A stretch of 64,000 bases of DNA from Antedon mediterranea (taxonomy: Eukaryota > Animalia > Echinodermata). Below, piece by piece: positions 1 through 64,000 of this stretch (positions within the stretch are counted from its first letter, which is position 1; the number at the start of each line of letters is the position of its first letter). Location of the stretch: positions 5,456,001 to 5,520,000 of the forward strand of contig NC_092673.1 of assembly GCF_964355755.1 (NCBI RefSeq). The letters are read 5' to 3'. The notes under the pieces were generated by a model that was given only the letters and a program-made list of their open reading frames with translations, was not told the origin of the DNA and ran no database searches. The translations under genes and the position numbers were made by a program.

Positions 1-779
1 TGACATTAATGTTATTCTTATTAATTGTTGATGATTAATGCAAATGTCAAATTAAACTATTAATCACAATGTACTTTAAATATCTCAAATTCTGATATTA
101 GCTGATTCAAACAACAATAGGCATTTACAATTACCATAGTTACTATGGTATTAAAGGTAATAGGTTAGATAATCCAAACCTTTTGAAAACACTACAATAG
201 ATAGTTCTTTGTAATGCCATGTTCGATTCCTAAAGAATGTAAGCTACTGTTTAAATCAATGTATTTGCTGAGTAAATGAACAAATACTTCTTTTGTAGAT
301 TGGTCTATTTATTGTCAAGTGTCCTAGTGAAGGCAGGTACTATACTACAATAGTTATCACAGTGATGCAGCCACGACAAAATAAAGTGGTCAGGTTTTTG
401 CAAGAAAAAGGGAAGAATCTCTGTTAAAGCCACTGAGTTGTCAAAGGCCTCAGGTTGAAACCTTACCAACCATACTGGTGGGTATCGCTATGGCCCTGTA
501 TCACTAAAGATATAGGATTTGAAATGGTATAAAAAGTGCAAAAGGAATTGATGAACAGATACTAATGTCCTATCTTTTGCATTATAATTATCAAAACTCA
601 AGGGAAAGGATGGGGGATGGTGCTGGCTGGCCAACCACATTTTATCCGCCTATTAAAATTACTGTATTACATTAATATACTCTAGAAGCACCAGATTTCA
701 CTAAATTGATAGTAGAATTGGACACAATACTACTGAACCATTTGTAGTACAGCTAAACTTATTTGGTTTAATTATTTAC

Positions 780-3652
780 CTGCTGGTGAGCGTGCATCAA
801 CAGAGCTAACAAATATTCCCAAGCCGTGTTCTGAGCCACCTCTGATGCTAAATCCAAGGCTTCCGCATACCTTCTGTATGGTTATATGACAAAGACTTGA
901 CGGGGAATGCTGGCCTACGTGAACAGATCCTACAGTGTACAAAAAACAAAATACAATACAAATAATATTAGGGGGAAGAGAGAGAGTTTGTATGGTTATA
1001 AAAAAAAATGTGGCTATTGCATGCATCCATACGCATAGGGTATCAAAATGACCAGAATTATACTGGAAATGTATTTGAAAACTGCACTGGGGTATAGTAT
1101 CTTTGCTTGTAAGCAGTACTAAAGTCGTTTTGTTTAACCAATCATTTATTAAATACAATAATATTCGGGTAATGATATCCCAATCATAATAAACTACCTG
1201 TATGAAGTGAAATTTAAAACAAAGAGGTGTACAAAAAAATTTTTTACAAATTTTGTAAAAGTACAGTATGTTTTTCAAATTCAGGGATGTAGGCCTACTG
1301 TAGCTACCGAAATCTGAAGGTGACTAAATTTTGTTAGTACCAGCAGCTTTCAGGAAGACTTATTTAGGGGGATCTTTGACACCTTTTTTTATAGTATTGT
1401 ATAAATATTGTAGATCATCACAACATTTTTAGAAGATGAAATCAATCGATCAGCCAATTATTTATATTCATTGCAAACAGCTGAACATAAGCCTCAAGTA
1501 AATGATATAATTAAAGGCTGATTTGGTAATCATCACATTTATTGAAGCATAAATACTCATTTGCATATTGATTTATTCCATAGAACAGGTGTTTGTATTT
1601 ACCAGGTAGTATTATAATATTTGATTTTTATCACCTGGAAGAGACACATTTGATGTGTATCACAATAGCATTTGAAATTAACTTACAATGACTCATATAG
1701 TATTAATCATACAATTGTTATTATTATTACAGTATAATTATTATAATATTGTATTCAAAATTACAAAAGTATATAATTAATATCATTATACACGGGTAGC
1801 TGTGTAATCTATGCAGATTGAAACAATTTATTGTTGATTTTTTATTTCTCCTTCCTTGACCATTTTTATCTTTGCTATTAATATTATCATCTTTAATTTT
1901 CTCCAATGCAATTTTTAAATTTCTCGTAAATCTGAAATATAAAAAGATGTATGATCAAATATAATCCAGAACATATCTCCATTTAATTACAGATCATGTG
2001 AGGAGCATGTCTTAAGACAACTTATCATCTGAATGACACCAATGTCCTTAGTAGAAAGGTGTTCATACTGTAGAGTATACAGTAATTAAAATAGGTATGT
2101 ATTGATTTGGTAATGAGGAGATCTTAACTGTAATATTGTAGCTTACTGCATTTCATGATTCACTATACGACTATGTTGCTGTCGAGTCGAAAAGTCATTC
2201 ATAAACAAATGTGAGCATGCACAGATCCGTATAAGAAACCAAGAGAACCAGAGATACAGTATTTACTATAAAAACTACTCAATGTTTTGAAATAATAGAT
2301 TGGATTGTATATTCATTCATTTATTCAAACTAAATGAACAGGCCTATACTACAGTGTACAGTACGTAATTCTGATTCTGAAAAGTGCAAATATCGTACTG
2401 TACCTGTAGCTTGATAATTCCTTTATTAAAAAAATAAACAGAGCACTATTCAACATCTTTCATTTCGTACAAATGTATTCGCCTAGTGGTAAACAGGCTT
2501 TACTGTACTGTAGGTAAAAAACTGAATATGGGGCATTTGATAAATTGTTTTTTCTTTGTATTATATTTAGCCAATAGGAGAGCAATGTTACTATCGTCTA
2601 AGGCATTGCCAACGATAGGGTTCTGAGATATTAATGTACTATACAGTATTTATAAATTCCCATGGAATATACAGTACAGTACATCTCCATGTCTTTGTGA
2701 GGTTGTAATTTGTCATTAGACAAAATCCTGACATATGACAGGACTTGAATCCACGATTGGTAGCCAAGCATCATAACCACAACTCCACTACAGTACTACT
2801 ACTGTAGTCAGTAAATTATTGCACATGTACCAGAAGTGGATTAGTGAGGGATTACCAAACCTAAATCTACGGCAGACAAAACAAAAACCAACCTGTTGAG
2901 TATCTTCTTGGAATAACAAACACGTTTGTACGAACATTAGTATAAATCCTAGCCATAATTGGAATACCGTAATACTTAAAACCATGTGTACAAAACACAA
3001 TAAACTGTAGGCCTGTATATGGTGTGAAAACAGCACACAAGAATCAGTTGCTGCTATGATAGACTATCAACATAAATACTAATACAGCATTGATTTGTGG
3101 TGGCTTTGAATATAGATCACATGATATGGTTGGTAAGTGGGGGAAAATCACCAGATGTTAGTCAATGGCAGCAGAAAACAATAGAGTAGTAACAGAGGTT
3201 GTTAAACTGAATGCAAGGATCTTTTGTTTGATTGATCGTGAATATTAGTTGACAGAGAAATACTATATTACATGTGTTGATCACAATACTTTGCATATTG
3301 AAAATCTTAAATTAAATGGAATGGAAAAAGAAAAATTACCATCCGTATTTTGTTCTCGTTTTCTTCTTGTAGTTGGGGAGTATGGGTGGGCCATCTCAGA
3401 GTATGGAGCTAGTTCATCAAACTGCTGCACGTGCGATGATGGAATCAAGGATCGAATTTCCTTCAAAAGGTCTTTCTTTCGTGGAGTATCAAGCGCACTT
3501 TGCAGGCATATCATCAACTTTTCCACGTCTTTATACGTGTGGTACTGTCGTAAGATATCATGTAGATAATCACGTTCTAGATCGGTTAGTAACGAGTTGG
3601 CTTTTCGTTGGAATTTCTTCAGATTCCGCTGTAGGTCTAACGTGGCAGCCAT
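780..3652 (-). CDS. PDZD7/whirlin-family scaffold protein, first two coding exons seen (3340-3652, 780-929); gene continues beyond window start
   Basis: Exon 3340-3652 encodes a harmonin-homology (HHD) domain (ERDYLHDILRQYH...LLKEIRSLIP). Exon 780-929 encodes PDZ1 (LGFSIRGGSEHGLGIFVS). GT/AG sites and phase 1 match. Acceptor at 3737-3738; probable non-coding first exon ends at donor AAG|GTAAGA at 17049. Confidence 0.85.
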
Positions 3653-3999
3653 CTTGAATAGAAGAAGAAGATCCTTTGTGTTTTCTTTAAAAATGTCTAC
3701 ATTATTTTCCGATCATTGCATACTGAATGTGTAGACCTGCAAATAAAATAAATATTAAAAATAATAATAGACATGATTTACTAAATACTATATTTATTTA
3801 ATCTTGAGTACAGTAATACCAACAATACAGTAATTTCATAACAAAAATAATAAAAATATAAACTGTAGTATCCTTTATATTTTCATCGGAACATTATAAT
3901 ACAGTATTTATTTGTTTAAATTTATAAAATTGTTTTTTCTTGCTCTTTATAAATAATGAATAACCACTTTTAACCATACAGTAGGAAAAATTGCCAAAT

Positions 4000-4480
4000 G
4001 GTCAGGTCGTACTTACAATACATTAAAATGCTACAGTACTGTACCTGTTACACCATTTCATTATAACTATGACAACCACATATCTATCCTAGGCTTATAG
4101 TTAGGTTACCAGTAGTGCGTTTCTTGTTCAACAAGGCAAGAACAATTCCCAACAGTGTAAATGTCGTACTTACTGTAAATTAAAATGCTACAGTACATAT
4201 TACACCATTTCATCAAGAACTATGACAACCACATATCTATCCTCTAGGCCTATATAGTTAAGTTACCAGTAGAGCGTTTTTTGTTCAACAAGGCAAGAAC
4301 AATTCCCAACAGTGTAAACGTCAGACTTTATGTACATTAAAATGCTACAATACATGTTAAACCATTTCATCAACAACTATATGTATGACACCCACATATC
4401 TATCCTAGGCCTATAATAGTTAAGTTACCAGTGGCGCGTTTCTTGTTCAACAAGGCAAGAACGATTCCCAACAGTGGAAA
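4000..4480. repeat. Three diverged tandem copies of a ~155-bp unit
   Basis: ttcttgttcaacaaggcaagaacaattcccaacagtg and acatatctatcct recur three times, about 155-160 bp apart. Confidence 0.9.
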
Positions 4481-4879
4481 TGTGAATATTTTAAAATGGC
4501 AAAAGAATCGACTACTGTTGCAGACACACTTGGTTTGTTATGCCAATCAATTTCATAATCAATAAAGAGCCAAGATAAACAGATAATAGAATTGTCTTAT
4601 AATGAAGCTGATCTCGCTAACATCCTCTGTATCCATTGGTTTCCATCCAAAGTTGATTATATCCATGTAATTTTAATTTTCGCTAATGTAATAAGTTTTT
4701 AAAACCAAATTTTTGGCAGACCTTCAAATTCTAATTTGCCTAAAAATTACACACATTTTTAATTTATCAAAATTTAGTGTTATGAAATATTGTGTAATAA
4801 TTGACATATTTTAAATTATATTACAGTACTGTATGTAGTTTTGTACTCTATAGTACAGTATCTGTAGTACAGTATCTGT

Positions 4880-5240
4880 AGTACAGTACTGTAGTACTGT
4901 ACTGTAGTACTGTACTGTAGTACTGTACTGTAGTACTGTACTGTAGTACTGTACTGTAGTACTGTACTGTAGTACTGTACTGTAGTACTGTACTGTAGTA
5001 CTGTACTGTAGTACTGTACTGTAGTACTGTACTGTAGTACTGTACTGTAGTACTGTACTGTAGTACTGTACTGTAGTACTGTACTGTAGTACTGTACTGT
5101 AGTACTGTACTGTAGTACTGTACTGTAGTACTGTACTGTAGTACTGTACTGTAGTACTGTACTGTAGTACTGTACTGTAGTACTGTACTGTAGTACTGTA
5201 CTGTAGTACTGTACTGTAGTACTGTACTACAGTACTGTAC
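4880..5240. repeat. 13-bp minisatellite (TACTGTACTGTAG)n, about 26 copies
   Basis: Near-perfect tandem array read directly; ORF 4811-5362 is its artefact. Confidence 0.97.
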
Positions 5241-5340
5241 TTGGAGTATCTGTACAATAGTATTAGCTTATCAGTATGCAGACTTTTATGTATTGTACAG
5301 ATACTGTAATAGTTATTTTTATGCCTGTCTATCTCCACTG

Positions 5341-6129
5341 TACGGAAGCCCGTTCGGGCCACAAGTTAACTATATTTTAAAAGCTGTTATCTGGCGGCCG
5401 CCACTTAATTATCTGGCGGCCGCCACTTAATAATTAGTACATGTCCCCGTCACGTGACATGTACGTGCATTGGATCAGAGGCGATGATGCATGCAATAAA
5501 ATAGGGAACGCCAGTATTCTCTTCACATGCGGTGACGTCATGCTCTCAAACTATTTCATTAATGCTCTTATACCGCACACCATTATCTTATACTCATTCC
5601 TAATGCTCTTATGTGCATAACTGATGCTCTTATAGTTATACTCATTCTTAATTCTCTTATACTCTTTCTTAATGCTCTTATACTCTTTCTTAATGCTCTT
5701 ATACGGGTCTTATACTCATTCTTAATGCTCTTATACTCTTTCGTCATGCTCTTATATGACTTTCCATGCTCTTATACTCTTTCGTCATTCTAAACTATGC
5801 GACGTATCATGCTCTTATGAGGTAATTAAAAATGCATCGACACATTCTCGACGCACGTGGCGCACTACTTCCAATGTAAAATAATCGACGGCTGTACAAA
5901 TAAGTCTAGGAAAGTTACAATTATCTTAATTATCTGGCGGCCGCCAGATAATTATCTGGCGGCCACCAGATAATTAAGTGGCGGCCGCCAGATAATTAAG
6001 TGGCGGCCGCCAGATAATTAAGTGGCGGCCGCCAGATAATTAAGTGGCGGCTGCCAGATAATTAAGTGGCGGCCGCCAGATAACAGCTTTTAAAATATAG
6101 TTAACTTGTGGCCCGAACGGGCTTCCGTA
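5341..6129. mobile_element. Non-autonomous DNA transposon, probably IS3EU-type
   Basis: Long TIRs TACGGAAGCCCGTTCGGGCCACAAG... / ...CCCGAACGGGCTTCCGTA; 6-bp TSD CCACTG (5335-5340, 6130-6135); subterminal 22-bp repeats containing GCGGCCGC; internal tgctcttata repeats. Confidence 0.85.
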
Positions 6130-6835
6130 CCACTGCTATTTTACAATATGCATAAATAGATCAATACACAATTAACATTTTCTATGCTTTTACCAACTTT
6201 CAGAAAAACCTTAACAAAATTTACATGAATACATGTTAACAACAGCAGTGAAAGAAGTCATAAAAAAGATTTTGAACCATGGAGATACACAGTAACAGTA
6301 CTCTGTCTCAATGTCTATGCATTGCCAAACCCAGGAATGTAAAACACTGTATGGGTAAAATGATGTAATGTGTTACTGTATAATTTAATGGGGGTCCTCC
6401 TCTCCCTCTGGATCCACCTTTTATTATTTTATGTTTAAGTACAGAATATCTTCTGAAGTACTGTATTAAAAAAAGTGGTAAAATTATTTTTTAAATGAAA
6501 TTTTATTGCGATACCTACAGTACAGTACTGTAAGCTGTGATGAAGTGTACAAAATTGTATCATTGTATTAGAAAGTCTATGAATTGATTTTCTATTATGA
6601 GGTTGGCTAACGATGTCATGATCTACCGAAGCAGAATAAGTAGAAGGCTTTGCAGTTTTAAAAACATCGATGGAAATCATTCGCACATTTGTACGCTAAA
6701 TTTGTAATCAATCATATCAATGTCTCACAATTATTACGTTATAAACAACGCATTTCTAATATACTGTATCATACTTCCTGAGAGACATATTTACACCTAC
6801 GGTAGAAAATATCAACAATTTTTGTTTATAAAAAA

Positions 6836-7630
6836 TGTGACGTCCATAAACCCCCGGACTAATTTGGAATAGTCCAAGTACACAAGGTGACAGGGTGGGC
6901 ATAGGTGGCATGAGGTCATTAAAGATTTGCCACATATGAGTGTAACATCTATAAAATCCTTGTCATCATTTATTGTGTATTACTATTCTTAGGTACGTAA
7001 ATATTATTCTCTGTATTATTTTGTATTATAGAGATAATTTCCATAATGTAGTTATTGTTCAGGATGATAGATATTACCCTTGGGATAGATATGTTGTTCA
7101 TACAATATGGTTACAGTTGCGGTTCTACACCGTATAATGAGAGGGTAAGCCAAGGTTAACATTCTTTCCAGGAGGGAACGTCCTTGGATTCAGCATGGTT
7201 ACTATGACAACTAAGATAAGAGTATCATTGTGTTATTTTATAGGTTACGTATGAAGTATAACTTGATCATAGTGACTTTGAGAGTTATATTTGGTATAGA
7301 CACAAGTACAAGTCATGTATTATTTATACTGTATTGATGTTCACCTTGGTATAATAGGAAGGTGAAGAAGTGTTACAGGTTTATTACTTATTTAACACGA
7401 CCTTAGTTGAGAGATAATGCTTCATCGTTAGTATTTTTAGAGTTATGAAATACAGTAGCAGATGTACTGTAGTTTTAAGCTTACTATGTTTGATGATAAG
7501 AGGTCCATTAAAGATTTGCCACATATGAGTGTAACATCTATAAAATCCTTGTCATCATTTATTGTGTATTACTATTCTTAGATCTCTCAACGACGGAAAA
7601 CATCCCTGTACTCATTGACCAGGGGTAACA
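6836..7630 (+). repeat. 5' LTR (795 bp)
   Basis: Matches the 3' LTR by eye except for one 5-bp indel; internal ~75-bp direct repeat. Confidence 0.97.
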
Positions 7631-7633
7631 TTT

Positions 7634-7652
7634 TGGAGGCACTGCCCGGATT
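7634..7652 (+). promoter_or_regulatory. Primer-binding site, probably tRNA-Thr
   Basis: TGGAGGCACTGCCCGGATT, 3 nt after the LTR; resembles the complement of a tRNA-Thr 3' end (TGGAGGCACCGCTGGGATT, recalled). Confidence 0.6.
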
Positions 7653-7663
7653 CATCTGAAACT

Positions 7664-8782
7664 ATGGCTGAAAGAGAGGAACAGAATGTGGAAGGTGACG
7701 TCAATCCGGTTGAGAATCAGGACGATAATGGTGCTGAGGATGCAGGAGTAAATATCGGTTTACAGGAGGAATATGAAAAAAAGCTACGGGACATGATGGC
7801 AGCGCATGAAGAACAACTGAAGAAACTACAACAGAGCTTTAAAGAAGCTGCAAATGCTAAGCCGACGACAGTAGTTTCTAGAAGGGACTTCAGGATGAGT
7901 GGCCAAATTGGTGAGCCAGGCCAGAAAGACCGATTAGCATTTGGAAGTTTGATTCACCAAATTGAATCTGGCAAGAGCCGAGGATACAGTGATCAGGAGA
8001 TTATTGAAGCTGTTATTAAAGCAATAGTACCAGGTGCGTCACTCCGGAGCTACTTAGAAGGTAAACTGGGGTTAACTCTGCCCAAACTAAGAGCTATCCT
8101 TAGGGCTCACTTTGGAGAGGAAAATGCCACAAAATTGTTTCACCGACTATCAAGTGCGGTACAAGATCCAAAAGAAACCCCACAGACATTCCTTCTGCGG
8201 GTACTGGATTTAAAACAAAGAATCTTGTTTTCTTCGCAAGAAGAAAACTCTGGGATCAAGTATGAGCCAAAGCTGGTTCAAAACATGGTCAGGCAAGCCC
8301 TTCTAACTGGTTTCCAAGAAGACGAAATCCGATCCGAGATAGCACCACACCTCAAACGAAACATCGAGGATGAGGAAGTAATGGATGCGCTTAATATAGC
8401 GGTAAACAATTACCAGGAACGTTTGGCTAAACTCAAAGCAGGAAGGACTAAAGTTTGCAAAGTGGATGTGGATGAATCTTTGAGAAAGGGATCAGGTTGT
8501 GAAAAGCAAAATGAAAACAAACGTTTTGAACTATTCACTCACGAGATGAGGGACATGTTACAGGCCGGATTAAATCAAATTCGACAAGAAGTGGGTGTAA
8601 TTGGTCAACAACAAGCCACGACCCAGAACAACAACCACGGAAACCGGCCTGCAGTTCGGGCATGTGATGGATGTCGCACACGTGGTACCAGATGCAATCA
8701 CTGTTTCAAGTGTGGAAGCAGTGAACATTTTGCTCGTGGTTGTCGATCCCAACGCAGAAATCAGGCGGGAAACGAGCAGTGA
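7664..8782 (+). CDS. gag: Gypsy Gag (capsid plus CCHC zinc knuckle)
   Basis: 372-aa ORF just after the PBS; QDPKETPQTFLLRV capsid-like motif; CFKCGSSEHFARGC knuckle. Confidence 0.93.
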   Translation: MAEREEQNVEGDVNPVENQDDNGAEDAGVNIGLQEEYEKKLRDMMAAHEEQLKKLQQSFKEAANAKPTTVVSRRDFRMSGQIGEPGQKDRLAFGSLIHQIESGKSRGYSDQEIIEAVIKAIVPGASLRSYLEGKLGLTLPKLRAILRAHFGEENATKLFHRLSSAVQDPKETPQTFLLRVLDLKQRILFSSQEENSGIKYEPKLVQNMVRQALLTGFQEDEIRSEIAPHLKRNIEDEEVMDALNIAVNNYQERLAKLKAGRTKVCKVDVDESLRKGSGCEKQNENKRFELFTHEMRDMLQAGLNQIRQEVGVIGQQQATTQNNNHGNRPAVRACDGCRTRGTRCNHCFKCGSSEHFARGCRSQRRNQAGNEQ

Positions 8783-11700
8783 TCACCCAGACGGGACGAG
8801 GCGTGATCAATTCTACCGAAAAGTCCCCTTATGTAAATAGTTTGCCAGGATACATAAATCAAATAGGACATATTAATCCTGTTCACCATCAAAGACTTGT
8901 CAAACTGGTGGGCCGAAAGTGTATCGTAAATTGTAAATTAAATGATGTAAATTGTAAGGTTCTCTGGGACACCGGAGCACAAGTTTCATTGTTGCCGACG
9001 ACCTGGTTAAAGACACATTTTCCAAACCAGCAACTGAGAGACCTAAAGGAACTACTGGATGATACAAACCTTGAGCTAAGTACAGCCGATGGAACGAATC
9101 TTCCATTCGACGGATGGACTGAGGTGTTTGTTGAATTATCGTTGGATGGAAAATCCACACAGCAGGTCAGAGTTCCTTTTCTAGTTACTAAAACAAATCT
9201 AAGTGAACCAATAATCGGTTACAACGTTGTGGAACATATAATAATGGGTCCGGCTCGACTACATCCGAATGCCATAAAAGCGTTTCCAAAGTTTCATAAT
9301 AAGAAGGTAGACTGTTTAATAAATTTGGTCAAGGAAAACACTGGCACTATGGGCACTGTTACGTTCGACGGAAACGATGTTGTCATCAGGAAAGGAGAGA
9401 CAGTTTCAATAAAATGCCGAGCCTATATGGGAACAAAAGATAAAGTTATGGCTATGTTTGAACCGAGCGTTGAAAATCTTCTATCAATTGGACTAGAAAT
9501 GTACGATACTGTTGTTGAAATACAAGGAAATTCCTGTAGACTGTATGCGCATAACCCAACACCACACGAAATTATGCTGAGACGGAGAATAACCGTTGGA
9601 CATGTGGAAGGAATACAAAGCGTATTGTTACCTACACAATCAAGAACGGAGTATAGCAAGAAAAAAGGCGACTCTCAAAATCCAACCACCAAAGTTACAG
9701 TAGGAGCTACAACCTCGGAAGGCGGTACGGACGAATTATGGGACCCGCCTGTGAGTCTAGACCACCTTACCTCGGAACAACAGACGGTAGCCAAACAAAT
9801 GCTACGCGAGGAGTCAGCTACTTTCTCAAAGGGAGACTTTGATATTGGGTGCTCCCCTGAATTACAAATGAGCTTACAACTTACTGACAATATCCCTGTA
9901 CAGAAATCATATACTTCAATCCCTCGACCGTTGTATGAAGAGGTAAAACAGTACATTCATGAACTTTTAAGCAAGGGGTGGATCAAGAAGTCACAGTCTT
10001 CATATTCATCTCCAGTAGTATGTGTCCGAAAAAAGGACGGCAGCCTTAGATTGTGTTGTGATTTCCGTGGACTTAATTTAAAGACTGTACCCGATAGGTA
10101 TCCGATACCAAGAATGCAAGATGTACTCGATGGCCTCAGTGGACAAAAGTGGTTCTCAACTTTGGATCAGGGAAAAGCCTATCATCAAGGATTCATATCT
10201 CCCAATAGCCAACCCCTAACCGCTTTTGTGACTCCATGGGGATTATTTCAATGGAACAGGATTCCATTTGGTTTGAAAAACGCACCTGCGGTATACCAAA
10301 GGTTTATGGGAACAGTACTAGAGGACATTAATCATCGAATCTGTGAGGTGTACTTGGATGATGTCCTGATCTACAGTCAAAATTTTCATGAACAAGTGGA
10401 GAACATTCGAAAAGTTCTGCAACGATTCCGACAGCACGGTGTAAAAGTCAAACCTGAAAAGTGTAGCCTCTTTCGGAAAGAAGTGCGGTACCTAGGGAAG
10501 GTAGTATCCGCAGAGGGGTATCGACCAGACACCAAAGACATTGTTGCCATGACGTCATTAAAACAAAAGACACAAAGGACAGTTGGCGATGTGAGGAAAG
10601 TACTGGGACTGATTGGTTACTACCGACGTTATATAAAAGATTTCTCAAAAAGGGCGAAACCCATTTTTGACCTTCTGAAGAAAGATTTACCCACGTCACA
10701 AACATCGTCAAAGAAGATAAAAGGTCAAACATCATCAAAAACCCCTATTGAATGGACAAGAAATCACCAAAGCATATTGGATAAATTCATCGATGAATTA
10801 GTGAGTGAACCCATATTAGCTTATCCAGATTTTTGTTCACCATTTGTGTTACATACAGATGCCTCGATGGATGGTCTTGGAGCAGTACTTTATCAAAGGC
10901 AAAACGGAAAAATGCGAGTTATTGGGTATGGTTCCCGATCTCTAAGTCCCTCAGAGAAGAATTACCACTTACACTCCGGTAAACTCGAATTTTTGGCTTT
11001 GAAATGGGCAGTGACTGAACATTTCCGTGACTACTTGTACCATGCACCGTCATTCACGGTTTATACAGACAACAACCCGCTGACCTACGTTCTGACATCG
11101 GCGAAACTGAATGCCACAGGTCATCGATGGGTGGCAGAACTTGCCGATTTTCACTTTGACATTAAATACAGGCCGGGTAAATCTAATATTGATGCTGACG
11201 TTCTGTCGAGGATACCTCTTGATATCGACCGCTACATCAAAGAATGTATTTCATGTATATCAACGGATACTATCAAAGCTATGTCAAACGGAGTGTTTGC
11301 ACTGCAATCCGGCCAAGTGACGCTACTTTCTGGAGTTTCAGCAAACCCAACCGATAATGAACCAGTAACACCTGTGACCAAACATTCCTCGATATTTTGC
11401 CCCGCAGATATCCTCCAAGAACAGCGTATGGATGATACAATTTTAGCGGTAATACCATTTGTCGAAAGAAACCGACCGCCAACTAAAAATGAAAGAACGA
11501 AGTTATCACTTAAAACCAACCTATTACTACGACAGTGGAAAAAGTTGAGACTAGATGACAACGGAAATCTTCGACGAGAAACATCGGATCGGTCACAGCT
11601 AGTTCTACCGCAACAACTAATTTCTAGAGTGCTAACGGAGCTGCATGACAACATGGGTCATTTGGGCGTAGAGAGAGTACTTCAAATGGCACGGGACAGA

Positions 11701-13268
11701 TTTTATTGGCCAAAAATGCAAAAAGACATTGAGGACTACATCACCAAGCGTTGCTCCTGTATTAAGAAGAAGAAGCCGGTGAGAAATGACAAAGCTCCAT
11801 TAAGACCAATAAGTACAACTGAACCATTTGAGCTGGTCTCTATTGACTTCCTTCACCTAGAGCGTAGTAAGGGCGGGTATGAGTATATCCTAGTGGTTAT
11901 GGACCACTTTACCAGATTCGCAGTGGCCTACCCAACTACAAATAAGTCTGGAAAAACCGCAGCCGACAAAATATTTAATGATTTTTGTTTAAAGTTTGGG
12001 TTTCCTAAACGCCTACATCATGACCAAGGACGGGAATTTGAGAATAGTTTGTTTTACTACCTCCAGAAATATTCAGGTGTGGAACATTCCAGAACAACAC
12101 CATATCATCCACAGGGAAATGGGCAAGTGGAGCGGTTTAACAGAACGTTACTCTCCATGCTCAGAACACTGGAGGATGACCAGAAACCGGATTGGAAGAA
12201 CCATTTGACCAAACTTGTACATGCTTATAATGCAACCAAGCATGACACGACGGGTTTCTCTCCTCATTTTCTTTTATTCGGAAGACAGCCAAGATTACCT
12301 GTTGATATACTTTTCAACTTGTCGCGATCGGGTCCAGAGAAAACTACTCCACAGTATGTGCAAGCATGGAAACGGCAGATGAAGGAAGCATACCAGATTG
12401 TCAGAGAACGGGCAGGAATAACAAGTGAGAACAGCAAGCAACGGTACAATCGGAAAGCCCACGCCATTACTTTACACCCAGGAGATCGCGTATTAGTAAG
12501 GAAACTGGCACAACCAGGTGGTCCTGGAAAGTTGCAAAATTATTGGGAAAATGATATCTTTAAGGTAGTACGACAGCAAGGGGATTTACCAGTATATATC
12601 GTAAAACCCGAATGTGGAGTTGGCCGGACTCGTACACTACACCGAAATCATCTTCTACAGTACCTTGTGATTCTTTACCGTCAGAAGAGCGACTACAACC
12701 TAAACCAACATCAACCAAAAAGAAATGCATGCCGAAGACACAGAATGCACAACACACTATGACAGATAGCGAGCTGACAGATGGCGATGACGAGGATAGA
12801 TGGGATAGTGTAGGCCAAATTGAACCGACATTGGATAACAGGGTAAATGAAACAGATTCTTCAAGTGATACATCAGCGATTTTAGATCCGAATGCAACTG
12901 CATTTATACCACCCCGACTACAGTTTGTCGATGAAACTGACGTACCGCAAATTCAGGATCTGGCACCAAACATGGATGAACAGCAATGTTTCGCTGATGA
13001 CAGGTCGAATGAGGATGAATTAGTTGATCAACTACAGGAAAATGAGAACAGAATTTCCAATACTGGTAGTGTAGTAGAGGAAGCAGAAGACCGGCCAATC
13101 CGAAATAGGCGTCCACCTCAAACACTGACTTACAGCACCATGGGAACGCCTGACCCATCTTGTATGAAGATAACAGAAAGCATCGACAGAACAAGCGAAA
13201 AGCAGCGGAAACTGAATTTTATATCGTATCTATTTATACCCCAGTCGTGTCGGTTGTTCGGCAGTTAG
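8767..13268 (+). CDS. pol: Gypsy Pol (protease, RT, RNase H, integrase), reached by -1 frameshift; C-terminus disrupted by a 5-bp insertion at 12658-12662
   Basis: LWDTGAQVS, YLDD, LHTDAS, HHCC and DDE integrase (SIDF, HHDQGREFE, GQVER). ORF 8740-12762 joins ORF 12612-13268 when CAGTA is removed. Confidence 0.95.
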
Positions 13269-13403
13269 TTTACCGATGATATGGCCGTGATGTATTATAT
13301 AATATTTTTTTCGTTCTTCAAACGTGTTTTCCTTTCTCATTATGTACATATTCGTAGATTAAGTTTGAAATGCCGTTACGTCATTTTTTTTAGTGGGGGA
13401 GGG

Positions 13404-14203
13404 TGTGACGTCCATAAACCCCCGGACTAATTTGGAATAGTCCAAGTACACAAGGTGACAGGGTGGGCATAGGTGGCATGAGGTCATTAAAGATTTGCCA
13501 CATATGAGTGTAACATCTATAAAATCCTTGTCATCATTTATTGTGTATTACTATTCTTAGGTACGTAAATATTATTCTCTGTATTATTTTGTATTATAGA
13601 GATAATTTCCATAATGTAGTTATTGTTCAGGATGATAGATATTACCCTTGGGATAGATATGTTGTTCATACAATATGGTTACAGTTGCGGTTCTACACCG
13701 TATAATGAGAGGGTAAGCCAAGGTTAACATTCTTTCCAGGAGGGAACGTCCTTGGATTCAGCATGGTTACTATGACAACTAAGATAAGAGTATCATTGTG
13801 TTATTTTATAGGTTACGTATGAAGTATAACTTGATCATAGTGACTTTGAGAGTTATATTTGGTATAGACACAAGTACAAGTCATGTATTATTTATACTGT
13901 ATTGATGTTCACCTTGGTATAATAGGAAGGTGAAGAAGTGTTACAGGTTTATTACTTATTTAACACGACCTTAGTTGAGAGATAATGCTTCATCGTTAGT
14001 ATTTTTAGAGTTATGAAATACAGTAGCAGATGTACTGTAGTTTTAAGCTTACAGTACTATGTTTGATGATAAGAGGTCCATTAAAGATTTGCCACATATG
14101 AGTGTAACATCTATAAAATCCTTGTCATCATTTATTGTGTATTACTATTCTTAGATCTCTCAACGACGGAAAACATCCCTGTACTCATTGACCAGGGGTA
14201 ACA
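13404..14203 (+). repeat. 3' LTR (800 bp)
   Basis: Copy of the 5' LTR with an extra CAGTA at 14052-14056. Confidence 0.97.
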
Positions 14204-14732
14204 AAAATAAGATGGCGTGTTATTTGGTCAGCCATTTTACGGCGGTTTTAAACTAAAATTTAATTTATATATCTCTCATGTTCTACTACTGTAGGAATTC
14301 AAATCTAATTTTTGCTGTGTTGTTTATTCACATTTAAAGGATTCATACAAAATATTTTTAAAATTTATTTTTAAAAGCTTCCATATCCATTATAAAACCT
14401 TCAAAATTGTGTACAGTAGTGATAAAAAAAATATCAGCAAATTTTATGGAGTTACATGTATACATTCAGTCTCCATGTGAAATATTTAATAGTCAGCAAC
14501 ACAATACTTCCATAATGTTACAAACAGCAGTCTCTTCTCCATGGCAACAACAACTGTTATTTCAACAAATAATACAAGAAATATTTTCAGACATTTTTGC
14601 TCATATTAAATAAGTAAATTACACAATTCCAAAGTAATACTGTATATAAATTTCAATCAGATGCTATAATCGTTACTAAATTGTTTAAAATAAGGATTAT
14701 TATGATTGTTACTGTATATCATAATGTTATTA

Positions 14733-14752
14733 CAGGGAGATACATCTCCCTG
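14733..14752. mobile_element. 20-bp P-type mini-hairpin or excision footprint
   Basis: CAGGGAGATACATCTCCCTG flanked by 7-bp direct repeat GTTATTA. Confidence 0.65.
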
Positions 14753-15782
14753 GTTATTATTAATACTGTACAAAATTGTTACAGTAGTACTATTCATATG
14801 GCAATAATGCATATGTTTTGATCATGTTCAGAAAGACCTTTTGACTTGACAGCTGCTTAGTACGGCATAAGGGCATGTCAATATCATTTAAAATGAACGA
14901 TTTATGAATCATCAACACTAACCATATAAAATTAAAAATTCTAGTATACAGTGTAATCAAGGCAATGTAACAGCTCTCAGATCAAAGGGTTTAACTGTGG
15001 CTGCGACACAATCATGATAAACCCCAGCCTTACAGACACTGCATGCCACGGAGAATATGTACAAAGTACAGTACTGTTAGTCTTTGTCGCAGCCAGACCA
15101 AGGATCAAAGGACTGTTATGAGTTTTTATCCTGGCAAGATGAGCACACTGTCCTGTTGTTAGATTGCCATGTTGTAATATGAGATTAAAAGATGCGAGTT
15201 TAGTGGTGACTGAACAGTAATCTCAGTTGAATTAGGAAGAGTACAGTAAAAGCATTGAGATGCTGCAAAAGGAATAGCAGTAACAATGAACAAACACATT
15301 CATTGCGGTAATAGAGTACATTTCAGTCAGTGCCGACTATGGCTAGACATAATACTGTAGACCCATTCAAGATTTGATATTTGATGCTAAAAATGTTTAT
15401 GGTAGATGAACAAGTACATAACTACAGTACATTCAGATTTTAAAGGATATCTTAAATTACATAATAGTTTCTCTTTAAATCAACAATTGTTGTGTGTAGC
15501 AGCTAAGTGACAGAAAAGTTTATGTTAAGAATAGGTGTAAATTGGTATCATTGCATCAAGTTAAGTACAGAATTACTGCAGAAGAGACCAAATGTCTTTT
15601 GTTCAGACATGGTTTAAAGGTCTTAACTTTTTTCTTAACTTTTTGGTTGAACTAAAATAACGTACTATTTACTTATACTGTACTGTATACAGTATAATGA
15701 CATATAATTTACAATGCCTGCTGTATTCAAAGATAGGTATAAAGTACAATACAGATTATACAGTACATCATAATGTATGATA

Positions 15783-16275
15783 TGATTCAATTCAATTCAA
15801 TTTATTTATTGCTGCAAATGCCATCAAGGGCTAATATCCGCTTAAACATACTACATACAAACATATACATATTTACATTTAAAATTTAAACACATAAAAA
15901 TTATAGTCATTACTATACTGTTGTAGTTATTATTTTTTTAAATTATTGTAATTGTTGTTTTTATGATTATTGTTATTGTTATTATAATAATTAATATAAA
16001 TGTAATAAATTATAGGTTACATCTTAAGGGCAGTTTTATTGTGAAGCATTGTGAAGCACAGAGAAGGAAGACACGTTAAGATGAAACGATTGAGCGAGTG
16101 AGAGTGAGTGAGGTAGAGTAGAGTGAAGAAAACGAGTAGAGTGAAAAAAACGAGTAGTATGTCCTTTAAAGGGAAGATAAGAAAAGTGTCGATTATGGCG
16201 AAGGACGAACAGGAGGAAGAAATGAACGAAGAGGGTGTTGAGGAGACTGCGTGATAGCACAAAGAAATTTAGGTA
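15783..16275 (-). mobile_element. 5'-truncated CR1/L2-clade LINE 3' end
   Basis: Minus strand reads ITQSPQHPLRSFLPP / YLPFKGHTTRFFHS across a frameshift (typical ORF2 tail), then an AT-rich 3' UTR ending aataaataaa(ttgaa)n. Confidence 0.5.
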
Positions 16276-16352
16276 AAAAATACTGATGCCTTAAAGAGAG
16301 GGAAATAACAGGGCTTTATTTCTTCATGCTTAAATCATAGAGAAACTTAAAC

Positions 16353-16379
16353 CATGGACCTATAAATTAGAGGTCCATG
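16353..16379. mobile_element. 27-bp P-type mini-hairpin or excision footprint
   Basis: CATGGACCtataaattagaGGTCCATG flanked by 7-bp TSD CTTAAAC; near-identical copy at 50783. Confidence 0.7.
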
Positions 16380-17048
16380 CTTAAACTAAGTAAGGATCAC
16401 ACTTAGCGTTAACGTACATTGTTGATTTAATCAGTTTATTGTGTGAGTATTAACAATGAGGTAAAAAGGGTATTCATTCACTATTGGCTCTTTTATTAGG
16501 GATTAGAGACTTATCCCTATGACATCAGATCATGGAGAAATTCCTTTAGACCACCCCCTGTACATGTACTGTAGGCGTACAATACATTTGCACATGAAAT
16601 AACAAATACAATCAAACTTGTAGATTGTGTTTTGTGATGAAAATCAATACAGTAATTAACATGTCATTGCAATATATTTGAATTCAAAAAATAATTAATA
16701 CAAATTTTAAAATCCTTTTAAATTTAACTACAGTACTTGTTTATAATATAAATATTCCCAGGGAGATCCCTAATATTCCGTACACATATTTTATTTCAAA
16801 TTAATTGTTCAGATAGTGATAATTCTGAAATGGTGCAAATCGCTCATATTACGCTACTACATCGGTTAATAAATAATACTAGGGCCTAGGCCTAGGCTAT
16901 AATATGCATTGTAGTATTACCACCAGACTGAGCTAAAAAACTAACCAACTAACTCTCTGGGCCCCTACCTAATATTATTCGTGACAAATGCAAAAAACAA
17001 CTTGCTCTAACATAATCAACATATCTAGTATATGCATCCACTTCTTAC

Positions 17049-17353
17049 CTTATTGATAACAAAACATGTTCTCAAAATTAAACGTTAAATACAGTATTCT
17101 CATTCTTAATTTTTGACCGCGTATCCATAGACGCTCAAACGAAAGTGACTTACCCTATTAACCCCGTGTTAATATTACGCTCGTTCATCATTGGTTGATT
17201 TGTCAATTGCGTAACCTTTGAACTTGATATAGAGTAAAAACACACAAAACAAAAACACGACTGTGTGTGAGTCCGCGAGACTTTGTTTACTGTTTGAAAT
17301 ATCAAATTAAATTGCAATTTTACATTTTATATGCATTTAAATAACTTGGTAAC
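17049..17353. promoter_or_regulatory. Probable bidirectional promoter, PDZ gene / FAM204A
   Basis: Minus-strand donor at 17047-17048, CCAAT box (attgg ~17190), CpG-richer patch, FAM204A ATG at 17354. Confidence 0.5.
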
Positions 17354-18978
17354 ATGCTTTCAATATTACCGCCCGATATGAGCGATAGTTCAGACGATAT
17401 ATCATCATCTGATCAGTCGGAAAGCGATCATCTTATAGCTAGGCCTAGGCCGCAGCAGGATGAAATGGATTCGTCGTCGTCGATGACAGAAAATCAAAAG
17501 GGGAAAACAGTCGAGCCTCCACGAGGAGTATCAGGAACTCATTGGGAGGTAGGCCTAGCCTAGATAATTTATCAATAAATCCACAAAATCAATCTTACGG
17601 TATATATGATCATATGAAAATGAGTAGGCCTAGGCTAATTTATATTTTCTTTGTTTTTTTATATTTGTATGTAGAAATTTTTAGAACTTAAAAAAGGTAG
17701 AGAAGCGATCCCTAGTTCGTCTACCACAGAAGTACTGCAGAAAAATCGTAAACGAAAGCGAAAAAGGAATCGAAAGAAAAAAGACAATGTAGAAGGTCTG
17801 TCGATAAAGTAGCCAATTTTTTTCTATTCAAAATGAGTCACATAAGCACATATACTTTATACTAAATAATTAACCATTCGGCATTAACTTTTTTTTACAG
17901 AATGTTGTAGAAAAAAAGAAGTTGGCCAACTTTCTGGATCCAGTCTACCGATTGGTCCTCAACTTCCAGGACAATCCTCCAGGCATCTAGGCCCATTACC
18001 AGGTCAGCCACCTGGACAGGAGTGGAAAGATGTCAAGCAATATTTAGGAGTCTATGATCGTTTCAAAGGCGTTGACTATGGAAAAGTATCAGAAATGGTG
18101 AGATATGTATAAAACATTAAGGTTGGTCTATAAAGCTTTGTCTACACTATCAAACTAGTTTGTGCCCAAATATGGTAGTTCTATGACATCATCCTCATCA
18201 TGTCTATATGATAAATAATACTTTTAATAGCCAAATGTATTTATTTTTATTTGAAGTCCGATACTTTTTAATGTTTTATATATTTTATTGTATTGCATCA
18301 AGGAAAACAAATTTCATGTTCGCCTTGTTGTGTTCATGATAATAAAGATTTATCTTATCTTATGTATGTATGTCTATACATCACATTTTTTTGTCACAGA
18401 AACTAAAGTTTGATAGTGTAGACAGAGCTTTAAGATCCCAAACATTTTTTGAAAGCCGGATTCAAAATTCTCCCAAATGTATGAGTTTTCACAGATCCAA
18501 TGTCATAAATTTCCAGACAATTAAAGTATTGTATGTTACAAAGGTACACTTCAATTAGGTACCATAAGTAATAGTTAATAGCCAAGTGTATTTATTTTTA
18601 TTTGAAGTCTGGGTTGGAGAAAGAGATAAACAGTGCAATAAAAACTAAAGATTTTCAAACTGCGGAGAATTTGAGTGATCGTCTATCCAACAGAGACTTT
18701 GGTACCAAAATTCACGAAGCCATCAAAGCCAAGGAATATGTTGAAATCAAAGAGGCAAGTTCTGTACATTTTTCTGTTTCCCCCAAAATTGCTGATATTC
18801 TTCTGCCCATCATAGTAGAGGGCGCTATAATATTTTTGCTTTAATTGAAGAATAAAAATGCTTTTATTTCCAATCACTTTAGAAAGAAAAAATGGAAAAA
18901 TCAAAAAAGAAAAAGAAGCAGAAGCTAGCTTGGAGATTTGAGGTTAAAGAAAGATGGGAAATGAAAGGAAATATGTAA
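17354..18978 (+). CDS. FAM204A: FAM204A homologue, 5 exons (17354-17548, 17675-17795, 17901-18097, 18608-18754, 18883-18978), ~251 aa
   Basis: WKDVKQYLGVYDRF, SGLEKEINSAI...LSNRDFGTKI, C-terminal KKKKQKLAWRFEVKERWEMKGNM; phases consistent; intron 4 is GC-AG. Confidence 0.9.
18134..18429. mobile_element. PIF/Harbinger-like MITE family A (TIR AGCTCTGTCTACACTATCAAACT), copy with internal insert
   Basis: TIRs at both ends, TAA/TTA flanks; further copies or fragments at ~22622, 27731, 41963, 42490, 44330, 52250, 62905, 63770. Confidence 0.8.
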
Positions 18979-19740
18979 AAAAAAACATATTTCATCTGTC
19001 ATCCCCAAAAATATGGTATTATAAAAGTTATAATTTTCATCGTTTTGTAGCCATACTCACTCATATCTCTGTAAAATAAGGACTGTATTCATTTTTCTGA
19101 GATTTTTTTCCCCTTTCTTGCAAAAACTAAGATACTGTAGTACTAATAATGTTAATGATCATGTTAATCACAAACATCAGTTAAATAAAATACAGTGTAC
19201 AAAATGTTTCCATTCATCTTCTTTAACATCATAGTTATGTTTTATAATTTTATAGGTTAAAAATAATATTTATGAATAAAACTATTAATTATTAATTCTT
19301 CCCAAAAGATTAACTAATGAATACACTAAAGTATTAAATATATATTTTTTTGTCAAATATGGTAATTGTTTAAAACAATTGATAAAGCTGAAATTAAGGG
19401 AGTTTAAATAATTAACAAGTTTAATAAAAAATCAAATGGCCCACTTAAAATAAATCTTTTTTTATAAATTATAATTAGAACCATGATTACTAAACCATAT
19501 ATTTCCAACAATTTTTTTTTTTCGAAGGAAAATATATTTGACTTAATTAGTATTTAAAATAAAAATAATAAACTAAAATATTTATATAAATACATTTTTT
19601 GTATATTGTACATCAGAATTATTATATATAAACACATCAGGCAATGAACATTAATTCGAAACCGCCCGGTGATATACTGAAATTTAATTAATTAATTTGA
19701 AACGATAAAGATGAGGAAATCTGTGAGAATGAGAAAAAGT

Positions 19741-19812
19741 CGCCCCAACCGAGACTCGAACTCGGACCGCCTGCTTGATATGCAGATGTCCTAACCATTA
19801 GACCACTGGGGC
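19741..19812 (-). tRNA. tRNA-like gene, anticodon ATC (Asp); possibly a pseudogene or element-borne
   Basis: 72 nt folding into a full cloverleaf (GCCCCAG/TTGGGGC, GTCT/GGAC, TCTGC/GCAGG, CCGAG-TTCGAGT-CTCGG), G discriminator, TTTTT just downstream; atypical A32 and A34. Confidence 0.6.
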
Positions 19813-20006
19813 TTTCATGGTATTGTTCAAACTCGATTGGAAAGCGACTCTTTAACATTCTCGGCGTGGTATGGCGGAACAGTACTAGTCCTCAGTTGTA
19901 CGCACGCGCACCAGAGATCAAATTGATACGCCCTCATCTTTAGCTACACCGGGGGGGGGGGGGGGGGGGCACACTAAACTATTACATGATTATTTATCAC
20001 ATTATT

Positions 20007-23000
20007 TTATTCTTGATATTTTAATAACTTGCACCCCTTAGTTTTATAGGCTGGCCATCTGCACTTAGGACAGCAATGATTTCCCCCTCTCAGCCATGTA
20101 ACAATGCAACCATGGTGGTAAACATGTCCACATGGCAACCCACAAACGGTGTCGTTTTGGTGGTACACTTCCAGGCATATGGCACACTCCAAACATGTAT
20201 TGTAGTTACTGGTAGTACATTCACGTTCTCGATAAACGGTACTTGAACCTTTATCATGTGATCTTGAATTGACATTTTGATTGGAGTCCGTCACTTGATT
20301 GACGTCACCATGATTTACTCTGCCTGAAGCTGGCATAACATCGTCATTTTGCGAAAAAGAAACATTCTGATTATCAAGCGAGTTACTACTACAAGAACTA
20401 TTCAATTTGTTGACATCCGTTCCATTTTCCTCATCAAATGCAACATTTTCCGTTCCTTTCCCACCGCAAAATTTCCACGTTGGTAGGTTTGAAATGTAAT
20501 CCATTGGAATAACTGGGTGTAACCAAAAACCAGGAACCGCAAGTCGTTCAATTAACATGTCCAATCCTTCTTCCACATGCACTCTATTCAAACGAGGGCC
20601 GCGTAAATTTGACGAAGGCCTGATAAGAAACATGTAATAATCTTGAATAACTCTATGTAACCAAGCTGCATTTGATTCTTGCGATACATTCGTCAATCTC
20701 TTACGATATTTTTCGATAAACCCAATAACACAACAATATATTAAGAATGTTAACAAAAGAAATGTCGTATAGTGAGAGTACACGAGAAGATCACTACGTA
20801 TATAACACATAAAATCAGATATCAGAAATTTACGAAGGATTTTGTTGCCGAAATTCCAAACAGGTTTAAGAACGGATAGTTGTAAAGTTCCAAGAAACGG
20901 TAACCAAAATGCCAAAAAGCTGAAATTTGATTTTCCAAATGTCCATGAAAAATAAACGAATCGTTTCAATATACCACCTTGTGTTATGAAGAAATCAAAA
21001 ACACAAAGAATATTCACAGCAAATAAACTCCATATAAATGCATCATTAATTTCCGGAGATAAAGTTTTTAGATACAGAACAAGTTTATCATAAGACATAT
21101 ATTCACCTGCGTGTATTCCGTAACGTACATCACCTTCTGATGTTGCAATTAATATAGATGGAATTCTCGTTTTAATTTTTTTGGAATTTTTAATTTCAGA
21201 AAACTGTCTTTTATTTGTTGATATAAATGCAAACTTAATCCTTCCTGTAAATTTTGCACCAAGTGATGAGAAAAATAACGGTGGTTCACTGGCACTCGAA
21301 AAATAAGCGATGCGTACTGGAAATTGATTGGGACGATTTCTTGCCATTTCCATCCACGGTTTAGCATTATCAAGATTGTAAAACCTTGTGACCTTTGACA
21401 TTAAATGTGCGTTTAATCGATCAAGTATGTAGGATGCTGAACTTGGTTTGTAATAGTGGAACATGGTCACATGATCTTTGTACGTCTCGCCCTGAGGCAT
21501 TGCCAGCAGAACGCTTTGTTCCAACCAGTTTTTCATCAAACAGAAACTGAAAGAAATATAAATTATTTTTCCATAGTATTTTTGTGTAAGGGCGTGTGGC
21601 GCAGTGTGATGGACGTTCGACTACTGATCGTGAGATTGAGGTTCAAATCTAATGCTCGTCGCATTGCTTGTATCCTTAGGCAAGATACTTTACTTACGTT
21701 TGCCTCTCTCCACCCAGGTGTATAAATAGGAACCCTGTTAGTGTTAGATCAAGACACAACTTTGTGCTGGTTACTAGCTGCATTATGGGAGTATTTTTCC
21801 ATACGTGTTTGATCAAAAAAATGACTGGGGTAATAATGTTCAGCGGTTAGAGGTTTCACAACATTAGGCGCTATATAAATCCACGATATTATTATTATTT
21901 TAAAGTAAAATAGAAAAGTAAAATCTGTATTTTTAATAGAAACTAAAACTTATAATAATAATAATAATAATTTTCTGATAATGATCAAATAAAGATCGAA
22001 ACGTTGAATCACGGCTTGCTTCACGTTATTGGGATATGTTATTTAAACATAACCAGTGCATCTATTGGTTAAATAAATGTAATATAGTTTTTTTATATAG
22101 TGGTATGAAAAACTATGTTTGTACAACTTTTTATGTATTACTGTATATTTCATTGTGTTGTTATTAGTAAAGAGCAGTTATTCAGTTTGGGTTTTTTTTT
22201 CTGGCTTCTTATCTATCTTACTTTGTATCCAAACTACAGTTAAATGTTCCTGTTCTTATACCAAATTTGGACACTTTTCTTCTAATTGTTTTCCATGAAT
22301 TTTTAGAATGCAAGGGTGGACGATCTGGAGGTACAACCTGAAAAATGTAAAAATATTAGTCAAATAAAGGAACATCAGACTAGCATGTGAGAGGCATGGG
22401 TTTAGGTCATATTGCTTAAGAAAAGAAAGAACATTTGCTCTCATTGCCTCATCCATCAGATGTAAAGCCGCTGGTCCCATGTATTTATTGCTCTATAAAG
22501 AACTTGGTACACTATTCGAAAAGAGCAGGGGATCGTCTCCAGGTGTGCTGATGATTTCTGAGTTGATTTCTTGGACATTAATTTGTTCAATTATCGACAT
22601 TCGAAAGTTCTTTAATTCTAAAGCTCTGTCTAGACTATCAAACTTTATGTGTCCATATATGGACATGATGTCATATCAATACCATATTTGGGCATATCAC
22701 TACTATATTTAGGCATATCACTAACATATTTGGTCATATCACTATCATATTTGGGCAATTTACCTGAATCACCCAGACACTGTCTTTCTTGTCCTCTACT
22801 TCCTCATAGAAGTGTCCTCTAGACCTGAACAATGTGGTATCATTTTCTTCCAATTCACCATCTTCCTGGATTTCCATCAATTCACCATCATGGACATCAC
22901 CTACACAATGAAAAATAAAGATGAATAAAATCAAAGTATATTTTCTTGTAGTTTTAAATAGTTATTAATTTTTACCAAAACAAAAGGTTTTCACTTATAA

Positions 23001-23535
23001 AGAGACATAATAAAAATGTTAAATCTAACCAAAAACCAATTGACAATGAGCTTCCGGTTTCTGGTTTTTCTTTAAATTATGACTTATCGGGTAAATAGTA
23101 TTTTTGTAAATAAATATTCTTTGACATTAAAATGAAAAAAAATTATTTTCAAATTTTTGTCCAGGGAAACGGCCGAGACAAATATCTTTAAGCATGTATC
23201 TACCACACATGTATTTATTAATGCTACATTAATTAGTTTGGAGGGTGAAATGCAAATCTGAATTCTTATGTCCGAAAAAATAAAGTTAAATGTTACATAC
23301 CTGATTCAGCGATCAAATCCGACAGTTCTTTTTTCTCAACGACCTTCTCATAATTAATGCCCCTCACATCCAGCAGGTTTTTCAGTTTGTTAACGCTGAG
23401 CGTCACTGGATCAACAAGTTGAGTAGCTACAAACCCTGCTTCATACCACACTAGTAATTCACAGAGGCGTAGCATGGCTGACATTAGTACCAAATAGAGT
23501 AAAAGTAGCAGAATCTTCAGTACCATAGACATCAT
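20007..23535 (-). CDS. RNF103: E3 ubiquitin ligase RNF103, 4 coding exons (23301-23535, 22764-22900, 22222-22337, 20007-21546), ~675 aa
   Basis: LVWYEAGFVATQLVDPVTLS...RG..Y...EKK; HFYEEVEDKKDSVWVIQ; KVSKFGIRTGTFNC; LIERLAVPGFWLHPVIPMDYI; C-terminal RING-H2 ending CPKCRWPAYK; phases consistent. Confidence 0.95.
21590..21900 (+). mobile_element. tRNA-derived SINE with Deu/CORE-like centre and L2-like tail
   Basis: A box tggcgcagtg, B box ggttcaaatc, ctctccacccaggtgtataaat core, gcgctatataaat...(tat)n tail. Confidence 0.7.
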
Positions 23536-24715
23536 CGCTACTCACTAGATTCTTCACAGGAATCTGCCACTCTTTTATAGGTACACTTGTCTTGCATATC
23601 CTGATGTTCTGAAATAAAATATTTAGTAATTATACTCCTAATTATATACATACTAGTCCACCTACATGTTGAATCTACAATGCAAAAGATAGGTAGGACA
23701 TTAGCAAGTTAATTTAGGTTCTTTGGGAACAGTCTTTGTTTGACTGAAGAGGCTACCCAGTATAAATAAATAATAAAAATAAATAAATCCGCCACTAATA
23801 CTAATAAACAAAATTAGTAGACTATACCCTCTCCCTGCCAACAGTAGGCCTACTGCTACAATAAATAGGCCTATCCTACAGTACAGAGTTTAAAGCTAAC
23901 AACTAGGCCTACTTTGTATTGACTGTTGTAGGTAAGCCCTTACTTATAAATAGAGGCCTAGCCTAGTTAACTAGCGCCCTTGGGCCTTACCACTCAGTCT
24001 AGTAATACTTAGCTAAAGAGATATTTTCAGTTTGCTGTCATTTATTAATGTTAGATTAAATAAAAAGAAAAGAATTCAATTAATTATTCACCCTTCTGGT
24101 TTTTTAAATCTTGGTTGACACATCAGCGGAAGTAAAAAGAATGACTCCTGACCTCTGTTTTGTAAACAAACAGAAAGGCGCGAAATGGATCAATCCATTT
24201 TATTTGTAGGGAGTAAAACAGGAGAATGTACAAATACTGTGGGACTATTTAAGATTTTGTGATGATAATCAATTATATGACGGTAAGAAAGATAATCGAT
24301 TTCTGAAATAAGTATGTGCCATACAAAAGAACTAGTGTATTAAATGTTAAAACACCGTTTAAAATGTTTTGAAATGATCATGATTATGATAATAAACTCG
24401 TTTGTGATTAAGAACAATTAAACTTTACATAACAACATTGACGAACATATTAGCTTGAATCACTTTGCATTTTATTTAGTGCTGTTACATTGTGGCCATG
24501 ATAATATAATGTGCAATCCTTTAGAAAAATTGTAGCTCTAAATCATAACTCAAATTCATTAATAAATCTAATAAAAAATATGTATTCTATGTAACTTTCT
24601 TTTTTTAAAAAATGTATAAATCCATACATTTAAGTTGCCTTAATTCCAAATACGGTATCTCTCTTCTTCTGGATGCAGCATCTACATTTTTAAAAATCAA
24701 TTGCAATGTTCTTTT

Positions 24716-27700
24716 TTAAAATAGTTTATAGTCAGTTAGGTCAGCCATAATTAATATACAATATACATTAATGATAATACAGGTAATGACTCCTCCACAT
24801 TTAATTAAAACTATTTGAGATTTATATGGTAGTAGATTGATATCTATGCATTTAGGAATATAAGCTGGCCAACGACACTTTGGGCAAATGTGGTTAAGCT
24901 CCAACCAAGGTTTAATGCACTCTTTATGGTGAATATGATTGCATGGTAACTTGGAACAAACTTGCTGACTGAATAGATCAAGACATATGCAACATTGGTC
25001 ACCATTAATATCATTCTCATCGTCATCGAGCAACTCGTCAAATTCCCCAGTTGGTAGTCTACCAATATAATCTGGTGAAAGAAATCTTAACCATCCCATC
25101 ATTGCCCAAAACTTATGTCGCAAATATTCTGGACGATGGTATTCATTTCGTGACTTTCCAAGCAAGAGAAGATAAAAATCTTCAGAAATTTTGTTTACCC
25201 AGTGCTGGTTTGATTCTAGCGAAACAGAATCAGATCTTGTAAGGTACAACGTAATGCCAATTGTAGAACAAATGATTAAAAATGGTACTAACAGAGAAAC
25301 AGGATTCTGTGAGTACATGAGAAGATCATTACGTATGTACCACATGAAGTAGGAAAGAAGTTTGGCAGGATTAGAAAGAGAAAATAAAATATTAACTATA
25401 ATAGATAATATAACATACTTTACACTTGTTAATGTTAAAAAAAACAAGCGTCTGAAAATACCACCTCGTGTTAAACAGAACTCTAAAAGGCAAAGACTGT
25501 TATAAAGCAAAAACTCACCACGATAAAAAACATCAGGGTTTAAAGTTTGTATGTAAAAATATAAGTTCCTATATTCTAAAAATTCTCCATGTTGGTTACC
25601 ATATTGTAATTGACCTTCTGGGGTTAGAATTACTATAGAAGGCACTTTTACAGATTGGGAACTTTTTGGAAACCAAAATCTCCTTTTTGGGGTTGATATG
25701 AATGCAAACTGATGCATTCCTGAAAACATATTAGCAAGCCTTGTAAAAAAAAGGGGTGGGGTTTCAGCTTTTGAGAAGTAGGCAACTTTAATTTGCAAAT
25801 CATAATTTTTTTCATTTGCCTTGTCCATCCCTTGCTGAACAGTTTGGAAATCATTCTTTTTTTTGTTTGCCTTGTCCATCCATTGCCAAACAGATTTAGG
25901 ATTGTAAAATCTTGTCACCTTTGGTTTTAAATGATTGTTTATTCTCCCAAATATGTACTCTGGTGAGTGTGATTCATAGATGTATTTTTCAGATTGAGAA
26001 ATAACGAGTAAAATACTTGGTTTGTTCCATTGCTTTGAGTCACATAACCTGAGAAATAAACAAAATAGTATATTTCAATATTTATTATTCAAATTAGTCA
26101 AATTTGTCTTGATTTGTACATATTTGTTGTCCCTAACAGGACTAGGTTTAAGGCCAATTTACACAGACGACTGATAACGATAAACGGAAAACCGCATAGC
26201 TTGTCCCACATAGAATCTAGCCTGAGTGGAAACCTCCCATTTTGTGTAAATGGTCAAAAGAAATAACAGATTCTATATTTTTATTACTGTTACGAGTTAC
26301 CGCTCGTCTGTGTAAATTGCCTTTACTTTACATCCGTCCGCAATCAATCGCCTACTCCATAAATAAAGACCTAACTTTTTCCGCAGGCCAGCTCTCGCTA
26401 GATGTTTGGTGTTTCGCCTTTGGAACTGAAGACCTGAGTTCGCGTTTGGTGATAAAAAAACAAAAGTCATCTACTGAGACTTGAACTCACAAAGATTAGT
26501 CCACATCATCACGAGACAACTTTTTACCTGCTGCGCCACGTAACTTGCTTGAAGAAATTAATCAACTAAACTATTTAAACTATGCATACATAGCGCCCTC
26601 ATTTGTTATTTGCCCCCTATAGATGTGACGAAAAAGACCGTTTGTGATTGGTCAATACTCAAGGTAGTAACCTGGTAGGCCTACGCATGGTGCGCTGAAC
26701 ATCCGGTGATTCGGCTTGAAGAAATATTATTCGGCCTACCTGATAATAATAATGTAGGCTTATTGATGAAAATTCTTCTGTTATTATTTAAACGACCTAG
26801 GCCTATAGGTGAATATTTTATTTCCAAGGAATCATTAATTATTAATATCTGTATATTATTCTTCGCAAGGTAAAGTGAATGCAACACCTAACTATAGTAT
26901 AGGCAGGGTTATTACATAAAGGAGGCCTAGCTACCCGACCCCGTAGATATTCTACTTGTTGCTATATAATATAACATATATCGCCTTTATATCGGTAAAA
27001 TATAAGATTTGACATCCACTCGGGAATGATATTATGCTCTCGAGAATTATATTTCCCTCAGCTAGCCCTGTGGGAAATATATATTCCCTCGAGGCTAGGA
27101 AAATATCATTCCCTCGGGGATGTCAAATCTAATATATTACCTCTAAGCAGGCAATATCTGTATAATATAATTCACTTACTGTTTATTTGTAGTGCAATTG
27201 ACAGTTGCTGTATTTATATGAAAGTAGTTGGCCTTTCTTTCAATTTTTTCCCATTGCCTTTTAGTCATTAAATTTTGCGTTCCACTAGGAACAATCTGAA
27301 AAATATTTCAACCCTAATCATTCCAATATTTCATTACTCCAAATGACCCAAGATGTTCTTTATAAACTTTTTCAATAAAACATAACAAAATTATTATTTT
27401 GAACTCAAAAAGCATCTGGCATCTGCTGGTTTAGCATCATTGGAAGATTCAATATGAATAAAAAAATAGTTTATTCAGTAGATATGAAGCAGTCTGCTTT
27501 AGTTAGTCATCTTTTCACAAAATGATATTGAATAGACTTCAACGTACCTGAATGACCCATACACCATTTGCTATCCTATTATTAAAGTGTACACTGGATC
27601 TAAACGTTTTTGAGTGACTGTTTGTATCAGGTGCGTACAGCGCTCCTTCAAGAACTTCACCTGTAAAATTTGTGCTTCATTAATTAAATAATTAAATTTG

Positions 27701-28332
27701 TATCGTGGATAGCCTCTTTCAAGTGCTTAAAGCTCCTTCTACACTCTACAAAAAAAGTGTGATGTGCCCAAATATGGTAGTGATATGCTTAAATATGGTA
27801 GTGATATGACATCATAATCATGTCCATATATGGGCACGTCACATTTTTTGTCCCATAAAGTTTGATAGTGTAGACAAAGCTTAAGTACTTAAGATGATTT
27901 GGCAATACCATTCCACATTTACATTTGTAAGATTCAGAACTTTAAAATGTTACAATAGTATTCAAAAGATATAGAATTGTTATTATGACAAAATCTGTAA
28001 ATTTCCAGCTATGTCACAACCTAATACATTTTAAAAACCAGTTTTCACATCTTTAAAATGTCATTGTTAACTGACAGGCCTACCTGATTGGTCAACTAAG
28101 TTTGCAAGGTCAATCTTCGTAACAACATTGTCGTAGTCTACACCTGTCCTATCTAAAATCTTCTTCAACTGTGTGGTGTTTAACAGAGTCGGATCCATGA
28201 CATCGGAAGACCAGAATTTCGTTTTCCGTAACACGAAACTGAGCAAAAGCATAAAGACTCCTATAAATAACACTTTTGCGATGAATAAGCATATTTCTTT
28301 AGCCAAAAACTTTGTGATTTCCTTTTTAATAG
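24716..28332 (-). CDS. Diverged RNF103 paralogue B (exons 28084-28332, 27548-27660, 27180-27295, 24716-26048); start codon exon uncertain
   Basis: Same intron positions and phases as RNF103; DPTLL..LKKILD..GVDY; PPLFF; TRGGIFRR; RING-H2 ending CPKCRWPAY, then an extra hydrophobic tail; frame open throughout. Confidence 0.85.
26151..26324. mobile_element. Harbinger-like MITE
   Basis: TIR aggccaatttacacagacga / tcgtctgtgtaaattgcct; related copy at ~53983-54338. Confidence 0.7.
26978..27157. mobile_element. Palindromic MITE
   Basis: Imperfect inverted ends (atataagattttgacatcc / ggatgtcaaatctaatatat) with internal ccctcg motifs. Confidence 0.55.
27731..27881. mobile_element. MITE family A copy
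   Basis: TIRs, TAA TSD, internal tgcccaaatatggtagtgata repeats. Confidence 0.8.
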
Positions 28333-30539
28333 CTGAAGAAAATAAAATATAATTTAATTACAACCATAAAGTATAGATATTTCTAATTTTTAAAAAAAAC
28401 AACAAATGAGTAAAAGTATTTCGCTTTTACTATGCTAATCATAATATGAATAAGTTTTATCTTAATCTTGTATGTACTTCTAGTATTCCAGTAGATATAG
28501 CAGCAGGGAGTGGTGTATGCGCATACTCTTGTTGAACAAAAATGATGGGAGAAAATGAATGCAATAATGCTGCAATTTTAAAGACCCAGTATTGTCAGAA
28601 AGCACTTCCTGATAAACATTCTAAATGTTTAGAACCTACAGGGGTCCTATATGCCCCGCCCCGCCCTGCCACAGACCACATCCCTCCCCTCTCCAACCAA
28701 ATGGTGGAGTTTCACAAATTTCAAATCTCTCAGGTTAGTAACTTTGAGATGGCGATTTTGATTGATATTGGTAAAAAGTTAATTATTTTGGCACACATGA
28801 TCATCAACATATACTGGTGATTATCGTAAAAGAATACCTACATAAAAACAACTTCAGACTTGGGAAAGTGTACAACTGTATAATGTTGCAAATGTTAGGC
28901 GTGGCACAGACTGCATGATACATTTTCATTACATTGTCAATACCAAGATAAAAAAATACATATTTGCATAAAATAAAGGATGTTGCTCAGAGAACTAAGA
29001 TAACATCCCTGCATCTCTCTTCTAACAGAATGGCTATTTTTACTGCAGTTTCAAGATGGTGAAATACAAAATGGCTGACCAGGAAGTCAAGATCAAAAGT
29101 GTAATGAATGAACATTTGTTACTATTTCTACATCTAAAAAATGACAAAAATTATAGTACTTACACATTTCTGAATTCTTAGTCCCTTACGGTGTGATTCT
29201 GCAAATAAAATTAGTAAAATCAAGATAGCTCATGTTAACACTGTTAAATAAAATATCAGTATTTCTTTATACATAAATATGCATATTTACAGTAATTAGT
29301 CGGATGAATAATAATAATAATCTAGCCTCTATTGTATTGATTACAATTGCTTCAATTACTATTACTTGCCTTGATTCCTAAATTCAATGCTAATCAAACA
29401 GTTATAAAATTCTATTCTCAATATAAGTTGGTATGTAAAGCAACACAATAGTACTATACCGAACTAATATGTTGAAATGGCTGACATTCGATACGACCTG
29501 TTCAATACCAGAAATTTTCATTGCGGGATATTATTGTATTTGACCAATGAAATACAAGAATTACCTTCAATGCAAGAGTTCAACGTAGCTTAGCCAATAA
29601 AACAAAATATTAAAGCACATTGCGGGGAAAAAAAACAGAAGACATTGGTTTTCTAGACAAAGCCAATGAAAAATAAGAACTTCTATTTTTGGCTTGTTAC
29701 CAGACAAAACCTAAAAGAATTTTTAAAACAAGATTGTTAATATAAATGAAATAATTTAGGATACAAGAGTAGGCTATGTATGTCTCTATACAGCACATAT
29801 ATATATATAAATAAATTATCTAGAACGTGATAATACCTAACATGAAACATTATTTTAAAAGAACAAATATTTTCAGGGCTTTTCAGCAACTGGGACGGCG
29901 CGTAATGACACAAGCATGAAGAATTTGAGCAATCACGACACGATGGATAATCCAAACTGTCGCTTGTGATTGGTCGCGCTTGCATTGTGCGTATGTTGGT
30001 GCGTTTCATAAAAGTGGGTGTTAAGCATTAGTGTCCAACCTATCCCATCCTACATCGAGTAGTGTCAACTTGCGGATGTCCGAGTCATCCACCCTTATAA
30101 ATGCTAACTTTGTTCCCTAACTTTTCCTACCACCACTATAATGATTTGTTTTACACTGTTGCAGTTGAAAAGAAATAAAACAACATATTTTTTTGCTATT
30201 TACAAAATATACATTTAATAAGAAAAAAGGCTATAATTCTATGAAAATTATTTACAGAATAACTGAATTTGACAACATGAGTAAATTTAATTATTAATTT
30301 TAAAATCATGTTAATTTTTTTTATTTTCTTTAAAAATTTAAAGTATTTTTATTGACATGCCAAATTATTTACGTTATATTTACAAAATATAATATACATC
30401 TATTTTATGGATGGCAAGTACATGCAGTTTAGGTCTATTTACAACAAAATAATTATTTAAAGCTAATATATAATTCTAACACAATAAAACTTTATAATAT
30501 AAAAATGAAAGCTTTGTTTTTTATTTATCGATTTGACTG

Positions 30540-31099
30540 TTAAAGCTCAGGTACAGGCATGAATTTTAAACATAATATCTGCTTAATTGTACATAAATCA
30601 ATCATTTGTAATAGAAATCAAGATGAAAAAACATTAATTTCCCTTTAAATGGTCAAATACAAAATTTGGCAAAATTCTGCTATAAAAACCAGGAAGACTT
30701 TTTTTCAGTATAACATGTCTGGTGACTCCCTAGAAGGTGAAAAAAAGATGGTGGATATAAGGTGGATAATTTTTGTTATAGCATGAAAATAAAACTCTGA
30801 AGTTGAATAAAAATACCAGAAACGTAAAATTCAAGTTATATTACCTATATTTAGTCATCTGATTTTTTATCACACTGTTTATTTTTCATAGTTTTTTAAA
30901 AATGCCTCTCTATTTACAACATTTGTGTACAAAAGAATATAGATTTTGCTGTGTAATTTCAACTATCCCCCCACTGATGAGAAAATGCTTATTTTCAAAA
31001 AGCTTGTGTAACACAAATAAAATCCCAAAACTTATGAAACATAGGGGAAACTATAGATGTATGATCAATAGAAATGTTTTGCCCGCACCTGGCCTTTAA
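30540..31099. mobile_element. TTAA-flanked non-autonomous element (Kolobok-like)
   Basis: ttaaagctcaggtacaggca ... tgcccgcacctggcctttaa imperfect TIRs. Confidence 0.5.
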
Positions 31100-32097
31100 A
31101 AACATTCAAAAAAATGAATTACTTTCACTAATATATAAGCACCATTCTAGAAACATTGACGTAGAAACTTACAAAATTGACGTAGACACTTACAAAAAAA
31201 CCATAAACTTAAGTGAATTAATGACCCCAAAAAGGCTTTCCCAACATTCAAGATTCAAGATTCAAGAAATTTTATTTGTCCATAAAAATGGAAATTCACT
31301 TTGCTTGGTAGATTAAAACAACAGTATTGCAACATTTTCCTAATCTTGCTATAATAGACATTTTGTTAAAATTAGCACCTCATTTGTGTTATAAATAGAA
31401 TATATACTTAATTTAGGCTATGTGTAGGTCAATGAGAAAAAAAATACCAAAAAGACAAATTGAAAATTGGTTTTCTTAAACAAACAAAAACACTAAAATA
31501 TTAAAACCAAGCACCTTGCATGTATTTAGCACGAACACTTACAGGCTCTTAAATAACTAATAACAAAGTCGTCCATACAACTACTAAATTCAACTGTTTT
31601 CTATAACATTTTATATTTACTTAATTGCAAAAGTACCAGGTTTGTATAACTGCAAATAATAATAACTCGTCACTAGGATGAACTTTTATTTATAAACCAT
31701 CCAATTTGGTATACTATACTAATGTATTTCCAACTTAAAGTTGATAAAAAGAGCGTCGGCTTACATAAAAAAATTAATTACAACATGTCAAAAACACATG
31801 ACAGCTTAGAATTCACTGCCAAAATAAAAATTATGGACAACAATTCGTTGTGTGTTAAGAAAATGTACTATTGTATAATATTCAGCTTTTAAACATAAAA
31901 TAAATGACTAAATGTTGGATACAAATAGACCACTGTTGACAATCAGATGGTTTTGGCTTTTTAGCAACGCATTGTTCAAAACAAAAAAGAAATAAAGTAA
32001 GGTACTACAATTACAGAATAGGAGCAAAGAGAATCATATTCAGAGGGTTATAAAGATTGGCTAGCATCAATTTGTATTGACTAGCATACTGTATACC

Positions 32098-35000
32098 GAT
32101 AAAACAAGATATTAAGTACTCGATTGGGAGGACAAGGAGGGTAAAGAATTGCAAGCATCACTTTGACTAAGCATATTGTAGCAACAGTTAAAACAAGATA
32201 TTAAGTACTAAATAGATTGGGAGGACAAGGAGGGGTAAAGAATTGCAAGCATCACTTTGACTAAGCATATTGTAGCGACAGTTAAAACAAGATATTAAGT
32301 ACTCAACTAGATTGGGAGGACAAGGAGGGGTAAAGAATTGCAAGCATCACTTTGACTAAGCATATTGTAGCGACAGTTAAAACAAGATATTAAGTACTAA
32401 ATAGATTGGGAGGACATCGAGGGGTAAAGAATTGCAAGCATCACTTTGACTAAGCATATTGTAGCAACAGTTAAAACAAGATATTAAGTACTAAATAGAT
32501 TGGGAGGACAAGGAGGGGTAAAGAATTGCAAGCATCACTTTGACTAAGCATATTGTAGCAACAGTTAAAACAAGATATTAAGTACTAAATAGATTGGGAG
32601 GACATCGAGGGGTAAAGAATTGCAAGCATCACTTTGACTAAGCATATTGTAGCAACAGTTAAAACAAGATATTAAGTACTCGATTGGGAGGACAAGGAGG
32701 GGTAAAGAATTGCAAGCATCACTTTGACTAAGCATATTGTAGCGACAGTTAAAACAAGATATTAAGTACTCAACTAGATTGGGAGGACAAGGAGGGGTAA
32801 AGAATTGCAAGCATCACTTTGACTAAGCATATTGTAGCGACAGTTAAAACAAGATATTAAGTACTAAATAGATTGGGAGGACATCGAGGGGTAAAGAATT
32901 GCAAGCATCACTTTGACTAAGCATATTGTAGCAACAGTTAAAACAAGATATTAAGTACTAGATTGGGAGGACAAGGAGGGGTAAAGAATTGCAAGCATCA
33001 CTTTGACTAAGCATATTGTAGCAACAGTTAAAACAAGATATTAAGTACTAGATTGGGAGGACAAGGAGGGGTAAAGAATTGCAAGCATCACTTTGACTAA
33101 GCATATTGTAGCAACAGTTAAAACAAGATATTAAGTACTAAATAGATTGGGAGGACAAGGAGGGGTAAAGAATTGCAAGCATCACTTTGACTAAGCATAT
33201 TGTAGCAACAGTTAAAACAAGATATTAAGTACTAAATAGATTGGGAGGACAAGGAGGGGTAAAGAATTGCAAGCATCACTTTGACTAAGCATATTGTAGC
33301 AACAGTTAAAACAAGATATTAAGTACTAAATAGATTGGGAGGACAAGGAGGGGTAAAGAATTGCAAGCATCACTTTGACTAAGCATATTGTAGCAACAGT
33401 TAAAACAAGATATTAAGTACTAAATAGATTGGGAGGACAAGGAGGGGTAAAGAATTGCAAGCATCACTTTGACTAAGCATATTGTAGCAACAGTTAAAAC
33501 AAGATATTAAGTACTCAAATAGATTGGGAGGACAAGGAGGGGTAAAGAATTGCAAGCATCACTTTGACTAAGCATATTGTAGCAACAGTTAAAACAAGAT
33601 ATTAAGTACTCAAATAGATTGGGAGGACAAGGAGGGGTAAAGAATTGCAAGCATCACTTTGACTAAGCATATTGTAGCAACAGTTAAAACAAGATATTAA
33701 GTACTCAAATAGATTGGGAGGACAAGGAGGGGTAAAGAATTGCAAGCATCACCCTGACTAAGCATATTGTAGCGACAGTTAAAACAAGATATTAAGTACT
33801 AAATAGATTGGGAGGACAAGGAGGGGTAAAGAATTGCAAGCATCACTTTGACTAAGCATATTGTAGCAACAGTTAAAACAAGATATTAAGTATTCAAATA
33901 GATTGGGAGGACAAGGAGGGGTAAAGAATTGCAAGCATCACTTTGACTAAGCATATTGTAGCAACAGTTAAAACAAGATATTAAGTACTCGATTGGAAGG
34001 ACAAGGAGTGGTAAAGAATTGCAAGCATCACTTTGACTAAGCATATTGTAGCAACAGTTAAAACAAGATATTAAGTACTCGATTGGAAGGACAAGGAGGG
34101 GTAAAGAATTGCAAGCATCACTTTGACTAAGCATATTGTAGTGACAGTTAAAACAAGATATTAAGTACTCAAATAGATTGGGAGGACAAGGAGGGGTAAA
34201 GAATTGCAAGCATCACTTTGACTAAGCATATTGTAGTGACAGTTAAAACAAGATATTAAGTACTCGATTGGGAGGACAAGGAGGGGTAAAGAATTGCAAG
34301 CATCACTTTGACTAAGCATATTGTAGTGACAGTTAAAACAAGATATTAAGTACTCAAATAGATTGGGAGGACAAGGAGGGGTAAAGAATTGCAAGCATCA
34401 CTTTGACTAAGCATATTGTAGCGACAGTTAAAACACGATATTAAGTACTAAATAGATTGGGAGGACATGGAGGGGTAAAGAATTGCAAGCATCACTTTGA
34501 CTATTAGTCAGCATATTGTAGCGACAGTTAAAACAAGATATTAAGTACTAAATAGATTGGGAGGACAAGGAGGGGTAAAGAATTGCAAGCATCACTTTGA
34601 CTAAGCATATTGTAGCAACAGTTAAAACAAGATATTAAGTACTCGATTGGGAGGACAAGGAGGGGTAAAGAATTGCAAGCATCACTTTGACTAAGCATAT
34701 TGTAGTGACAGTTAAAACAAGATATTAAGTACTCGATTGGGAGGACAAGGAGGGGTAAAGAATTGCAAGCATCACTTTGACTAAGCATATTGTAGTGACA
34801 GTTAAAACAAGATATTAAGTACTCGATTGGGAGGACAAGGAGGGGTAAAGAATTGCAAGCATCACTTTGACTAAGCATATTGTAGTGACAGTTAAAACAA
34901 GATATTAAGTACTCGATTGGGAGGACAAGGAGGGGTAAAGAATTGCAAGCATCACTTCGACTAAGCATATTGTAGTGACAGTTAAAACAAGATATTAAGT

Positions 35001-35748
35001 ACTCAAATAGATTGGGAGGACAAGGAGGGGTAAAGAATTGCAAGCATCACTTTGACTAAGCATATTGTAGCAACAGTTAAAACAAGATATTAAGTACTAA
35101 ATAGATTGGGAGGACAAGGAGGGGTAAAGAATTGCAAGCATCACTTTGACTAAGCATATTGTAGCAACAGTTAAAACAAGATATTAAGTACTAACTAGAT
35201 TGGAAGGACAAGGAGGGGTAAAGAATTGCAAGCATCACTTTGACTAAGCATATTGTAGTGACAGTTAAAACAAGATATTAAGTACTCAAATAGATTGGGA
35301 GGACAAGGAGGGGTAAAGAATTGCAAGCATCACTTTGACTAAGCATATTGTAGCAACAGTTAAAACAAGATATTAAGTACTCGATTGGAAGGACAAGGAG
35401 TGGTAAAGAATTGCAAGCATCACTTTGACTAAGCATATTGTAGCAACAGTTAAAACAAGATATTAAGTACTCGATTGGAAGGACAAGGAGGGGTAAAGAA
35501 TTGCAAGCATCACTTTGACTAAGCATATTGTAGTGACAGTTAAAACAAGATATTAAGTATTCAAATAGATTGGGAGGACAAGGAGGGGTAAAGAATTGCA
35601 AGCATCACTTTGACTAAGCATATTGTAGCGACAGTTAAAACAAGATATTAAGTATTCAAATAGATTGGGAGGACAAGGAGGGGTAAAGAATTGCAAGCAT
35701 CACTTTGACTAAGCATATTGTAGCGACAGTTAAAACAAGATATTAAGT
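32098..35748. repeat. Tandem array of 90-95-bp units, about 39 copies
   Basis: Unit gttaaaacaagatattaagtactc(aaata)gattgggaggacaaggaggggtaaagaattgcaagcatcactttgactaagcatattgtagcaaca; overlaps the last codons of paralogue C. Confidence 0.97.
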
Positions 35749-38700
35749 CCTCCAATTACAGGTAGGGAGAACAGAGATTTATATCTAGAGGAGTAAGAAA
35801 TGTTGTCTACAGCACTGACAGTTCTTTCTAAATAAGCCATACTGAAAAAGCAACTTAGCACAGTGAAAACACAAGTAAAAATGATTAAACATAAAAATGT
35901 ATATGCATGAGACCTATCTGGTATTGTTTCGACGTTTTGGAATTTACGAATATAGGCGGGCCAACCACATGTATAACAAGTGTGCTTAGGATCAGCTGTA
36001 GCATCAGGATCATCCCTAGGGATTCCTTTCAACCAAGGTTTAATGCAATCAACATGGAAATAATGGTTACATGGTAATATACAACACAACTTTTCGTTGT
36101 ATCGACGATGACACATGGAACAGTCTTTCATATGATCACACTGATTACATATCCATGGTTTTAGTTCTTTGATATAATCTTGGGAATGAAATTTTAACCA
36201 CCCCATCATTTCCAAATATTTATGTAGCGAGATGTAGAAGGGTATGTATCGATGAAAGAAGAAATAGAAATCTTTAGAAATTATGATTAGCCAATCCAAA
36301 TTTGATTCCTGCAAAATAGCATCAGATCTTATATGGTGCAATGCAAAGCCAACTACACTGCAAAACATAAAGTATGTTAAAACAAGTGGAACAGAGTACT
36401 GATAGTATATAAGCAGATCGATATGCATGTAGTGCGTAAAGTCAGAAACAAGAAATTGGCGAGAAGGGCTAAAAAGTCGAAAGACAATCACAATAATAAT
36501 TGATAATTCAACGTACTTTACACTTGTTAATGACAAAAAATACAAGCGTCGCAAAATACCTCCTCGTGTTAAGAAGAATTCTGAGATGCAAATGCAAGTA
36601 TACAGTATAAACAAACCTTGATAAAACCCATAAAACCCTTCTATGCATAAATATAAGTTATTGTATGTTAGAAATTCTCCACGTTGCTTACCATAATGGA
36701 CATAAAAATCTGGTGGTGCTAACATTATTAAAGAAGGCACTTTTATAGACTCGAAACTTTTGGGCAAATGAATCATCTTTTGTTTGGTTGATATAAATGC
36801 AAATCGATGCGTTAGCGAAAAGGTATATGCAAGGACGGAGTAAAATAGAGGTGGGTTCTTCGCATTTGAAAAGTAGAATACTTTAATTGGGGAACTATTA
36901 TTTCTTTTGTTTGCCTTGTCAAATCATTGCTGAAAATATTCAAGATTATGAAATATTCTGATGTTTGGTTTTAGGAGATTGTTTATTCTCAACAAGATGT
37001 AATCTGGTGAGCGTGTTTTATTGATATGTGTATAAGATGGGCCAAGAATAATACTTGGTTTATTCCAGCGTTGTGCATCACATAACCTGAAAATGAAACA
37101 AATAAAATAAATAATATTATCTCTAAAGATTGGTTATAGAATTTAAGGAAATAGCTTGATTAGCGAACGTCCGGGAATTGATCTAAAAAATTAGGCAAGG
37201 CCAATATTATAGGGCCCCTCCAGCTAAATTCATACTTTCTGTTTACCTACCCTTTATATATCTTGCAATTTATGGTTCCTGTTCTTATACCAAAATGATT
37301 TGCTTTTCTTTTAAGTTCTTCCCATTTTTCCTCAGATAATAATGGCGGAGATCCAACATCTATAGTCTAAAAAAAAAGATTGTTGTATTTCACATATGAT
37401 TTTCAATATTTCATAATGAAATTATCTAGGTATGTACTAACTTATAGGATATAGGAAGCTTTGAATTTGCAACTTCCAAATTAAGCCATGTTAGTTCATT
37501 GAGCACATATATACCTCTATACAGGTATTTCAGATACAAAAGATGAACAAATAAACATGCCACTGGATACCAACTAATTTGCATGAGAACAATCATTGAA
37601 TAATTTTCAAAGTAAAACCCCTGCAGGAGATATTTAAAAGCTATTTAACATACCTGAACTATAAGTACATTCTTTAACATTTCTTTATCAAAGCTTTCTT
37701 TGGATGTAAATATATTCGATTCAATATTTACATCTGCTGCCCACTGTTCTCCTTCAATAACATCACCTGTATAAAATTTGTTAAAGGTGTTGTTACCAAC
37801 TATCTTTGGTGCAACAATCAATTTAGATAAATCAATAAATTTTCACATAAAATCAACATAGAGGCCTACTGTACCTGATTGGAGAACTAAATCCACGAGA
37901 TCACTCTTCATAACAGCATATTTGTGGTCCACATCTCTCCAATCTAAAATTTTCTTCATCTGTTTCGTAGTTAACATACTCGGATCGATGACTGTGGCAG
38001 ACCAGAAACCTGTATTTTGCAACACAGCAATGAACAACAGAAGAAAAACTGCAAATTGTAGCGCTTTTCTGATGGATGTCCACGTTTCTCTTACCAAACA
38101 CTTAATTGCCGTTTGAAAACCTACAAAAAAGAACCAACAAAAATATGCAAAGGAGGTACAATGAAAAATATTCATTTATTTATCAACATTTTTTAACATA
38201 AATTACACAATTAAAAATAAATTAACTGTTTGATAAGGTCGCAAGCTAGAAGGCATTGCCTTGTATCATAAGAAACCTAAGGTCACAAAAAACCACAATA
38301 GGTAATGCATCAAGCAAATATTAAAAAGACACTACACCTACGTTTTTTGACCTAATTTAAGGTCACACACTACATTTTATGTAAAAATAAATACTATATA
38401 GACCTATTGCGAAAACAAATTGCAGGTCTAGTGTATTTAATTTTCTGTTTAAAAAAAGGAAACTAGGAGGTCTTTGGTAACACATTCTGGATGATTCAAT
38501 GGTGAACAACAAACAACTGCAAAGGTCAACTCCTAGTGCTTTGGTATTCATAAGTGACTGTTTATATGGTACACTAACTAAACATAGAAGAGGATATATA
38601 TAACAAATTATATATATCAAGAAAGAGTACAGTATATATTCAATAGACCTTGGTATGAAATTTAGCAAAAAAAAATATGTGGATTTGATTGCACTTGCAT

Positions 38701-38835
38701 TGCATTTACATTACAATGTCAAATTTAAATTTAGCCTAGGGGTTAGGTTATACTGGGTCAGTTACAGTAATGCAAAGTTATAATATTTATCAACATTTGT
38801 TCTTCAACAAACAATATTTTATAGTACTTACCCAT
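35730..38835 (-). pseudogene. Diverged RNF103 paralogue C with one in-frame TGA (exons 38832-38835, 37875-38120, 37654-37766, 37251-37366, 35730-37086)
   Basis: ATG G|GTAAGT micro-exon; 113- and 116-nt internal exons as in paralogue B; CAA TGA TTT GAC AAG GCA AAC at 36924-36926 where B has QWMDKAN; RING-H2 and hydrophobic tail otherwise intact. Confidence 0.75.
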
Positions 38836-41009
38836 TTTTCAATTTTCAGGTATTTTCTAAAATGGAAAGAAAAATTTGTTTAAAATAACTAAATGTTAAC
38901 ACACTAAATAAAGAAGTATACACAAATATTTAAAAATATAAAATGTTAAACAGTCTCAATATAAACTATTGATCGTGTTAATAAATTCACATTGAGGCAG
39001 ACGAAGTTTGAAATATTTGATTTTCATATCTAAGCTGCATGAGGAGCTATTTGATTCTTATCAACTACAGTATACTAATCTGTATATAGTGTATATCTAT
39101 ATTTTGTTAATGGCCTTTCCTCTATCACAGATTTCCTCAACTTTAGGCCTACTGTTTATAAATTCAATATTTGTTGATACGCTATTCTTTGAGGCACACA
39201 AAACGTTCTTATGTGGTATTTATTTTTCTTTTGAAGACTGAATTATAAAAGGCCCAGTCAAGGCCATTTAAACCTGCTGAAGTACGGGACGGTCTAACAC
39301 ACATTGTAATCTAAGTAAACGAAAAATGAATTGCTTGAATTCGTTTAGTAGGATTAAATGCTTAACAATAATACTTCTATTATTATCAGTACAGGCCTAA
39401 ATAAATGATACAAACGGCAAAATTTATTATACATAAATGAGTACTATAGTTGTACTTACAATTTACGTGTTGTCAGAGCAAAATACGGCTGGACAATGTT
39501 ACTCTCTTTTGCGGAAATATGTCGTATGTCGTATTCATGAAGTGATACGTTAACATAAGATCAAATTACACCGGTAGAATAAGGTCATGGTGTGAAATAG
39601 TTACAAATGGGGCCTTAAAAAGGTACTGTATGTATAACAGTTTCAAAATTCACAAGTTAAAAATCTCTCTGCTATATGGGCTGTAGCTCTTACATTTTAA
39701 AAATCAAAATTGTCTTATATGACCACTAAAGTATCTAAACAAATAAATCTATTTATAACAAATGACCGACAAAAACATCATATATTAAATAAATAACGGG
39801 GAAGGAGTGGGACAATTTTGATATTTAATTTTCATTTAGGGTTGCATGTCATATACTGTCCCTAAAGCAGGTTTTCTACTAGGCAAATCTTTTCCTGAGA
39901 TTTGAACATTCTATAAAATATGCACACAGTATCATGTCTAGCGACAATAAACAACCAGCAGTATCATGTCTTCTGACAGCAATTTGCATCCGATATGGGA
40001 AACTGTAGTATAGTTACAGTACAGATTATTTAGAGGATTTGCAGAATGTTTGTCGATACAATATGGGAAACATTCATAAGCTAAGATTGCATCCAATTTT
40101 TAAGTGAAAAAAATATGAATTATTGGCACAATTAATGTTTCTACTTTGCTTCTAAATGACCAAACTACATCATGTTAATTGATTGTGCGCATGCTGGGAT
40201 ATTAGGATTTGTTACCTACCTCCTCACATCGACACAGTTTTGGCGATTTTTAAGTCAAGGCGATTGAGAGGACCTAGTTAAGCTCTTTATTATCTGCTTC
40301 ATGGTATTAACGAAGTAGTGTTTGACCCACTAATCTTCATTGCAAACATTTATATTTTGCCGGATGTTGGTATGGTCAGCTTTCCCGATTCCATCACCGT
40401 TCAAAAACGGCAGCACACTTTGTACCTGTAACTGCTTAGTGTAAAGAAAACAAGGCCAACAGCCATAAGTCGCGTGCTAAAACGCATAGTGATACCGGAC
40501 CGACAGACAGACCGACTAAAACTAACGGTATAGCAAATCATTTGGCTGTATCTCAATTCGTTGATCGATGACAACATTTATTTTCTACAGCAAGAGAGCT
40601 CTGTGACTGGCACATTTGGTTATTTGGATCATTGTCTTTTTTGCCATCCCGTAGTTTCTTCTTCCAAGACTATGAAGAGCATGTGAAAAACCATGACATC
40701 TAACAAGTGTTACTGCTGTAAATTTAGTGTGGCTAATGGAATATTGAAATAGTCAAAGGTGTTGACCTAGCATCTAATTATAAAATTTTCTATCATGCTT
40801 GAATCTTTAAATCATAAGCACAGTTAACAGTGTCAATAACCTTATCCGAAACACAAAAATAAGAAGAGCAACAAATACACTTCATCATGTCAGAAGTTTT
40901 TAACCAACTTATATTTAATTTGTGTTTGGTTTAATAGGTAATTTAGGATAAGCCTTTATATAAATAACTGTATATTTAAAAACAAAATATATTTCTACTT
41001 CTGTAGATT

Positions 41010-44000
41010 TTAAAGGTCCAGTAAGTACTCAAACCTAAGTACTTCATCATGTAAGCTAAGAAAGTCTTGTCCAACCATTCTACTTAGATGCTTTAGCAAC
41101 CATGTGTATGAATAATGAAATCTTAGTCCTGATCTCCTAACGTCAAGTTTAGGATAGACAATATACGACTGGCTTTGTGACATTTTATCAAGTCTCTTTT
41201 GCAAATTCTTGCACACATGTTTTTTTGTTCCTTCGTCATTTGTTTCTGTAGTTGAATTCTGTTTCATTTTTTTCGTATTTTGTCCTATTTCATCATTATT
41301 TTGTTCATTTAGATTTGTAAAGTTTTGTTGATTACATATATCTAGGGTTTTAATTCGACTCCATGTTCGCTTAGTTCCTCTTTGAGGACTTGACGAAGAT
41401 GCAAGCATACTATCATATTCATCAACTGATGGTGGGACACATTCTAGAGAATCATCGCAAGATTGCCCTTTCTTCATTTGTGTCTTCCATATATCATCAT
41501 CATTGTCCTCTTCAGATAGATATTCTTCTTGTTTTTCCAACAAACAATTCTCTTGCTCTACGCAGTCTTCCGATGAGTTCAACCAACTAGAATTCTTTTC
41601 CCTAGCAGATGCAACGTGAAGAGTACTAGAATTCTTTTCACTAGCAGATGCAACGTGAAGAGCGTACCTCAGGGACGTTAGTGAGAAATCTTTACTTAAC
41701 AAAGCTTCCCTAATATATAATGACATACCGTCGTGTTTTGTAATGCAGTCTTCTGAAGTAACCTGCAGAGGGTGTTTATGTACAAATGATGATGCTTGGA
41801 CGTCCTGTACATCCCTGTTATCAGATAAGGCAACAAATGGTTTCATCATTTCATTTCTTGTTTCCATTTCTGAATAAAAAAATGAAAATATGAATAAAAG
41901 TAACAATTTGAAATTGAAATATAAAAAGAATTAGCAAAAATTCTGAAAAAAAAAACTCTTTAAGCTCTGTCTACACTATCAAACTGTGACAAAAATGTTA
42001 TGTGCCCATATATGGATATGATGTCATATCACTACCATATTTAGGAACATCACACCTTTTTTGTCAAACTAGTTTGATAGTGTAGACAGAGCTTTACTTT
42101 GCCAAGTTGTTGCAACTCGCATACAAAATCCAAGAGAACATAGCCTATACAAGTAATACTGTTTGCCTTTTACTTCACGTAAGGTAATTACCATACACAA
42201 GATTACAATCAGGATCATATGTTTGATGCATGGAATTTTTCAACTAGATCGTATCATATATGAAAAGTCTAAATTTGATTGGTAAAACACATTATAGAAT
42301 TACTTGTTCCATATGACCCAAACAAATTAAACTTACTATTTGAGGCCCATCCCTGAAAAGATGTTTCTCCACCCAACCACTTGTTATAAATATTCTTCTC
42401 AAAGTTAATGAATGGTTCTAAGTTCTGTATTCTCAAAATATTACTGAAAGAAACAAAATTAAAATAATAATGAGAGCATATAGTGGACAAATGTTTGATG
42501 TGCCCAAATATAGTAGTTATGTGCCCAAATATGTTAGTTATGTGCCCAAATATGGTAGTGATATGCCCAAATATGGTAGTGCTATGACATCATCATGTCC
42601 ATATATGGGCACATAACATTTTTTGTCACATAAAGTTTGATAGTGTATTTCTTTGTACAGCATTTAATATATTATTATTATATATTTATATATATTTGTA
42701 AACTCACCAAGCTTGTTCATGAACTGCTGTCTTCTGTTGCTCTTGAACTTTGACCTGTTGCGAAAGAACCCACTCATTCCAAATAAAATAATCACTACCT
42801 AATTTAAAAGGAAGATATTTCAACATACAAATATAAATATGGTTAAACATTTACAGCAACAAAAGCTTTTGAATTTATTGTGTAGATTTTTGTTATTATT
42901 GTAAAGACATTTAAGGTTTAACAGTTTAATACCATTCAATGAATAATAAAATGTTGCAATTTTGTAAATTGCGGCTAGTTGTTGTAAGTTTTATACCCGA
43001 ATAAATAAAAATAAATAAATAAAAAATATTAAATCTCATTTTTAATATAGGAAACAATAACGACATTGTCTCTCTACAAACACTGGAAATTTTGTTCTGA
43101 ATATTCAAATTCTTACCAGCTTCACAGCATTCGTTCACCCTCCTACATAATGATGATTGTTCGTATTCAAAATCATCATCTAAACGGAAACATAATTTTA
43201 AGACCACAACAATAGCTGCCAACGCTTCTAGTTCATATAATGGATGTCTTTTCTTATCTTTTCTCTTTCTTTTCGAACATTGTGAACGGTTTAACTTACA
43301 TAGTAGTATTCTCTTGGTCAAGGCAAGAATTTCATCTAGAGACAAAAAAAATAATCTTTTACAGATGTTTTCTTAATATATCGCTTTAACTGTAGAAACA
43401 GAAGGGATTATTAAAGATTTATTGTCCTCCCTGAAAATATATTTTTTTTGTTTTTAACATGACATTTTGCACATTATATTAAAAATTGGATCAGAAAAAA
43501 AAATGTAACTAAAAAATGTGTAATTTAAAGGAACCATTTTGGTTAAATTAACTGTTATCTTTTTATAAGTGAAATTATTAGGCCTATTATTTATAGTCTG
43601 ATTTTATTAATCTTCATTTTTCATGTTTTTTGGAAGACAATCCTCATTTATCTATTTAAAAAAATGTAAAATGCAGGATTAATAGTATTGTACTGTACTT
43701 AATATTACTCACTTGGTAAATTTAAATCGACTACAAATCTGGATACCAACAGGCTTAAACCAGGTGGTGGTAAATTTTCAATTAATAGATAAGTGGTTAA
43801 TGAACGCCATAGTTTCTCAAAATTTGGTAATCCTGGAATTTCCTAAAAAACAAGAAATGAATTTGTTCAGTATACAATAACTTAATACATACTGTAATAC
43901 CAGTCTTTATTTTATGCCACAAGAAATAATAAAAAAGTATAGTGTAGTGGAGCTGTAGCTTAGTGGTTAACTTGAAATCCCAAGCTCTAGATTTATCAAC

Positions 44001-47000
44001 CCATTCCCTACATTTTGTGACATTTTGTAAAAAATAATGCATATATATTACTTTAAAAACATTAAACCAGGTCATTCCTTGTCTTAAATGTACGTTTTAT
44101 GGTAAATTATGATGGCAAGAAAGTCCTCTCATAGATGGTCTTTAGGCCTAGCCTAGATAGGCTTAGTTTTGTGACAACCAAGTTCGGTTCCTTTGTTTCA
44201 GCCACTTAAGATTGGTTCCCATTAGGACACAACACAACTAATGTTATTATCCTGACTGTCATGCACTCGTATCATTGTGTTGGATACTAGTGGAAACCAA
44301 GCTTAAGGGATGTGCCCAAATATGGTAGTGATATATCATCATGTCCGTATATGGGCACATCAAATTGTTTTGTCACATAAAGTTTGAATGTAGACAGAGC
44401 TTAAAGAAATATTTATACTACTACTGCAAACTATACAAAAGAACACACCACCACATCTCGAAATAAAGCATCAGAATATATAATAATTATTAAGATATGA
44501 ATTGACAACATACTCGACACTTGAATTTTCTCTGTTCACTTGCTCCCATACTTGCGACAATGTAGTTCGGTAACAGATCATCCGTTCCATAGAAGGGCAG
44601 TTTACCAATCTGAATCCAACGTACAAGATCATTCATGATGATTGGTTCTTTAAGATATCGAAGTCCGATGTACAAGAAACAAACTAGGTGTCTCAAGCTG
44701 AGAATTCTAATGTGCGGTTCTTTGTTTATTTTACGTGCCATGGATATATGTCGATCAGAACATCCGCTTTTTCGTGAACTGGCGGTTGACCTTGCTGACC
44801 TCACAGAACTGTTTGATTTCATAGAAATTGCATCACTGTTATCAGCCACATTACTGTTCTGAGGAATACTGAATAGTTACTAACATATAACGAGTATTCT
44901 TTTATTCTCTATTAATAAATAATATACATATATTTAACTATATTGACTGAAATGTCAATTCAATTCAATTCAACTTAACATTATTTCTTCCTTCAAGAAA
45001 ATGAGGTAAACATAATAAATTCCAGTAAAATATATAACATGTCAATTGATGATAAAAAAAGTATACAGTTATCAATAAGAGGAAGTAGGCATCCATTTAG
45101 TGTGAGTGGCCAAGCGGTTCAGACAGTGGAACATTAATACCTTGCCATATTAACATCGGCAAGGGTTTGAGCCTCACTCGCTCAATGGTTCTGGTGATAG
45201 TCTTCTTGGATAAGGAATATAAACCAGTGTACACATCTGGCTCATGTGCACTTTAAAGACAAGTAGGGGGTTACTTAACTAGTCACTTAAGAGACAGAAA
45301 CATAACTCATCAAGGCCCCCTGATTGTCAGCATATGCTGTTTAGGGTCCACCTGTATAAATAACGTGAAATAAAAAAATAAATAAAACATTTACAAAACA
45401 AACAAGCATATTCAAAACTCAATGCTTCTGATACGGTTAGATATCAGGACCCTATGATATGTTAGCGCTACAAAATGAAATGTTAAACATAAGAGTGCCA
45501 GTTTGGATAATCCATTGCTTGTTGCTGGTCTAATTACTTGCAATTACGTCCTTGGGTTGTGTCATAGTGGGAAACAAGTTTAAGAGATTAAGAAAAGCAT
45601 ATACTTACTATGTTTTCATCTGTATCTAATCCACTATCCATGCCTTCCACCTTCTCCAGGCTATCCCGTTCGAGCTGCTTTTTCTGCTTAGCTTGTTCAA
45701 GTCTTTTGCGTTTAGCCTTTTCGCGTTCACGCACCTCAAGCTCCCTTTTCTCTGCTATCTTACGATACATAGACATCGTTTCGGTACTGGTCGTGCAAAA
45801 CGCAACACCAGACTTTTGTAAAAACTTGAACCAGATGGTTTTTACAACTTCCTTTAAAAACAAATAATTTTACCAATTCTCAATTTTATGAATGCAATTT
45901 ATGATGCCATGTTAACATATGTGTGTAAATTCATTGTAGAGTATAAGACATTTTTTTATAATTGAATAAATTAAGATTATTTAAAAAGGCGATATAACAA
46001 TCATGAACACTGGATTTCGAAGGAAAGCCTCTTAAGTAAATACATGGTGGTGGTGTCCTGTAAAAAATCAAATGTATTTAATCTTCAAAACTGACTTACA
46101 CTTAAATGATGAGATACCCCCATCGCAATCAGTGTCTCAATTTGAGCTTGTAAGATTATCTGAAATGCTTCATAACTCCACCATGGCTTAGACTTTGTCA
46201 ATTCAACAAGTAAGTCTAAAAATAAAATGTTTGATCAATCTTAAAGGTAATATAAATGCAGTAGGCAGTAACAGAATTTTATAAATTTTATTATTATTTT
46301 TTAATTTAGCTTGGCCTTAGTTTTAATATTCTAATCATATACACGTAAATGATAAGAGCCTGAACTTGTCTTTTTACTGATGTGGCTAAAAATTGCATTT
46401 CTCAACACATTCAGATGTACTGTACTGTATGTGTGCTGTTGAAAAACTTATTTTAGGGTGTTGTAAATCACACTCCCAGGCCTCAATAGAAAAATGCATA
46501 TAAGGAACTTTGTCAGCATACTGTACCTTTGCGTGGTTTAGCAGCGACTTTGACTGCTAGAGATCGACCACTGGTAATATTAGAATATGTAACTTCTTGT
46601 TCCAGTACTTGCATACTCTTTTTAAAAAATGGTTAAAAAGTAAAAAATTAGTAATCAAGTTAAAAATTATCCAACCGTATAAAAACAACAGACTAGCATA
46701 AGATTATTTACGGTAGTGTAATCAAAATGAAAATTTTTATCTGTTTTTCTCGCCACCTTACAACTATGATTTTTACAAATTTATATACCATGTTCTTGTT
46801 CACTGACTATGGGTTTCAACTGATTGTTAAATCCTTTTTTTTTGTGAATGATTGTAAAATTGTTTCTTTGTTTAAATAGGTTATGTAATTATTATGTGTC
46901 ATGAGGAGTCATGTTGAATTGAATAGTTCTGCAAAAAAACGAAGGAAAAAAGTTTTAAATTATAAAAAGACAAAATATACAGTTAAATTTAACCGACAAT

Positions 47001-48048
47001 TTGACTATTTTTTGCTTTATTTGCCTTATTTTTTTCAGCTAAATAAATTGTTTAACGATCTATTATGTGACTATATTAAAAAAAATATTTTTTAATTAGT
47101 GTCAATCAAATGTTTTTCAAACGATAGAATTATGCACTTGTCAATTTTATGACCCACTATACGACCCCCAGGAGAGGTGCGCCATGAGTGCGTCATTTAC
47201 AAATAATTACTGACGCAGGGGTGCGTCAAAAAACCTAGATGGTACGTCACATCAATGAACAAGGTGTGTCAATGTCCGTCACTTTACCACCCACCATATC
47301 ATAAACAACATGGTCACAGTGCGTCAAAATGGGTGCGTCATGGTCACCTAAAGGTAAGTCACCTTTTTGACGCACGGGTGCGTCATGGTATTCAAAAGTA
47401 TGACGCACATCGGACAAATGACGCACCTCTCCCGGGGGTCGTATAGTGGGTCATACAATTGATAAGTGCATTAGTAGTAAATAAATAAAAATACAATAAA
47501 AAAAGAGAAATTAATTATACAAAAAATACTATTATTTTTTATATTTATTTACTGTATTCTGTTTTTTTTGGCACCTGGTTTTAAGCAAATTACTGTTTAA
47601 ATTTTTAATATTTATATAGCGCCCTCTTTTGTTTGCACATCCATGCTTAAATAAATATTTCCATATTAATTATTACCTACAAAATTATACAAAGAGTATT
47701 TTTTCCAAAACAAGGGGGAACCGAACAAGGTGGGTTCTCTCATTTTCTCTTCACTTCTTTTATCAAACCAAAGATCTATTATTTACACCTTAGATTGCTG
47801 CATATTAAATGTTATTTTAACATAATGGGGTGAAACGACCAGAGACTTCTGGCAGTGTATATCGACTCGACTACACAGTGTGTGTGGTCCACACTAAAAA
47901 AAAGGAGTATATGACTAGCTAGCCTCTTATTAGTAAGTAGTAGGCCTAGTTCGGCTACCTGTGACTGAGTACTGCAAACATTACAGTAATATAAACCCCC
48001 TTCATCGTCGAAATCATCAACAGCATCACAAACATGGCAAACTGGCAT
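41010..48048 (-). CDS. TAF1B: TAF1B/Rrn7 (SL1 subunit), 10 exons (47959-48048, 46527-46617, 46100-46215, 45609-45851, 44514-44858, 43713-43842, 43117-43335, 42708-42798, 42304-42443, 41010-41869), ~774 aa
   Basis: N-terminal zinc ribbon CHVC...GLYYCNVC; WWSYEAFQIILQAQ; IWFKFLQKS; DLVRWIQIGKLPF; AAIVVVLKLCFRLDD..E; FHYSYTWLL; all phases consistent. Confidence 0.9.
41963..42093. mobile_element. MITE family A copy
   Basis: Perfect TIRs agctctgtctacactatcaaact, TTA TSD. Confidence 0.85.
45099..45382 (+). mobile_element. tRNA-derived SINE (Meta-SINE-like)
   Basis: A box tggccaagcgg, degenerate B box, ggataaggaatataaacc and tgcactttaaaga motifs, A-rich tail. Confidence 0.5.
47131..47472. mobile_element. 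MITE with ~55-bp TIRs
   Basis: atgcacttgtcaattttatgacccactatacgaccccc... / ...gggggtcgtatagtgggtcatacaattgataagtgcat; internal tgacgca repeats. Confidence 0.85.
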
Positions 48049-48727
48049 CGTTATTTAACAAAAAACTGTCTTGTAAAACTTTAAAAACTGGGAGCGCATG
48101 TGGCGCACAAAATGTAAACAACAACAACTCGCGCGAAGTTTAACAAAACAACGCCCTCTTTAGAAGCATAACCATAAACGAAAAAGATTGTTCATCATTA
48201 TAAAAAATAAATTTATAAAATACTTGTTATTTAATATGGATTGCCTAATAAAACAAGTACTATGTAGTTTTTTTATTTAATGCTTACATTATTTTTATAT
48301 GTTGTTTATCGTTATTTAAGTTTTACATTGTATTAGTTTTGATAAAGAGCACACGTGGTCATGAGATCAAGCACAGTGTGTGCAGCAGAGCAGAACCGTA
48401 CCACTGTACACACACAAGTTGAATGGAAAACGTAACTTTGTTTTCTGTACCATTGAGAACTGTCCCTGTTGGCCGACGTTTTCTTTAAAAACTGGTTTGT
48501 ACTAAACTTATAATATCGTTGTTGTTCAGTTGTTAGTGTTATTTTGTAAAAATTGTAAAATGTTATTGTAATATTCTGATGCTAAGAAAGGTGATGGTGT
48601 TGTCTATAATGTTAGGCCTGACCTATATAAATAAATAAATGTTATGTTGTTGTGGGGACACACCCCCTTTTCCCCAATACACAATAATACGAACACTTTC
48701 AATTTACTGTGTTTTAGTTTACCAACC
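48049..48727. promoter_or_regulatory. Bidirectional promoter region, TAF1B / SLC49A3
   Basis: Head-to-head ATGs about 680 bp apart; CGCG motif at ~48130; E-box cacgtg at ~48352. Confidence 0.55.
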
Positions 48728-51700
48728 ATGTCTCAGACAGCAGGAAGAAATTCAGAAGATACTTCATTACTAACAGATCCTCGTCTTGAAAGTTCACTGA
48801 ATCGAAACTTTAAGGAAGATACCGAGTACAGAGTTTATAAACGAAGATGGTTCATTTTGGCTGTACTTGGTATTCTTAATTTTTCTAATGCACTGGTAGG
48901 TAAATTATTCATGCATGTCATCAATATATATTTTACAAATTATTTATTTAATCACACTCTTGTTAACAATAAGACCAGCCAGAATAACAATGTATATAAT
49001 ATAGCAATTAAAAAATAAACACACACAAACACGTCAAACAAAATAACAAGGTTTATAGCAGTCTTACAATAATCAATTAATCAAATAAATATTGATTCAT
49101 CAAACAAAGACTTGTATGTGTTATGTATGATTTGTGCAATTTGTTCAATCGTGGTTAACATACTGTATATATACAGTCAGTGTTAATTTGTAGAGACTTT
49201 TCGATTGCTGCCAAGAAAAAATCAAGTGAAATTCTAATTGCTATATTGTCTGCATGTCTACACTACAACTGTACCATACTAACCAACAATCAAATCATTG
49301 TTTTGAATGCTTTACTTCTCACAGGAAAAACAGCAATTCAATTTTTCAATACTAAAGCTAATCTAGATCTCTTGGTATCCACAAAGAAGTCTCTTTTAAT
49401 TAAGGATAAGATGTTTAATTATAAATAAAAACTTCCTTCCTATTGTCTTCCTAAAAATATAATTTGTTAAAATTTTGTGTTGAATATGCCATTTTAATGT
49501 CACATAACAGTTATTTACTTGGACCAACAACTGGATCATCAAAATAAAATAATTTACCTGAAAAAATGCAAATGGTTTTTGGTTAAAATAGCCATTTCTT
49601 TTGACTTTTTATAGACTGAAATAATTATTTTTTTTGGTTTTTTTTTCTATGGAAGTGAATAAGCCAAATAGGCTAAAAAGTCTGATTTTATAAATCTTTA
49701 TTTTTCATGATTTTGGGGGACAATACATCTTTAATTTATTTAATTGACATATAACATTTTCATTATATAAAATAACCATGTTTATTAAACACAAATTTAA
49801 AACAAAATTATTGTAAAAAAAGCAGTAGAATTTCCATGATTTATTTGAAAAGAAACTCAAAAGATCGCTATCAGTATTTGCTTGTGTTAAATTATTTTCT
49901 GTTTAAAACAGGCAGAATCCGAAAGGATTTAAAAAGGACACGTGATGTAGTAAGTCCTAATTTGGTCACAAGGTCGTCTACCAGGATTTGCTTTATGTTT
50001 TTACATTAAAATCAATTTCTTTTTAAAATGATCAGAATCCTAAAAGGATTTAAAAAGAACATGTGACGTGTTGAGTTCTAATTTGGTCACAAGGTCCTCT
50101 ACCAGGATTTGCTTTATGTGTTTATGTTCAAATTAATTTCTTTTCAAAATAAGCAGAATCCTAAAAGGATTTAAAAGGGACGTCATGTGACATGGAGGCT
50201 TCTGATTTGGTCACAAAGTTTTTAAGAAGAAAAAAGTTTCTGGTGACCTACAGTACCTCGGTCATATTCCTGTTTTATTTACATTTTTGATGATAAGAAT
50301 ATAAGAAATGAATGCAAAAATAAAAAATTATTGTTTTTTTTTTTTTTTTATGTAACTGAATCATGAATGTTTTAATCATTTTTTTTTTCAGTCTTGGTTG
50401 ACTTTTAGTCCAGTTTCTGACCACTCGGCAAATTTTTATAATGTGAGTCCATCAAAAATCGATTGGCTATCGACAGTGTACATGATTGCTGCTATACCAG
50501 TTGGATTCCTGGCTATTTATCTATTAGATACATTTGGACTAAGATTAGGGGTAAGAACTATGACGATTTCATTAAAATAAAACTGTACCTATACCTATCC
50601 CGCTAATGAAATAATTGCATGGAAATAAAGATAACAAAAATGAGGATGCTTATAAAATGATGGTGTAATAATTAAATGTCATGTGACGACCTTGATTAGA
50701 GCAGTATATACCAATACAGGAAATTGTTTGTGGTTGTTGTGTTGGGCTTGCTTACTTGTTATTCCAGGGTCATTAGGTCAAACATGGACCTATAAATTAT
50801 GGGTCCGTTCAAATCTTAACTCACTCTCTTAAAGTACCAAGATTTGTCTCATAGCCTCACATTAGATAATTTAGAAAGATCTATCTGAATAGGCCTATGC
50901 TGTTTGAAATGTTTGTTGAAATAAAAAATAAATAATAATATGATTGTTCTTTGATTTTCTTTTTCAGATAATCACCGGAGCAACATTAAATTTTCTTGGG
51001 CTGGCTGTTCGTTACTTAAGTTCTTTTGATTTTATTTCAAAGGACCATCATATTCCGTACATGATCGTGCTTGGTGGACAGACACTATGTGCTATTGCTC
51101 AACCGTTTTTACTCTTTGCACCAACTAAACTTGCAGCTACTTGGTTTGCGGGAGACCAGAGGGCAGTAGCTAATATGATAGCATCGATGCTGAACCCACT
51201 CGGGCTCCTTGTTGTTAATATTGCGTCGCCCGCCATTGTGAAAAAAGATGGGGATATTACGTTAATGGTGTGAACTCCGTTTGTATTTTATAAATTGCTT
51301 GTTATGAATAGATACAGTAGTTGGAAGTGATAGTATGATTAGTGTGAATAAATAATGGAAATAGATAATGTGAATAAATAGTGTGAATAGATAGTCTGAA
51401 TAGATAATGGGAATCGATAGTGGGAATTGGTAGTGTGAATAGATAATGGGAATAGATAGTATGAATAGATAGTGGGAATAGATAGTGGGAATAGATAGTG
51501 GGAATAGATAATGTGAATAAATAGTGTGAATAGATAGTCTGAATAGATAATGGGAATCGATAGTGTGAATAGATAGTGTGAATAGATAATGGGAATAGAT
51601 AATATGAATAGATAGTGGGAATAGATAGTGGGAATGGATAGTACAAATAGATAGTGGGAATAGATAATGGAAATAGATAATGGAAATAGATATTATGAAT

Positions 51701-54700
51701 AGATAATGGAAATAGATATTATGAATAGATAGTGTGAATATATAGTCTGAATAGATAGTGGGAATAGATAATGGGAATAGATAGTGGGAATAATGTTATT
51801 AGATACTGTAATGGGAATAGTGTGAATAGATAGTGTGAATAGATAGTGTGAATAGATAGTGGGAATAGATAGTTGGAATAGATAATGGTAATAGACAGTA
51901 TGAATGGATAGTGTGAAAGGATAGCGTGAATAGAATACTCAAGATATTATGAATACTGTATGGTTTTATGAATAGACAGTGTGAATAGAACATTTGAATA
52001 GTGAATAGACCACGTGAGATTATATAAGTTTATGATGAATTGACAATTACCAACTTTAGTTTTTGCTTTGTTTAAGTACTGTACACTAATCGCACATGTT
52101 AATTTTGTAGCTTTTTGTGTACTTAATTCCGGGAGCAATTGGATTTTTGCTGAGCATATTCGGTTTCTGCAGCTCTGTGCCTCCATCCCCGCCATCAGCT
52201 AGTGCTGCTGAGGTTCATGAGACATTTTGGCAGGGACTGAAAAAGGTAAAGCTATCAACTAGACAAAAAAAGTGTGATGTGCCAAAATATGGTAGTGATA
52301 TTCCCAAATATTCCATATATGGACATTTTTGTTGTCACATAAAGTTTGATAGTGTAGACAGAGCTTTAGATAATCTTTACTTACACGTATTCATTCAATA
52401 ACTTCACACGTATATCATTTCATCATTAAGCATCAAAAGTAGAATGTTTTTAAAGTAAGTCATTAGGTTTACTTTAATTATTTATATCAGATCTTTAAAT
52501 TGGTAGTAGTATTTATTCTATTATGCATAGAACATTTTGATTAATTAAGTTTGTTTTGCATGTGGACATTTATGAATTATCACTAACTATTATAACAACT
52601 TTTCTTTATAGATTGTCAGAATACCAGCATATTTTCTTTTGTTTGTTAACTTTGGAGCCGGTTTTGGTTTGTTGAGTTCAATTTTATCAGTATTGCAGCA
52701 AATACTCTGTGTAAGAGGATACACAGATGTAAGTCTATTTATTTTAATAGAATTAAATACAATACAACTCTTTTTAGGGACACCTGTATTCAGGGGACAT
52801 CCCTAAAGCCGATTTTCCACTAGACGAATTTGTTCGTGCAAATCAAAATCGTCATGGTCTATGCATGCGTATTCAAGTTTCTGTCTGTGATACTCCCTTC
52901 TGCGACGAATCTAATTCCTTCGATTTTTTGCTGCAGCGAATTGTCTACTTTTTGCGAAGCGAAATAATGCGCAATTAATCAGAACTCAGGAAATGAGCTA
53001 TGACGCTTTCATGAGCCCTCATGCGAATCGAAAAGCTCAGCAGCCACGCGAGGGACATGGACGTTGCAGCTATTTGCTCATGTAGTAAAAAGAGAGTAGG
53101 CGATTTTTCTCTCTTCGAAACGTTGGATTCGCGCAAACAAATTGGCCTGGTGGAAAATCGGCTTTAATGAATCCCTATTCTGGAGACAACCTTATTTAGA
53201 TGATGCTGATTTTTATACCATATAAGTAAGATGAATTTTGTGATATCACAATTTTTTTTGTGGAACAATTGATTGATGATTCAATAAAAATAAACAGAAA
53301 AGTTTTTAGGTAAACAATTTGTTAGCGTTTTCGAAAACTAATACGATTTTTTATTGCAAACAAGCAAAACTACAAATCATTATGACAGATGCTGGTATTG
53401 CTATTGAATTTCAACAATGGAACTGAAACCTATAGTGTTAACAAAACTGAACAAGTAAACAAGAAATCTAGGCAGTAGCAAATTAATTTTAATTTTTTTA
53501 TTTTTAGGAATTTTCTGGGTATTGTGGCGCTTCCATGTTAGGTTTTGGAATAATTGCTGCATTTTTCTCGGGGCTTTATGTGGATAAGACCAAAAAATTT
53601 GAAGAAGTTACAAAGATATGTTTTTCATTAGCCGTTATCTGCTTTATGGCATTTACAATAGTAAGTAAAAGTTTCTTTAGAGGGATTTAAATTGCAGTGA
53701 TATCCAGATTACAGGAATCAATCAATTGTAACAAAATGTATTCAATAAACATTACTAAACAAAACCTAACACTATCACAATACGGATTTACTATGCACAA
53801 TTTCAAGCTTAGATATATCTGCAAGGTTGTAGTCATGTAAGTCCCTGATATAAAGAATGAAAGCTTAGAATATATTGTAGGAATCTTGCTAATAAGGAAC
53901 ATACACTTATGAAAGACTGCATTTCAGTCAACAAAACAGAAGCTTAAAATCATTGATGAGGATAAAAAATTTCACACGTGATGGCCAATTGACACAGACG
54001 AGGGGTAACAGTAACCGGAAACCTATATAGCTTGTCCCACGTAGAATCTGTATCTATCATGAGCGGAAACCACCCATTCGCTCTGTGCTTTATGTAAATA
54101 GTCATAATTAAATATCAATCTTTCCCCAAAAACATAAAAAATGAAGATTAATTAAATCAGACTTTGAATTGGTTATTTTGTAGTTTTAATAAAGTTAATC
54201 CCTTCTGTAAAAAATTTTTTTTTTAAACCGATTATGTGACATTAAAATGGCATATTCAACAACACAAATTTGAATAAATATTTTTTCAGGGGCAAGGAAT
54301 AACATAGATTCTATATTTTTATGACCGTTGGCCTTAATTAGGATTTTATGCCTTTGTGAAGTAGTATAAATATTATTTGTACATTAAAATCATTTATTTT
54401 TAATTTCTTTACAGCTGTCTACGTTTGATGATATGCAGATAGAACTCCTTATATTCTGTACAATGTTTGGTGTTTTAGGCCTAGCTCAATATGCTATAAC
54501 GTTTGAGTTAGGTGTGGAATGCACATATCCAGTACCTGAAGCAACAAGTGCTGGTTTCTTAGCGATGTCTGGGTATGTATTCCATCCATCCTTCAACAAA
54601 GCATTTAAAGACCTACAATTTGTGACGTTTTGTAAAAATAATACATGTATATTACTTTAAAAACATTAAACCAGGTCATTCCTTGTCTTAAATGTCTGTT

Positions 54701-56952
54701 TTATGGTAAATTATGATAAAAAGTGAAAAACAATGCACTACCTAAGTAGCTTAGTTTTGTAGGCCTAGCTGGTAAACATCGGTAAAGTACGAACATCGTA
54801 CGCTAGCTATATACCTAGCCTGACGTTGTATAGTTGCTGCATTAATTGTCTTTCTATTTTTGCCAGACTCCATTTATACAAGTTGGGGAAACCCGGTATT
54901 TTCGCTGAAAAGTTAGGAGTCTTCCATTTGTTTTGGCCTCATGATCGATCGAAAAGTGGGTGAATTACAGACGAAAAACAAATATTTCAATCCGCACGCA
55001 ATGCATTTTGGGATTTATAGCGGGCTGCTATAATTATTAGAATTAACTTATTTTTCACATTTTTAATTATCTAAAGACAAAAAAAGTTTTTTTTATATTG
55101 AGGCATTGAGGCTTTGGCATAATGCGCTATCTAAGGCTGAATTATTATTATTAATGAAATAAAAACCAACACATTCTTGCTAATGAATCATACCATTCAT
55201 TCATAAACATATTTTTTGTAATATACAACAAAACCTCCCTAAACCAAGAACAGATTTTAAAAACGTTGATAACAAAGGATTTATGAAATCTATAAACACA
55301 TGAAACAAAGTTTATAGAAAGTACTTAAAATCATGTATAATAATAAATAAAAAACAAATTAAATAGCATATAGAAACTCATATAGCATACTTCTCTAACA
55401 AAGTTATGGAAACAAATGGCAAACAATCTTTGTTTGTAATTTCTTTACATTAAATCTTTAAAAATCACCAAACCTATAGAAATAGAAAAGTGATATCTAA
55501 TTGTGATAATCAATAGTTCTAATGCATGTTAATTCAATTAAATAAAACTTTATTACTCAAAACTCCGGGGAAATTCATAATTTAATTAAATGTGGTAATA
55601 CAAAGATTCATAAAAACATTTTAAAAATACACAGCAATCATAACAAAAACCTAAAATATGTTACAAAAAGACAGAGAGCAGATAGCACCCATTGCAGGAT
55701 CTAACTTCGGTAGGAATGAATGATTTATTATAGCACTCAGTACCAGTTTTCTCTTGCCTACAAAAAAAAATTGCAATCAATTCAATTCAAATGCAAATTT
55801 TTTTTTTCAGAGTGAAGGATAAATGCATAAAAACAATAATCAGTTTATAGCTCATATTTCTCTCATAATTGTTTGTATTGCTGAGAAGGAATGCAGATGG
55901 CAGTAAGCCTTGCTTGCCTTCTGGACAAAAAAGACTAAGGGCGGATTACAATATAAAGACCTAGGCTTAGACTTAAGCCTGGCTTTAACCTAAGACCTCT
56001 GGAAAGTCTCAGTTAAGCCTATTTGTTCCTAGGCCCATGTTTTTAAAATAATGCACAGTAGGCTTAACAGTCAATCTTTCAACTGAAATAACCGCACCAT
56101 TTTACTCATAAACATTCATTTATTGTATAAAATGTAACCATTTACTGATATATTTTTCAGCCAAATCCAGGGTATAGCATTTATGTTATTCTTCCAATTC
56201 CTGGCAACAGAAGAGATACATCCCAATCAAAAGTGTACAAATAATCCTAGTGAGAAGATACATGTTTTAACAAGTAAGCAAAGCATTTTTTATTAAAAAT
56301 AATATGTATTTAAACAACCATTTTAAATGATCATACTGTATATTATTGGATAAAATTTTAAAAGATAAACTATGAATAAAATGTGTATAAATAATGTGTA
56401 CATAGAAGGTGACTCAATCAAGATTCGAACATAAGCTTTTTGGCTTTCTTAATGCCCAACCATTAAACCACATTAATACTAATGGATATCAAATTAAGCT
56501 AATATAAAAATATATACTTTATTTTTTAATAATATCTAACCAATATGTTACATTTTTAAACAGCCCTTTTTAAAAAAACAATTTACCCTGCTATTTAATG
56601 ACTAAGAAATTGATCAAAATATGTCTCGATTAGCCTAGGTTGACTTGATTTAGTTAAAGATTTAGTTGAAGTTCTGAACTACGACTTAAGTTAAGTTATG
56701 TCTGTGTTTTCATTTTACTAAGCAAAAAATACCTGAATTTGTTATTAATAAATGTTCTAACCCTTAATTTGTTTTAAATTTACAGCTCCACTTTTAATCT
56801 GCTGTGGATATGTTACATTTACTTGTTTCTTGTTTGTCACTTTCTTCAAAACAAAATATCTCCGACTGGAAGCTGAACAACGCTCCGGAGCTGATAGCAT
56901 TCTAAACTACAACACAATTGCTAACTACAGACAACAACCTGTGTACTCGTGA
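48728..56952 (+). CDS. SLC49A3: MFS transporter SLC49A3/MFSD7, 9 exons (48728-48895, 50392-50550, 50968-51267, 52111-52245, 52612-52728, 53508-53660, 54415-54572, 56161-56273, 56786-56952), ~489 aa
   Basis: YKRRWFIL..LNFSNA; IDWLSTVY; LDTFGLR; GQTLCAIAQPF..PTKLAATWF..QRAVANMIASMLNPLG; PPSPPSASA; ELGVECTYPVPE; YLRLEAE. Confidence 0.92.
49870..50220. repeat. About 3 diverged tandem copies of a ~122-bp unit
   Basis: cagaatcc..aaggatttaaaa and atttggtcacaa recur three times. Confidence 0.85.
51302..52010. repeat. Degenerate 13-bp minisatellite (AATAGATAGTGKG)
   Basis: Read directly; intronic. Confidence 0.9.
52807..53163. mobile_element. Harbinger-like MITE nested in an older element remnant
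   Basis: TIR agccgattttccactag / ctggtggaaaatcggct, TAA/TTA flanks; ggggacac repeats on the flank. Confidence 0.75.
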
Positions 56953-57149
56953 TGATAGAATAAAGCATTGTTTAGTTTGAACACAATTTGATTTAAGAAT
57001 GGTACTCTAATTGAAAATATACTCAGCTTGTGTACAAAATGCTAAGTTTAAAAGTATCATAACGTCAGGATAAAGTTCCCACCAAGGGTAGAGCATAACC
57101 GAGATCTAAAAAGTAGATTGTATATGATCTAGTATAAACCTATGCTCGC

Positions 57150-57590
57150 TCGAGTATGATCCCATGCTAAAGTATGATCCCATGCTCAAGTATGATCACA
57201 TGTTCAAGTATGATCCCATGCTCAAGTATGATCACATGTTCGAGTATTATCCCATGCTCAAGTATGATCACATGTTCGAGTATGATCCCATGCTCAAGTA
57301 TGATCACATGTTCGAGTATGATCCCATGCTCAAGTATGATCACATGTTCGAGTATGATCCCATGCTCAAGTATGATCACATGTTCAAGTATGATCCCATG
57401 CTCAAGTATGATCACATGTTCGAGTATTATCCCATGCTCAAGTATGATCACATGTTCGAGTATGATCCCATGCTCAAGTATGATCACATGTTCGAGTATG
57501 ATCCCATGCGCGAGTATTATCTCATGCTAGATTATAACCCCATGCTCGAGTATATTCCTATGCTTGAGTATATTCCCATGCTTGAGTAAA
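57150..57590. repeat. 18-bp minisatellite with 36-bp higher-order period, downstream of the SLC49A3 stop
   Basis: Alternating gagtatgatcccatgctc / aagtatgatcacatgttc units. Confidence 0.95.
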
Positions 57591-58815
57591 ATCACAGTTT
57601 CTGATTAGGCTAAATTAAAGGTAAAAGTTTGGTAAATTCCATCCGAGTATAATCCCAACCCCTAATTTTTCCCAAATTTCATAACCAGGTGGTATATGTA
57701 TATATGATGATATACATAGATTAGAAAGGCCTAGAGGAAACTCTAAACTTAGAAAGTTGAGAAAAATCTGGCCGAACCGAGATTTGTAGAAGAATCTTCT
57801 TACATATATATATATATCTGAGCATGGTGAAAAACTTTTATTTTATATACCTGTATATGAAATTTTATATTCCATCTGAACATAATATATAGAGAGAGAG
57901 TTATTCTTCTGTATAAATTGTACAATAATTAAGAATAAACTGAAAATATTTTTATCAGTTAAAAAAAAACTTTGATACTTAGAAGGAAACAAGAGAATTA
58001 TGATTGACTTCAAAATAGAAAAATCTATGGACAAATGAAGAGAAGAGCCAAAAACAAAAGGGTTGGAAGGATGCCATGATAGATCTGAAAACTTAAAATA
58101 TTGATTGGTAATACTGCCACCAAAGAGACACAATAACATTAATATAACATTTCCAAAGTAGGCCTACAAGTACCAAGTGATATGGTGCAGTTGCAGATCC
58201 AGAATTTTGAAATAGGTGGAGGAGACGTAGCCTAAAAATGTTTCGAAATTGATATCATTTTTTCATTATATTTGTCAAAATTTAGGAGGAATCTGGGAAT
58301 TATTTGGTAAACAATTTTTATATTGACAAATTTATATACCTCAAGAATGCGTAGTTTAAGATCGATTAATTGAACAAATTAAGATTTCCAGAACAAAACA
58401 GTCTCTTGTAGATGGTGTAGCTGTATCTACTTCACTTTTTAAATGTGTGTGGTTTTTTTACAGGTTAAATCAATTTTGTAGATAATATATTCTATAAATT
58501 ATAATAATCAACTTTATGAAATTTATATAAAATTGTGTAAGGATAATTTATTAAAATAGAAATAGACTGTATACTCTAAAAGGTAATGTTGGTACTATAA
58601 GATATAATTAGGTTACAGTATATTATATATGTGGTTGAGCCTATTTAATCACCAAGGAAATTTGTTTTTTTATAAGTAGCAATGACATTGTGACTAAGAG
58701 AGGTTTGTGTGTTTGTAAGTTACCCTAGAACCATTGCCAATTTAGAGATGTGATAGTTCATATTGCTATCACTGTAAAAATTCAAAGTTACTAAAATCAT
58801 CTATTCTAAAATAAT

Positions 58816-59205
58816 TTAAAGATATATTGTCCCCCTAAAAAAATAATAATTGTTTACATTTTTTGTTGTTGTTGTTGAATATGCCATTTTAATATCACAT
58901 AATAGTTATTTTTTGTTGTTGTTGTTGAATATGCCATTTTAATATCACATAATACCGTAGTTATTCACTTTGACCAAAAACTGGATAAAATTTTCTGAAA
59001 AATGTAATTTAAAGAAAAATAAATTGTAAATTTGGTTGAAATCATGGAGTAACTCCATGGTTGAAATTAACCATTTCTTTTGTCTTTTTATGAAATAATT
59101 ATTTTTTTTTAATTTTTGATTCTACAGAAGTGAATAACTTGATTAAAACTGCAAAATGGTCTATTCAAAATCTGATTTTATTAATCTTTAGACAATACAT
59201 TGTTA
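58816..59205. mobile_element. TTAA-flanked Kolobok-like MITE
   Basis: ttaaagatatattgtcccc ... gacaatacattgttaa; related copies at ~43410-43650, ~49440-49735, ~54120-54300. Confidence 0.6.
59043..59059. mobile_element. 17-bp P-type mini-hairpin or excision footprint
   Basis: CATGGAGTAACTCCATG flanked by 8-bp TSD GTTGAAAT; absent from the sister MITE copy at ~49580. Confidence 0.7.
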
Positions 59206-60068
59206 AGAAAAAATTAAAATTAAATGAAATTTGTGTGTAATGTAAGGTAAAACTTATTTAAACAATAATTTGTTCAAAATAGAATAATTTCAAGCACTCA
59301 TTATATGTAAGAGTGTTTTTTAACAAATAAAAAATTGTAAAGTGATTTCTGTTTATTTTATTATTTGAACTTGCTACATAATTAATGCGCTACTCGATCT
59401 AAGTTTTTTGGCGCGCACGCTCATCCTCTTTTGGCGCTACGCTCATCCTCTTTTAACATGGCGCGTACGCTCATCCTCTTTTGCTGTGTACGCTCATCCT
59501 TTTTTGGCGCGTACGCACGCTCATCCTCCTTCCTCCTGTGCGTAAGATATACGCGTTTCCGGTCGATATCAAAACACACACGTGGTTGAGTTTTGTGTTT
59601 TATATTTGGTTGTATTGTTGTTTTCTTGTTTTGATTACTAGCTCCCTCTATAAATAAAGGTTGTGAGTGACGTTTTGACCTCTTTTTGGAATGTTTCAAA
59701 ATTATGTAGGGGCGTTATATATAATAATATTGAGACACACAGTTTGACGTTTAATAAATACGTTTTAATAACATTTAATTGCAAATTTATTAATAAAACT
59801 AGTATGTGTGATAAAAAGGGATTGTTGTTGAACAGATTGTGTTTTGTAAATATTCACGTAACTTGTGTTTGATAATTGTTAAAGATTTATTACTATCTCC
59901 CAGATTGCCCTATGTTGTGTGATGGTGGAGGGAAGTAAAATCTACCACACCCTGCACGCACTATTTGGAGGCTATCGACGATAGTGATTCTGTTCAACCA
60001 CGAAGTTGGCCTGTCTGATATGTGTTTCTCAACCTTTTCGGTGCTTAGTGGACTATAAAAAACTACCC

Positions 60069-60120
60069 ATGGAGTTAGAAAATATTGTTGCAAATACGGT
60101 GTATTTGAAAGCAAGAGAAG
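60069..60120 (+). CDS. G protein-coupled receptor kinase, GRK4/5/6 subfamily, first coding exon
   Basis: MELENIVANTVYLKARE(G), 52 nt, followed by GTAAGT; matches the conserved N-terminus of GRK4/5/6. Confidence 0.92.
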
Positions 60121-61531
60121 GTAAGTAAAACTTAGCAGTTATCTGAATCCTAATGACAGTCTGTTAAATTAGTGAGCTAAATATTATTCTTTGCTTCTCG
60201 GGTGCTGGTCAAATTATCGCTGGCCACTAAGCCACTAAGCGGTGAAAGCGGAGCTCTTTTTCCTGTATGGTGCACATTCTCCCAGGCTAGCGTTCGGCCT
60301 AGCCTTGAAAATACCCAATACGCAAATTGTGAGGTATAAACACATAGTTTTACTAGCCTAGACTGTATAGTTGAATTGCCCTACTCGTTTTTGTGCTACA
60401 GCAGTACAAAGATTTTGCATTGCACGTAACAGTATATATATATAGGCTATCTCAAATTTTTATTTCACAAATAAATATATTTTTAATTTATTTATATAAA
60501 TTATTATTTAAAGCAGCCTAGCTAGAGAGTACAGTACTACAGTAGGCCTAGTTATAGATGCTCAGGTAGGGTAGGCCCTTTCTTATTGCCAGAATTGGCA
60601 AAAACAATACTACACAGTGTTATTCTATTTACTGTAAAGATTAAGAATCAGTTTCAATACAGTTATTGTTTCCAAAGTTATTTGACCCGCAGTAGGTAGA
60701 TGTGAAATGCATTACCAACAAATTATTAATACTAATAGATCGTATAGATAGACGCATATATTATATTACTTCAATTAAGAGTCAATACATGAAAAAGTAT
60801 TACTTTTGTTAATGTTTTTTTATATCTTGTACATAATTTAGTTTACGTTTCCTTGTACTGTAGATACTGTAGGCCTATTTTTAAATCATTTTTTTTCCTC
60901 TAACTTTAATTTTACTTACTCTGGACGCACTTTCATTCAAGAAGTGTACCACTGTTTCAAAAGTGTAGCCTCCAAATAAATTATTATTATTATTATACAA
61001 TGCAATAATTATTTTATATGTAATACACGATATAGAGCGCATTATAAATGTTTTTATTTTTATTTATTTTAAATCAGTTCAGTTTACAGTACAGTGCAAG
61101 AGAAAATGAGCATGGAATTGTATAGCTTCATTGTGGAATCAGGAAGTGAAGCTACCTGTTTACCTTCCCAATTGACCTTGATATTTTTTTTTTGGATACA
61201 TTGATTAAAAAAGAATTTCAAACTTTTAATAAAATAATGAATTTTACAATTCGGTGGTGACCGATTGCAAAATGTATGTTTGTTTAAATGTCGACAGTAT
61301 GATCCTTCGGTAGTGACACACCTTGCTGGTTCACAAAGGACATTGGGTTAATTATTGAGAGTACAAACTTCAGAACATAGTCCAAATTGAAAGTTTGTAG
61401 AGGTTATGAAGCAAGCTTTATAGTAAAAGCACAACCTACTGCTAGGACCAAAGTTTCTCAGCTACAAAAATCTAAAAGTTGGCTGCAGTATGTACAACAT
61501 CTTAGACAATGGCCAAGGTTAACCCTGTATA

Positions 61532-62396
61532 GGCCCGTTCATATCGAACTTAGGGCGAGATAAATTTACTATGATTAACGAGATGATGTTGCCATAACTT
61601 TGATGTGAACGAATTATTAGGGCGAGATGAAGGAATTTCCTCAACTACGGTCAGTCAAGGCCATCGCCTCGATGGAATAGTAAATCCACTTGTAAAGCTA
61701 GAAAACGATTGAGGTAATTAACACCAATACACCAATCATATTAAAGCAAATTTCAACTTTGACATATAAACATCAACAAATTAGCTTTATTTCTGAACCA
61801 CATGTTAACCGAGAGCGACGATCTGTCATATTACTATTTTAAAACTTATTTCAATACAGTACATCTGTACCGCATTCATCATGTCCGAAAAAGTAAAAGC
61901 GAAGACAAAAAATGTTACATCTAGGCTTGTATGAAAAAAAACATGATCTCCCCAAGTTCGCGCTGTTGTTCCTCGGCATATCGTACAGTAGGTATCTGAG
62001 CCGTCGTCAACTAACGCAAACAGCAGCAAAGCAGTACCTTCATCTAGTTCAGTGTCGTGTCATCATTAATCATTTGTAAAAATATAGGTAAAAACCCCGA
62101 TAATAATAATAACTGAGGAAGCATTGTGTCGACGGATCGTTAAGCAGTACTCGAAAAAGAAGAAGGTGGTAGAATGGGTGCGTATACACACAAGGAATAG
62201 CCCACAATAAAGTGCCCTAACCTGTTCAACTGTACTTCCTGTTTGTGTCGGCGGGGTCGCGAGCATGTGATGCTTAAGTTATCTCGCCCTAACATGAGCC
62301 GTCGAACGCAATTTAATGAATTTAATCGAATTACCGCTCTCGTAAAATTTAACTAGATCAGTACTTATCTCGCCCTAAGTTCGATATGAACCCAAC
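61532..62396. mobile_element. Non-autonomous PIF/Harbinger-like element, ~860 bp
   Basis: TIR gttcatatcgaacttagggcgagataa / ttatctcgccctaagttcgatatgaac, with subterminal ttagggcgagat repeats. Confidence 0.75.
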
Positions 62397-62674
62397 TTTT
62401 GAAACAATATACTCATTGATTTAAATTTTAGAGATGTAACTACAGTAATCCAATAATTTGCATTAAATGAATGCAAGGTCAATCTGAAATATCTGCTTAA
62501 ATAAAAGACCATAATCAAAGTGAATGCCAGGAAATTAAACATAGTGGTTTTGTTCATATTGATTTGGATTATTTACACATAAAGCTAAATAATCAACCTT
62601 ATTGATATTGTATTACTGTAAGTACAGCATGGACATATTGTATTAGATATTACTCTTTGATTGGTATTATATAG

Positions 62675-62900
62675 TAGTACAGTATTTTTGTCTGTGTAAA
62701 TTGTTTATCTAAAGTTTAACCATATTCATTTGTGGTAATTTCGCTGTAGACCTAAGGTAGAGGGTACAGTATTTTTTCTGTGTAAATTGTTTATCTAAAG
62801 TTTAACCATATTCATTTGTAGTAATTTCGCTGTAGACCTAAAGGCAGATGGTACAGTATTTTTTCTGTGTAAATTGTTTATCTAGTTCAACCATATTTAG
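62675..62900. repeat. About 2.5 tandem copies of an ~88-bp unit
   Basis: gtacagtattttt..ctgtgtaaattgtttatcta recurs three times. Confidence 0.85.
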
Positions 62901-62904
62901 CTGT

Positions 62905-63054
62905 ACTCTGTCTACACTATCAAACTTTATGCAACAAAAAAATGTGATATACTGTATACTGTAGACAGGATGATGTCATATTTAAGCATATCACTACCAT
63001 ATTTGGGCATGTCACTTTTTTGTCATTTTGTAGTTTGATAATGTAGACAGAGCT
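62905..63054. mobile_element. MITE family A copy carrying TACTGTA motifs
   Basis: TIRs; interior reads gatatactgtatactgtagacag where other copies have gatgtgcccatatatgga. Confidence 0.75.
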
Positions 63055-64000
63055 TTAGACTATACAGTATTAATTTGTACTTATTTATCTCCAATCCTTC
63101 TTATAAACAACACACCAAGTTCAAAACTCAGAAGACCAAATTGGCCTAGTTAAAATACCTCCCATTGTGAATTAAACAGTGTAGTAGGCTATAAACTAAT
63201 CGACAAATATAAAGCCAATCAGACCATGAACACTACCTCCTTGGGAGCTAATTATGAGTCTTAGAAATGTACAATAGTAAAACTTGAATCTCTACCCAGA
63301 GACCGATTACACTGGACGTTCCATTTCCTATTCTAGTAAAATAAACTAGTTTGAACTTTTCAAATAGTTCATGTGCATTACATATTACAGTAGTTTGTCT
63401 TCATGCATATCCGACTACCTTGTCTGGTATACAGTACCTTCATTAATTATGTAGTTTGAGGTCATACTATACTTATAAAGGATGTTGTGTATGTTCCTTG
63501 GTGACAGTATGACTGACCACTGACCAATTCTCGAAAATATTAATTTTTAAGTGCAGTACAGTATTATACTATAGTAGAATGAATTTTACCAAATTATAAT
63601 TTGAACAATAAAATATTAATAATATAGTTTATACAATCAAGTGCACAATTATGAATGTTAATGACTTGAAATGGGAAAAATATTTTCATGAGTAAAGATT
63701 CACTCTACCTCATCTGAATAGAAACAGTAAGGCTTTTTCAAATGAAAATTCAATAGATCTCCACCCATTTTGTTGTCACATAAAGTTTGCTAGTGTAGAC
63801 AGAGCTTAAACAGCTTTTACAAAAAGTTGAAGTACTAAAAGTTGATAAGTGCCTTAATACTACAGTTAGTATAGTACAATGGAATATGAAAAATTAAGAA
63901 TGGCAAGTTAATTTGATGAAACTTGCTTCATTAATGACCTCTCTCACAAGGTCACATTAAACTAATAAATTAGTCTCTTTATAATTAGCTAATTAAGGCT

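Follow-up and report, generated by a model that had tools for sequence, protein, structure and literature searches.

TACWGTA motifs in a 64-kb window of the crinoid Antedon mediterranea are probable excision footprints of Tc1/mariner/pogo-type transposons

How did the heptamer TACWGTA come to be so common in a stretch of DNA from the crinoid Antedon mediterranea? We analyzed the whole stretch, a window of 64 kb, which a preliminary description had called dense in this motif. The results showed 163 matches, compared with a mean of 13.5 and a maximum of 21 in 100 shuffles. A single 13-bp satellite, AGTACTGTACTGT (4822..5255, plus strand, 32.8 copies), which is built of the same pentamer, accounted for 59 of the 163 (36% of the raw count); the preliminary description had not treated it separately. 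Four tandem arrays, the 3' LTR of a retrotransposon and extra repeat copies were masked before the motif was recounted, and the density was confirmed: the masked window (57.6 kb) contained 95 matches, against 16.7 expected under an order-2 Markov model and 12.5 expected from a motif-free background (expectations overall were about 13-17). TACWGTA ranked first among all 32 TA-NNN-TA classes in the masked window. Its two centers mirror each other as reverse complements, in the manner of element ends that form terminal inverted repeats; a footprint has the first or last three bases of the element at its center, and both forms were present there (51 CAG and 44 CTG, p=0.54). The remaining four cyclic forms of the pentamer were not enriched (observed/expected 6/7.2, 3/8.5, 11/6.7, and 5/7.2), indicating that TA is the target. 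The base adjoining this target was T in 32 cases versus 58.4 expected (p=1e-5) and G in 42 versus 30.4 expected. Support for the claim that the motif is often stacked was weak: adjacent pairs numbered 7 versus 1.6 if independent, an expectation that ignores regional clustering. Of the 88 clusters, 82 were single units.

The motif lay mainly in non-coding DNA, as had been described, with 3 matches in 10.7 kb of long ORFs and 92 in the remaining 46.9 kb of the masked window. Non-coding density was 5.6 per kb at 1-17.3 kb (47 motifs in 8.4 kb), 0.76 per kb at 17.3-60.1 kb (25 in 33.1 kb), and 4.5 per kb at 60.1-64 kb (17 in 3.7 kb), and this regional heterogeneity was significant (p=3e-10). Both peaks of the preliminary description were thus recovered, but the uneven densities indicate that the motif is patchy and not pervasive. 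The first rich zone (1..17300), where the motif occupies 5.1% of TA sites in unique non-coding DNA, corresponds to introns and the likely 5' portion of a harmonin/whirlin-like gene on the minus strand (USH1C_N at 3284-3712 and a weak PDZ at 775-1323). The second (60121..64000, 4.1% of TA sites) is the first intron following a short coding exon (60069-60120), which we take to be a GRK-type N-terminus. Both zones are likely 5' gene regions. The sole Rfam match in the window was tRNA-like (19741-19812).

Sister copies within the window differed by exactly this motif; all sites of this kind are given on the plus strand. Paired LTRs and the order protease-RT-RNase H-integrase identified a Ty3/Gypsy retrotransposon, whose 5' LTR (6836..7630) contains 3 motifs, all common to the 3' LTR (13404..14203), which contains 4. 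Alignment of the two LTRs showed 795 matches, 0 mismatches, and one 5-base gap, the sole difference, where the 3' LTR has TACAGTA (14050..14056) and the 5' LTR has TA. This pair supports the earlier claim that insertion is ongoing; its direction of change is ambiguous, since the gap would be no different if five bases had been lost from between the TAs. A further TACAGTA (12656..12662) broke the pol frame of the retrotransposon, as seen in homologue alignments and Pfam domains. The homologues followed one frame up to 12657 and another from 12660, and 6 of the 12 listed homologues had a second match in the other frame starting at 12660-12669. In 87 of 116 pol homologues, two residues follow the last conserved motif, and here these are encoded in the other frame, indicating that the extra bases at 12656 are the derived state. 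Copy 1 of a 157-bp repeat was longer by five bases than copies 2 and 3, with a stacked TACAGTACTGTA (4032..4043) where copy 2 has one unit and copy 3 a one-mismatch form. Finally, RNF103-like paralogue C carries TACTGTA at its splice donor (37867..37873) and is five bases longer there than paralogue B (28082).

All four of these differences had been proposed in the preliminary description and were upheld. The LTR pair and the pol frameshift were the best of the four, and the splice donor was the weakest, given an exon identity of only 70% and an aligned intron stretch of about six bases. Among nine closely related repeat pairs, +5 gaps were 2 of 17 gaps, and both were the TACWGTA scar; the 66%-identical RNF103 last exons, TIR arm pairs, and two multi-copy alignments were excluded from this count as unreliable. 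The sister copies showed duplication of the TA target, from TA to TA-NNN-TA, with one exception: at a MITE end (62899..62907), five extra bases of the pentamer occurred at a site without TA, a misfit to the model set out below.

We read TACWGTA as +5 insertions at TA, that is, as excision footprints of Tc1/mariner/pogo-type transposons with predicted CAG...CTG ends, and assign this reading a probability of about 0.8. The evidence for it is the enrichment, the TA specificity, the +5 differences between sister copies, the equal frequency of CAG and CTG, the clustering in two zones, and a further scar type whose center agrees with the ends of a resident element. The TACWGTA excision scar itself is textbook knowledge. 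By analogy with the Sleeping Beauty pathway, an element would insert at TA and duplicate it, its excision would leave a 3-base overhang (CAG) on each flank, and the overhangs would pair around one central mismatch and be joined to give TA-CAG-TA or TA-CTG-TA. Each jump would leave one scar, which would persist until erased by point mutation, so scars would far outnumber resident copies without unusual activity. The element probably favors open chromatin at gene 5' regions, and the 13-bp satellite probably grew out of stacked scars by slippage. Rough arithmetic suggests an insertion rate of ~1-5% of the substitution rate, a level that about a thousand copies transposing in the ordinary way would supply. 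The footprint reading of the preliminary description agrees with the canonical sequence, the restriction to TA, the ratio of centers and the second scar type, but its terms "hyperactive" and "major mutational force" were overstated.

The second scar type, newly noted here, lies in a 50-bp tandem duplicate: copy 1 reads TA where copy 2 reads TACCGTA (58953..58959). Judged by sequence, this insertion fits the ends (CGG...CCG) of a non-coding element resident in the window (5341..6129), which has 95-bp terminal inverted repeats and TA on both flanks and in which Pfam gave no match of note. TACCGTA was weakly enriched (6 versus 2.3-4.3 expected), and its insertion was seen in one case. Other TA-targeting families would leave other centers, TACCGTA coming from CGG-ended elements such as this one, and TAG[GC]CTA and TAGGCCTA from predicted GGC-ended elements. 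The latter motifs, a candidate third scar type, were enriched in the window (TAGGCCTA/TAGSCTA) and clustered around a likely gene start (four TAGGCCTA and three TAG[GC]CTA, 16887..17637) and, in the case of RNF103-like paralogue A, upstream of its first coding exon (three TAGGCCTA and one TAGCCTA, 23845..23965). TACACTA and TACCATA were mildly enriched, but they are located in a repeated MITE and were rejected as scars; TACATGTA was not enriched in the window (3 versus 2.3 expected). Metagenome contigs did not contain the end of the CGG element, and five matches to a looser pattern of this end in viral contigs had no inverted partner and were discarded.

Among TA-flanked pairs within the 64-kb window, we found no CAG-ended inverted-repeat element. 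Ten TA-CAG...CTG-TA arm pairs at most 6 kb apart, with 2-3 mismatches per 14 bases, were AT-rich or built of the motif and were judged to be chance, and Pfam revealed no transposase among the 188 short ORFs of the window. A copy number of about a thousand corresponds, by rough arithmetic, to ~0.2 copies in 64 kb, so absence from the window says little, also for the earlier claim that almost no resident elements are left. The shorter Sleeping Beauty footprints were not enriched (observed/expected: TACATA 58/69, TACGTA 1/6.4, TACTA 146/133, TATA 508/522). In one study, short forms made up more than half of Sleeping Beauty footprints in human cell lines (10.1101/659086), and in another, canonical scars dominated in zebrafish and mouse cells (PMC6943129).

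Could the insertions instead be assembly artefacts? Sequencing contigs carried the motif unchanged at 20 sites, indicating that the motif is no such artefact. Contigs of run X1 covered these 20 sites without a difference, spanning 14985-15814, 16351-18157, and 2760-4168, and the stacked site at 4032-4043 was spanned without gaps by contigs of X1, X2, and X4; the four runs came from a single sample, which may be the one used for the assembly. The listed rows of the read tables do not include the sites at 12656, 14050, 37867, and 58953. The artefact explanation keeps a trace of probability and is refuted for the bulk of the motifs. The predicted +5 CWGTA peak among polymorphic indels did not appear in the 24 indel rows listed: CWGTA was absent from the 12 rows listed of 17 at 1-4810 (+3, +2, -2, -2, +26, +4, -2, and five split rows at 4322-4324) and from the 12 listed of 131 at 13900-32090, where high-copy repeats fill the table. 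Two to three alternate contigs had +5, by length alone.

Replication slippage and fold-back copying could have spread a pre-existing pentamer. This explains the satellite and may explain the stacked site and the LTR case, since another copy lies 5 bases from 4037 and 17 bases from 14050, making local copying possible at both. However, an adjacent unit that could act as template was found only for the satellite and perhaps these two sites. No local template was present within 300 bases of 12656, 37867, or 58953, where the nearest other motif copies were 1239, 761, and 339 bases away; moreover, most clusters are single units, and slippage would have no preference for the TA register. We consider it quite improbable as the general cause. 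Still less probable is that TACWGTA is under selection in gene 5' regions as a protein-binding motif, with incidental +5 differences. The motif clusters in likely 5' regions, and binding was proposed for ACAGT in Trichoplax (PMC2871265), but TACWGTA breaks the frame inside pol coding sequence, is present in only one of two otherwise identical LTRs, and arises by the gain of five bases at once, not through substitution.

A process without transposition, in which the host inserts a fixed pentamer wherever open chromatin is broken at TA, for example through a domesticated transposase or templated end-joining, is unlikely, yet it has more in its favor. The window shows neither source element nor transposase, the product is very uniform with no excess of short footprints, one pentamer was inserted at a non-TA site (62899-62907), and the transposons of Trichoplax, whose ACAGT repeat lies at promoters, were judged inactive (PMC2871265). 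Against this, the several centers (CWG, CCG, and GSC/GGCC) point to several donors that differ in their ends, one of which matches a resident element, and the lack of a source in the window says little for a family of some thousand copies. A bolder version is about equally unlikely: no CAG-ended transposon would be left, and a transposase-derived or end-joining activity of the host would write fixed pentamers at TA in open germline chromatin. Crinoids and placozoans would share this site-specific insertion mutator, which would build up DNA beside promoters and give rise to satellites.

The excision-footprint reading can be compared with known systems. Sleeping Beauty, like other Tc1/mariner elements with CAG ends, leaves TACAGTA/TACTGTA as its canonical footprint (PMC6943129, 10.1101/659086), and Antedon shares the identical 7-mers, the net +5 at TA, and both centers. 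The Antedon scars differ in that they occur naturally, are fixed in the germline, and reach up to 5% of TA sites in the two rich zones, with no excess of short footprints. The pogo element Passer favors AAGTACTT and gene 5' ends, and resembles Antedon in its TA target, favored G-TA-C, and gene 5' bias, whereas its footprints are 0-4 bases in cells and the Antedon flank bias is weak beyond one base (PMC9976928). No Passer-like element was found in the window. The (ACAGT)n repeat of Trichoplax adhaerens has the same pentamer, lies near gene starts, and may expand in tandem, but it was called a microsatellite and possible binding site, while Antedon copies are mostly single; the word "footprint" does not occur in that paper (PMC2871265). 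In rice genome comparisons, natural Mariner excision also changes the sequence, but the products are varied and often delete flanks (PMC4423477), whereas Antedon has one fixed scar that accumulates to become a top k-mer. We found no paper on a genome-scale build-up of the TACWGTA scar.

If the excision-footprint reading is true, a short sequence that is among the most frequent in this genome would be a record of past transposon traffic and not a regulatory motif, which would be a warning for motif-discovery studies. The scars would provide a readable map of germline transposon landings, likely in open chromatin at gene starts, and would predict the end sequences of transposon families yet to be found. 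They would also constitute a defined frameshifting mutational signature, countable in population or pedigree data, and would suggest where the ACAGT repeat of Trichoplax, so far unexplained, came from.

We compared the abundance of TACWGTA (TACAGTA or TACTGTA) with several backgrounds. The window held 163 copies against 13.5 ± 3.6 in 100 shuffles; with the 3' LTR, surplus copies of repeats and four tandem arrays masked, 95 remained versus 16.7 expected under an order-2 model, a motif-free background predicted about 12.5, and TACWGTA ranked first among the 32 TA-NNN-TA classes. Three copies lay in long ORFs (10.7 kb) versus 92 in the remaining 46.9 kb. The preliminary description had the motif very dense in non-coding DNA, most of all at both ends; the enrichment and its maxima stood, at 5.6 per kb in 1-17.3 kb and 4.5 per kb in 60.1-64 kb, but the distribution is patchy (0.76 per kb at 17.3-60.1 kb; heterogeneity along the window, p = 3e-10), and a single 13-bp satellite at 4822-5255 held 59 of the 163. 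Exons of a harmonin/whirlin-like gene fall in the first motif-rich zone, and the second is preceded by a short first exon that we take to be GRK-like; we infer that both zones are 5' gene regions. One-mismatch neighbours numbered 273 versus 197-222 expected. This excess of about 50-75, compared with about 80 for the exact word, makes it likely that scars (proposed transposon excision footprints, TA to TA-NNN-TA) of greater age, since decayed, are present too.

Sister copies were then compared for insertions of five bases. The LTRs of a very young Ty3/Gypsy retrotransposon (6836-14203) matched over 795 bases with no substitution and a single 5-base gap, TA versus TACAGTA at 14050. Since the 95% upper bound on LTR divergence is 0.002 per site, this event is recent, although the alignment does not fix its direction (gain or loss). 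In the same element the heptamer at 12656-12662 interrupts the pol frame. Of the 12 homologues listed, 6 continue in another frame from 12660-12669, and the residues that 87 of 116 homologues, out of 120 examined, have after the last conserved motif are found in that other frame here. Copy 1 of a 157-bp repeat is five bases longer than copies 2 and 3. All three cases bear out the insertions proposed earlier, as does, more weakly, the one at an RNF103-like splice donor, a real but weak case in which the exons compared are 70% alike. An additional case came from a 50-bp duplicate, with TACCGTA in copy 2 (58953) and TA in copy 1. Of the 17 gaps in nine pairs of closely related repeats, two were 5 bases long, both of them TACWGTA scars. 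One gain of the scar pentamer, at 62899-62907, is at a non-TA site and does not fit the TA model.

Contigs from four runs of one sample were aligned to the window. Those of run X1 covered 2760-4168, 14985-15814 and 16351-18157 without difference and carried 20 motif sites, including 4032-4043, so TACWGTA is not an assembly artefact. Contigs with alternate SNPs crossed the motif sites of 2760-4094 ungapped, and most scars are therefore likely common to both haplotypes. The expected +5 peak among polymorphisms is suggested by two clean, unexplained +5 pieces known by length alone, at 14326-15008 (run X2) and 1902-2144 (run X4), and by a run X3 piece (2178-4134) whose gap sum, likewise a length only, fits -8 plus +5; but no CWGTA indel occurred among the indels listed (12 of 131 and 12 of 17). 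Gaps were present in 20 of the 64 contig pieces listed, none of them -5, and one further +5 was accounted for by other letters at 4322-4324. The stretch 1886-2144 is likely duplicated elsewhere, because more than two sequence versions occur in contigs at about double depth.

The TA-NNN-TA excision scar itself is textbook knowledge. In the available text of two Sleeping Beauty studies, TACAGTA and TACTGTA are the canonical footprints, with the terminal three bases left between the TAs by end-joining of 3' overhangs (PMC6943129; 10.1101/659086). The footprint reading fits the balanced centres (CAG 51 versus CTG 44, p = 0.54), the finding that the pentamer's four other registers are not enriched in the window, and the base adjoining the target TA, where T is avoided and G/C favoured. 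The pogo element Passer has a flank preference in the same direction, and favours gene 5' ends (PMC9976928). Against this reading, the window yielded no CAG-ended element, no transposase and no excess of shorter Sleeping Beauty footprints. [quoted passage not shown] A non-coding element at 5341-6129, flanked by TA on both sides, ends in CGG...CCG, exactly the ends that would be expected to leave TACCGTA.

Two other words were in excess, TAGGCCTA (20 versus 0.6 expected) and TAG[GC]CTA (16 versus 5.3). The former lies at 1290, 16887-17632, 23845-23911, 26676-26805, 60543, 60870 and other sites, often near likely gene starts, and may be the scar of an element that ends in GGC or GG. A GGC overhang would be predicted to yield both words, one when the overhangs pair with the middle base between them and the other when they pair via the terminal GC.

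The rate of scar formation was estimated by rough arithmetic, from a scar lifetime of about 1/(7 x mutation rate) and the roughly 80 excess scars in 47 kb. On these figures scars would form at around 1% of the rate of substitutions, or at 3-5% of it in the hot zones, and would contribute about 1% of the non-coding sequence. If the mutation rate is taken as 5e-9 and the genome size as about 300 Mb, contig totals being 265-410 Mb, about 0.02 new scars would arise per haploid genome in each generation. A family of a thousand mobile copies, each moving at 2e-5, would suffice for this and would place 0.2 copies in every 64 kb. Neither the hyperactive cycle proposed earlier nor the near absence of resident elements therefore needs special explanation.

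The window also contains other features. The Gypsy element has a gag-like ORF (7619-8782), a pol broken near its end and an 82-bp direct repeat inside each LTR. Three tandem RNF103-like E3 ligase paralogues lie on the minus strand (20007-39500). The long last exon of A (20010-21548) is 100% identical to an RNF103-like protein of Antedon mediterranea (next best, Anneissia japonica, 61%), which identifies the window as crinoid; B and C are 36% and 32% identical to A in the last exon. Between B and C, a 3.65-kb, 94-bp satellite (32100-35748; 90/94/95-base variants) has TACWGTA at 0 of 358 TA sites; in one unit there is a 6-base insert, an inverted copy of the sequence next to it. A high-copy MITE family of very high contig depth has AGCT(C/T)TG ends, carries 21-bp repeats internally and resembles Harbinger in its TAA/TTA flanks; it occurs at 18131-18432, 22617-22757, 27728-27885, 41957-42096, 42496-42657, 44298-44405, 52252-52368, 62906-63060 and 63766-63810. 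Other non-coding inverted-repeat elements, none CAG-ended, lie at 26152-26330, 26965-27169, 47132-47471, 52804-53166 and 61537-62391. A tRNA-like Rfam match (19741-19812, minus strand) falls in a bin of high depth and may represent the head of a SINE. A TAF1B/Rrn7-like gene (41010-48054, minus) and an MFS transporter gene (48635-56950, plus) have a common divergent promoter near 48100-48400.

No paper describing how TACWGTA or TAGGCCTA accumulates naturally at genome scale was found, in a search that most subscription literature lay outside. According to the available text of the respective sources, the same pentamer is the commonest simple repeat near genes in Trichoplax, read there as a possible binding site (PMC2871265), natural excisions are a source of change in rice genome comparisons (PMC4423477), and DNA transposons are the largest repeat class in a feather star genome (PMC13079724). 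The TACWGTA scars of Antedon mediterranea are real and recent, and their formation is likely ongoing; the type of scar is known, and what is new is the scale of its build-up.

Follow-up and report, generated by a model that had tools for sequence, protein, structure and literature searches.

Two five-letter insertions resembling transposon excision footprints in a Ty3/Gypsy retrotransposon of Antedon mediterranea

We analyzed a 64-kb stretch of DNA from the feather star Antedon mediterranea, the whole of which is called the window here. Gene exons lie at 775-3712 (harmonin/whirlin-like), 42929-48054 (TAF1B) and 50356-51270 (an MFS transporter), and the TAF1B exon is 100% identical to an A. mediterranea protein over 90% of its frame. 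The minus strand carries three long single-frame RING-finger genes (20007-36923), the third of which ends in a 94-nt tandem array (32100-35748). Two repeats of very high depth are found at 18129-18432 (a 300-nt inverted-repeat element) and at 19524-19900 (a tRNA-like, SINE-like repeat in which a tRNA-Asp is called at 19741-19812). Positions 6836-14203 are occupied by a complete LTR retrotransposon, the parts of which are listed in Table 1.

Table 1. Parts of the retrotransposon, and TA-flanked insertions and elements in the window
Feature	Position	Strand	Remarks
TA-CAG-TA-CTG-TA	4032..4043	+	157-nt tandem repeat, copy 1; copies 2 and 3 are five letters shorter
TA-flanked inverted-repeat element	5343..6127		785 nt, CGG...CCG ends; TA-targeting resident, not CAG-ended
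5' LTR	6836..7630	+	795 nt, TG...CA ends; target duplication AAAA directly before
Primer-binding-site-like stretch	7631..7652	+	TGG three letters past the 5' LTR; putative role
gag	7664..8782	+	open frame; C-terminal zinc knuckle weak (E 0.008, under the Pfam cut-off)
pol frame	8725..12762	+	protease, reverse transcriptase, RNase H, integrase; final 34 residues out of frame
Slippery heptamer GGGAAAC	8767..8773	+	inside the gag/pol overlap; putative role
TA-CAG-TA in pol	12656..12662	+	five letters absent from sister copies; shifts the frame at the end of the integrase C-terminal domain
Stranded integrase-tail frame	12663..13268	+	201 aa, acidic; PAM2-like at aa 74-83; R-x-R-R-P-P-x-x-L-T-Y at aa 147-157
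Purine-rich tract	13393..13403	+	abuts the 3' LTR on its 5' side
3' LTR	13404..14203	+	800 nt; equal to the 5' LTR apart from five added letters; AAAA directly after
TA-CAG-TA in 3' LTR	14050..14056	+	single TA at 7482 in the 5' LTR; sister contigs without the five letters
TA-CCG-TA	58953..58959	+	five more letters than paralogs; fits the ends of element 5343-6127

The Pfam domains of pol follow the Gypsy order (protease, reverse transcriptase, RNase H, integrase), the best solved relative of pol is the Ty3-G Gag-Pol (PDB 7q5b, E 7.7e-91), and named protein relatives carry Gypsy integrase-like annotation. By domain order and kinship, the element is a Ty3/Gypsy LTR retrotransposon. No env frame was found: the 135 nt between 13268 and 13404 hold no frame of 100 aa, which sets the element apart from the env-bearing (errantivirus-like) Gypsy elements. 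Within each LTR, a stretch of about 80 nt is duplicated (approximately 6912-6992 and 7500-7580 in the 5' copy). The LTR pair shows 0 substitutions across 795 aligned nt, and the element looks recently inserted.

Directly after the HRNHLL motif of the integrase, the pol frame meets the letters TA-CAG-TA, continues for 34 further residues and stops at 12762. A second frame starts at 12663 and stays open through 13268. The HRNxLL motif is present in 110 of the best 120 relatives, which were chosen from 2742 at E<=1e-30. In these 110 proteins it is directly followed by P-C in 85 cases, by a first P in 91 and by Q-C in 10, and the tail beyond it has a median length of 197 aa (range 35-452). The tails of 109 of the 110 match the window, and for 108 of these 109 the best match lies in the second frame and mostly begins at 12663. 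The original prediction, that pol has the inserted CAGTA as its only visible lesion and that removing it fuses two open frames into one pol ending at 13268, is thus borne out. All catalytic motifs are present (WDTG, YLDD, the RNase H motifs, HH-CC and D-D(35)-E), and the change of frame between gag and pol at GGGAAAC is, from its sequence context, likely a programmed -1 frameshift rather than a lesion.

The same prediction took the element to be otherwise intact. This part needs amending: an identical second insertion, which it had overlooked, lies in the 3' LTR. The five letters added at 14050-14056 are the sole difference between the two LTRs. The LTRs of one element are identical when it integrates, so this insertion must, judging from the LTR pair, post-date integration of the retrotransposon; the insertion in pol probably does so as well. 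Words of the TACWGTA type at 7327, 7451 and 7465 were rejected as recent insertions, as both LTRs share them and they are either inherited or due to chance.

In order to see the insertion sites in other copies of the family, we compared the window with Logan contigs of sequencing runs X1 and X3 (sample S1) and X5 (sample S2); those of X7 (organism B) span neither site. In X1, X3 and X5 alike, one contig covers position 12656, and it lacks the five letters at its full depth. The contigs are otherwise close to the window in sample S1, with 0 substitutions over 8366-13287 (X3) and 1 over 8366-13410 (X1), and the X5 contig differs by 37 substitutions and 3 further gap letters over 7793-13514. At both sites, the insertion-bearing form is absent from all covering contigs of these three runs and is seen in the window only, contigs being prone to drop minority variants. 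The idea that all family members carry the five letters does not hold, given that 3/3 covering runs lack them, and on this comparison the insertion is private to the window copy among the family. A TACAGTA that lies in frame in pol at 9696 shows no gap in the sister contigs; it was dismissed as a recent insertion and is inherited or a chance word.

The contigs also bear on the state of the element in the samples. Contigs of S1 run up to 14203 out of sequence at odds with the LTR end, and two S1 contigs start at 6807, the expected branch point of a 31-letter-word graph at the left junction (6807-6835). These contig ends, read with the letters themselves unseen, suggest that the retrotransposon insertion is heterozygous in S1. 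Rough depth in S1 suggests about 3 haploid copies of the element (2.8 and 3.5), depth not being the same as true copy number. In run X5, loose ends occur on both sides of 13974-13981 with an 8-letter overlap, which suggests that an LTR copy in sample S2 carries a hAT-like insertion. Beyond the element, the contig comparison over 14120-19900 is dominated by high-copy repeats, and a gain of five letters at TACWGTA is absent from the 12 of its 24 indel rows that were covered. Contigs of X1 and X2 have 5 and 6 gap letters over 14326-15008; these letters were unseen and excluded from the counts. A CTG inserted at 16927 was set aside as a tandem duplication.

Could the five letters be an assembly error, or a somatic variant caught by the assembly? 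The S1 flank contigs are near-identical to the window (0-1 differences in the X3 pieces), yet none of the covering contigs contains the extra letters. However, contigs lose minority variants and display the majority form only, and with roughly 3 haploid copies in S1 the window copy would be the minority path. Moreover, an error is an improbable source of the window's most enriched TA-NNN-TA word (see below) twice over. We therefore regard an artefact as very unlikely. There is next to no chance that the frameshift is native and programmed so as to give a short and a long integrase. The 34-residue frame is indeed open past the site, and a Q follows the motif in 10 of the 110 relatives (of the best 120) as well, but relatives read directly on into the tail, and the absence of the five letters from the family contigs of all three covering runs refutes such a function unless these contigs are chimeric.

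To assess what the frameshift costs the protein, we considered the region past the break. No catalytic domain is touched by the break, which comes after the last of them and swaps a 201-aa tail, predicted to be mostly disordered but motif-bearing, for 34 residues. In a structure model of the natural relative P0076 (80-sequence alignment, mean pLDDT 76.6), the predicted C-terminal barrel closes with a strand at 642-644, and confidence is 87 through residue 650 and below 50 from residue 655; the break position corresponds to the last residue of this strand. Conservation is 69% for the six residues past HRNxLL, 10-20% in the tail and 46% in its late motif. This motif, R-x-x-P-P-x-x-[LF]-x-Y, is present in 77 of the tails of the 110 relatives (of the best 120) against 0.39 in shuffles, and a PAM2-like pattern in 16 of them against 0.0. 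PAM2 is the poly(A)-binding-protein-interacting motif. Pfam detects it in the relatives P0080 (E 5.4e-9) and P0002 (E 0.006) and makes no PAM2 call in the tail of the window copy, and our literature search found nothing on PAM2 in Gypsy integrases. From the conservation of its motifs, the lost tail appears to be under selection.

The product of the scarred frame would be an integrase with an intact core and a nearly intact C-terminal barrel, minus the last ordered residues and the motif-bearing tail. In Ty3, the C-terminal region directs targeting, as described in the accessible part of bioRxiv 10.1101/2021.07.27.453949, which makes a loss of function plausible for the window copy by analogy. 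The frameshift would probably impair the copy's own protein, and sister copies could still mobilize it. The earlier statement that the insertion damages the retrotransposon is right in so far as the copy loses conserved residues together with two motifs of the tail, and too strong in that it loses no catalytic domain.

The seven letters at the insertion sites are not an arbitrary word in this DNA. TACWGTA occurs 163 times in the window compared to 13.5 times in shuffles, and with the tandem arrays and the 3' LTR masked, 90 copies remain against 10.8 expected, an excess of about 8-fold. Both forms are enriched to a near-equal extent after masking (CAG 48 vs 5.5, CTG 42 vs 5.3). Among the 64 TA-NNN-TA words, the next most enriched reaches 3.3-fold and the median word 1.05. 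A random 5-nt insertion yields TACWGTA with a chance of about 1.4e-4, and this happened twice in the element. The base adjoining the word is biased (p 1.4e-5); all four flanking bases occur. Words with one mismatch are in excess as well (284 vs 212), and six chained TACWGTA runs lie outside satellites. The distribution is patchy (chi-square 88 with 15 df, per TA site), with densities per kb of 4.8 at 1-6835, 3.3 at 14.2-20 kb, 0.25 at 20-32 kb, 0.9 at 36-60 kb and 4.2 at 60-64 kb. A 13-nt satellite of 33 copies at 4825-5255 is made of TACTGTA units and was perhaps seeded by chained scars.

Copies lacking the five letters were also sought within the window. Such empty paralogs exist for 4 of the 101 TA-CWG-TA sites, which amount to three loci with one weak match among them, and the 595 sites with other TA-NNN-TA words gave 0; the test is of incomplete sensitivity, as the pair at 58953 escaped it. 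Both insertions in the element are of the CAG type, and the event at 4037 is of the CTG type. The pairing of 1728 with 15983 is an AT-rich match and was ranked weak, and the variation between 90-, 94- and 95-nt units in the array at 32.1-35.7 kb was discarded, as it is not of the TA-CWG-TA type. Two other words are enriched across the window, namely TAGGCCTA (20 vs 0.4, e.g., at 1290, 16887, 23845 and 60543), with an empty paralog in the window for 0 of 22 sites, and TAGCCTA/TAGGCTA (15 vs 4.8). Both may be scars left by a second TA-targeting family, one with GG...CC ends; no pair of a filled and an empty site turned up for either.

These observations point to a cut-and-paste transposon. We consider both TA to TA-CAG-TA insertions to be excision scars of a Tc1/mariner-type transposon with CAG...CTG ends that inserted and then excised, with a probability of about 0.8. 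The retrotransposon would have integrated first; the transposon would then have inserted at a TA, duplicating it, and excised by staggered cuts, and end-joining would have retained three terminal transposon bases between two TAs. The geometry of the sites agrees with this course: the TA is single in the empty form and double in the scar when the 5' LTR is compared with the 3' LTR, the sister contigs with the window, and the copies of the repeat at 4032-4043 with one another. Both cores of such a footprint, CAG and CTG, are present. The available portion of PMC6943129 and of bioRxiv 10.1101/659086 describes TACAGTA and TACTGTA as the canonical footprints of Sleeping Beauty and other Tc1/mariner elements, made by end-joining with three terminal element bases left between two TAs. 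The lesion is, accordingly, a fresh instance of a textbook footprint, and its description as an insertion of the footprint type is supported. The resident CGG...CCG element, together with the TA-CCG-TA insertion at 58953, displays the same geometry for another transposon family.

The transposon itself was sought in the window. A scan for TA-flanked inverted repeats (19/24 match, up to 8 kb) found no CAG-ended element in the 64 kb, and Pfam found no transposase family in 108 open frames (7 + 101) out of the 167 frames of at least 62 aa in the window. As neither a CAG-ended element nor a transposase is present there, we infer the agent from its traces; none of the window's sites was observed in all three states (empty, element, scar). 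This leaves room for an alternative origin, in which the scars were written without stable insertion, either by an abortive, hit-and-run TA-targeting transposase or by a repair process building the palindrome TAC-W-GTA at a nicked TA. It could account for some 80 excess words with no CAG-ended element in 64 kb, for uniform scars without residents, for a word that is palindromic around one base, for the C that follows the TA at all three CWG sites with a filled and an empty form, and for two events in a copy with zero LTR divergence. Nevertheless, we hold it to be unlikely: the C and G are independent of the flanks, with all four flanking bases found, and ordinary excision is documented to give the identical product (available portion of PMC6943129). 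Furthermore, scars stay while elements leave and so can outnumber residents, and 64 kb is a small sample.

Under ordinary excision, the timing of the two scars calls for comment. Two scars beside 0-2 substitutions are improbable at the long-term flank rate, with P(>=2) of 0.001 if 2 substitutions are expected, or P of about 0.05 for one extra scar alone, as the first scar had prompted the look. Some further process is thus needed, be it a burst, local hopping or another, and a recent burst or local hopping could lie behind the two scars in the young copy. Speculatively, their distance of 1.4 kb in a scar-rich stretch may reflect serial local hops.

The original prediction went further and proposed that the process could suppress retroelements. 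We estimated scars per substitution at steady state, on the assumption that scars decay by substitution alone, and obtained 0.011 for the whole window and 0.035 for the flanks. Across the 322 coding TA sites of the element, this corresponds to between 34 (window average) and 104 (scar-rich flanks) frameshifts by footprints for every 277 nonsense changes, with other indels and missense changes still to be added. In both samples, neither site is broken in the sister copies, and the element looks recent. On these grounds, suppression of retroelements found no support. The strongest form of the proposal, that such scars are a main brake on retroelements in the genome, strikes us as improbable. In its favor, any TACWGTA scar inside a reading frame shifts that frame, the sole coding lesion of the window copy is such a scar, and the recent private changes amount to 2 scars vs 0-2 substitutions. 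Against it stand the preponderance of nonsense changes at steady state, the one-mismatch excess, which fits a long-running process, the whole sister copies in two samples and the fact that a single element was examined. More likely, the scars are a by-product with a minor share in what kills retroelements.

Recent rates might be higher than the long-term estimate. From two events, the fraction of private changes that are scars is bounded below, at 95%, by only 0.09-0.16. It is doubtful, although conceivable, that a low-copy or hit-and-run TA-targeting transposase now writes uniform five-base germ-line scars about as often as point mutations arise in favored stretches. If so, scarring would be a leading source of frameshifts and the main route by which young retrotransposon copies are truncated, and LTR pairs would serve as its genome-wide clock. 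Transposon traffic would be a major mutator if the recent rate were as high as this one copy hints, and a modest one at the long-term rate of the flanks.

What the locus offers is a clean natural cut-and-paste scar in an animal retrotransposon, internally dated, the LTR pair proving the order of events for the LTR scar. Excision could likewise account for the TA-NNN-TA word that is most enriched in the window. Across the assembly, LTR pairs and haplotype pairs would yield the rate of scarring relative to point mutation. Our literature search, which covered few subscription journals and no supplements, found no paper on genome-wide TACWGTA enrichment or on natural footprint rates in echinoderms, and no figure for the rate of scars relative to point mutation.

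The retrotransposon itself resembles Ty3-G in its LTRs, gag, PR-RT-RH-IN order, YLDD, HH-CC and D-D(35)-E motifs and predicted C-terminal beta-barrel. They differ past the barrel: Ty3 has a vestigial chromodomain beyond its SH3 fold (accessible part of bioRxiv 10.1101/2021.07.27.453949), whereas the clade of the Antedon element has a long acidic tail, predicted to be disordered, with short conserved motifs. With the footprints of Sleeping Beauty and Tc1, the Antedon scars share the same seven letters, the net gain of five at a TA and the occurrence of both forms in near-equal numbers. Unlike them, the Antedon scars are natural and apparently germ-line, have accumulated to 0.25-4.8 per kb and have no source element in the window. 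In Sleeping Beauty screens, five-base insertion footprints shift the frame in exons, as does the scar in pol, and local hopping has been described (sections seen of PMC4378557). Those events are somatic, engineered and rare, whereas the Antedon case concerns a natural retrotransposon in which the LTR scar can be dated by the LTR pair. In rice, according to the part of PMC4423477 open to us, excision footprints are a source of variation between species, and excision of DNA transposons was likewise deduced from comparisons of filled and empty sites in natural genomes. There, mariner insertions outnumber excisions by about 2.6-2.8 to 1 and the excisions are heterogeneous, 8 of 94 being perfect; in contrast, the scars in the Antedon window are uniform and stand without a matching resident element.

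Follow-up and report, generated by a model that had tools for sequence, protein, structure and literature searches.

The two long terminal repeats (LTRs) of a retrotransposon of the Ty3/gypsy type in the crinoid Antedon mediterranea differ by 5 bases only, which turn a TA dinucleotide of the 3′ LTR into TACAGTA. This heptanucleotide is probably a footprint left on excision of a Tc1-like transposon of the cut-and-paste type, which would have inserted and gone again after integration of the retrotransposon. All coordinates refer to the window, the whole 64-kb stretch of DNA analysed here, and the features are collected in Table 1.

The LTR pair and its host element

Exact comparison of the two LTRs revealed a sole difference, the 5 extra bases in the 3′ LTR, and their removal made the two sequences identical. 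The same was observed by blastn, which showed a single gap, no mismatch and an identity of 99.375%. The site reads GCTTACTATG in the 5′ LTR and GCTTACAGTACTATG in the 3′ LTR. The register of the pair is an offset of 6568 through 7484/14052 and of 6573 from 7482/14055 on. The 5 bases can be placed in four equivalent ways, with the first base at 14050-14053 (TACAG, ACAGT, CAGTA or AGTAC). The first-pass annotation had claimed that the LTRs differ by one +5 footprint only, with no substitution in the rest of their ~795 bp; it placed TACAGTA at 14050-14056 and older motifs common to both LTRs at ~7327, 7451 and 7465. Both comparisons bear out the first of these claims, the position of the scar is as given there, and the three older motifs are all present in both repeats.

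Judged by its sequence organization, the element at 6836-14203 is a Ty3/gypsy (Metaviridae) LTR retrotransposon. Its LTRs are direct, carry TG..CA ends and are flanked by a 4-bp AAAA duplication, fixed by a contig of the empty site. Pfam matches in pol, given by residue, are gag-asp_proteas (68-170), RVT_1 (434-591), RT_RNaseH (702-809), Integrase_H2C2 (962-1016) and rve (1032-1129), the first with 21.4 bits and so under the Pfam cut-off of 28.2 bits. The Pfam scan gave no match for the gag-like ORF. A near-identical pol was absent from the protein collection searched, in which the best relative (P0011) is 69% identical. Within the 5′ LTR, an internal direct repeat of ~80 bp occupies about 6914-6992 and about 7503-7581, and a TATAAAA occurs near 7540. 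In the public runs described below, further copies of the LTR carry ~30 extra bases at about 7001/13569 (between joint sides in X3 and X4, with loose ends in X1). Outside the element, the ORF at 20010-21497 on the minus strand is 100% identical to an RNF103-like protein of Antedon mediterranea (NCBI), and neighbouring ORFs match harmonin, TAF1B/Rrn7 and RING domains.

Table 1. Features of the retrotransposon, its LTRs and its TACWGTA motifs (window coordinates)
Feature	Position	Strand	Remarks
Left target-site duplication AAAA	6832..6835	+	Empty-site joint 6830->14203 skips 7372 = 7368 + 4
5′ LTR	6836..7630	+	795 bp, TG..CA ends, TGTG...AACA
Older motif TACTGTA common to both LTRs	7327..7333 (= 13895-13901)	+	
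Older common motif TACAGTA	7451-7457 (= 14019)	+	
Older common motif TACTGTA	7465-7471 (= 14033)	+	
Plain TA, counterpart of the scar site in the 5′ LTR	7482..7483	+	Family-wide form in run contigs
Gag-like ORF	7619..8782	+	387 codons between stops; ATG at 7666
Putative primer-binding site TGGAGGCACTGCCCGGATTC	7634..7653	+	TGG-led 20-mer, 3 nt past the LTR; proposed from LTR-retrotransposon anatomy
pol ORF	8725..12762	+	1345 codons; protease, RT, RNase H, integrase (Ty3/gypsy order)
'ORF3', out-of-frame continuation of the pol tail	12564..13268	+	Matches P0011 residues 1401-1422, E = 4e-6
Second private TACAGTA	12656..12662	+	Window +5 vs long contigs, full depth, 4/4 runs
Putative polypurine tract AGTGGGGGAGGG	13392..13403	+	Directly abuts the 3′ LTR; proposed
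3′ LTR	13404..14203	+	800 bp, TG..CA ends
Private scar TACAGTA (TA + CAG + TA)	14050..14056	+	Net +5 vs the 5′ LTR and vs all contigs covering the site
Right target-site duplication AAAA	14204..14207	+	Sequence and empty-site contig

Four public runs (X1-X4), all from one sample and one study, were compared with the window as contigs over 6300-14700 and 13860-14300. A contig of the empty site, with 6830 joined to 14203 and 7372 bases skipped, was found in three of the four runs (X1, X2 and X4); in X3, contigs run across the two junctions of the filled site, and the haplotype of the flank differs slightly. The empty-site allele means that this retrotransposon insertion is polymorphic and young, a conclusion that does not depend on the identity of its LTRs. 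At 14050, contigs without the 5 bases made up the entire depth in all four runs (958.6/958.6, 146.4/146.4, 59.1/59.1 and 57.1/57.1), and the contigs over the 5′ LTR site (7332-7535) showed no gap. Because every contig across 14050 has the TA form, it is settled for the sequences available that TA is the family-wide form and that the 5 bases are a gain and not a loss from the 5′ LTR. The first-pass annotation had named a family consensus containing the 5 bp as one finding that would speak against its reading; the family-wide form in the run contigs is TA.

The same contigs bear on the view that the 5 bases are ancestral and that a deletion from one TA repeat to the other removed them from the 5′ LTR, which we consider very improbable. 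The TA..TA microhomology could mediate such a loss, and at the older motif at 13895 a short, otherwise diverged minority contig without its 5 bases was observed in X1 (143.9/1022.4) and X2 (26/184.2). However, with the TA form in every contig across the 14050 site in the four runs, a loss would be needed in every other copy.

It is hardly credible, too, that the LTRs were already unlike at integration, by an error of reverse transcription or by recombination of co-packaged RNAs. According to the standard replication model, a single minus-strand template serves for the U3 of either LTR. Moreover, a 5-base error that matches the commonest scar motif of the genome would be very unlikely, as a random 5-base insertion in the LTR makes a new TACWGTA with p = 0.0023 (400,000 simulated insertions).

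The scar as a probable excision footprint

Canonical excision footprints of Sleeping Beauty are TACAGTA and TACTGTA, in the part of the source available to us (PMC6943129). In the accessible text of this and a second paper, the footprint consists of three terminal bases of the transposon, flanked on each side by the duplicated TA (PMC6943129; bioRxiv 10.1101/659086). The scar at 14050 lies at a TA which is unscarred in the homologous ancestral sequence, i.e. the 5′ LTR and all contigs covering the site. The change from TA to TACAGTA is a net gain of 5 and matches the TAC(A/T)GTA definition. By this anatomy, the footprint reading appears well supported. A Tc1-like transposon with 5′-CAG...CTG-3′ ends would have inserted at the TA of the 3′ LTR, with duplication of the TA. 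It would then have been cut out with 3-nt staggered breaks, and end joining would have left TA-CAG-TA, as in documented Sleeping Beauty excision.

The scar is located ~55 bp upstream of the TATAAAA, in the part read as U3, and together with the three common motifs it spans about 160 bp of putative U3. In LTR replication, the two LTRs of a daughter copy are both templated by the 3′ U3. Progeny would therefore inherit a scar at this place in each of their LTRs, and such inheritance would explain the three older motifs which the two LTRs have in common.

We searched the window for a possible donor. Pairs of the form TA-CAGT...ACTG-TA (at least 21/30 arm bases) were in the window nearly all inside a 13-bp tandem array; the sole match beyond the array was weak (5230-6530, 21/30) and runs from the array edge into a chain of scars at 6516-6532. 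No TA-flanked inverted repeat (at least 17/20) with CAG ends was found in the 64-kb window, the termini of those detected being CGG, AAG, TGT, TCA, TGA, TAC, CGA, TCG and CAC. Likewise, no resident TA-duplicating element with CAG...CTG termini was found within the 64 kb. A Pfam scan of 75 (9 + 66) of the 101 ORFs of at least 70 aa outside the element gave no transposase domain; the other 26 lie within tandem arrays or on the strand opposite to genes that were scanned. No occupied allele, with an element inserted at 14050, was found in the run contigs of the one sample. Among in-window paralogues (40 pairs, 5286 columns and 143 indels), no further 5-bp scar indel was detected, the only 5-bp indel being the scar at 14050.

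A second scar in pol and the pace of scarring

Over the 8.4 kb compared with contigs, the window differs at nine indel sites, and all three five-base indels fall exactly on TACWGTA. One of them is the TACAGTA in pol (Table 1). The long contigs at 12656 are otherwise 0-3 letters from the window (X2, 0 over 4917 bp; X1, 1 over 5040 bp). Identity of pol to P0011 is 73% up to ...HRNHLL, where the match ends at about nt 12657. With the part 900-1345 as query, alignments reach a coverage of 92% for most relatives, and most full-length relatives among the matches listed have about 1400-1600 aa, compared to the 1345 codons here. Since homology breaks off at 12656 and is picked up again in a different frame, the 5 bases frameshift the pol tail, and 'ORF3' is its displaced end. 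This second private +5 TACAGTA in the same copy strengthens the case for excision scars.

The second scar also bears on a repair origin, in which a break near TA is repaired by templated insertion (of the polymerase-theta type or by a replication template switch) and no transposon was ever present. Possible templates are close to the 14050 site, with a TACAGTA 31 bp upstream (14019) and a TACTGTA 17 bp upstream (14033), and the search of the window for a source transposon came up empty. Yet the exact +5 at TA recurs at 12656, where the nearest other TACWGTA is about 1.2 kb off (13895), and the product is exactly the canonical footprint. The ~100 dispersed TA-derived motifs of the window would also require a recurrent sequence-specific source. 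Templated repair is, on balance, unlikely.

Alternatively, the +5 could be an artefact of assembly, polishing or haplotype mixing, or the LTR could have been joined in from another copy. The +5 form was seen at neither 14050 nor 12656 in any contig of the four runs, all of one sample, and the runs contain only 0.72-0.78 of the sampled query words. However, contig builders drop rare variants and minority branches. The LTR depth in X1 (958.6) is ~4x the single-copy depth (216-252), so that one scarred LTR would be a small minority among several and could vanish from the contigs. To our knowledge, two exact CAGTA insertions at TA in one element fit no known pattern of sequencing error. An LTR borrowed from another copy of the family would, for its part, still carry a real scar. 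We hold an artefact to be improbable.

How fast such scars arise was approached from the same comparisons. One scar and no substitution were counted between the LTRs in 795 bp, and one scar and no substitution between the internal part and the X2 contig in 4917 bp. With r the ratio of the per-base scar rate to the substitution rate, the probability that the first two events are both scars is (r/(1+r))^2. Two scars against no substitution in about 5.7 kb then give r of at least 0.29 at the 95% level, for a case that was picked post hoc. A different value is obtained when the standing density of motifs is taken as an equilibrium with decay of the 7-base motif: r is then 0.012 in the window as a whole and 0.036 in its scar-rich flanks. 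At these equilibrium values, the two-scar observation has a probability of 1.3e-4 (window) or 1.2e-3 (flanks). Because two scars with no substitution are this improbable at equilibrium, there is a faint hint that scars have of late arisen in the element much faster than over the long term, in a burst or at a local hot spot, and not at the rate of a steady clock.

The first-pass annotation had put the scar rate as comparable to the substitution rate on the basis of one event. Its count can be raised to two scars, still with no substitution, and the comparison itself is reduced to the bound on r, which is suggestive only. A wider proposal is that TA to TACWGTA scarring is ongoing here, within a few-fold of the substitution rate, as a major class of germline mutation which disables mobile elements (as in pol), spreads via the 3′ U3 and seeds pentamer microsatellites and minisatellites. 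We regard this proposal as possible but doubtful. If true, young LTR pairs genome-wide would be a built-in clock for the excision rates of DNA transposons in a wild animal.

The excision mechanism is textbook, and the type of scar is known; here it is unusually well dated. Cut-and-paste excision scars are normally studied with marked donors and are hard to recognise in wild genomes. In the present case, an otherwise identical LTR pair in a polymorphic insertion establishes TA as the ancestral state and leaves only a short span of time for the event, which places the case among the cleanest natural readings of an excision event. As for the footprints of Sleeping Beauty and Tc1-like transposons, a 7-bp TACAGTA or TACTGTA at TA with a net +5 is seen. 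The Sleeping Beauty footprints, in the portions of the papers at hand, were published from assays with known donors, whereas the event here is read from a natural LTR pair. Unlike in these assays, the density of scars is high, with 96 in 57 kb of unmasked sequence. The case also resembles LTR-divergence dating, in that the pair starts from LTR identity at integration. Such dating is a standard method for retrotransposons, with LTR identity at integration as time zero. The present case differs from that method in that the sole difference is a specific indel, which bounds the visit of a DNA transposon and not the age of the element. A literature search listed no paper on the accumulation of excision footprints in crinoids.

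TACWGTA motifs and other repeats across the window

TACWGTA occurs 163 times in the window, compared to 13.5 expected from 100 dinucleotide shuffles, and ~60 of these sit in one 13-bp array. After masking of the tandem arrays and the second LTR (57,350 bp left), 96 copies remained where an order-2 Markov model predicts 16.6, a 5.8-fold enrichment. In this masked sequence, the motif ranks second in enrichment among 7-mers and far ahead of every other TANNNTA word. Motifs chained at 5-bp spacing were found 7 times vs 1.65 expected. The distribution is clustered, with 13-20 motifs per 4 kb in 1-6835, 14204-17100 and 60500-63600 and 0-6 in most of 17-60 kb; the dense zones lie upstream of and inside the harmonin-like gene region. 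A flank logo of 99 scars displayed a weak bias only, at position -1. Slippage was considered as the origin of the first unit and rejected, as it cannot build this unit from plain TA.

The tandem array at 4825-5255 comprises ~33 copies of the 13-bp unit AGTACTGTACTGT, made of two chained TACTGTA scars and one base. From the composition of its unit, it looks like a scar-seeded minisatellite. The chain at 6516-6532 is a triple one (TACAGTACAGTACTGTA).

Such chains have a counterpart in a placozoan. In Trichoplax adhaerens, (ACAGT)n is the commonest microsatellite and a regulatory role has been proposed for it, according to the accessible part of the report (Wang et al. 2010, PMC2871265). Chained scars (e.g. 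6516-6532) and the 13-bp array (4825-5255) in the window are built from this same pentamer, in a crinoid here and in a placozoan there; the available text of PMC2871265 contains no mention of footprint or excision. A literature search listed no paper tying (ACAGT)n to excision scars. In a feather-star genome, DNA transposons are given as the largest repeat class, with 34.74%, in the portion of the paper at hand (PMC13079724). The second scar with its frameshift of pol, the 5.8-fold enrichment and the nearby arrays of scar units point to ongoing mutagenic traffic of DNA transposons in the crinoid genome, and they give a mechanistic clue to the (ACAGT)n excess of placozoans, so far unexplained.

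TAGGCCT is the most enriched 7-mer (53 vs 4.3 expected, both strands) and is often chained with TAGGCTA/TAGCCTA. TAGGCCTA occurs 22 times window-wide in varied contexts, e.g. at 16888, 17441, 17551, 17626, 23954 and 44144. TAGGCCTA and TAGGCCT may represent a second class of TA-flanked scar, left by an element with GG..CC ends.

Several other repeats were observed. A 785-bp element at 5340-6130 has 95-nt terminal inverted repeats (98% complementary), 22-bp subterminal repeats containing GGCGGCCGCC, and CCACTG at both flanks. A MITE-like family with 21-bp subterminal repeats (GTGATATGCCCAAATATGGTA) is present at 22640-22760, 27759-27872, 41993-42647, 44307-44393, 52274-52356 and 62915-63795, the last copy being TA-flanked with CACTATCAAACTTTATG termini. 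A large 94-bp satellite extends over 32100-35748 in ~39 copies with 95% matches; some of its units measure 90 or 95 bp, and its GC and AT skew is strong. Finally, ARAGORN called a tRNA-Asp with the unusual anticodon ATC at 19741-19812 on the minus strand, which may be a pseudogene or a tRNA-derived repeat.

What the first reader, a model, noticed from the sequence alone, without database searches (positions are those of the whole stretch)
14726..16779. Ultra-short CANRG..CYNTG hairpins with 7-bp TSDs: probable P-element excision footprints
Seen: GTTATTA[CAGGGAGATACATCTCCCTG]GTTATTA at 14733, CTTAAAC[CATGGACC..GGTCCATG]CTTAAAC at 16353, ATATTCC[CAGGGAGATCCCTA]ATATTCC at 16759. Decayed ones lie at ~2661, 6278, 14446 and 50783. 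Known: P-superfamily ends are CANRG with 7-8-bp TSDs, and P transposase leaves 17-nt overhangs whose repair retains short pieces of both TIRs. Inference: a second scar class from several P families, too short for repeat finders.
Basis: partly seen in the sequence, partly recalled or inferred. Interest (0 to 1): 0.7.

Follow-up and report, generated by a model that had tools for sequence, protein, structure and literature searches.

The report
P-type transposon scars in feather star
These 14-27-base palindromes in a feather-star genome are real, dispersed insertions, likely the scars left when relatives of the fruit-fly P jumping gene cut themselves out, and the same 27-base scar also occurs in another animal, although the parent jumping gene was not found.

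Summary
The three quoted loci are exact, and a fourth lies at 59043 (17 bp, 8-bp TSD). Exact TSD+CANRG hairpins: 3 seen, 0.003-0.02 expected. The window is crinoid DNA. In four runs of one sample, 30-34 contigs lie on the 27-bp hairpin with unrelated flanks; a 25-bp form exists. Sister copies of the repeat holding 59043 lack the hairpin. One of 30 metagenome hits (L012, beside an animal neuropeptide gene, likely a protostome) carries the same 27-mer, one base different, with an 8-bp TSD. The anatomy matches sequenced Drosophila P excision junctions (PMC2895639). A 17-nt tail would anneal best to give 27, then 25 bp, which is suggestive only. Against: no parent element or transposase found, size ceiling untested, CANRG consensus unverified in print, 16759 breaks the pattern, two of four 'decayed' loci lack TSDs. 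Verdict: likely P-superfamily excision scars, a new instance of a known kind; this scan noted such scars in four other genomes. The shared cross-animal scar is the notable part.

The parts
14726..14759 (.). 20-bp hairpin (14733-14752, 9-bp arms, 2-nt centre) between exact 7-bp direct repeats (14726-14732, 14753-14759)
   Evidence: folding z -4.6; spanned by contigs of both listed allele types with only 0-6 gap letters in about 690 bp
16346..16386 (.). 27-bp hairpin (16353-16379, 13+1+13, one private substitution) between exact 7-bp direct repeats; member of a dispersed family
   Evidence: 30-34 contigs per run lie on it with unlike flanks; 1 mismatch to L012:1189-1215
16752..16779 (.). 14-bp asymmetric remnant (16759-16772), same 9-nt left arm as 14733, last base A instead of G, exact 7-bp direct repeats
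   Evidence: weak alone (folding z -1.1)
59035..59067 (.).
   Evidence: sister repeat copies near 49500-49680 and 46920-47060 lack the hairpin and hold one similar 8-mer
50776..50813 (.). decayed copy of the 27-bp family (50783-50806, last 3 nt lost), TSD 6 of 7, between two MFS-coding stretches (likely an intron)
14437..14485 (.). probable decayed 33-bp remnant (14445-14477); its left arm matches one arm of 59043 over 10 of 11 nt; TSD 5 of 8
   Evidence: folding z -0.9
2661..2691 (.). possible old remnant with 14733-like arms, interrupted by TACAGTA words; no TSD; unconfirmed
6278..6313 (.). possible old remnant with 14733-like left arm; no TSD; unconfirmed

Best explanation
These are real, dispersed insertions made of two short inverted arms between 7-8-bp direct repeats, and they are likely the repaired donor sites left when P-superfamily DNA transposons excised. 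Inferred steps: a P-type element inserts and duplicates 7 or 8 bp of target; its transposase later cuts each end with a long stagger, leaving the first bases of each terminal repeat as a 3' single-stranded tail on the flanks (17 nt in Drosophila, shown there, assumed here); host end joining anneals the two tails at a microhomology, trims and seals them, so both TSD copies and a piece of each end remain. In the 27-bp family, tail bases 11-17 would be a near-palindrome, so two 17-nt tails would pair at 6 of 7 positions with both 3' ends paired; this would give the same 27-bp scar again and again, and in different hosts. The scars would be immobile and neutral.
For: Excess over chance with TSD (3 vs 0.003-0.02) and in a termini-blind scan (3 of 4 hits). 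Dispersal: 31, 34, 30 and 33 contigs laid, depth plateau exactly over 16355-16378, 59-74% run on unlike, loose ends mostly agree only 0.58-0.68. Insertion: 2 sister repeat copies align better to the empty form (scores 96 vs 91 and 79 vs 62; a third 42 vs 40 is uninformative) and lack the termini. Same anatomy as Drosophila junctions, where the 8-bp TSD is kept on both sides, 17-nt tails are joined at microhomologies and single junctions recur, one short-microhomology join in 14 isolates of about 68 (PMC2895639 Table 1 and Fig. 6 legend, passages). TSDs of 7 or 8 bp within one P-superfamily element, consensus GTANTAC (PMC4168063, passages); 4 of 5 exact TSDs here start GT or end AC, background 0.107, P about 0.001, test chosen after looking. 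All intact lengths (14, 17, 20, 27) are under 34. For a 17-nt tail the two best registers give 27 and 25 bp, the two forms seen in all four runs; a 16-nt tail would favour 28 bp, not listed among the laid contigs. No room for the internal transposase sites that P elements carry (PMC7776569, passages).
Against: No parent element or P transposase was found. The register test is partly circular, because bases past position 14 are read from the palindromic product, any tail of 17 nt or more favours 27, and the 25-bp form could be a TA slip of the 27-mer. The read-laying tool can only lay copies close to 27 bp, so neither a size ceiling nor the absence of 28-bp forms is shown. All four runs are one sample; no empty allele was seen at 14733, 16353 or 16759. 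The paralog alignment is ragged (about 70% alike). CANRG is recalled and not met by the two characterised P ends. A GT..AC target bias is also known for some hAT elements (recalled). Two copies of the 27-mer in 57 kb would imply thousands genome-wide, yet only about 30 contigs were laid; tool sensitivity may explain this but was not measured.
Confidence: 0.72

Rival explanations
1. They are extreme internal-deletion remnants of another TIR superfamily (hAT, including 7-bp-TSD hAT groups), or of P elements by abortive gap repair from the sister chromatid rather than by joining of cut tails.
For: CAGGG fits hAT-type ends and 8-bp TSDs fit hAT (both recalled); abortive gap repair with microhomology joining makes short derivatives of Ac, P, Tc1 and Mutator (PMC3814204, passages); no parent ties the ends to a P transposase.
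Against: 3 of 4 exact window TSDs are 7 bp, and one family shows both 7 (window) and 8 (L012), as Galileo does. Gap repair should give a broad length spread, not one 27-bp junction at many sites and in two animals. hAT excision leaves hairpinned flanks, not element ends (recalled).
Confidence: 0.15
2. The 27-bp palindrome (and the 17-20-bp ones) is itself a mobile micro-element that a transposase inserts as a unit, making its own TSD.
For: Near-invariant length and sequence at many unrelated sites and in a second animal; no longer parent seen.
Against: No room for internal binding sites; with 17-nt staggered cuts a 27-bp unit would fall into two non-overlapping 10-nt strands (inference); 25-bp and 29-bp forms and an asymmetric 14-bp form exist; recurrent junctions are normal for P repair.
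Confidence: 0.08
3. Chance, or host repair that makes local palindromes and direct repeats without any transposon.
For: Hairpins without TSD are not enriched; 16759, 2661 and 6278 are weak alone; the window is rich in short repeats.
Against: The arms are shared between unrelated loci and with L012 (chance that one of 30 17-mer hits continues into the exact right arm is about 3e-5 before the TSD is counted), so they are not copied from local flanks.
Confidence: 0.03

Closest known systems
End-joined donor sites of the Drosophila melanogaster P element, P{wa} junctions (PMC2895639; passages and Tables 1-3 seen)
   Same: TSD kept on both sides; a piece of each terminal repeat joined at a microhomology; lengths up to 34 bp before inserts; symmetric and asymmetric forms; recurrent junctions.
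   Different: Those are laboratory products of one known element with an 8-bp TSD. Here they are natural, dispersed, from several families, mostly with 7-bp TSDs, in a crinoid; ends differ from the fly's after the third or fourth base; the main scar has odd length (central mismatch); no parent is known.
Galileo, P superfamily (PMC4168063; abstract and passages)
   Same: 7-bp TSDs with occasional 8-bp ones in one family; target consensus starting GT and ending AC.
   Different: Galileo copies are long-TIR elements of hundreds of bases or more; the word 'footprint' does not occur in that paper's main text.
Zebrafish Pdre2 P-like element (PMC10983969; passages; supplements not seen)
   Same: P-like element outside insects, short 13-bp TIRs starting CAT, 8-bp TSD.
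   Different: Different TIR sequence; the passages report deletions after excision and do not map the cut depth.
MITEs made by abortive gap repair and microhomology joining, e.g. Gnome, Elf, Goblin, Made1 (PMC3814204; passages)
   Same: Both ends kept, inside lost, TSD present, repeated family.
   Different: MITEs keep enough end sequence to move; these units are only 14-27 bp.
Tc1/mariner excision footprints TAC(A/T)GTA (motif recalled; also in earlier scan notes)
   Same: Scars of cut-and-paste excision that accumulate in a genome; 96 such words occur in the non-array window against about 17 expected.
   Different: 2-bp TA duplication and 3 retained bases, against 7-8-bp TSDs and 14-27 retained bases.

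Membership tests
P-superfamily excision footprint | 7-8-bp direct repeat on both sides | tested here: met
   4 window loci exact (7, 7, 7, 8 bp) and L012 (8 bp)
P-superfamily excision footprint | Pieces of both terminal inverted repeats joined directly, at most 34 bp without inserts | tested here: met
   14, 17, 20, 27 bp intact; 33 bp decayed; arms shared between loci. Window only; genome-wide ceiling not tested
P-superfamily excision footprint | Insertion relative to an empty site | tested here: met
   1 of 4 loci testable: 2 of 3 sister repeat copies of 59043 fit the empty form; no empty allele in the single sample
P-superfamily excision footprint | P-type terminal motif (CANRG, recalled) | tested here: inconclusive
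   3 of 4 loci fit at both ends; motif not found in the 15 of 48 papers listed; Drosophila and zebrafish ends do not fit position 5
P-superfamily excision footprint | 17-nt staggered cut | tested here: inconclusive
   Registers for a 17-nt tail give 27 then 25 bp, as seen; partly circular
P-superfamily excision footprint | Parent element with the same ends and a P/THAP9-type transposase in the genome | not testable with these tools
   No genome held; none in the window or in 32 pattern hits
P-superfamily excision footprint | Target bias GT..AC as in Galileo | tested here: met
   4 of 5 exact TSDs, background 0.107; post hoc and not specific to P
Canonical hAT remnant | 8-bp TSD | tested here: not met
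   1 of 4 exact window loci; 3 are 7 bp. 7-bp hAT groups are recalled and not excluded
MITE (mobile non-autonomous element) | Dispersed family of uniform size with TIRs and TSD | tested here: met
   27-bp family
MITE (mobile non-autonomous element) | Subterminal or internal sequence for transposase binding | tested here: not met
   Units are arms only, centre 1-2 nt; P sites lie inside the 31-bp TIR boundary, further in

The most novel reading that the evidence does not exclude
The 27-bp palindrome is not a scar but a self-contained mobile unit, far smaller than any MITE, inserted whole by a P-type enzyme and shared between a crinoid and a protostome by horizontal transfer.
Probability: 0.08. 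Interest if true: 0.85.

Novelty: new member of a known kind. Interest (0 to 1): 0.45.

Why it matters
The 17-nt staggered cut is described as a distinguishing feature of P transposition from Drosophila work (PMC7776569, passages); the zebrafish paper's passages do not map the cut. Natural scars would record cut depth and repair choice in animals where no P enzyme has been assayed, and their lengths can be read from assemblies alone. One near-identical scar in a crinoid and in a second, probably protostome, animal implies a P family with the same first 14-17 bases in both, by transfer or deep conservation, and the same repair outcome. Scars this short fall below repeat-library cut-offs (over 100 bp in the crinoid genome paper PMC13079724, passage), so past P activity would be undercounted. 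No effect on host genes is indicated.

Tried and rejected
Whole-genome search: no genome held. Longer CANRG elements with TSD in the window, 61 bp to 20 kb: 0. Pfam on 120 stop-to-stop frames of 62 aa or more outside the LTR element and arrays: no transposase or THAP family; shorter or broken remnants were not scanned. First 17 nt of the 27-mer: 30 metagenome loci, 29 without a TSD-flanked right end and taken as chance; 2 viral loci, no right end. Full 27-mer: 0 in viral contigs, 0 in prokaryote genomes; 20-mer family 0 in viral contigs; plasmids one chance hit, E 4. My early idea that 16353 and 50783 share exactly 17 nt because of the cut depth was dropped: the break at base 18 is a private substitution in 16353. 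The idea that 16353 sits in a repeat whose other copies give an empty site failed: depth returns to single-copy on both sides. The CAKGGAS scan (11 rows vs 1.0-1.6 expected) uses a motif drawn from these loci and counts overlapping rows, so it is not counted as evidence. Three papers were not held. Ten literature searches (listings seen) showed no description of natural genome-wide P scars; the library lacks most subscription papers and Repbase reports, so this is not proof of absence.

Full report
Setting. The window is AT-rich animal DNA. Its RNF103-like exon is 100% identical over 96% of the query to a protein named from the crinoid Antedon mediterranea, and 61% to Anneissia japonica. The three quoted loci lie in non-coding DNA between an LTR retrotransposon (6836-14203) and the RNF103-like exon (20010-21620). 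No whole genome was held.

Observation. The three strings are exact. A scan for CANRG..CYNTG of 10-60 bp with an exact 7- or 8-bp direct repeat returns 3 loci: 14733 (20 bp), 16353 (27 bp) and a new one, 59043 (17 bp, 8-bp TSD). Markov nulls of order 1, 3 and 5 on the 57,406 bases outside tandem arrays give means of 0.007, 0.02 and 0.003, maximum 1 in 900 runs. Without the TSD the hairpins are only weakly enriched (7-bp arms 3 vs about 0.5; 6-bp arms 4 vs about 1.9). A termini-blind scan gives 4 hits, 3 of them these loci. Locus 16759 ends in A where G is expected and is weak alone. Of the four decayed loci, 50783 is a clear relative of 16353, 14445 is plausible, and 2661 and 6278 have no TSD.

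Dispersal. Four public runs of one sample hold the region. On 16322-16411, 31, 34, 30 and 33 contigs were laid; summed depth is flat over 16355-16378 at 36-46 times the single-contig level and drops to that level or below outside 16340-16390; 59-74% of laid contigs run on unlike, and loose ends from several contigs agree only 0.58-0.68. Depth is not a copy number, and one locus can give several contigs, so this shows a dispersed family of at least tens of sites, no more. Two contigs in every run lack 2 bases at 16369 (25-bp form); one contig in one run has 2 extra. The tool lays only pieces that match over roughly 30 letters or more (listed pieces are 38-61), so parents matching 17 nt, the 14-20-bp families and distant size classes are invisible to it. 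In the wider laying, contigs that differ by a few gap letters span 14733 and 16759 without losing the hairpin, so no empty allele was seen (tables were cut to the best-supported rows).

Empty site. Locus 59043 lies in a dispersed AT-rich repeat. With the hairpin and one 8-mer removed by computation, two sister copies align better (96 vs 91, 79 vs 62) and a third is uninformative (42 vs 40); none of the three holds the termini. The alignments are ragged, so this is moderate support for insertion.

A second animal. A scan of metagenome contigs for the first 17 nt of the 27-mer gave 30 loci. One, L012:1189-1215, continues into a perfect 13+1+13 palindrome with an exact 8-bp TSD, one base from each window copy; chance is about 3e-5 before the TSD. 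L012 is 49% GC and holds an exon for repeated KR-flanked peptides ending in WG, with 11 unnamed homologues at 58-76% and Atlas neighbours among animal neuropeptide precursors. I read it as a Wamide precursor (inference from the peptide pattern); Wamides are reported absent from deuterostomes (PMC7270403, passages), so the host is likely not an echinoderm.

Mechanism. In Drosophila, P excision leaves 17-nt 3' tails on the flanks; sequenced junctions keep both TSD copies and join the tails at microhomologies, including an imperfect 8-nt one, with some junctions recurring many times (PMC2895639, passages and tables; PMC7776569, passages). That is the anatomy seen here. An odd-length palindrome that recurs at many sites and in two animals needs a preferred joint. 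If the tail is the first 17 nt of the 27-mer, the best register pairs 6 of 7 bases with both 3' ends paired and yields 27 bp; the next yield 25 and 32 bp; a 16-nt tail would favour 28 bp. The 27 and 25 forms are the ones seen. This is inference: bases past 14 are read from the product, longer tails also favour 27, and 25 can arise by a TA slip. TSDs of 7 and 8 bp in one family and a GT..AC bias match Galileo (PMC4168063; 4 of 5 exact TSDs, post hoc).

What is missing. No longer element with these ends in the window, no transposase family in 120 frames, none in 32 pattern hits. The CANRG consensus is recalled from the finding and was not found in print here; the fly and zebrafish ends do not have G at position 5. 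So 'works like a P excision scar' is well supported, while 'made by a P-superfamily enzyme' rests on anatomy and TSD size.

Novelty. The kind is known from fly experiments. Ten literature searches (listings only) showed no account of natural genome-wide P scars, but coverage is partial and bioRxiv supplements (zebrafish excision junctions) were not seen. This scan's earlier notes report similar scars in four other genomes; they are unchecked AI notes, and one gave me the lead to PMC2895639. Verdict: new member of a known kind, interest 0.45, raised by the near-identical scar in a second animal.

Noticed in passing
window 6836-14203: Full-length Gypsy-like LTR retrotransposon with open 387-aa and 1345-aa frames; the two LTRs (about 795 and 800 bp) have 0 mismatches in the 465 and 149 bases compared, so it is a recent insertion.
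   Followed up: partly
window-wide, outside arrays: TACAGTA/TACTGTA 96 times vs about 17 expected and TAGGCCTA 20 times vs 0.7: likely Tc1/mariner-type scars; a 13-bp tandem array at 4825-5255 is built of such words.
   Followed up: partly
window 16329-16386: A third near-copy of the 16353 TSD (6 of 7) lies 17 bp upstream and is followed by CATAGAG, another CANRG start: possibly a stacked, older half-scar at a reused target.
   Followed up: no
window 5341-6129: 789-bp MITE-like element with about 95-bp arms (98% complementary) holding 22-bp subrepeats, flanked by a 6-bp direct repeat; superfamily not determined.
   Followed up: partly
window 20010-21620, 24719-26074, 35733-36923: Three tandem RNF103-like RING genes of falling completeness; Anneissia also has two on one contig.
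   Followed up: no
L012:1154-1170: A partial left arm of the 27-bp family (one extra base) lies about 35 bp upstream of the full copy.
   Followed up: no
window 14979-15168 and 15785-16350: High-copy repeats in the read sets (depth hundreds to over a thousand times single copy); the second begins with a TTCAA-repeat tail, perhaps a LINE or Penelope end.
   Followed up: no
window 18391, 22640, 27759, 41993, 42495, 44307, 52274, 62986, 63768: Dispersed repeat family with 21-bp internal subrepeats and a conserved end (families D12, D13, D17, D18); type not determined.
   Followed up: no
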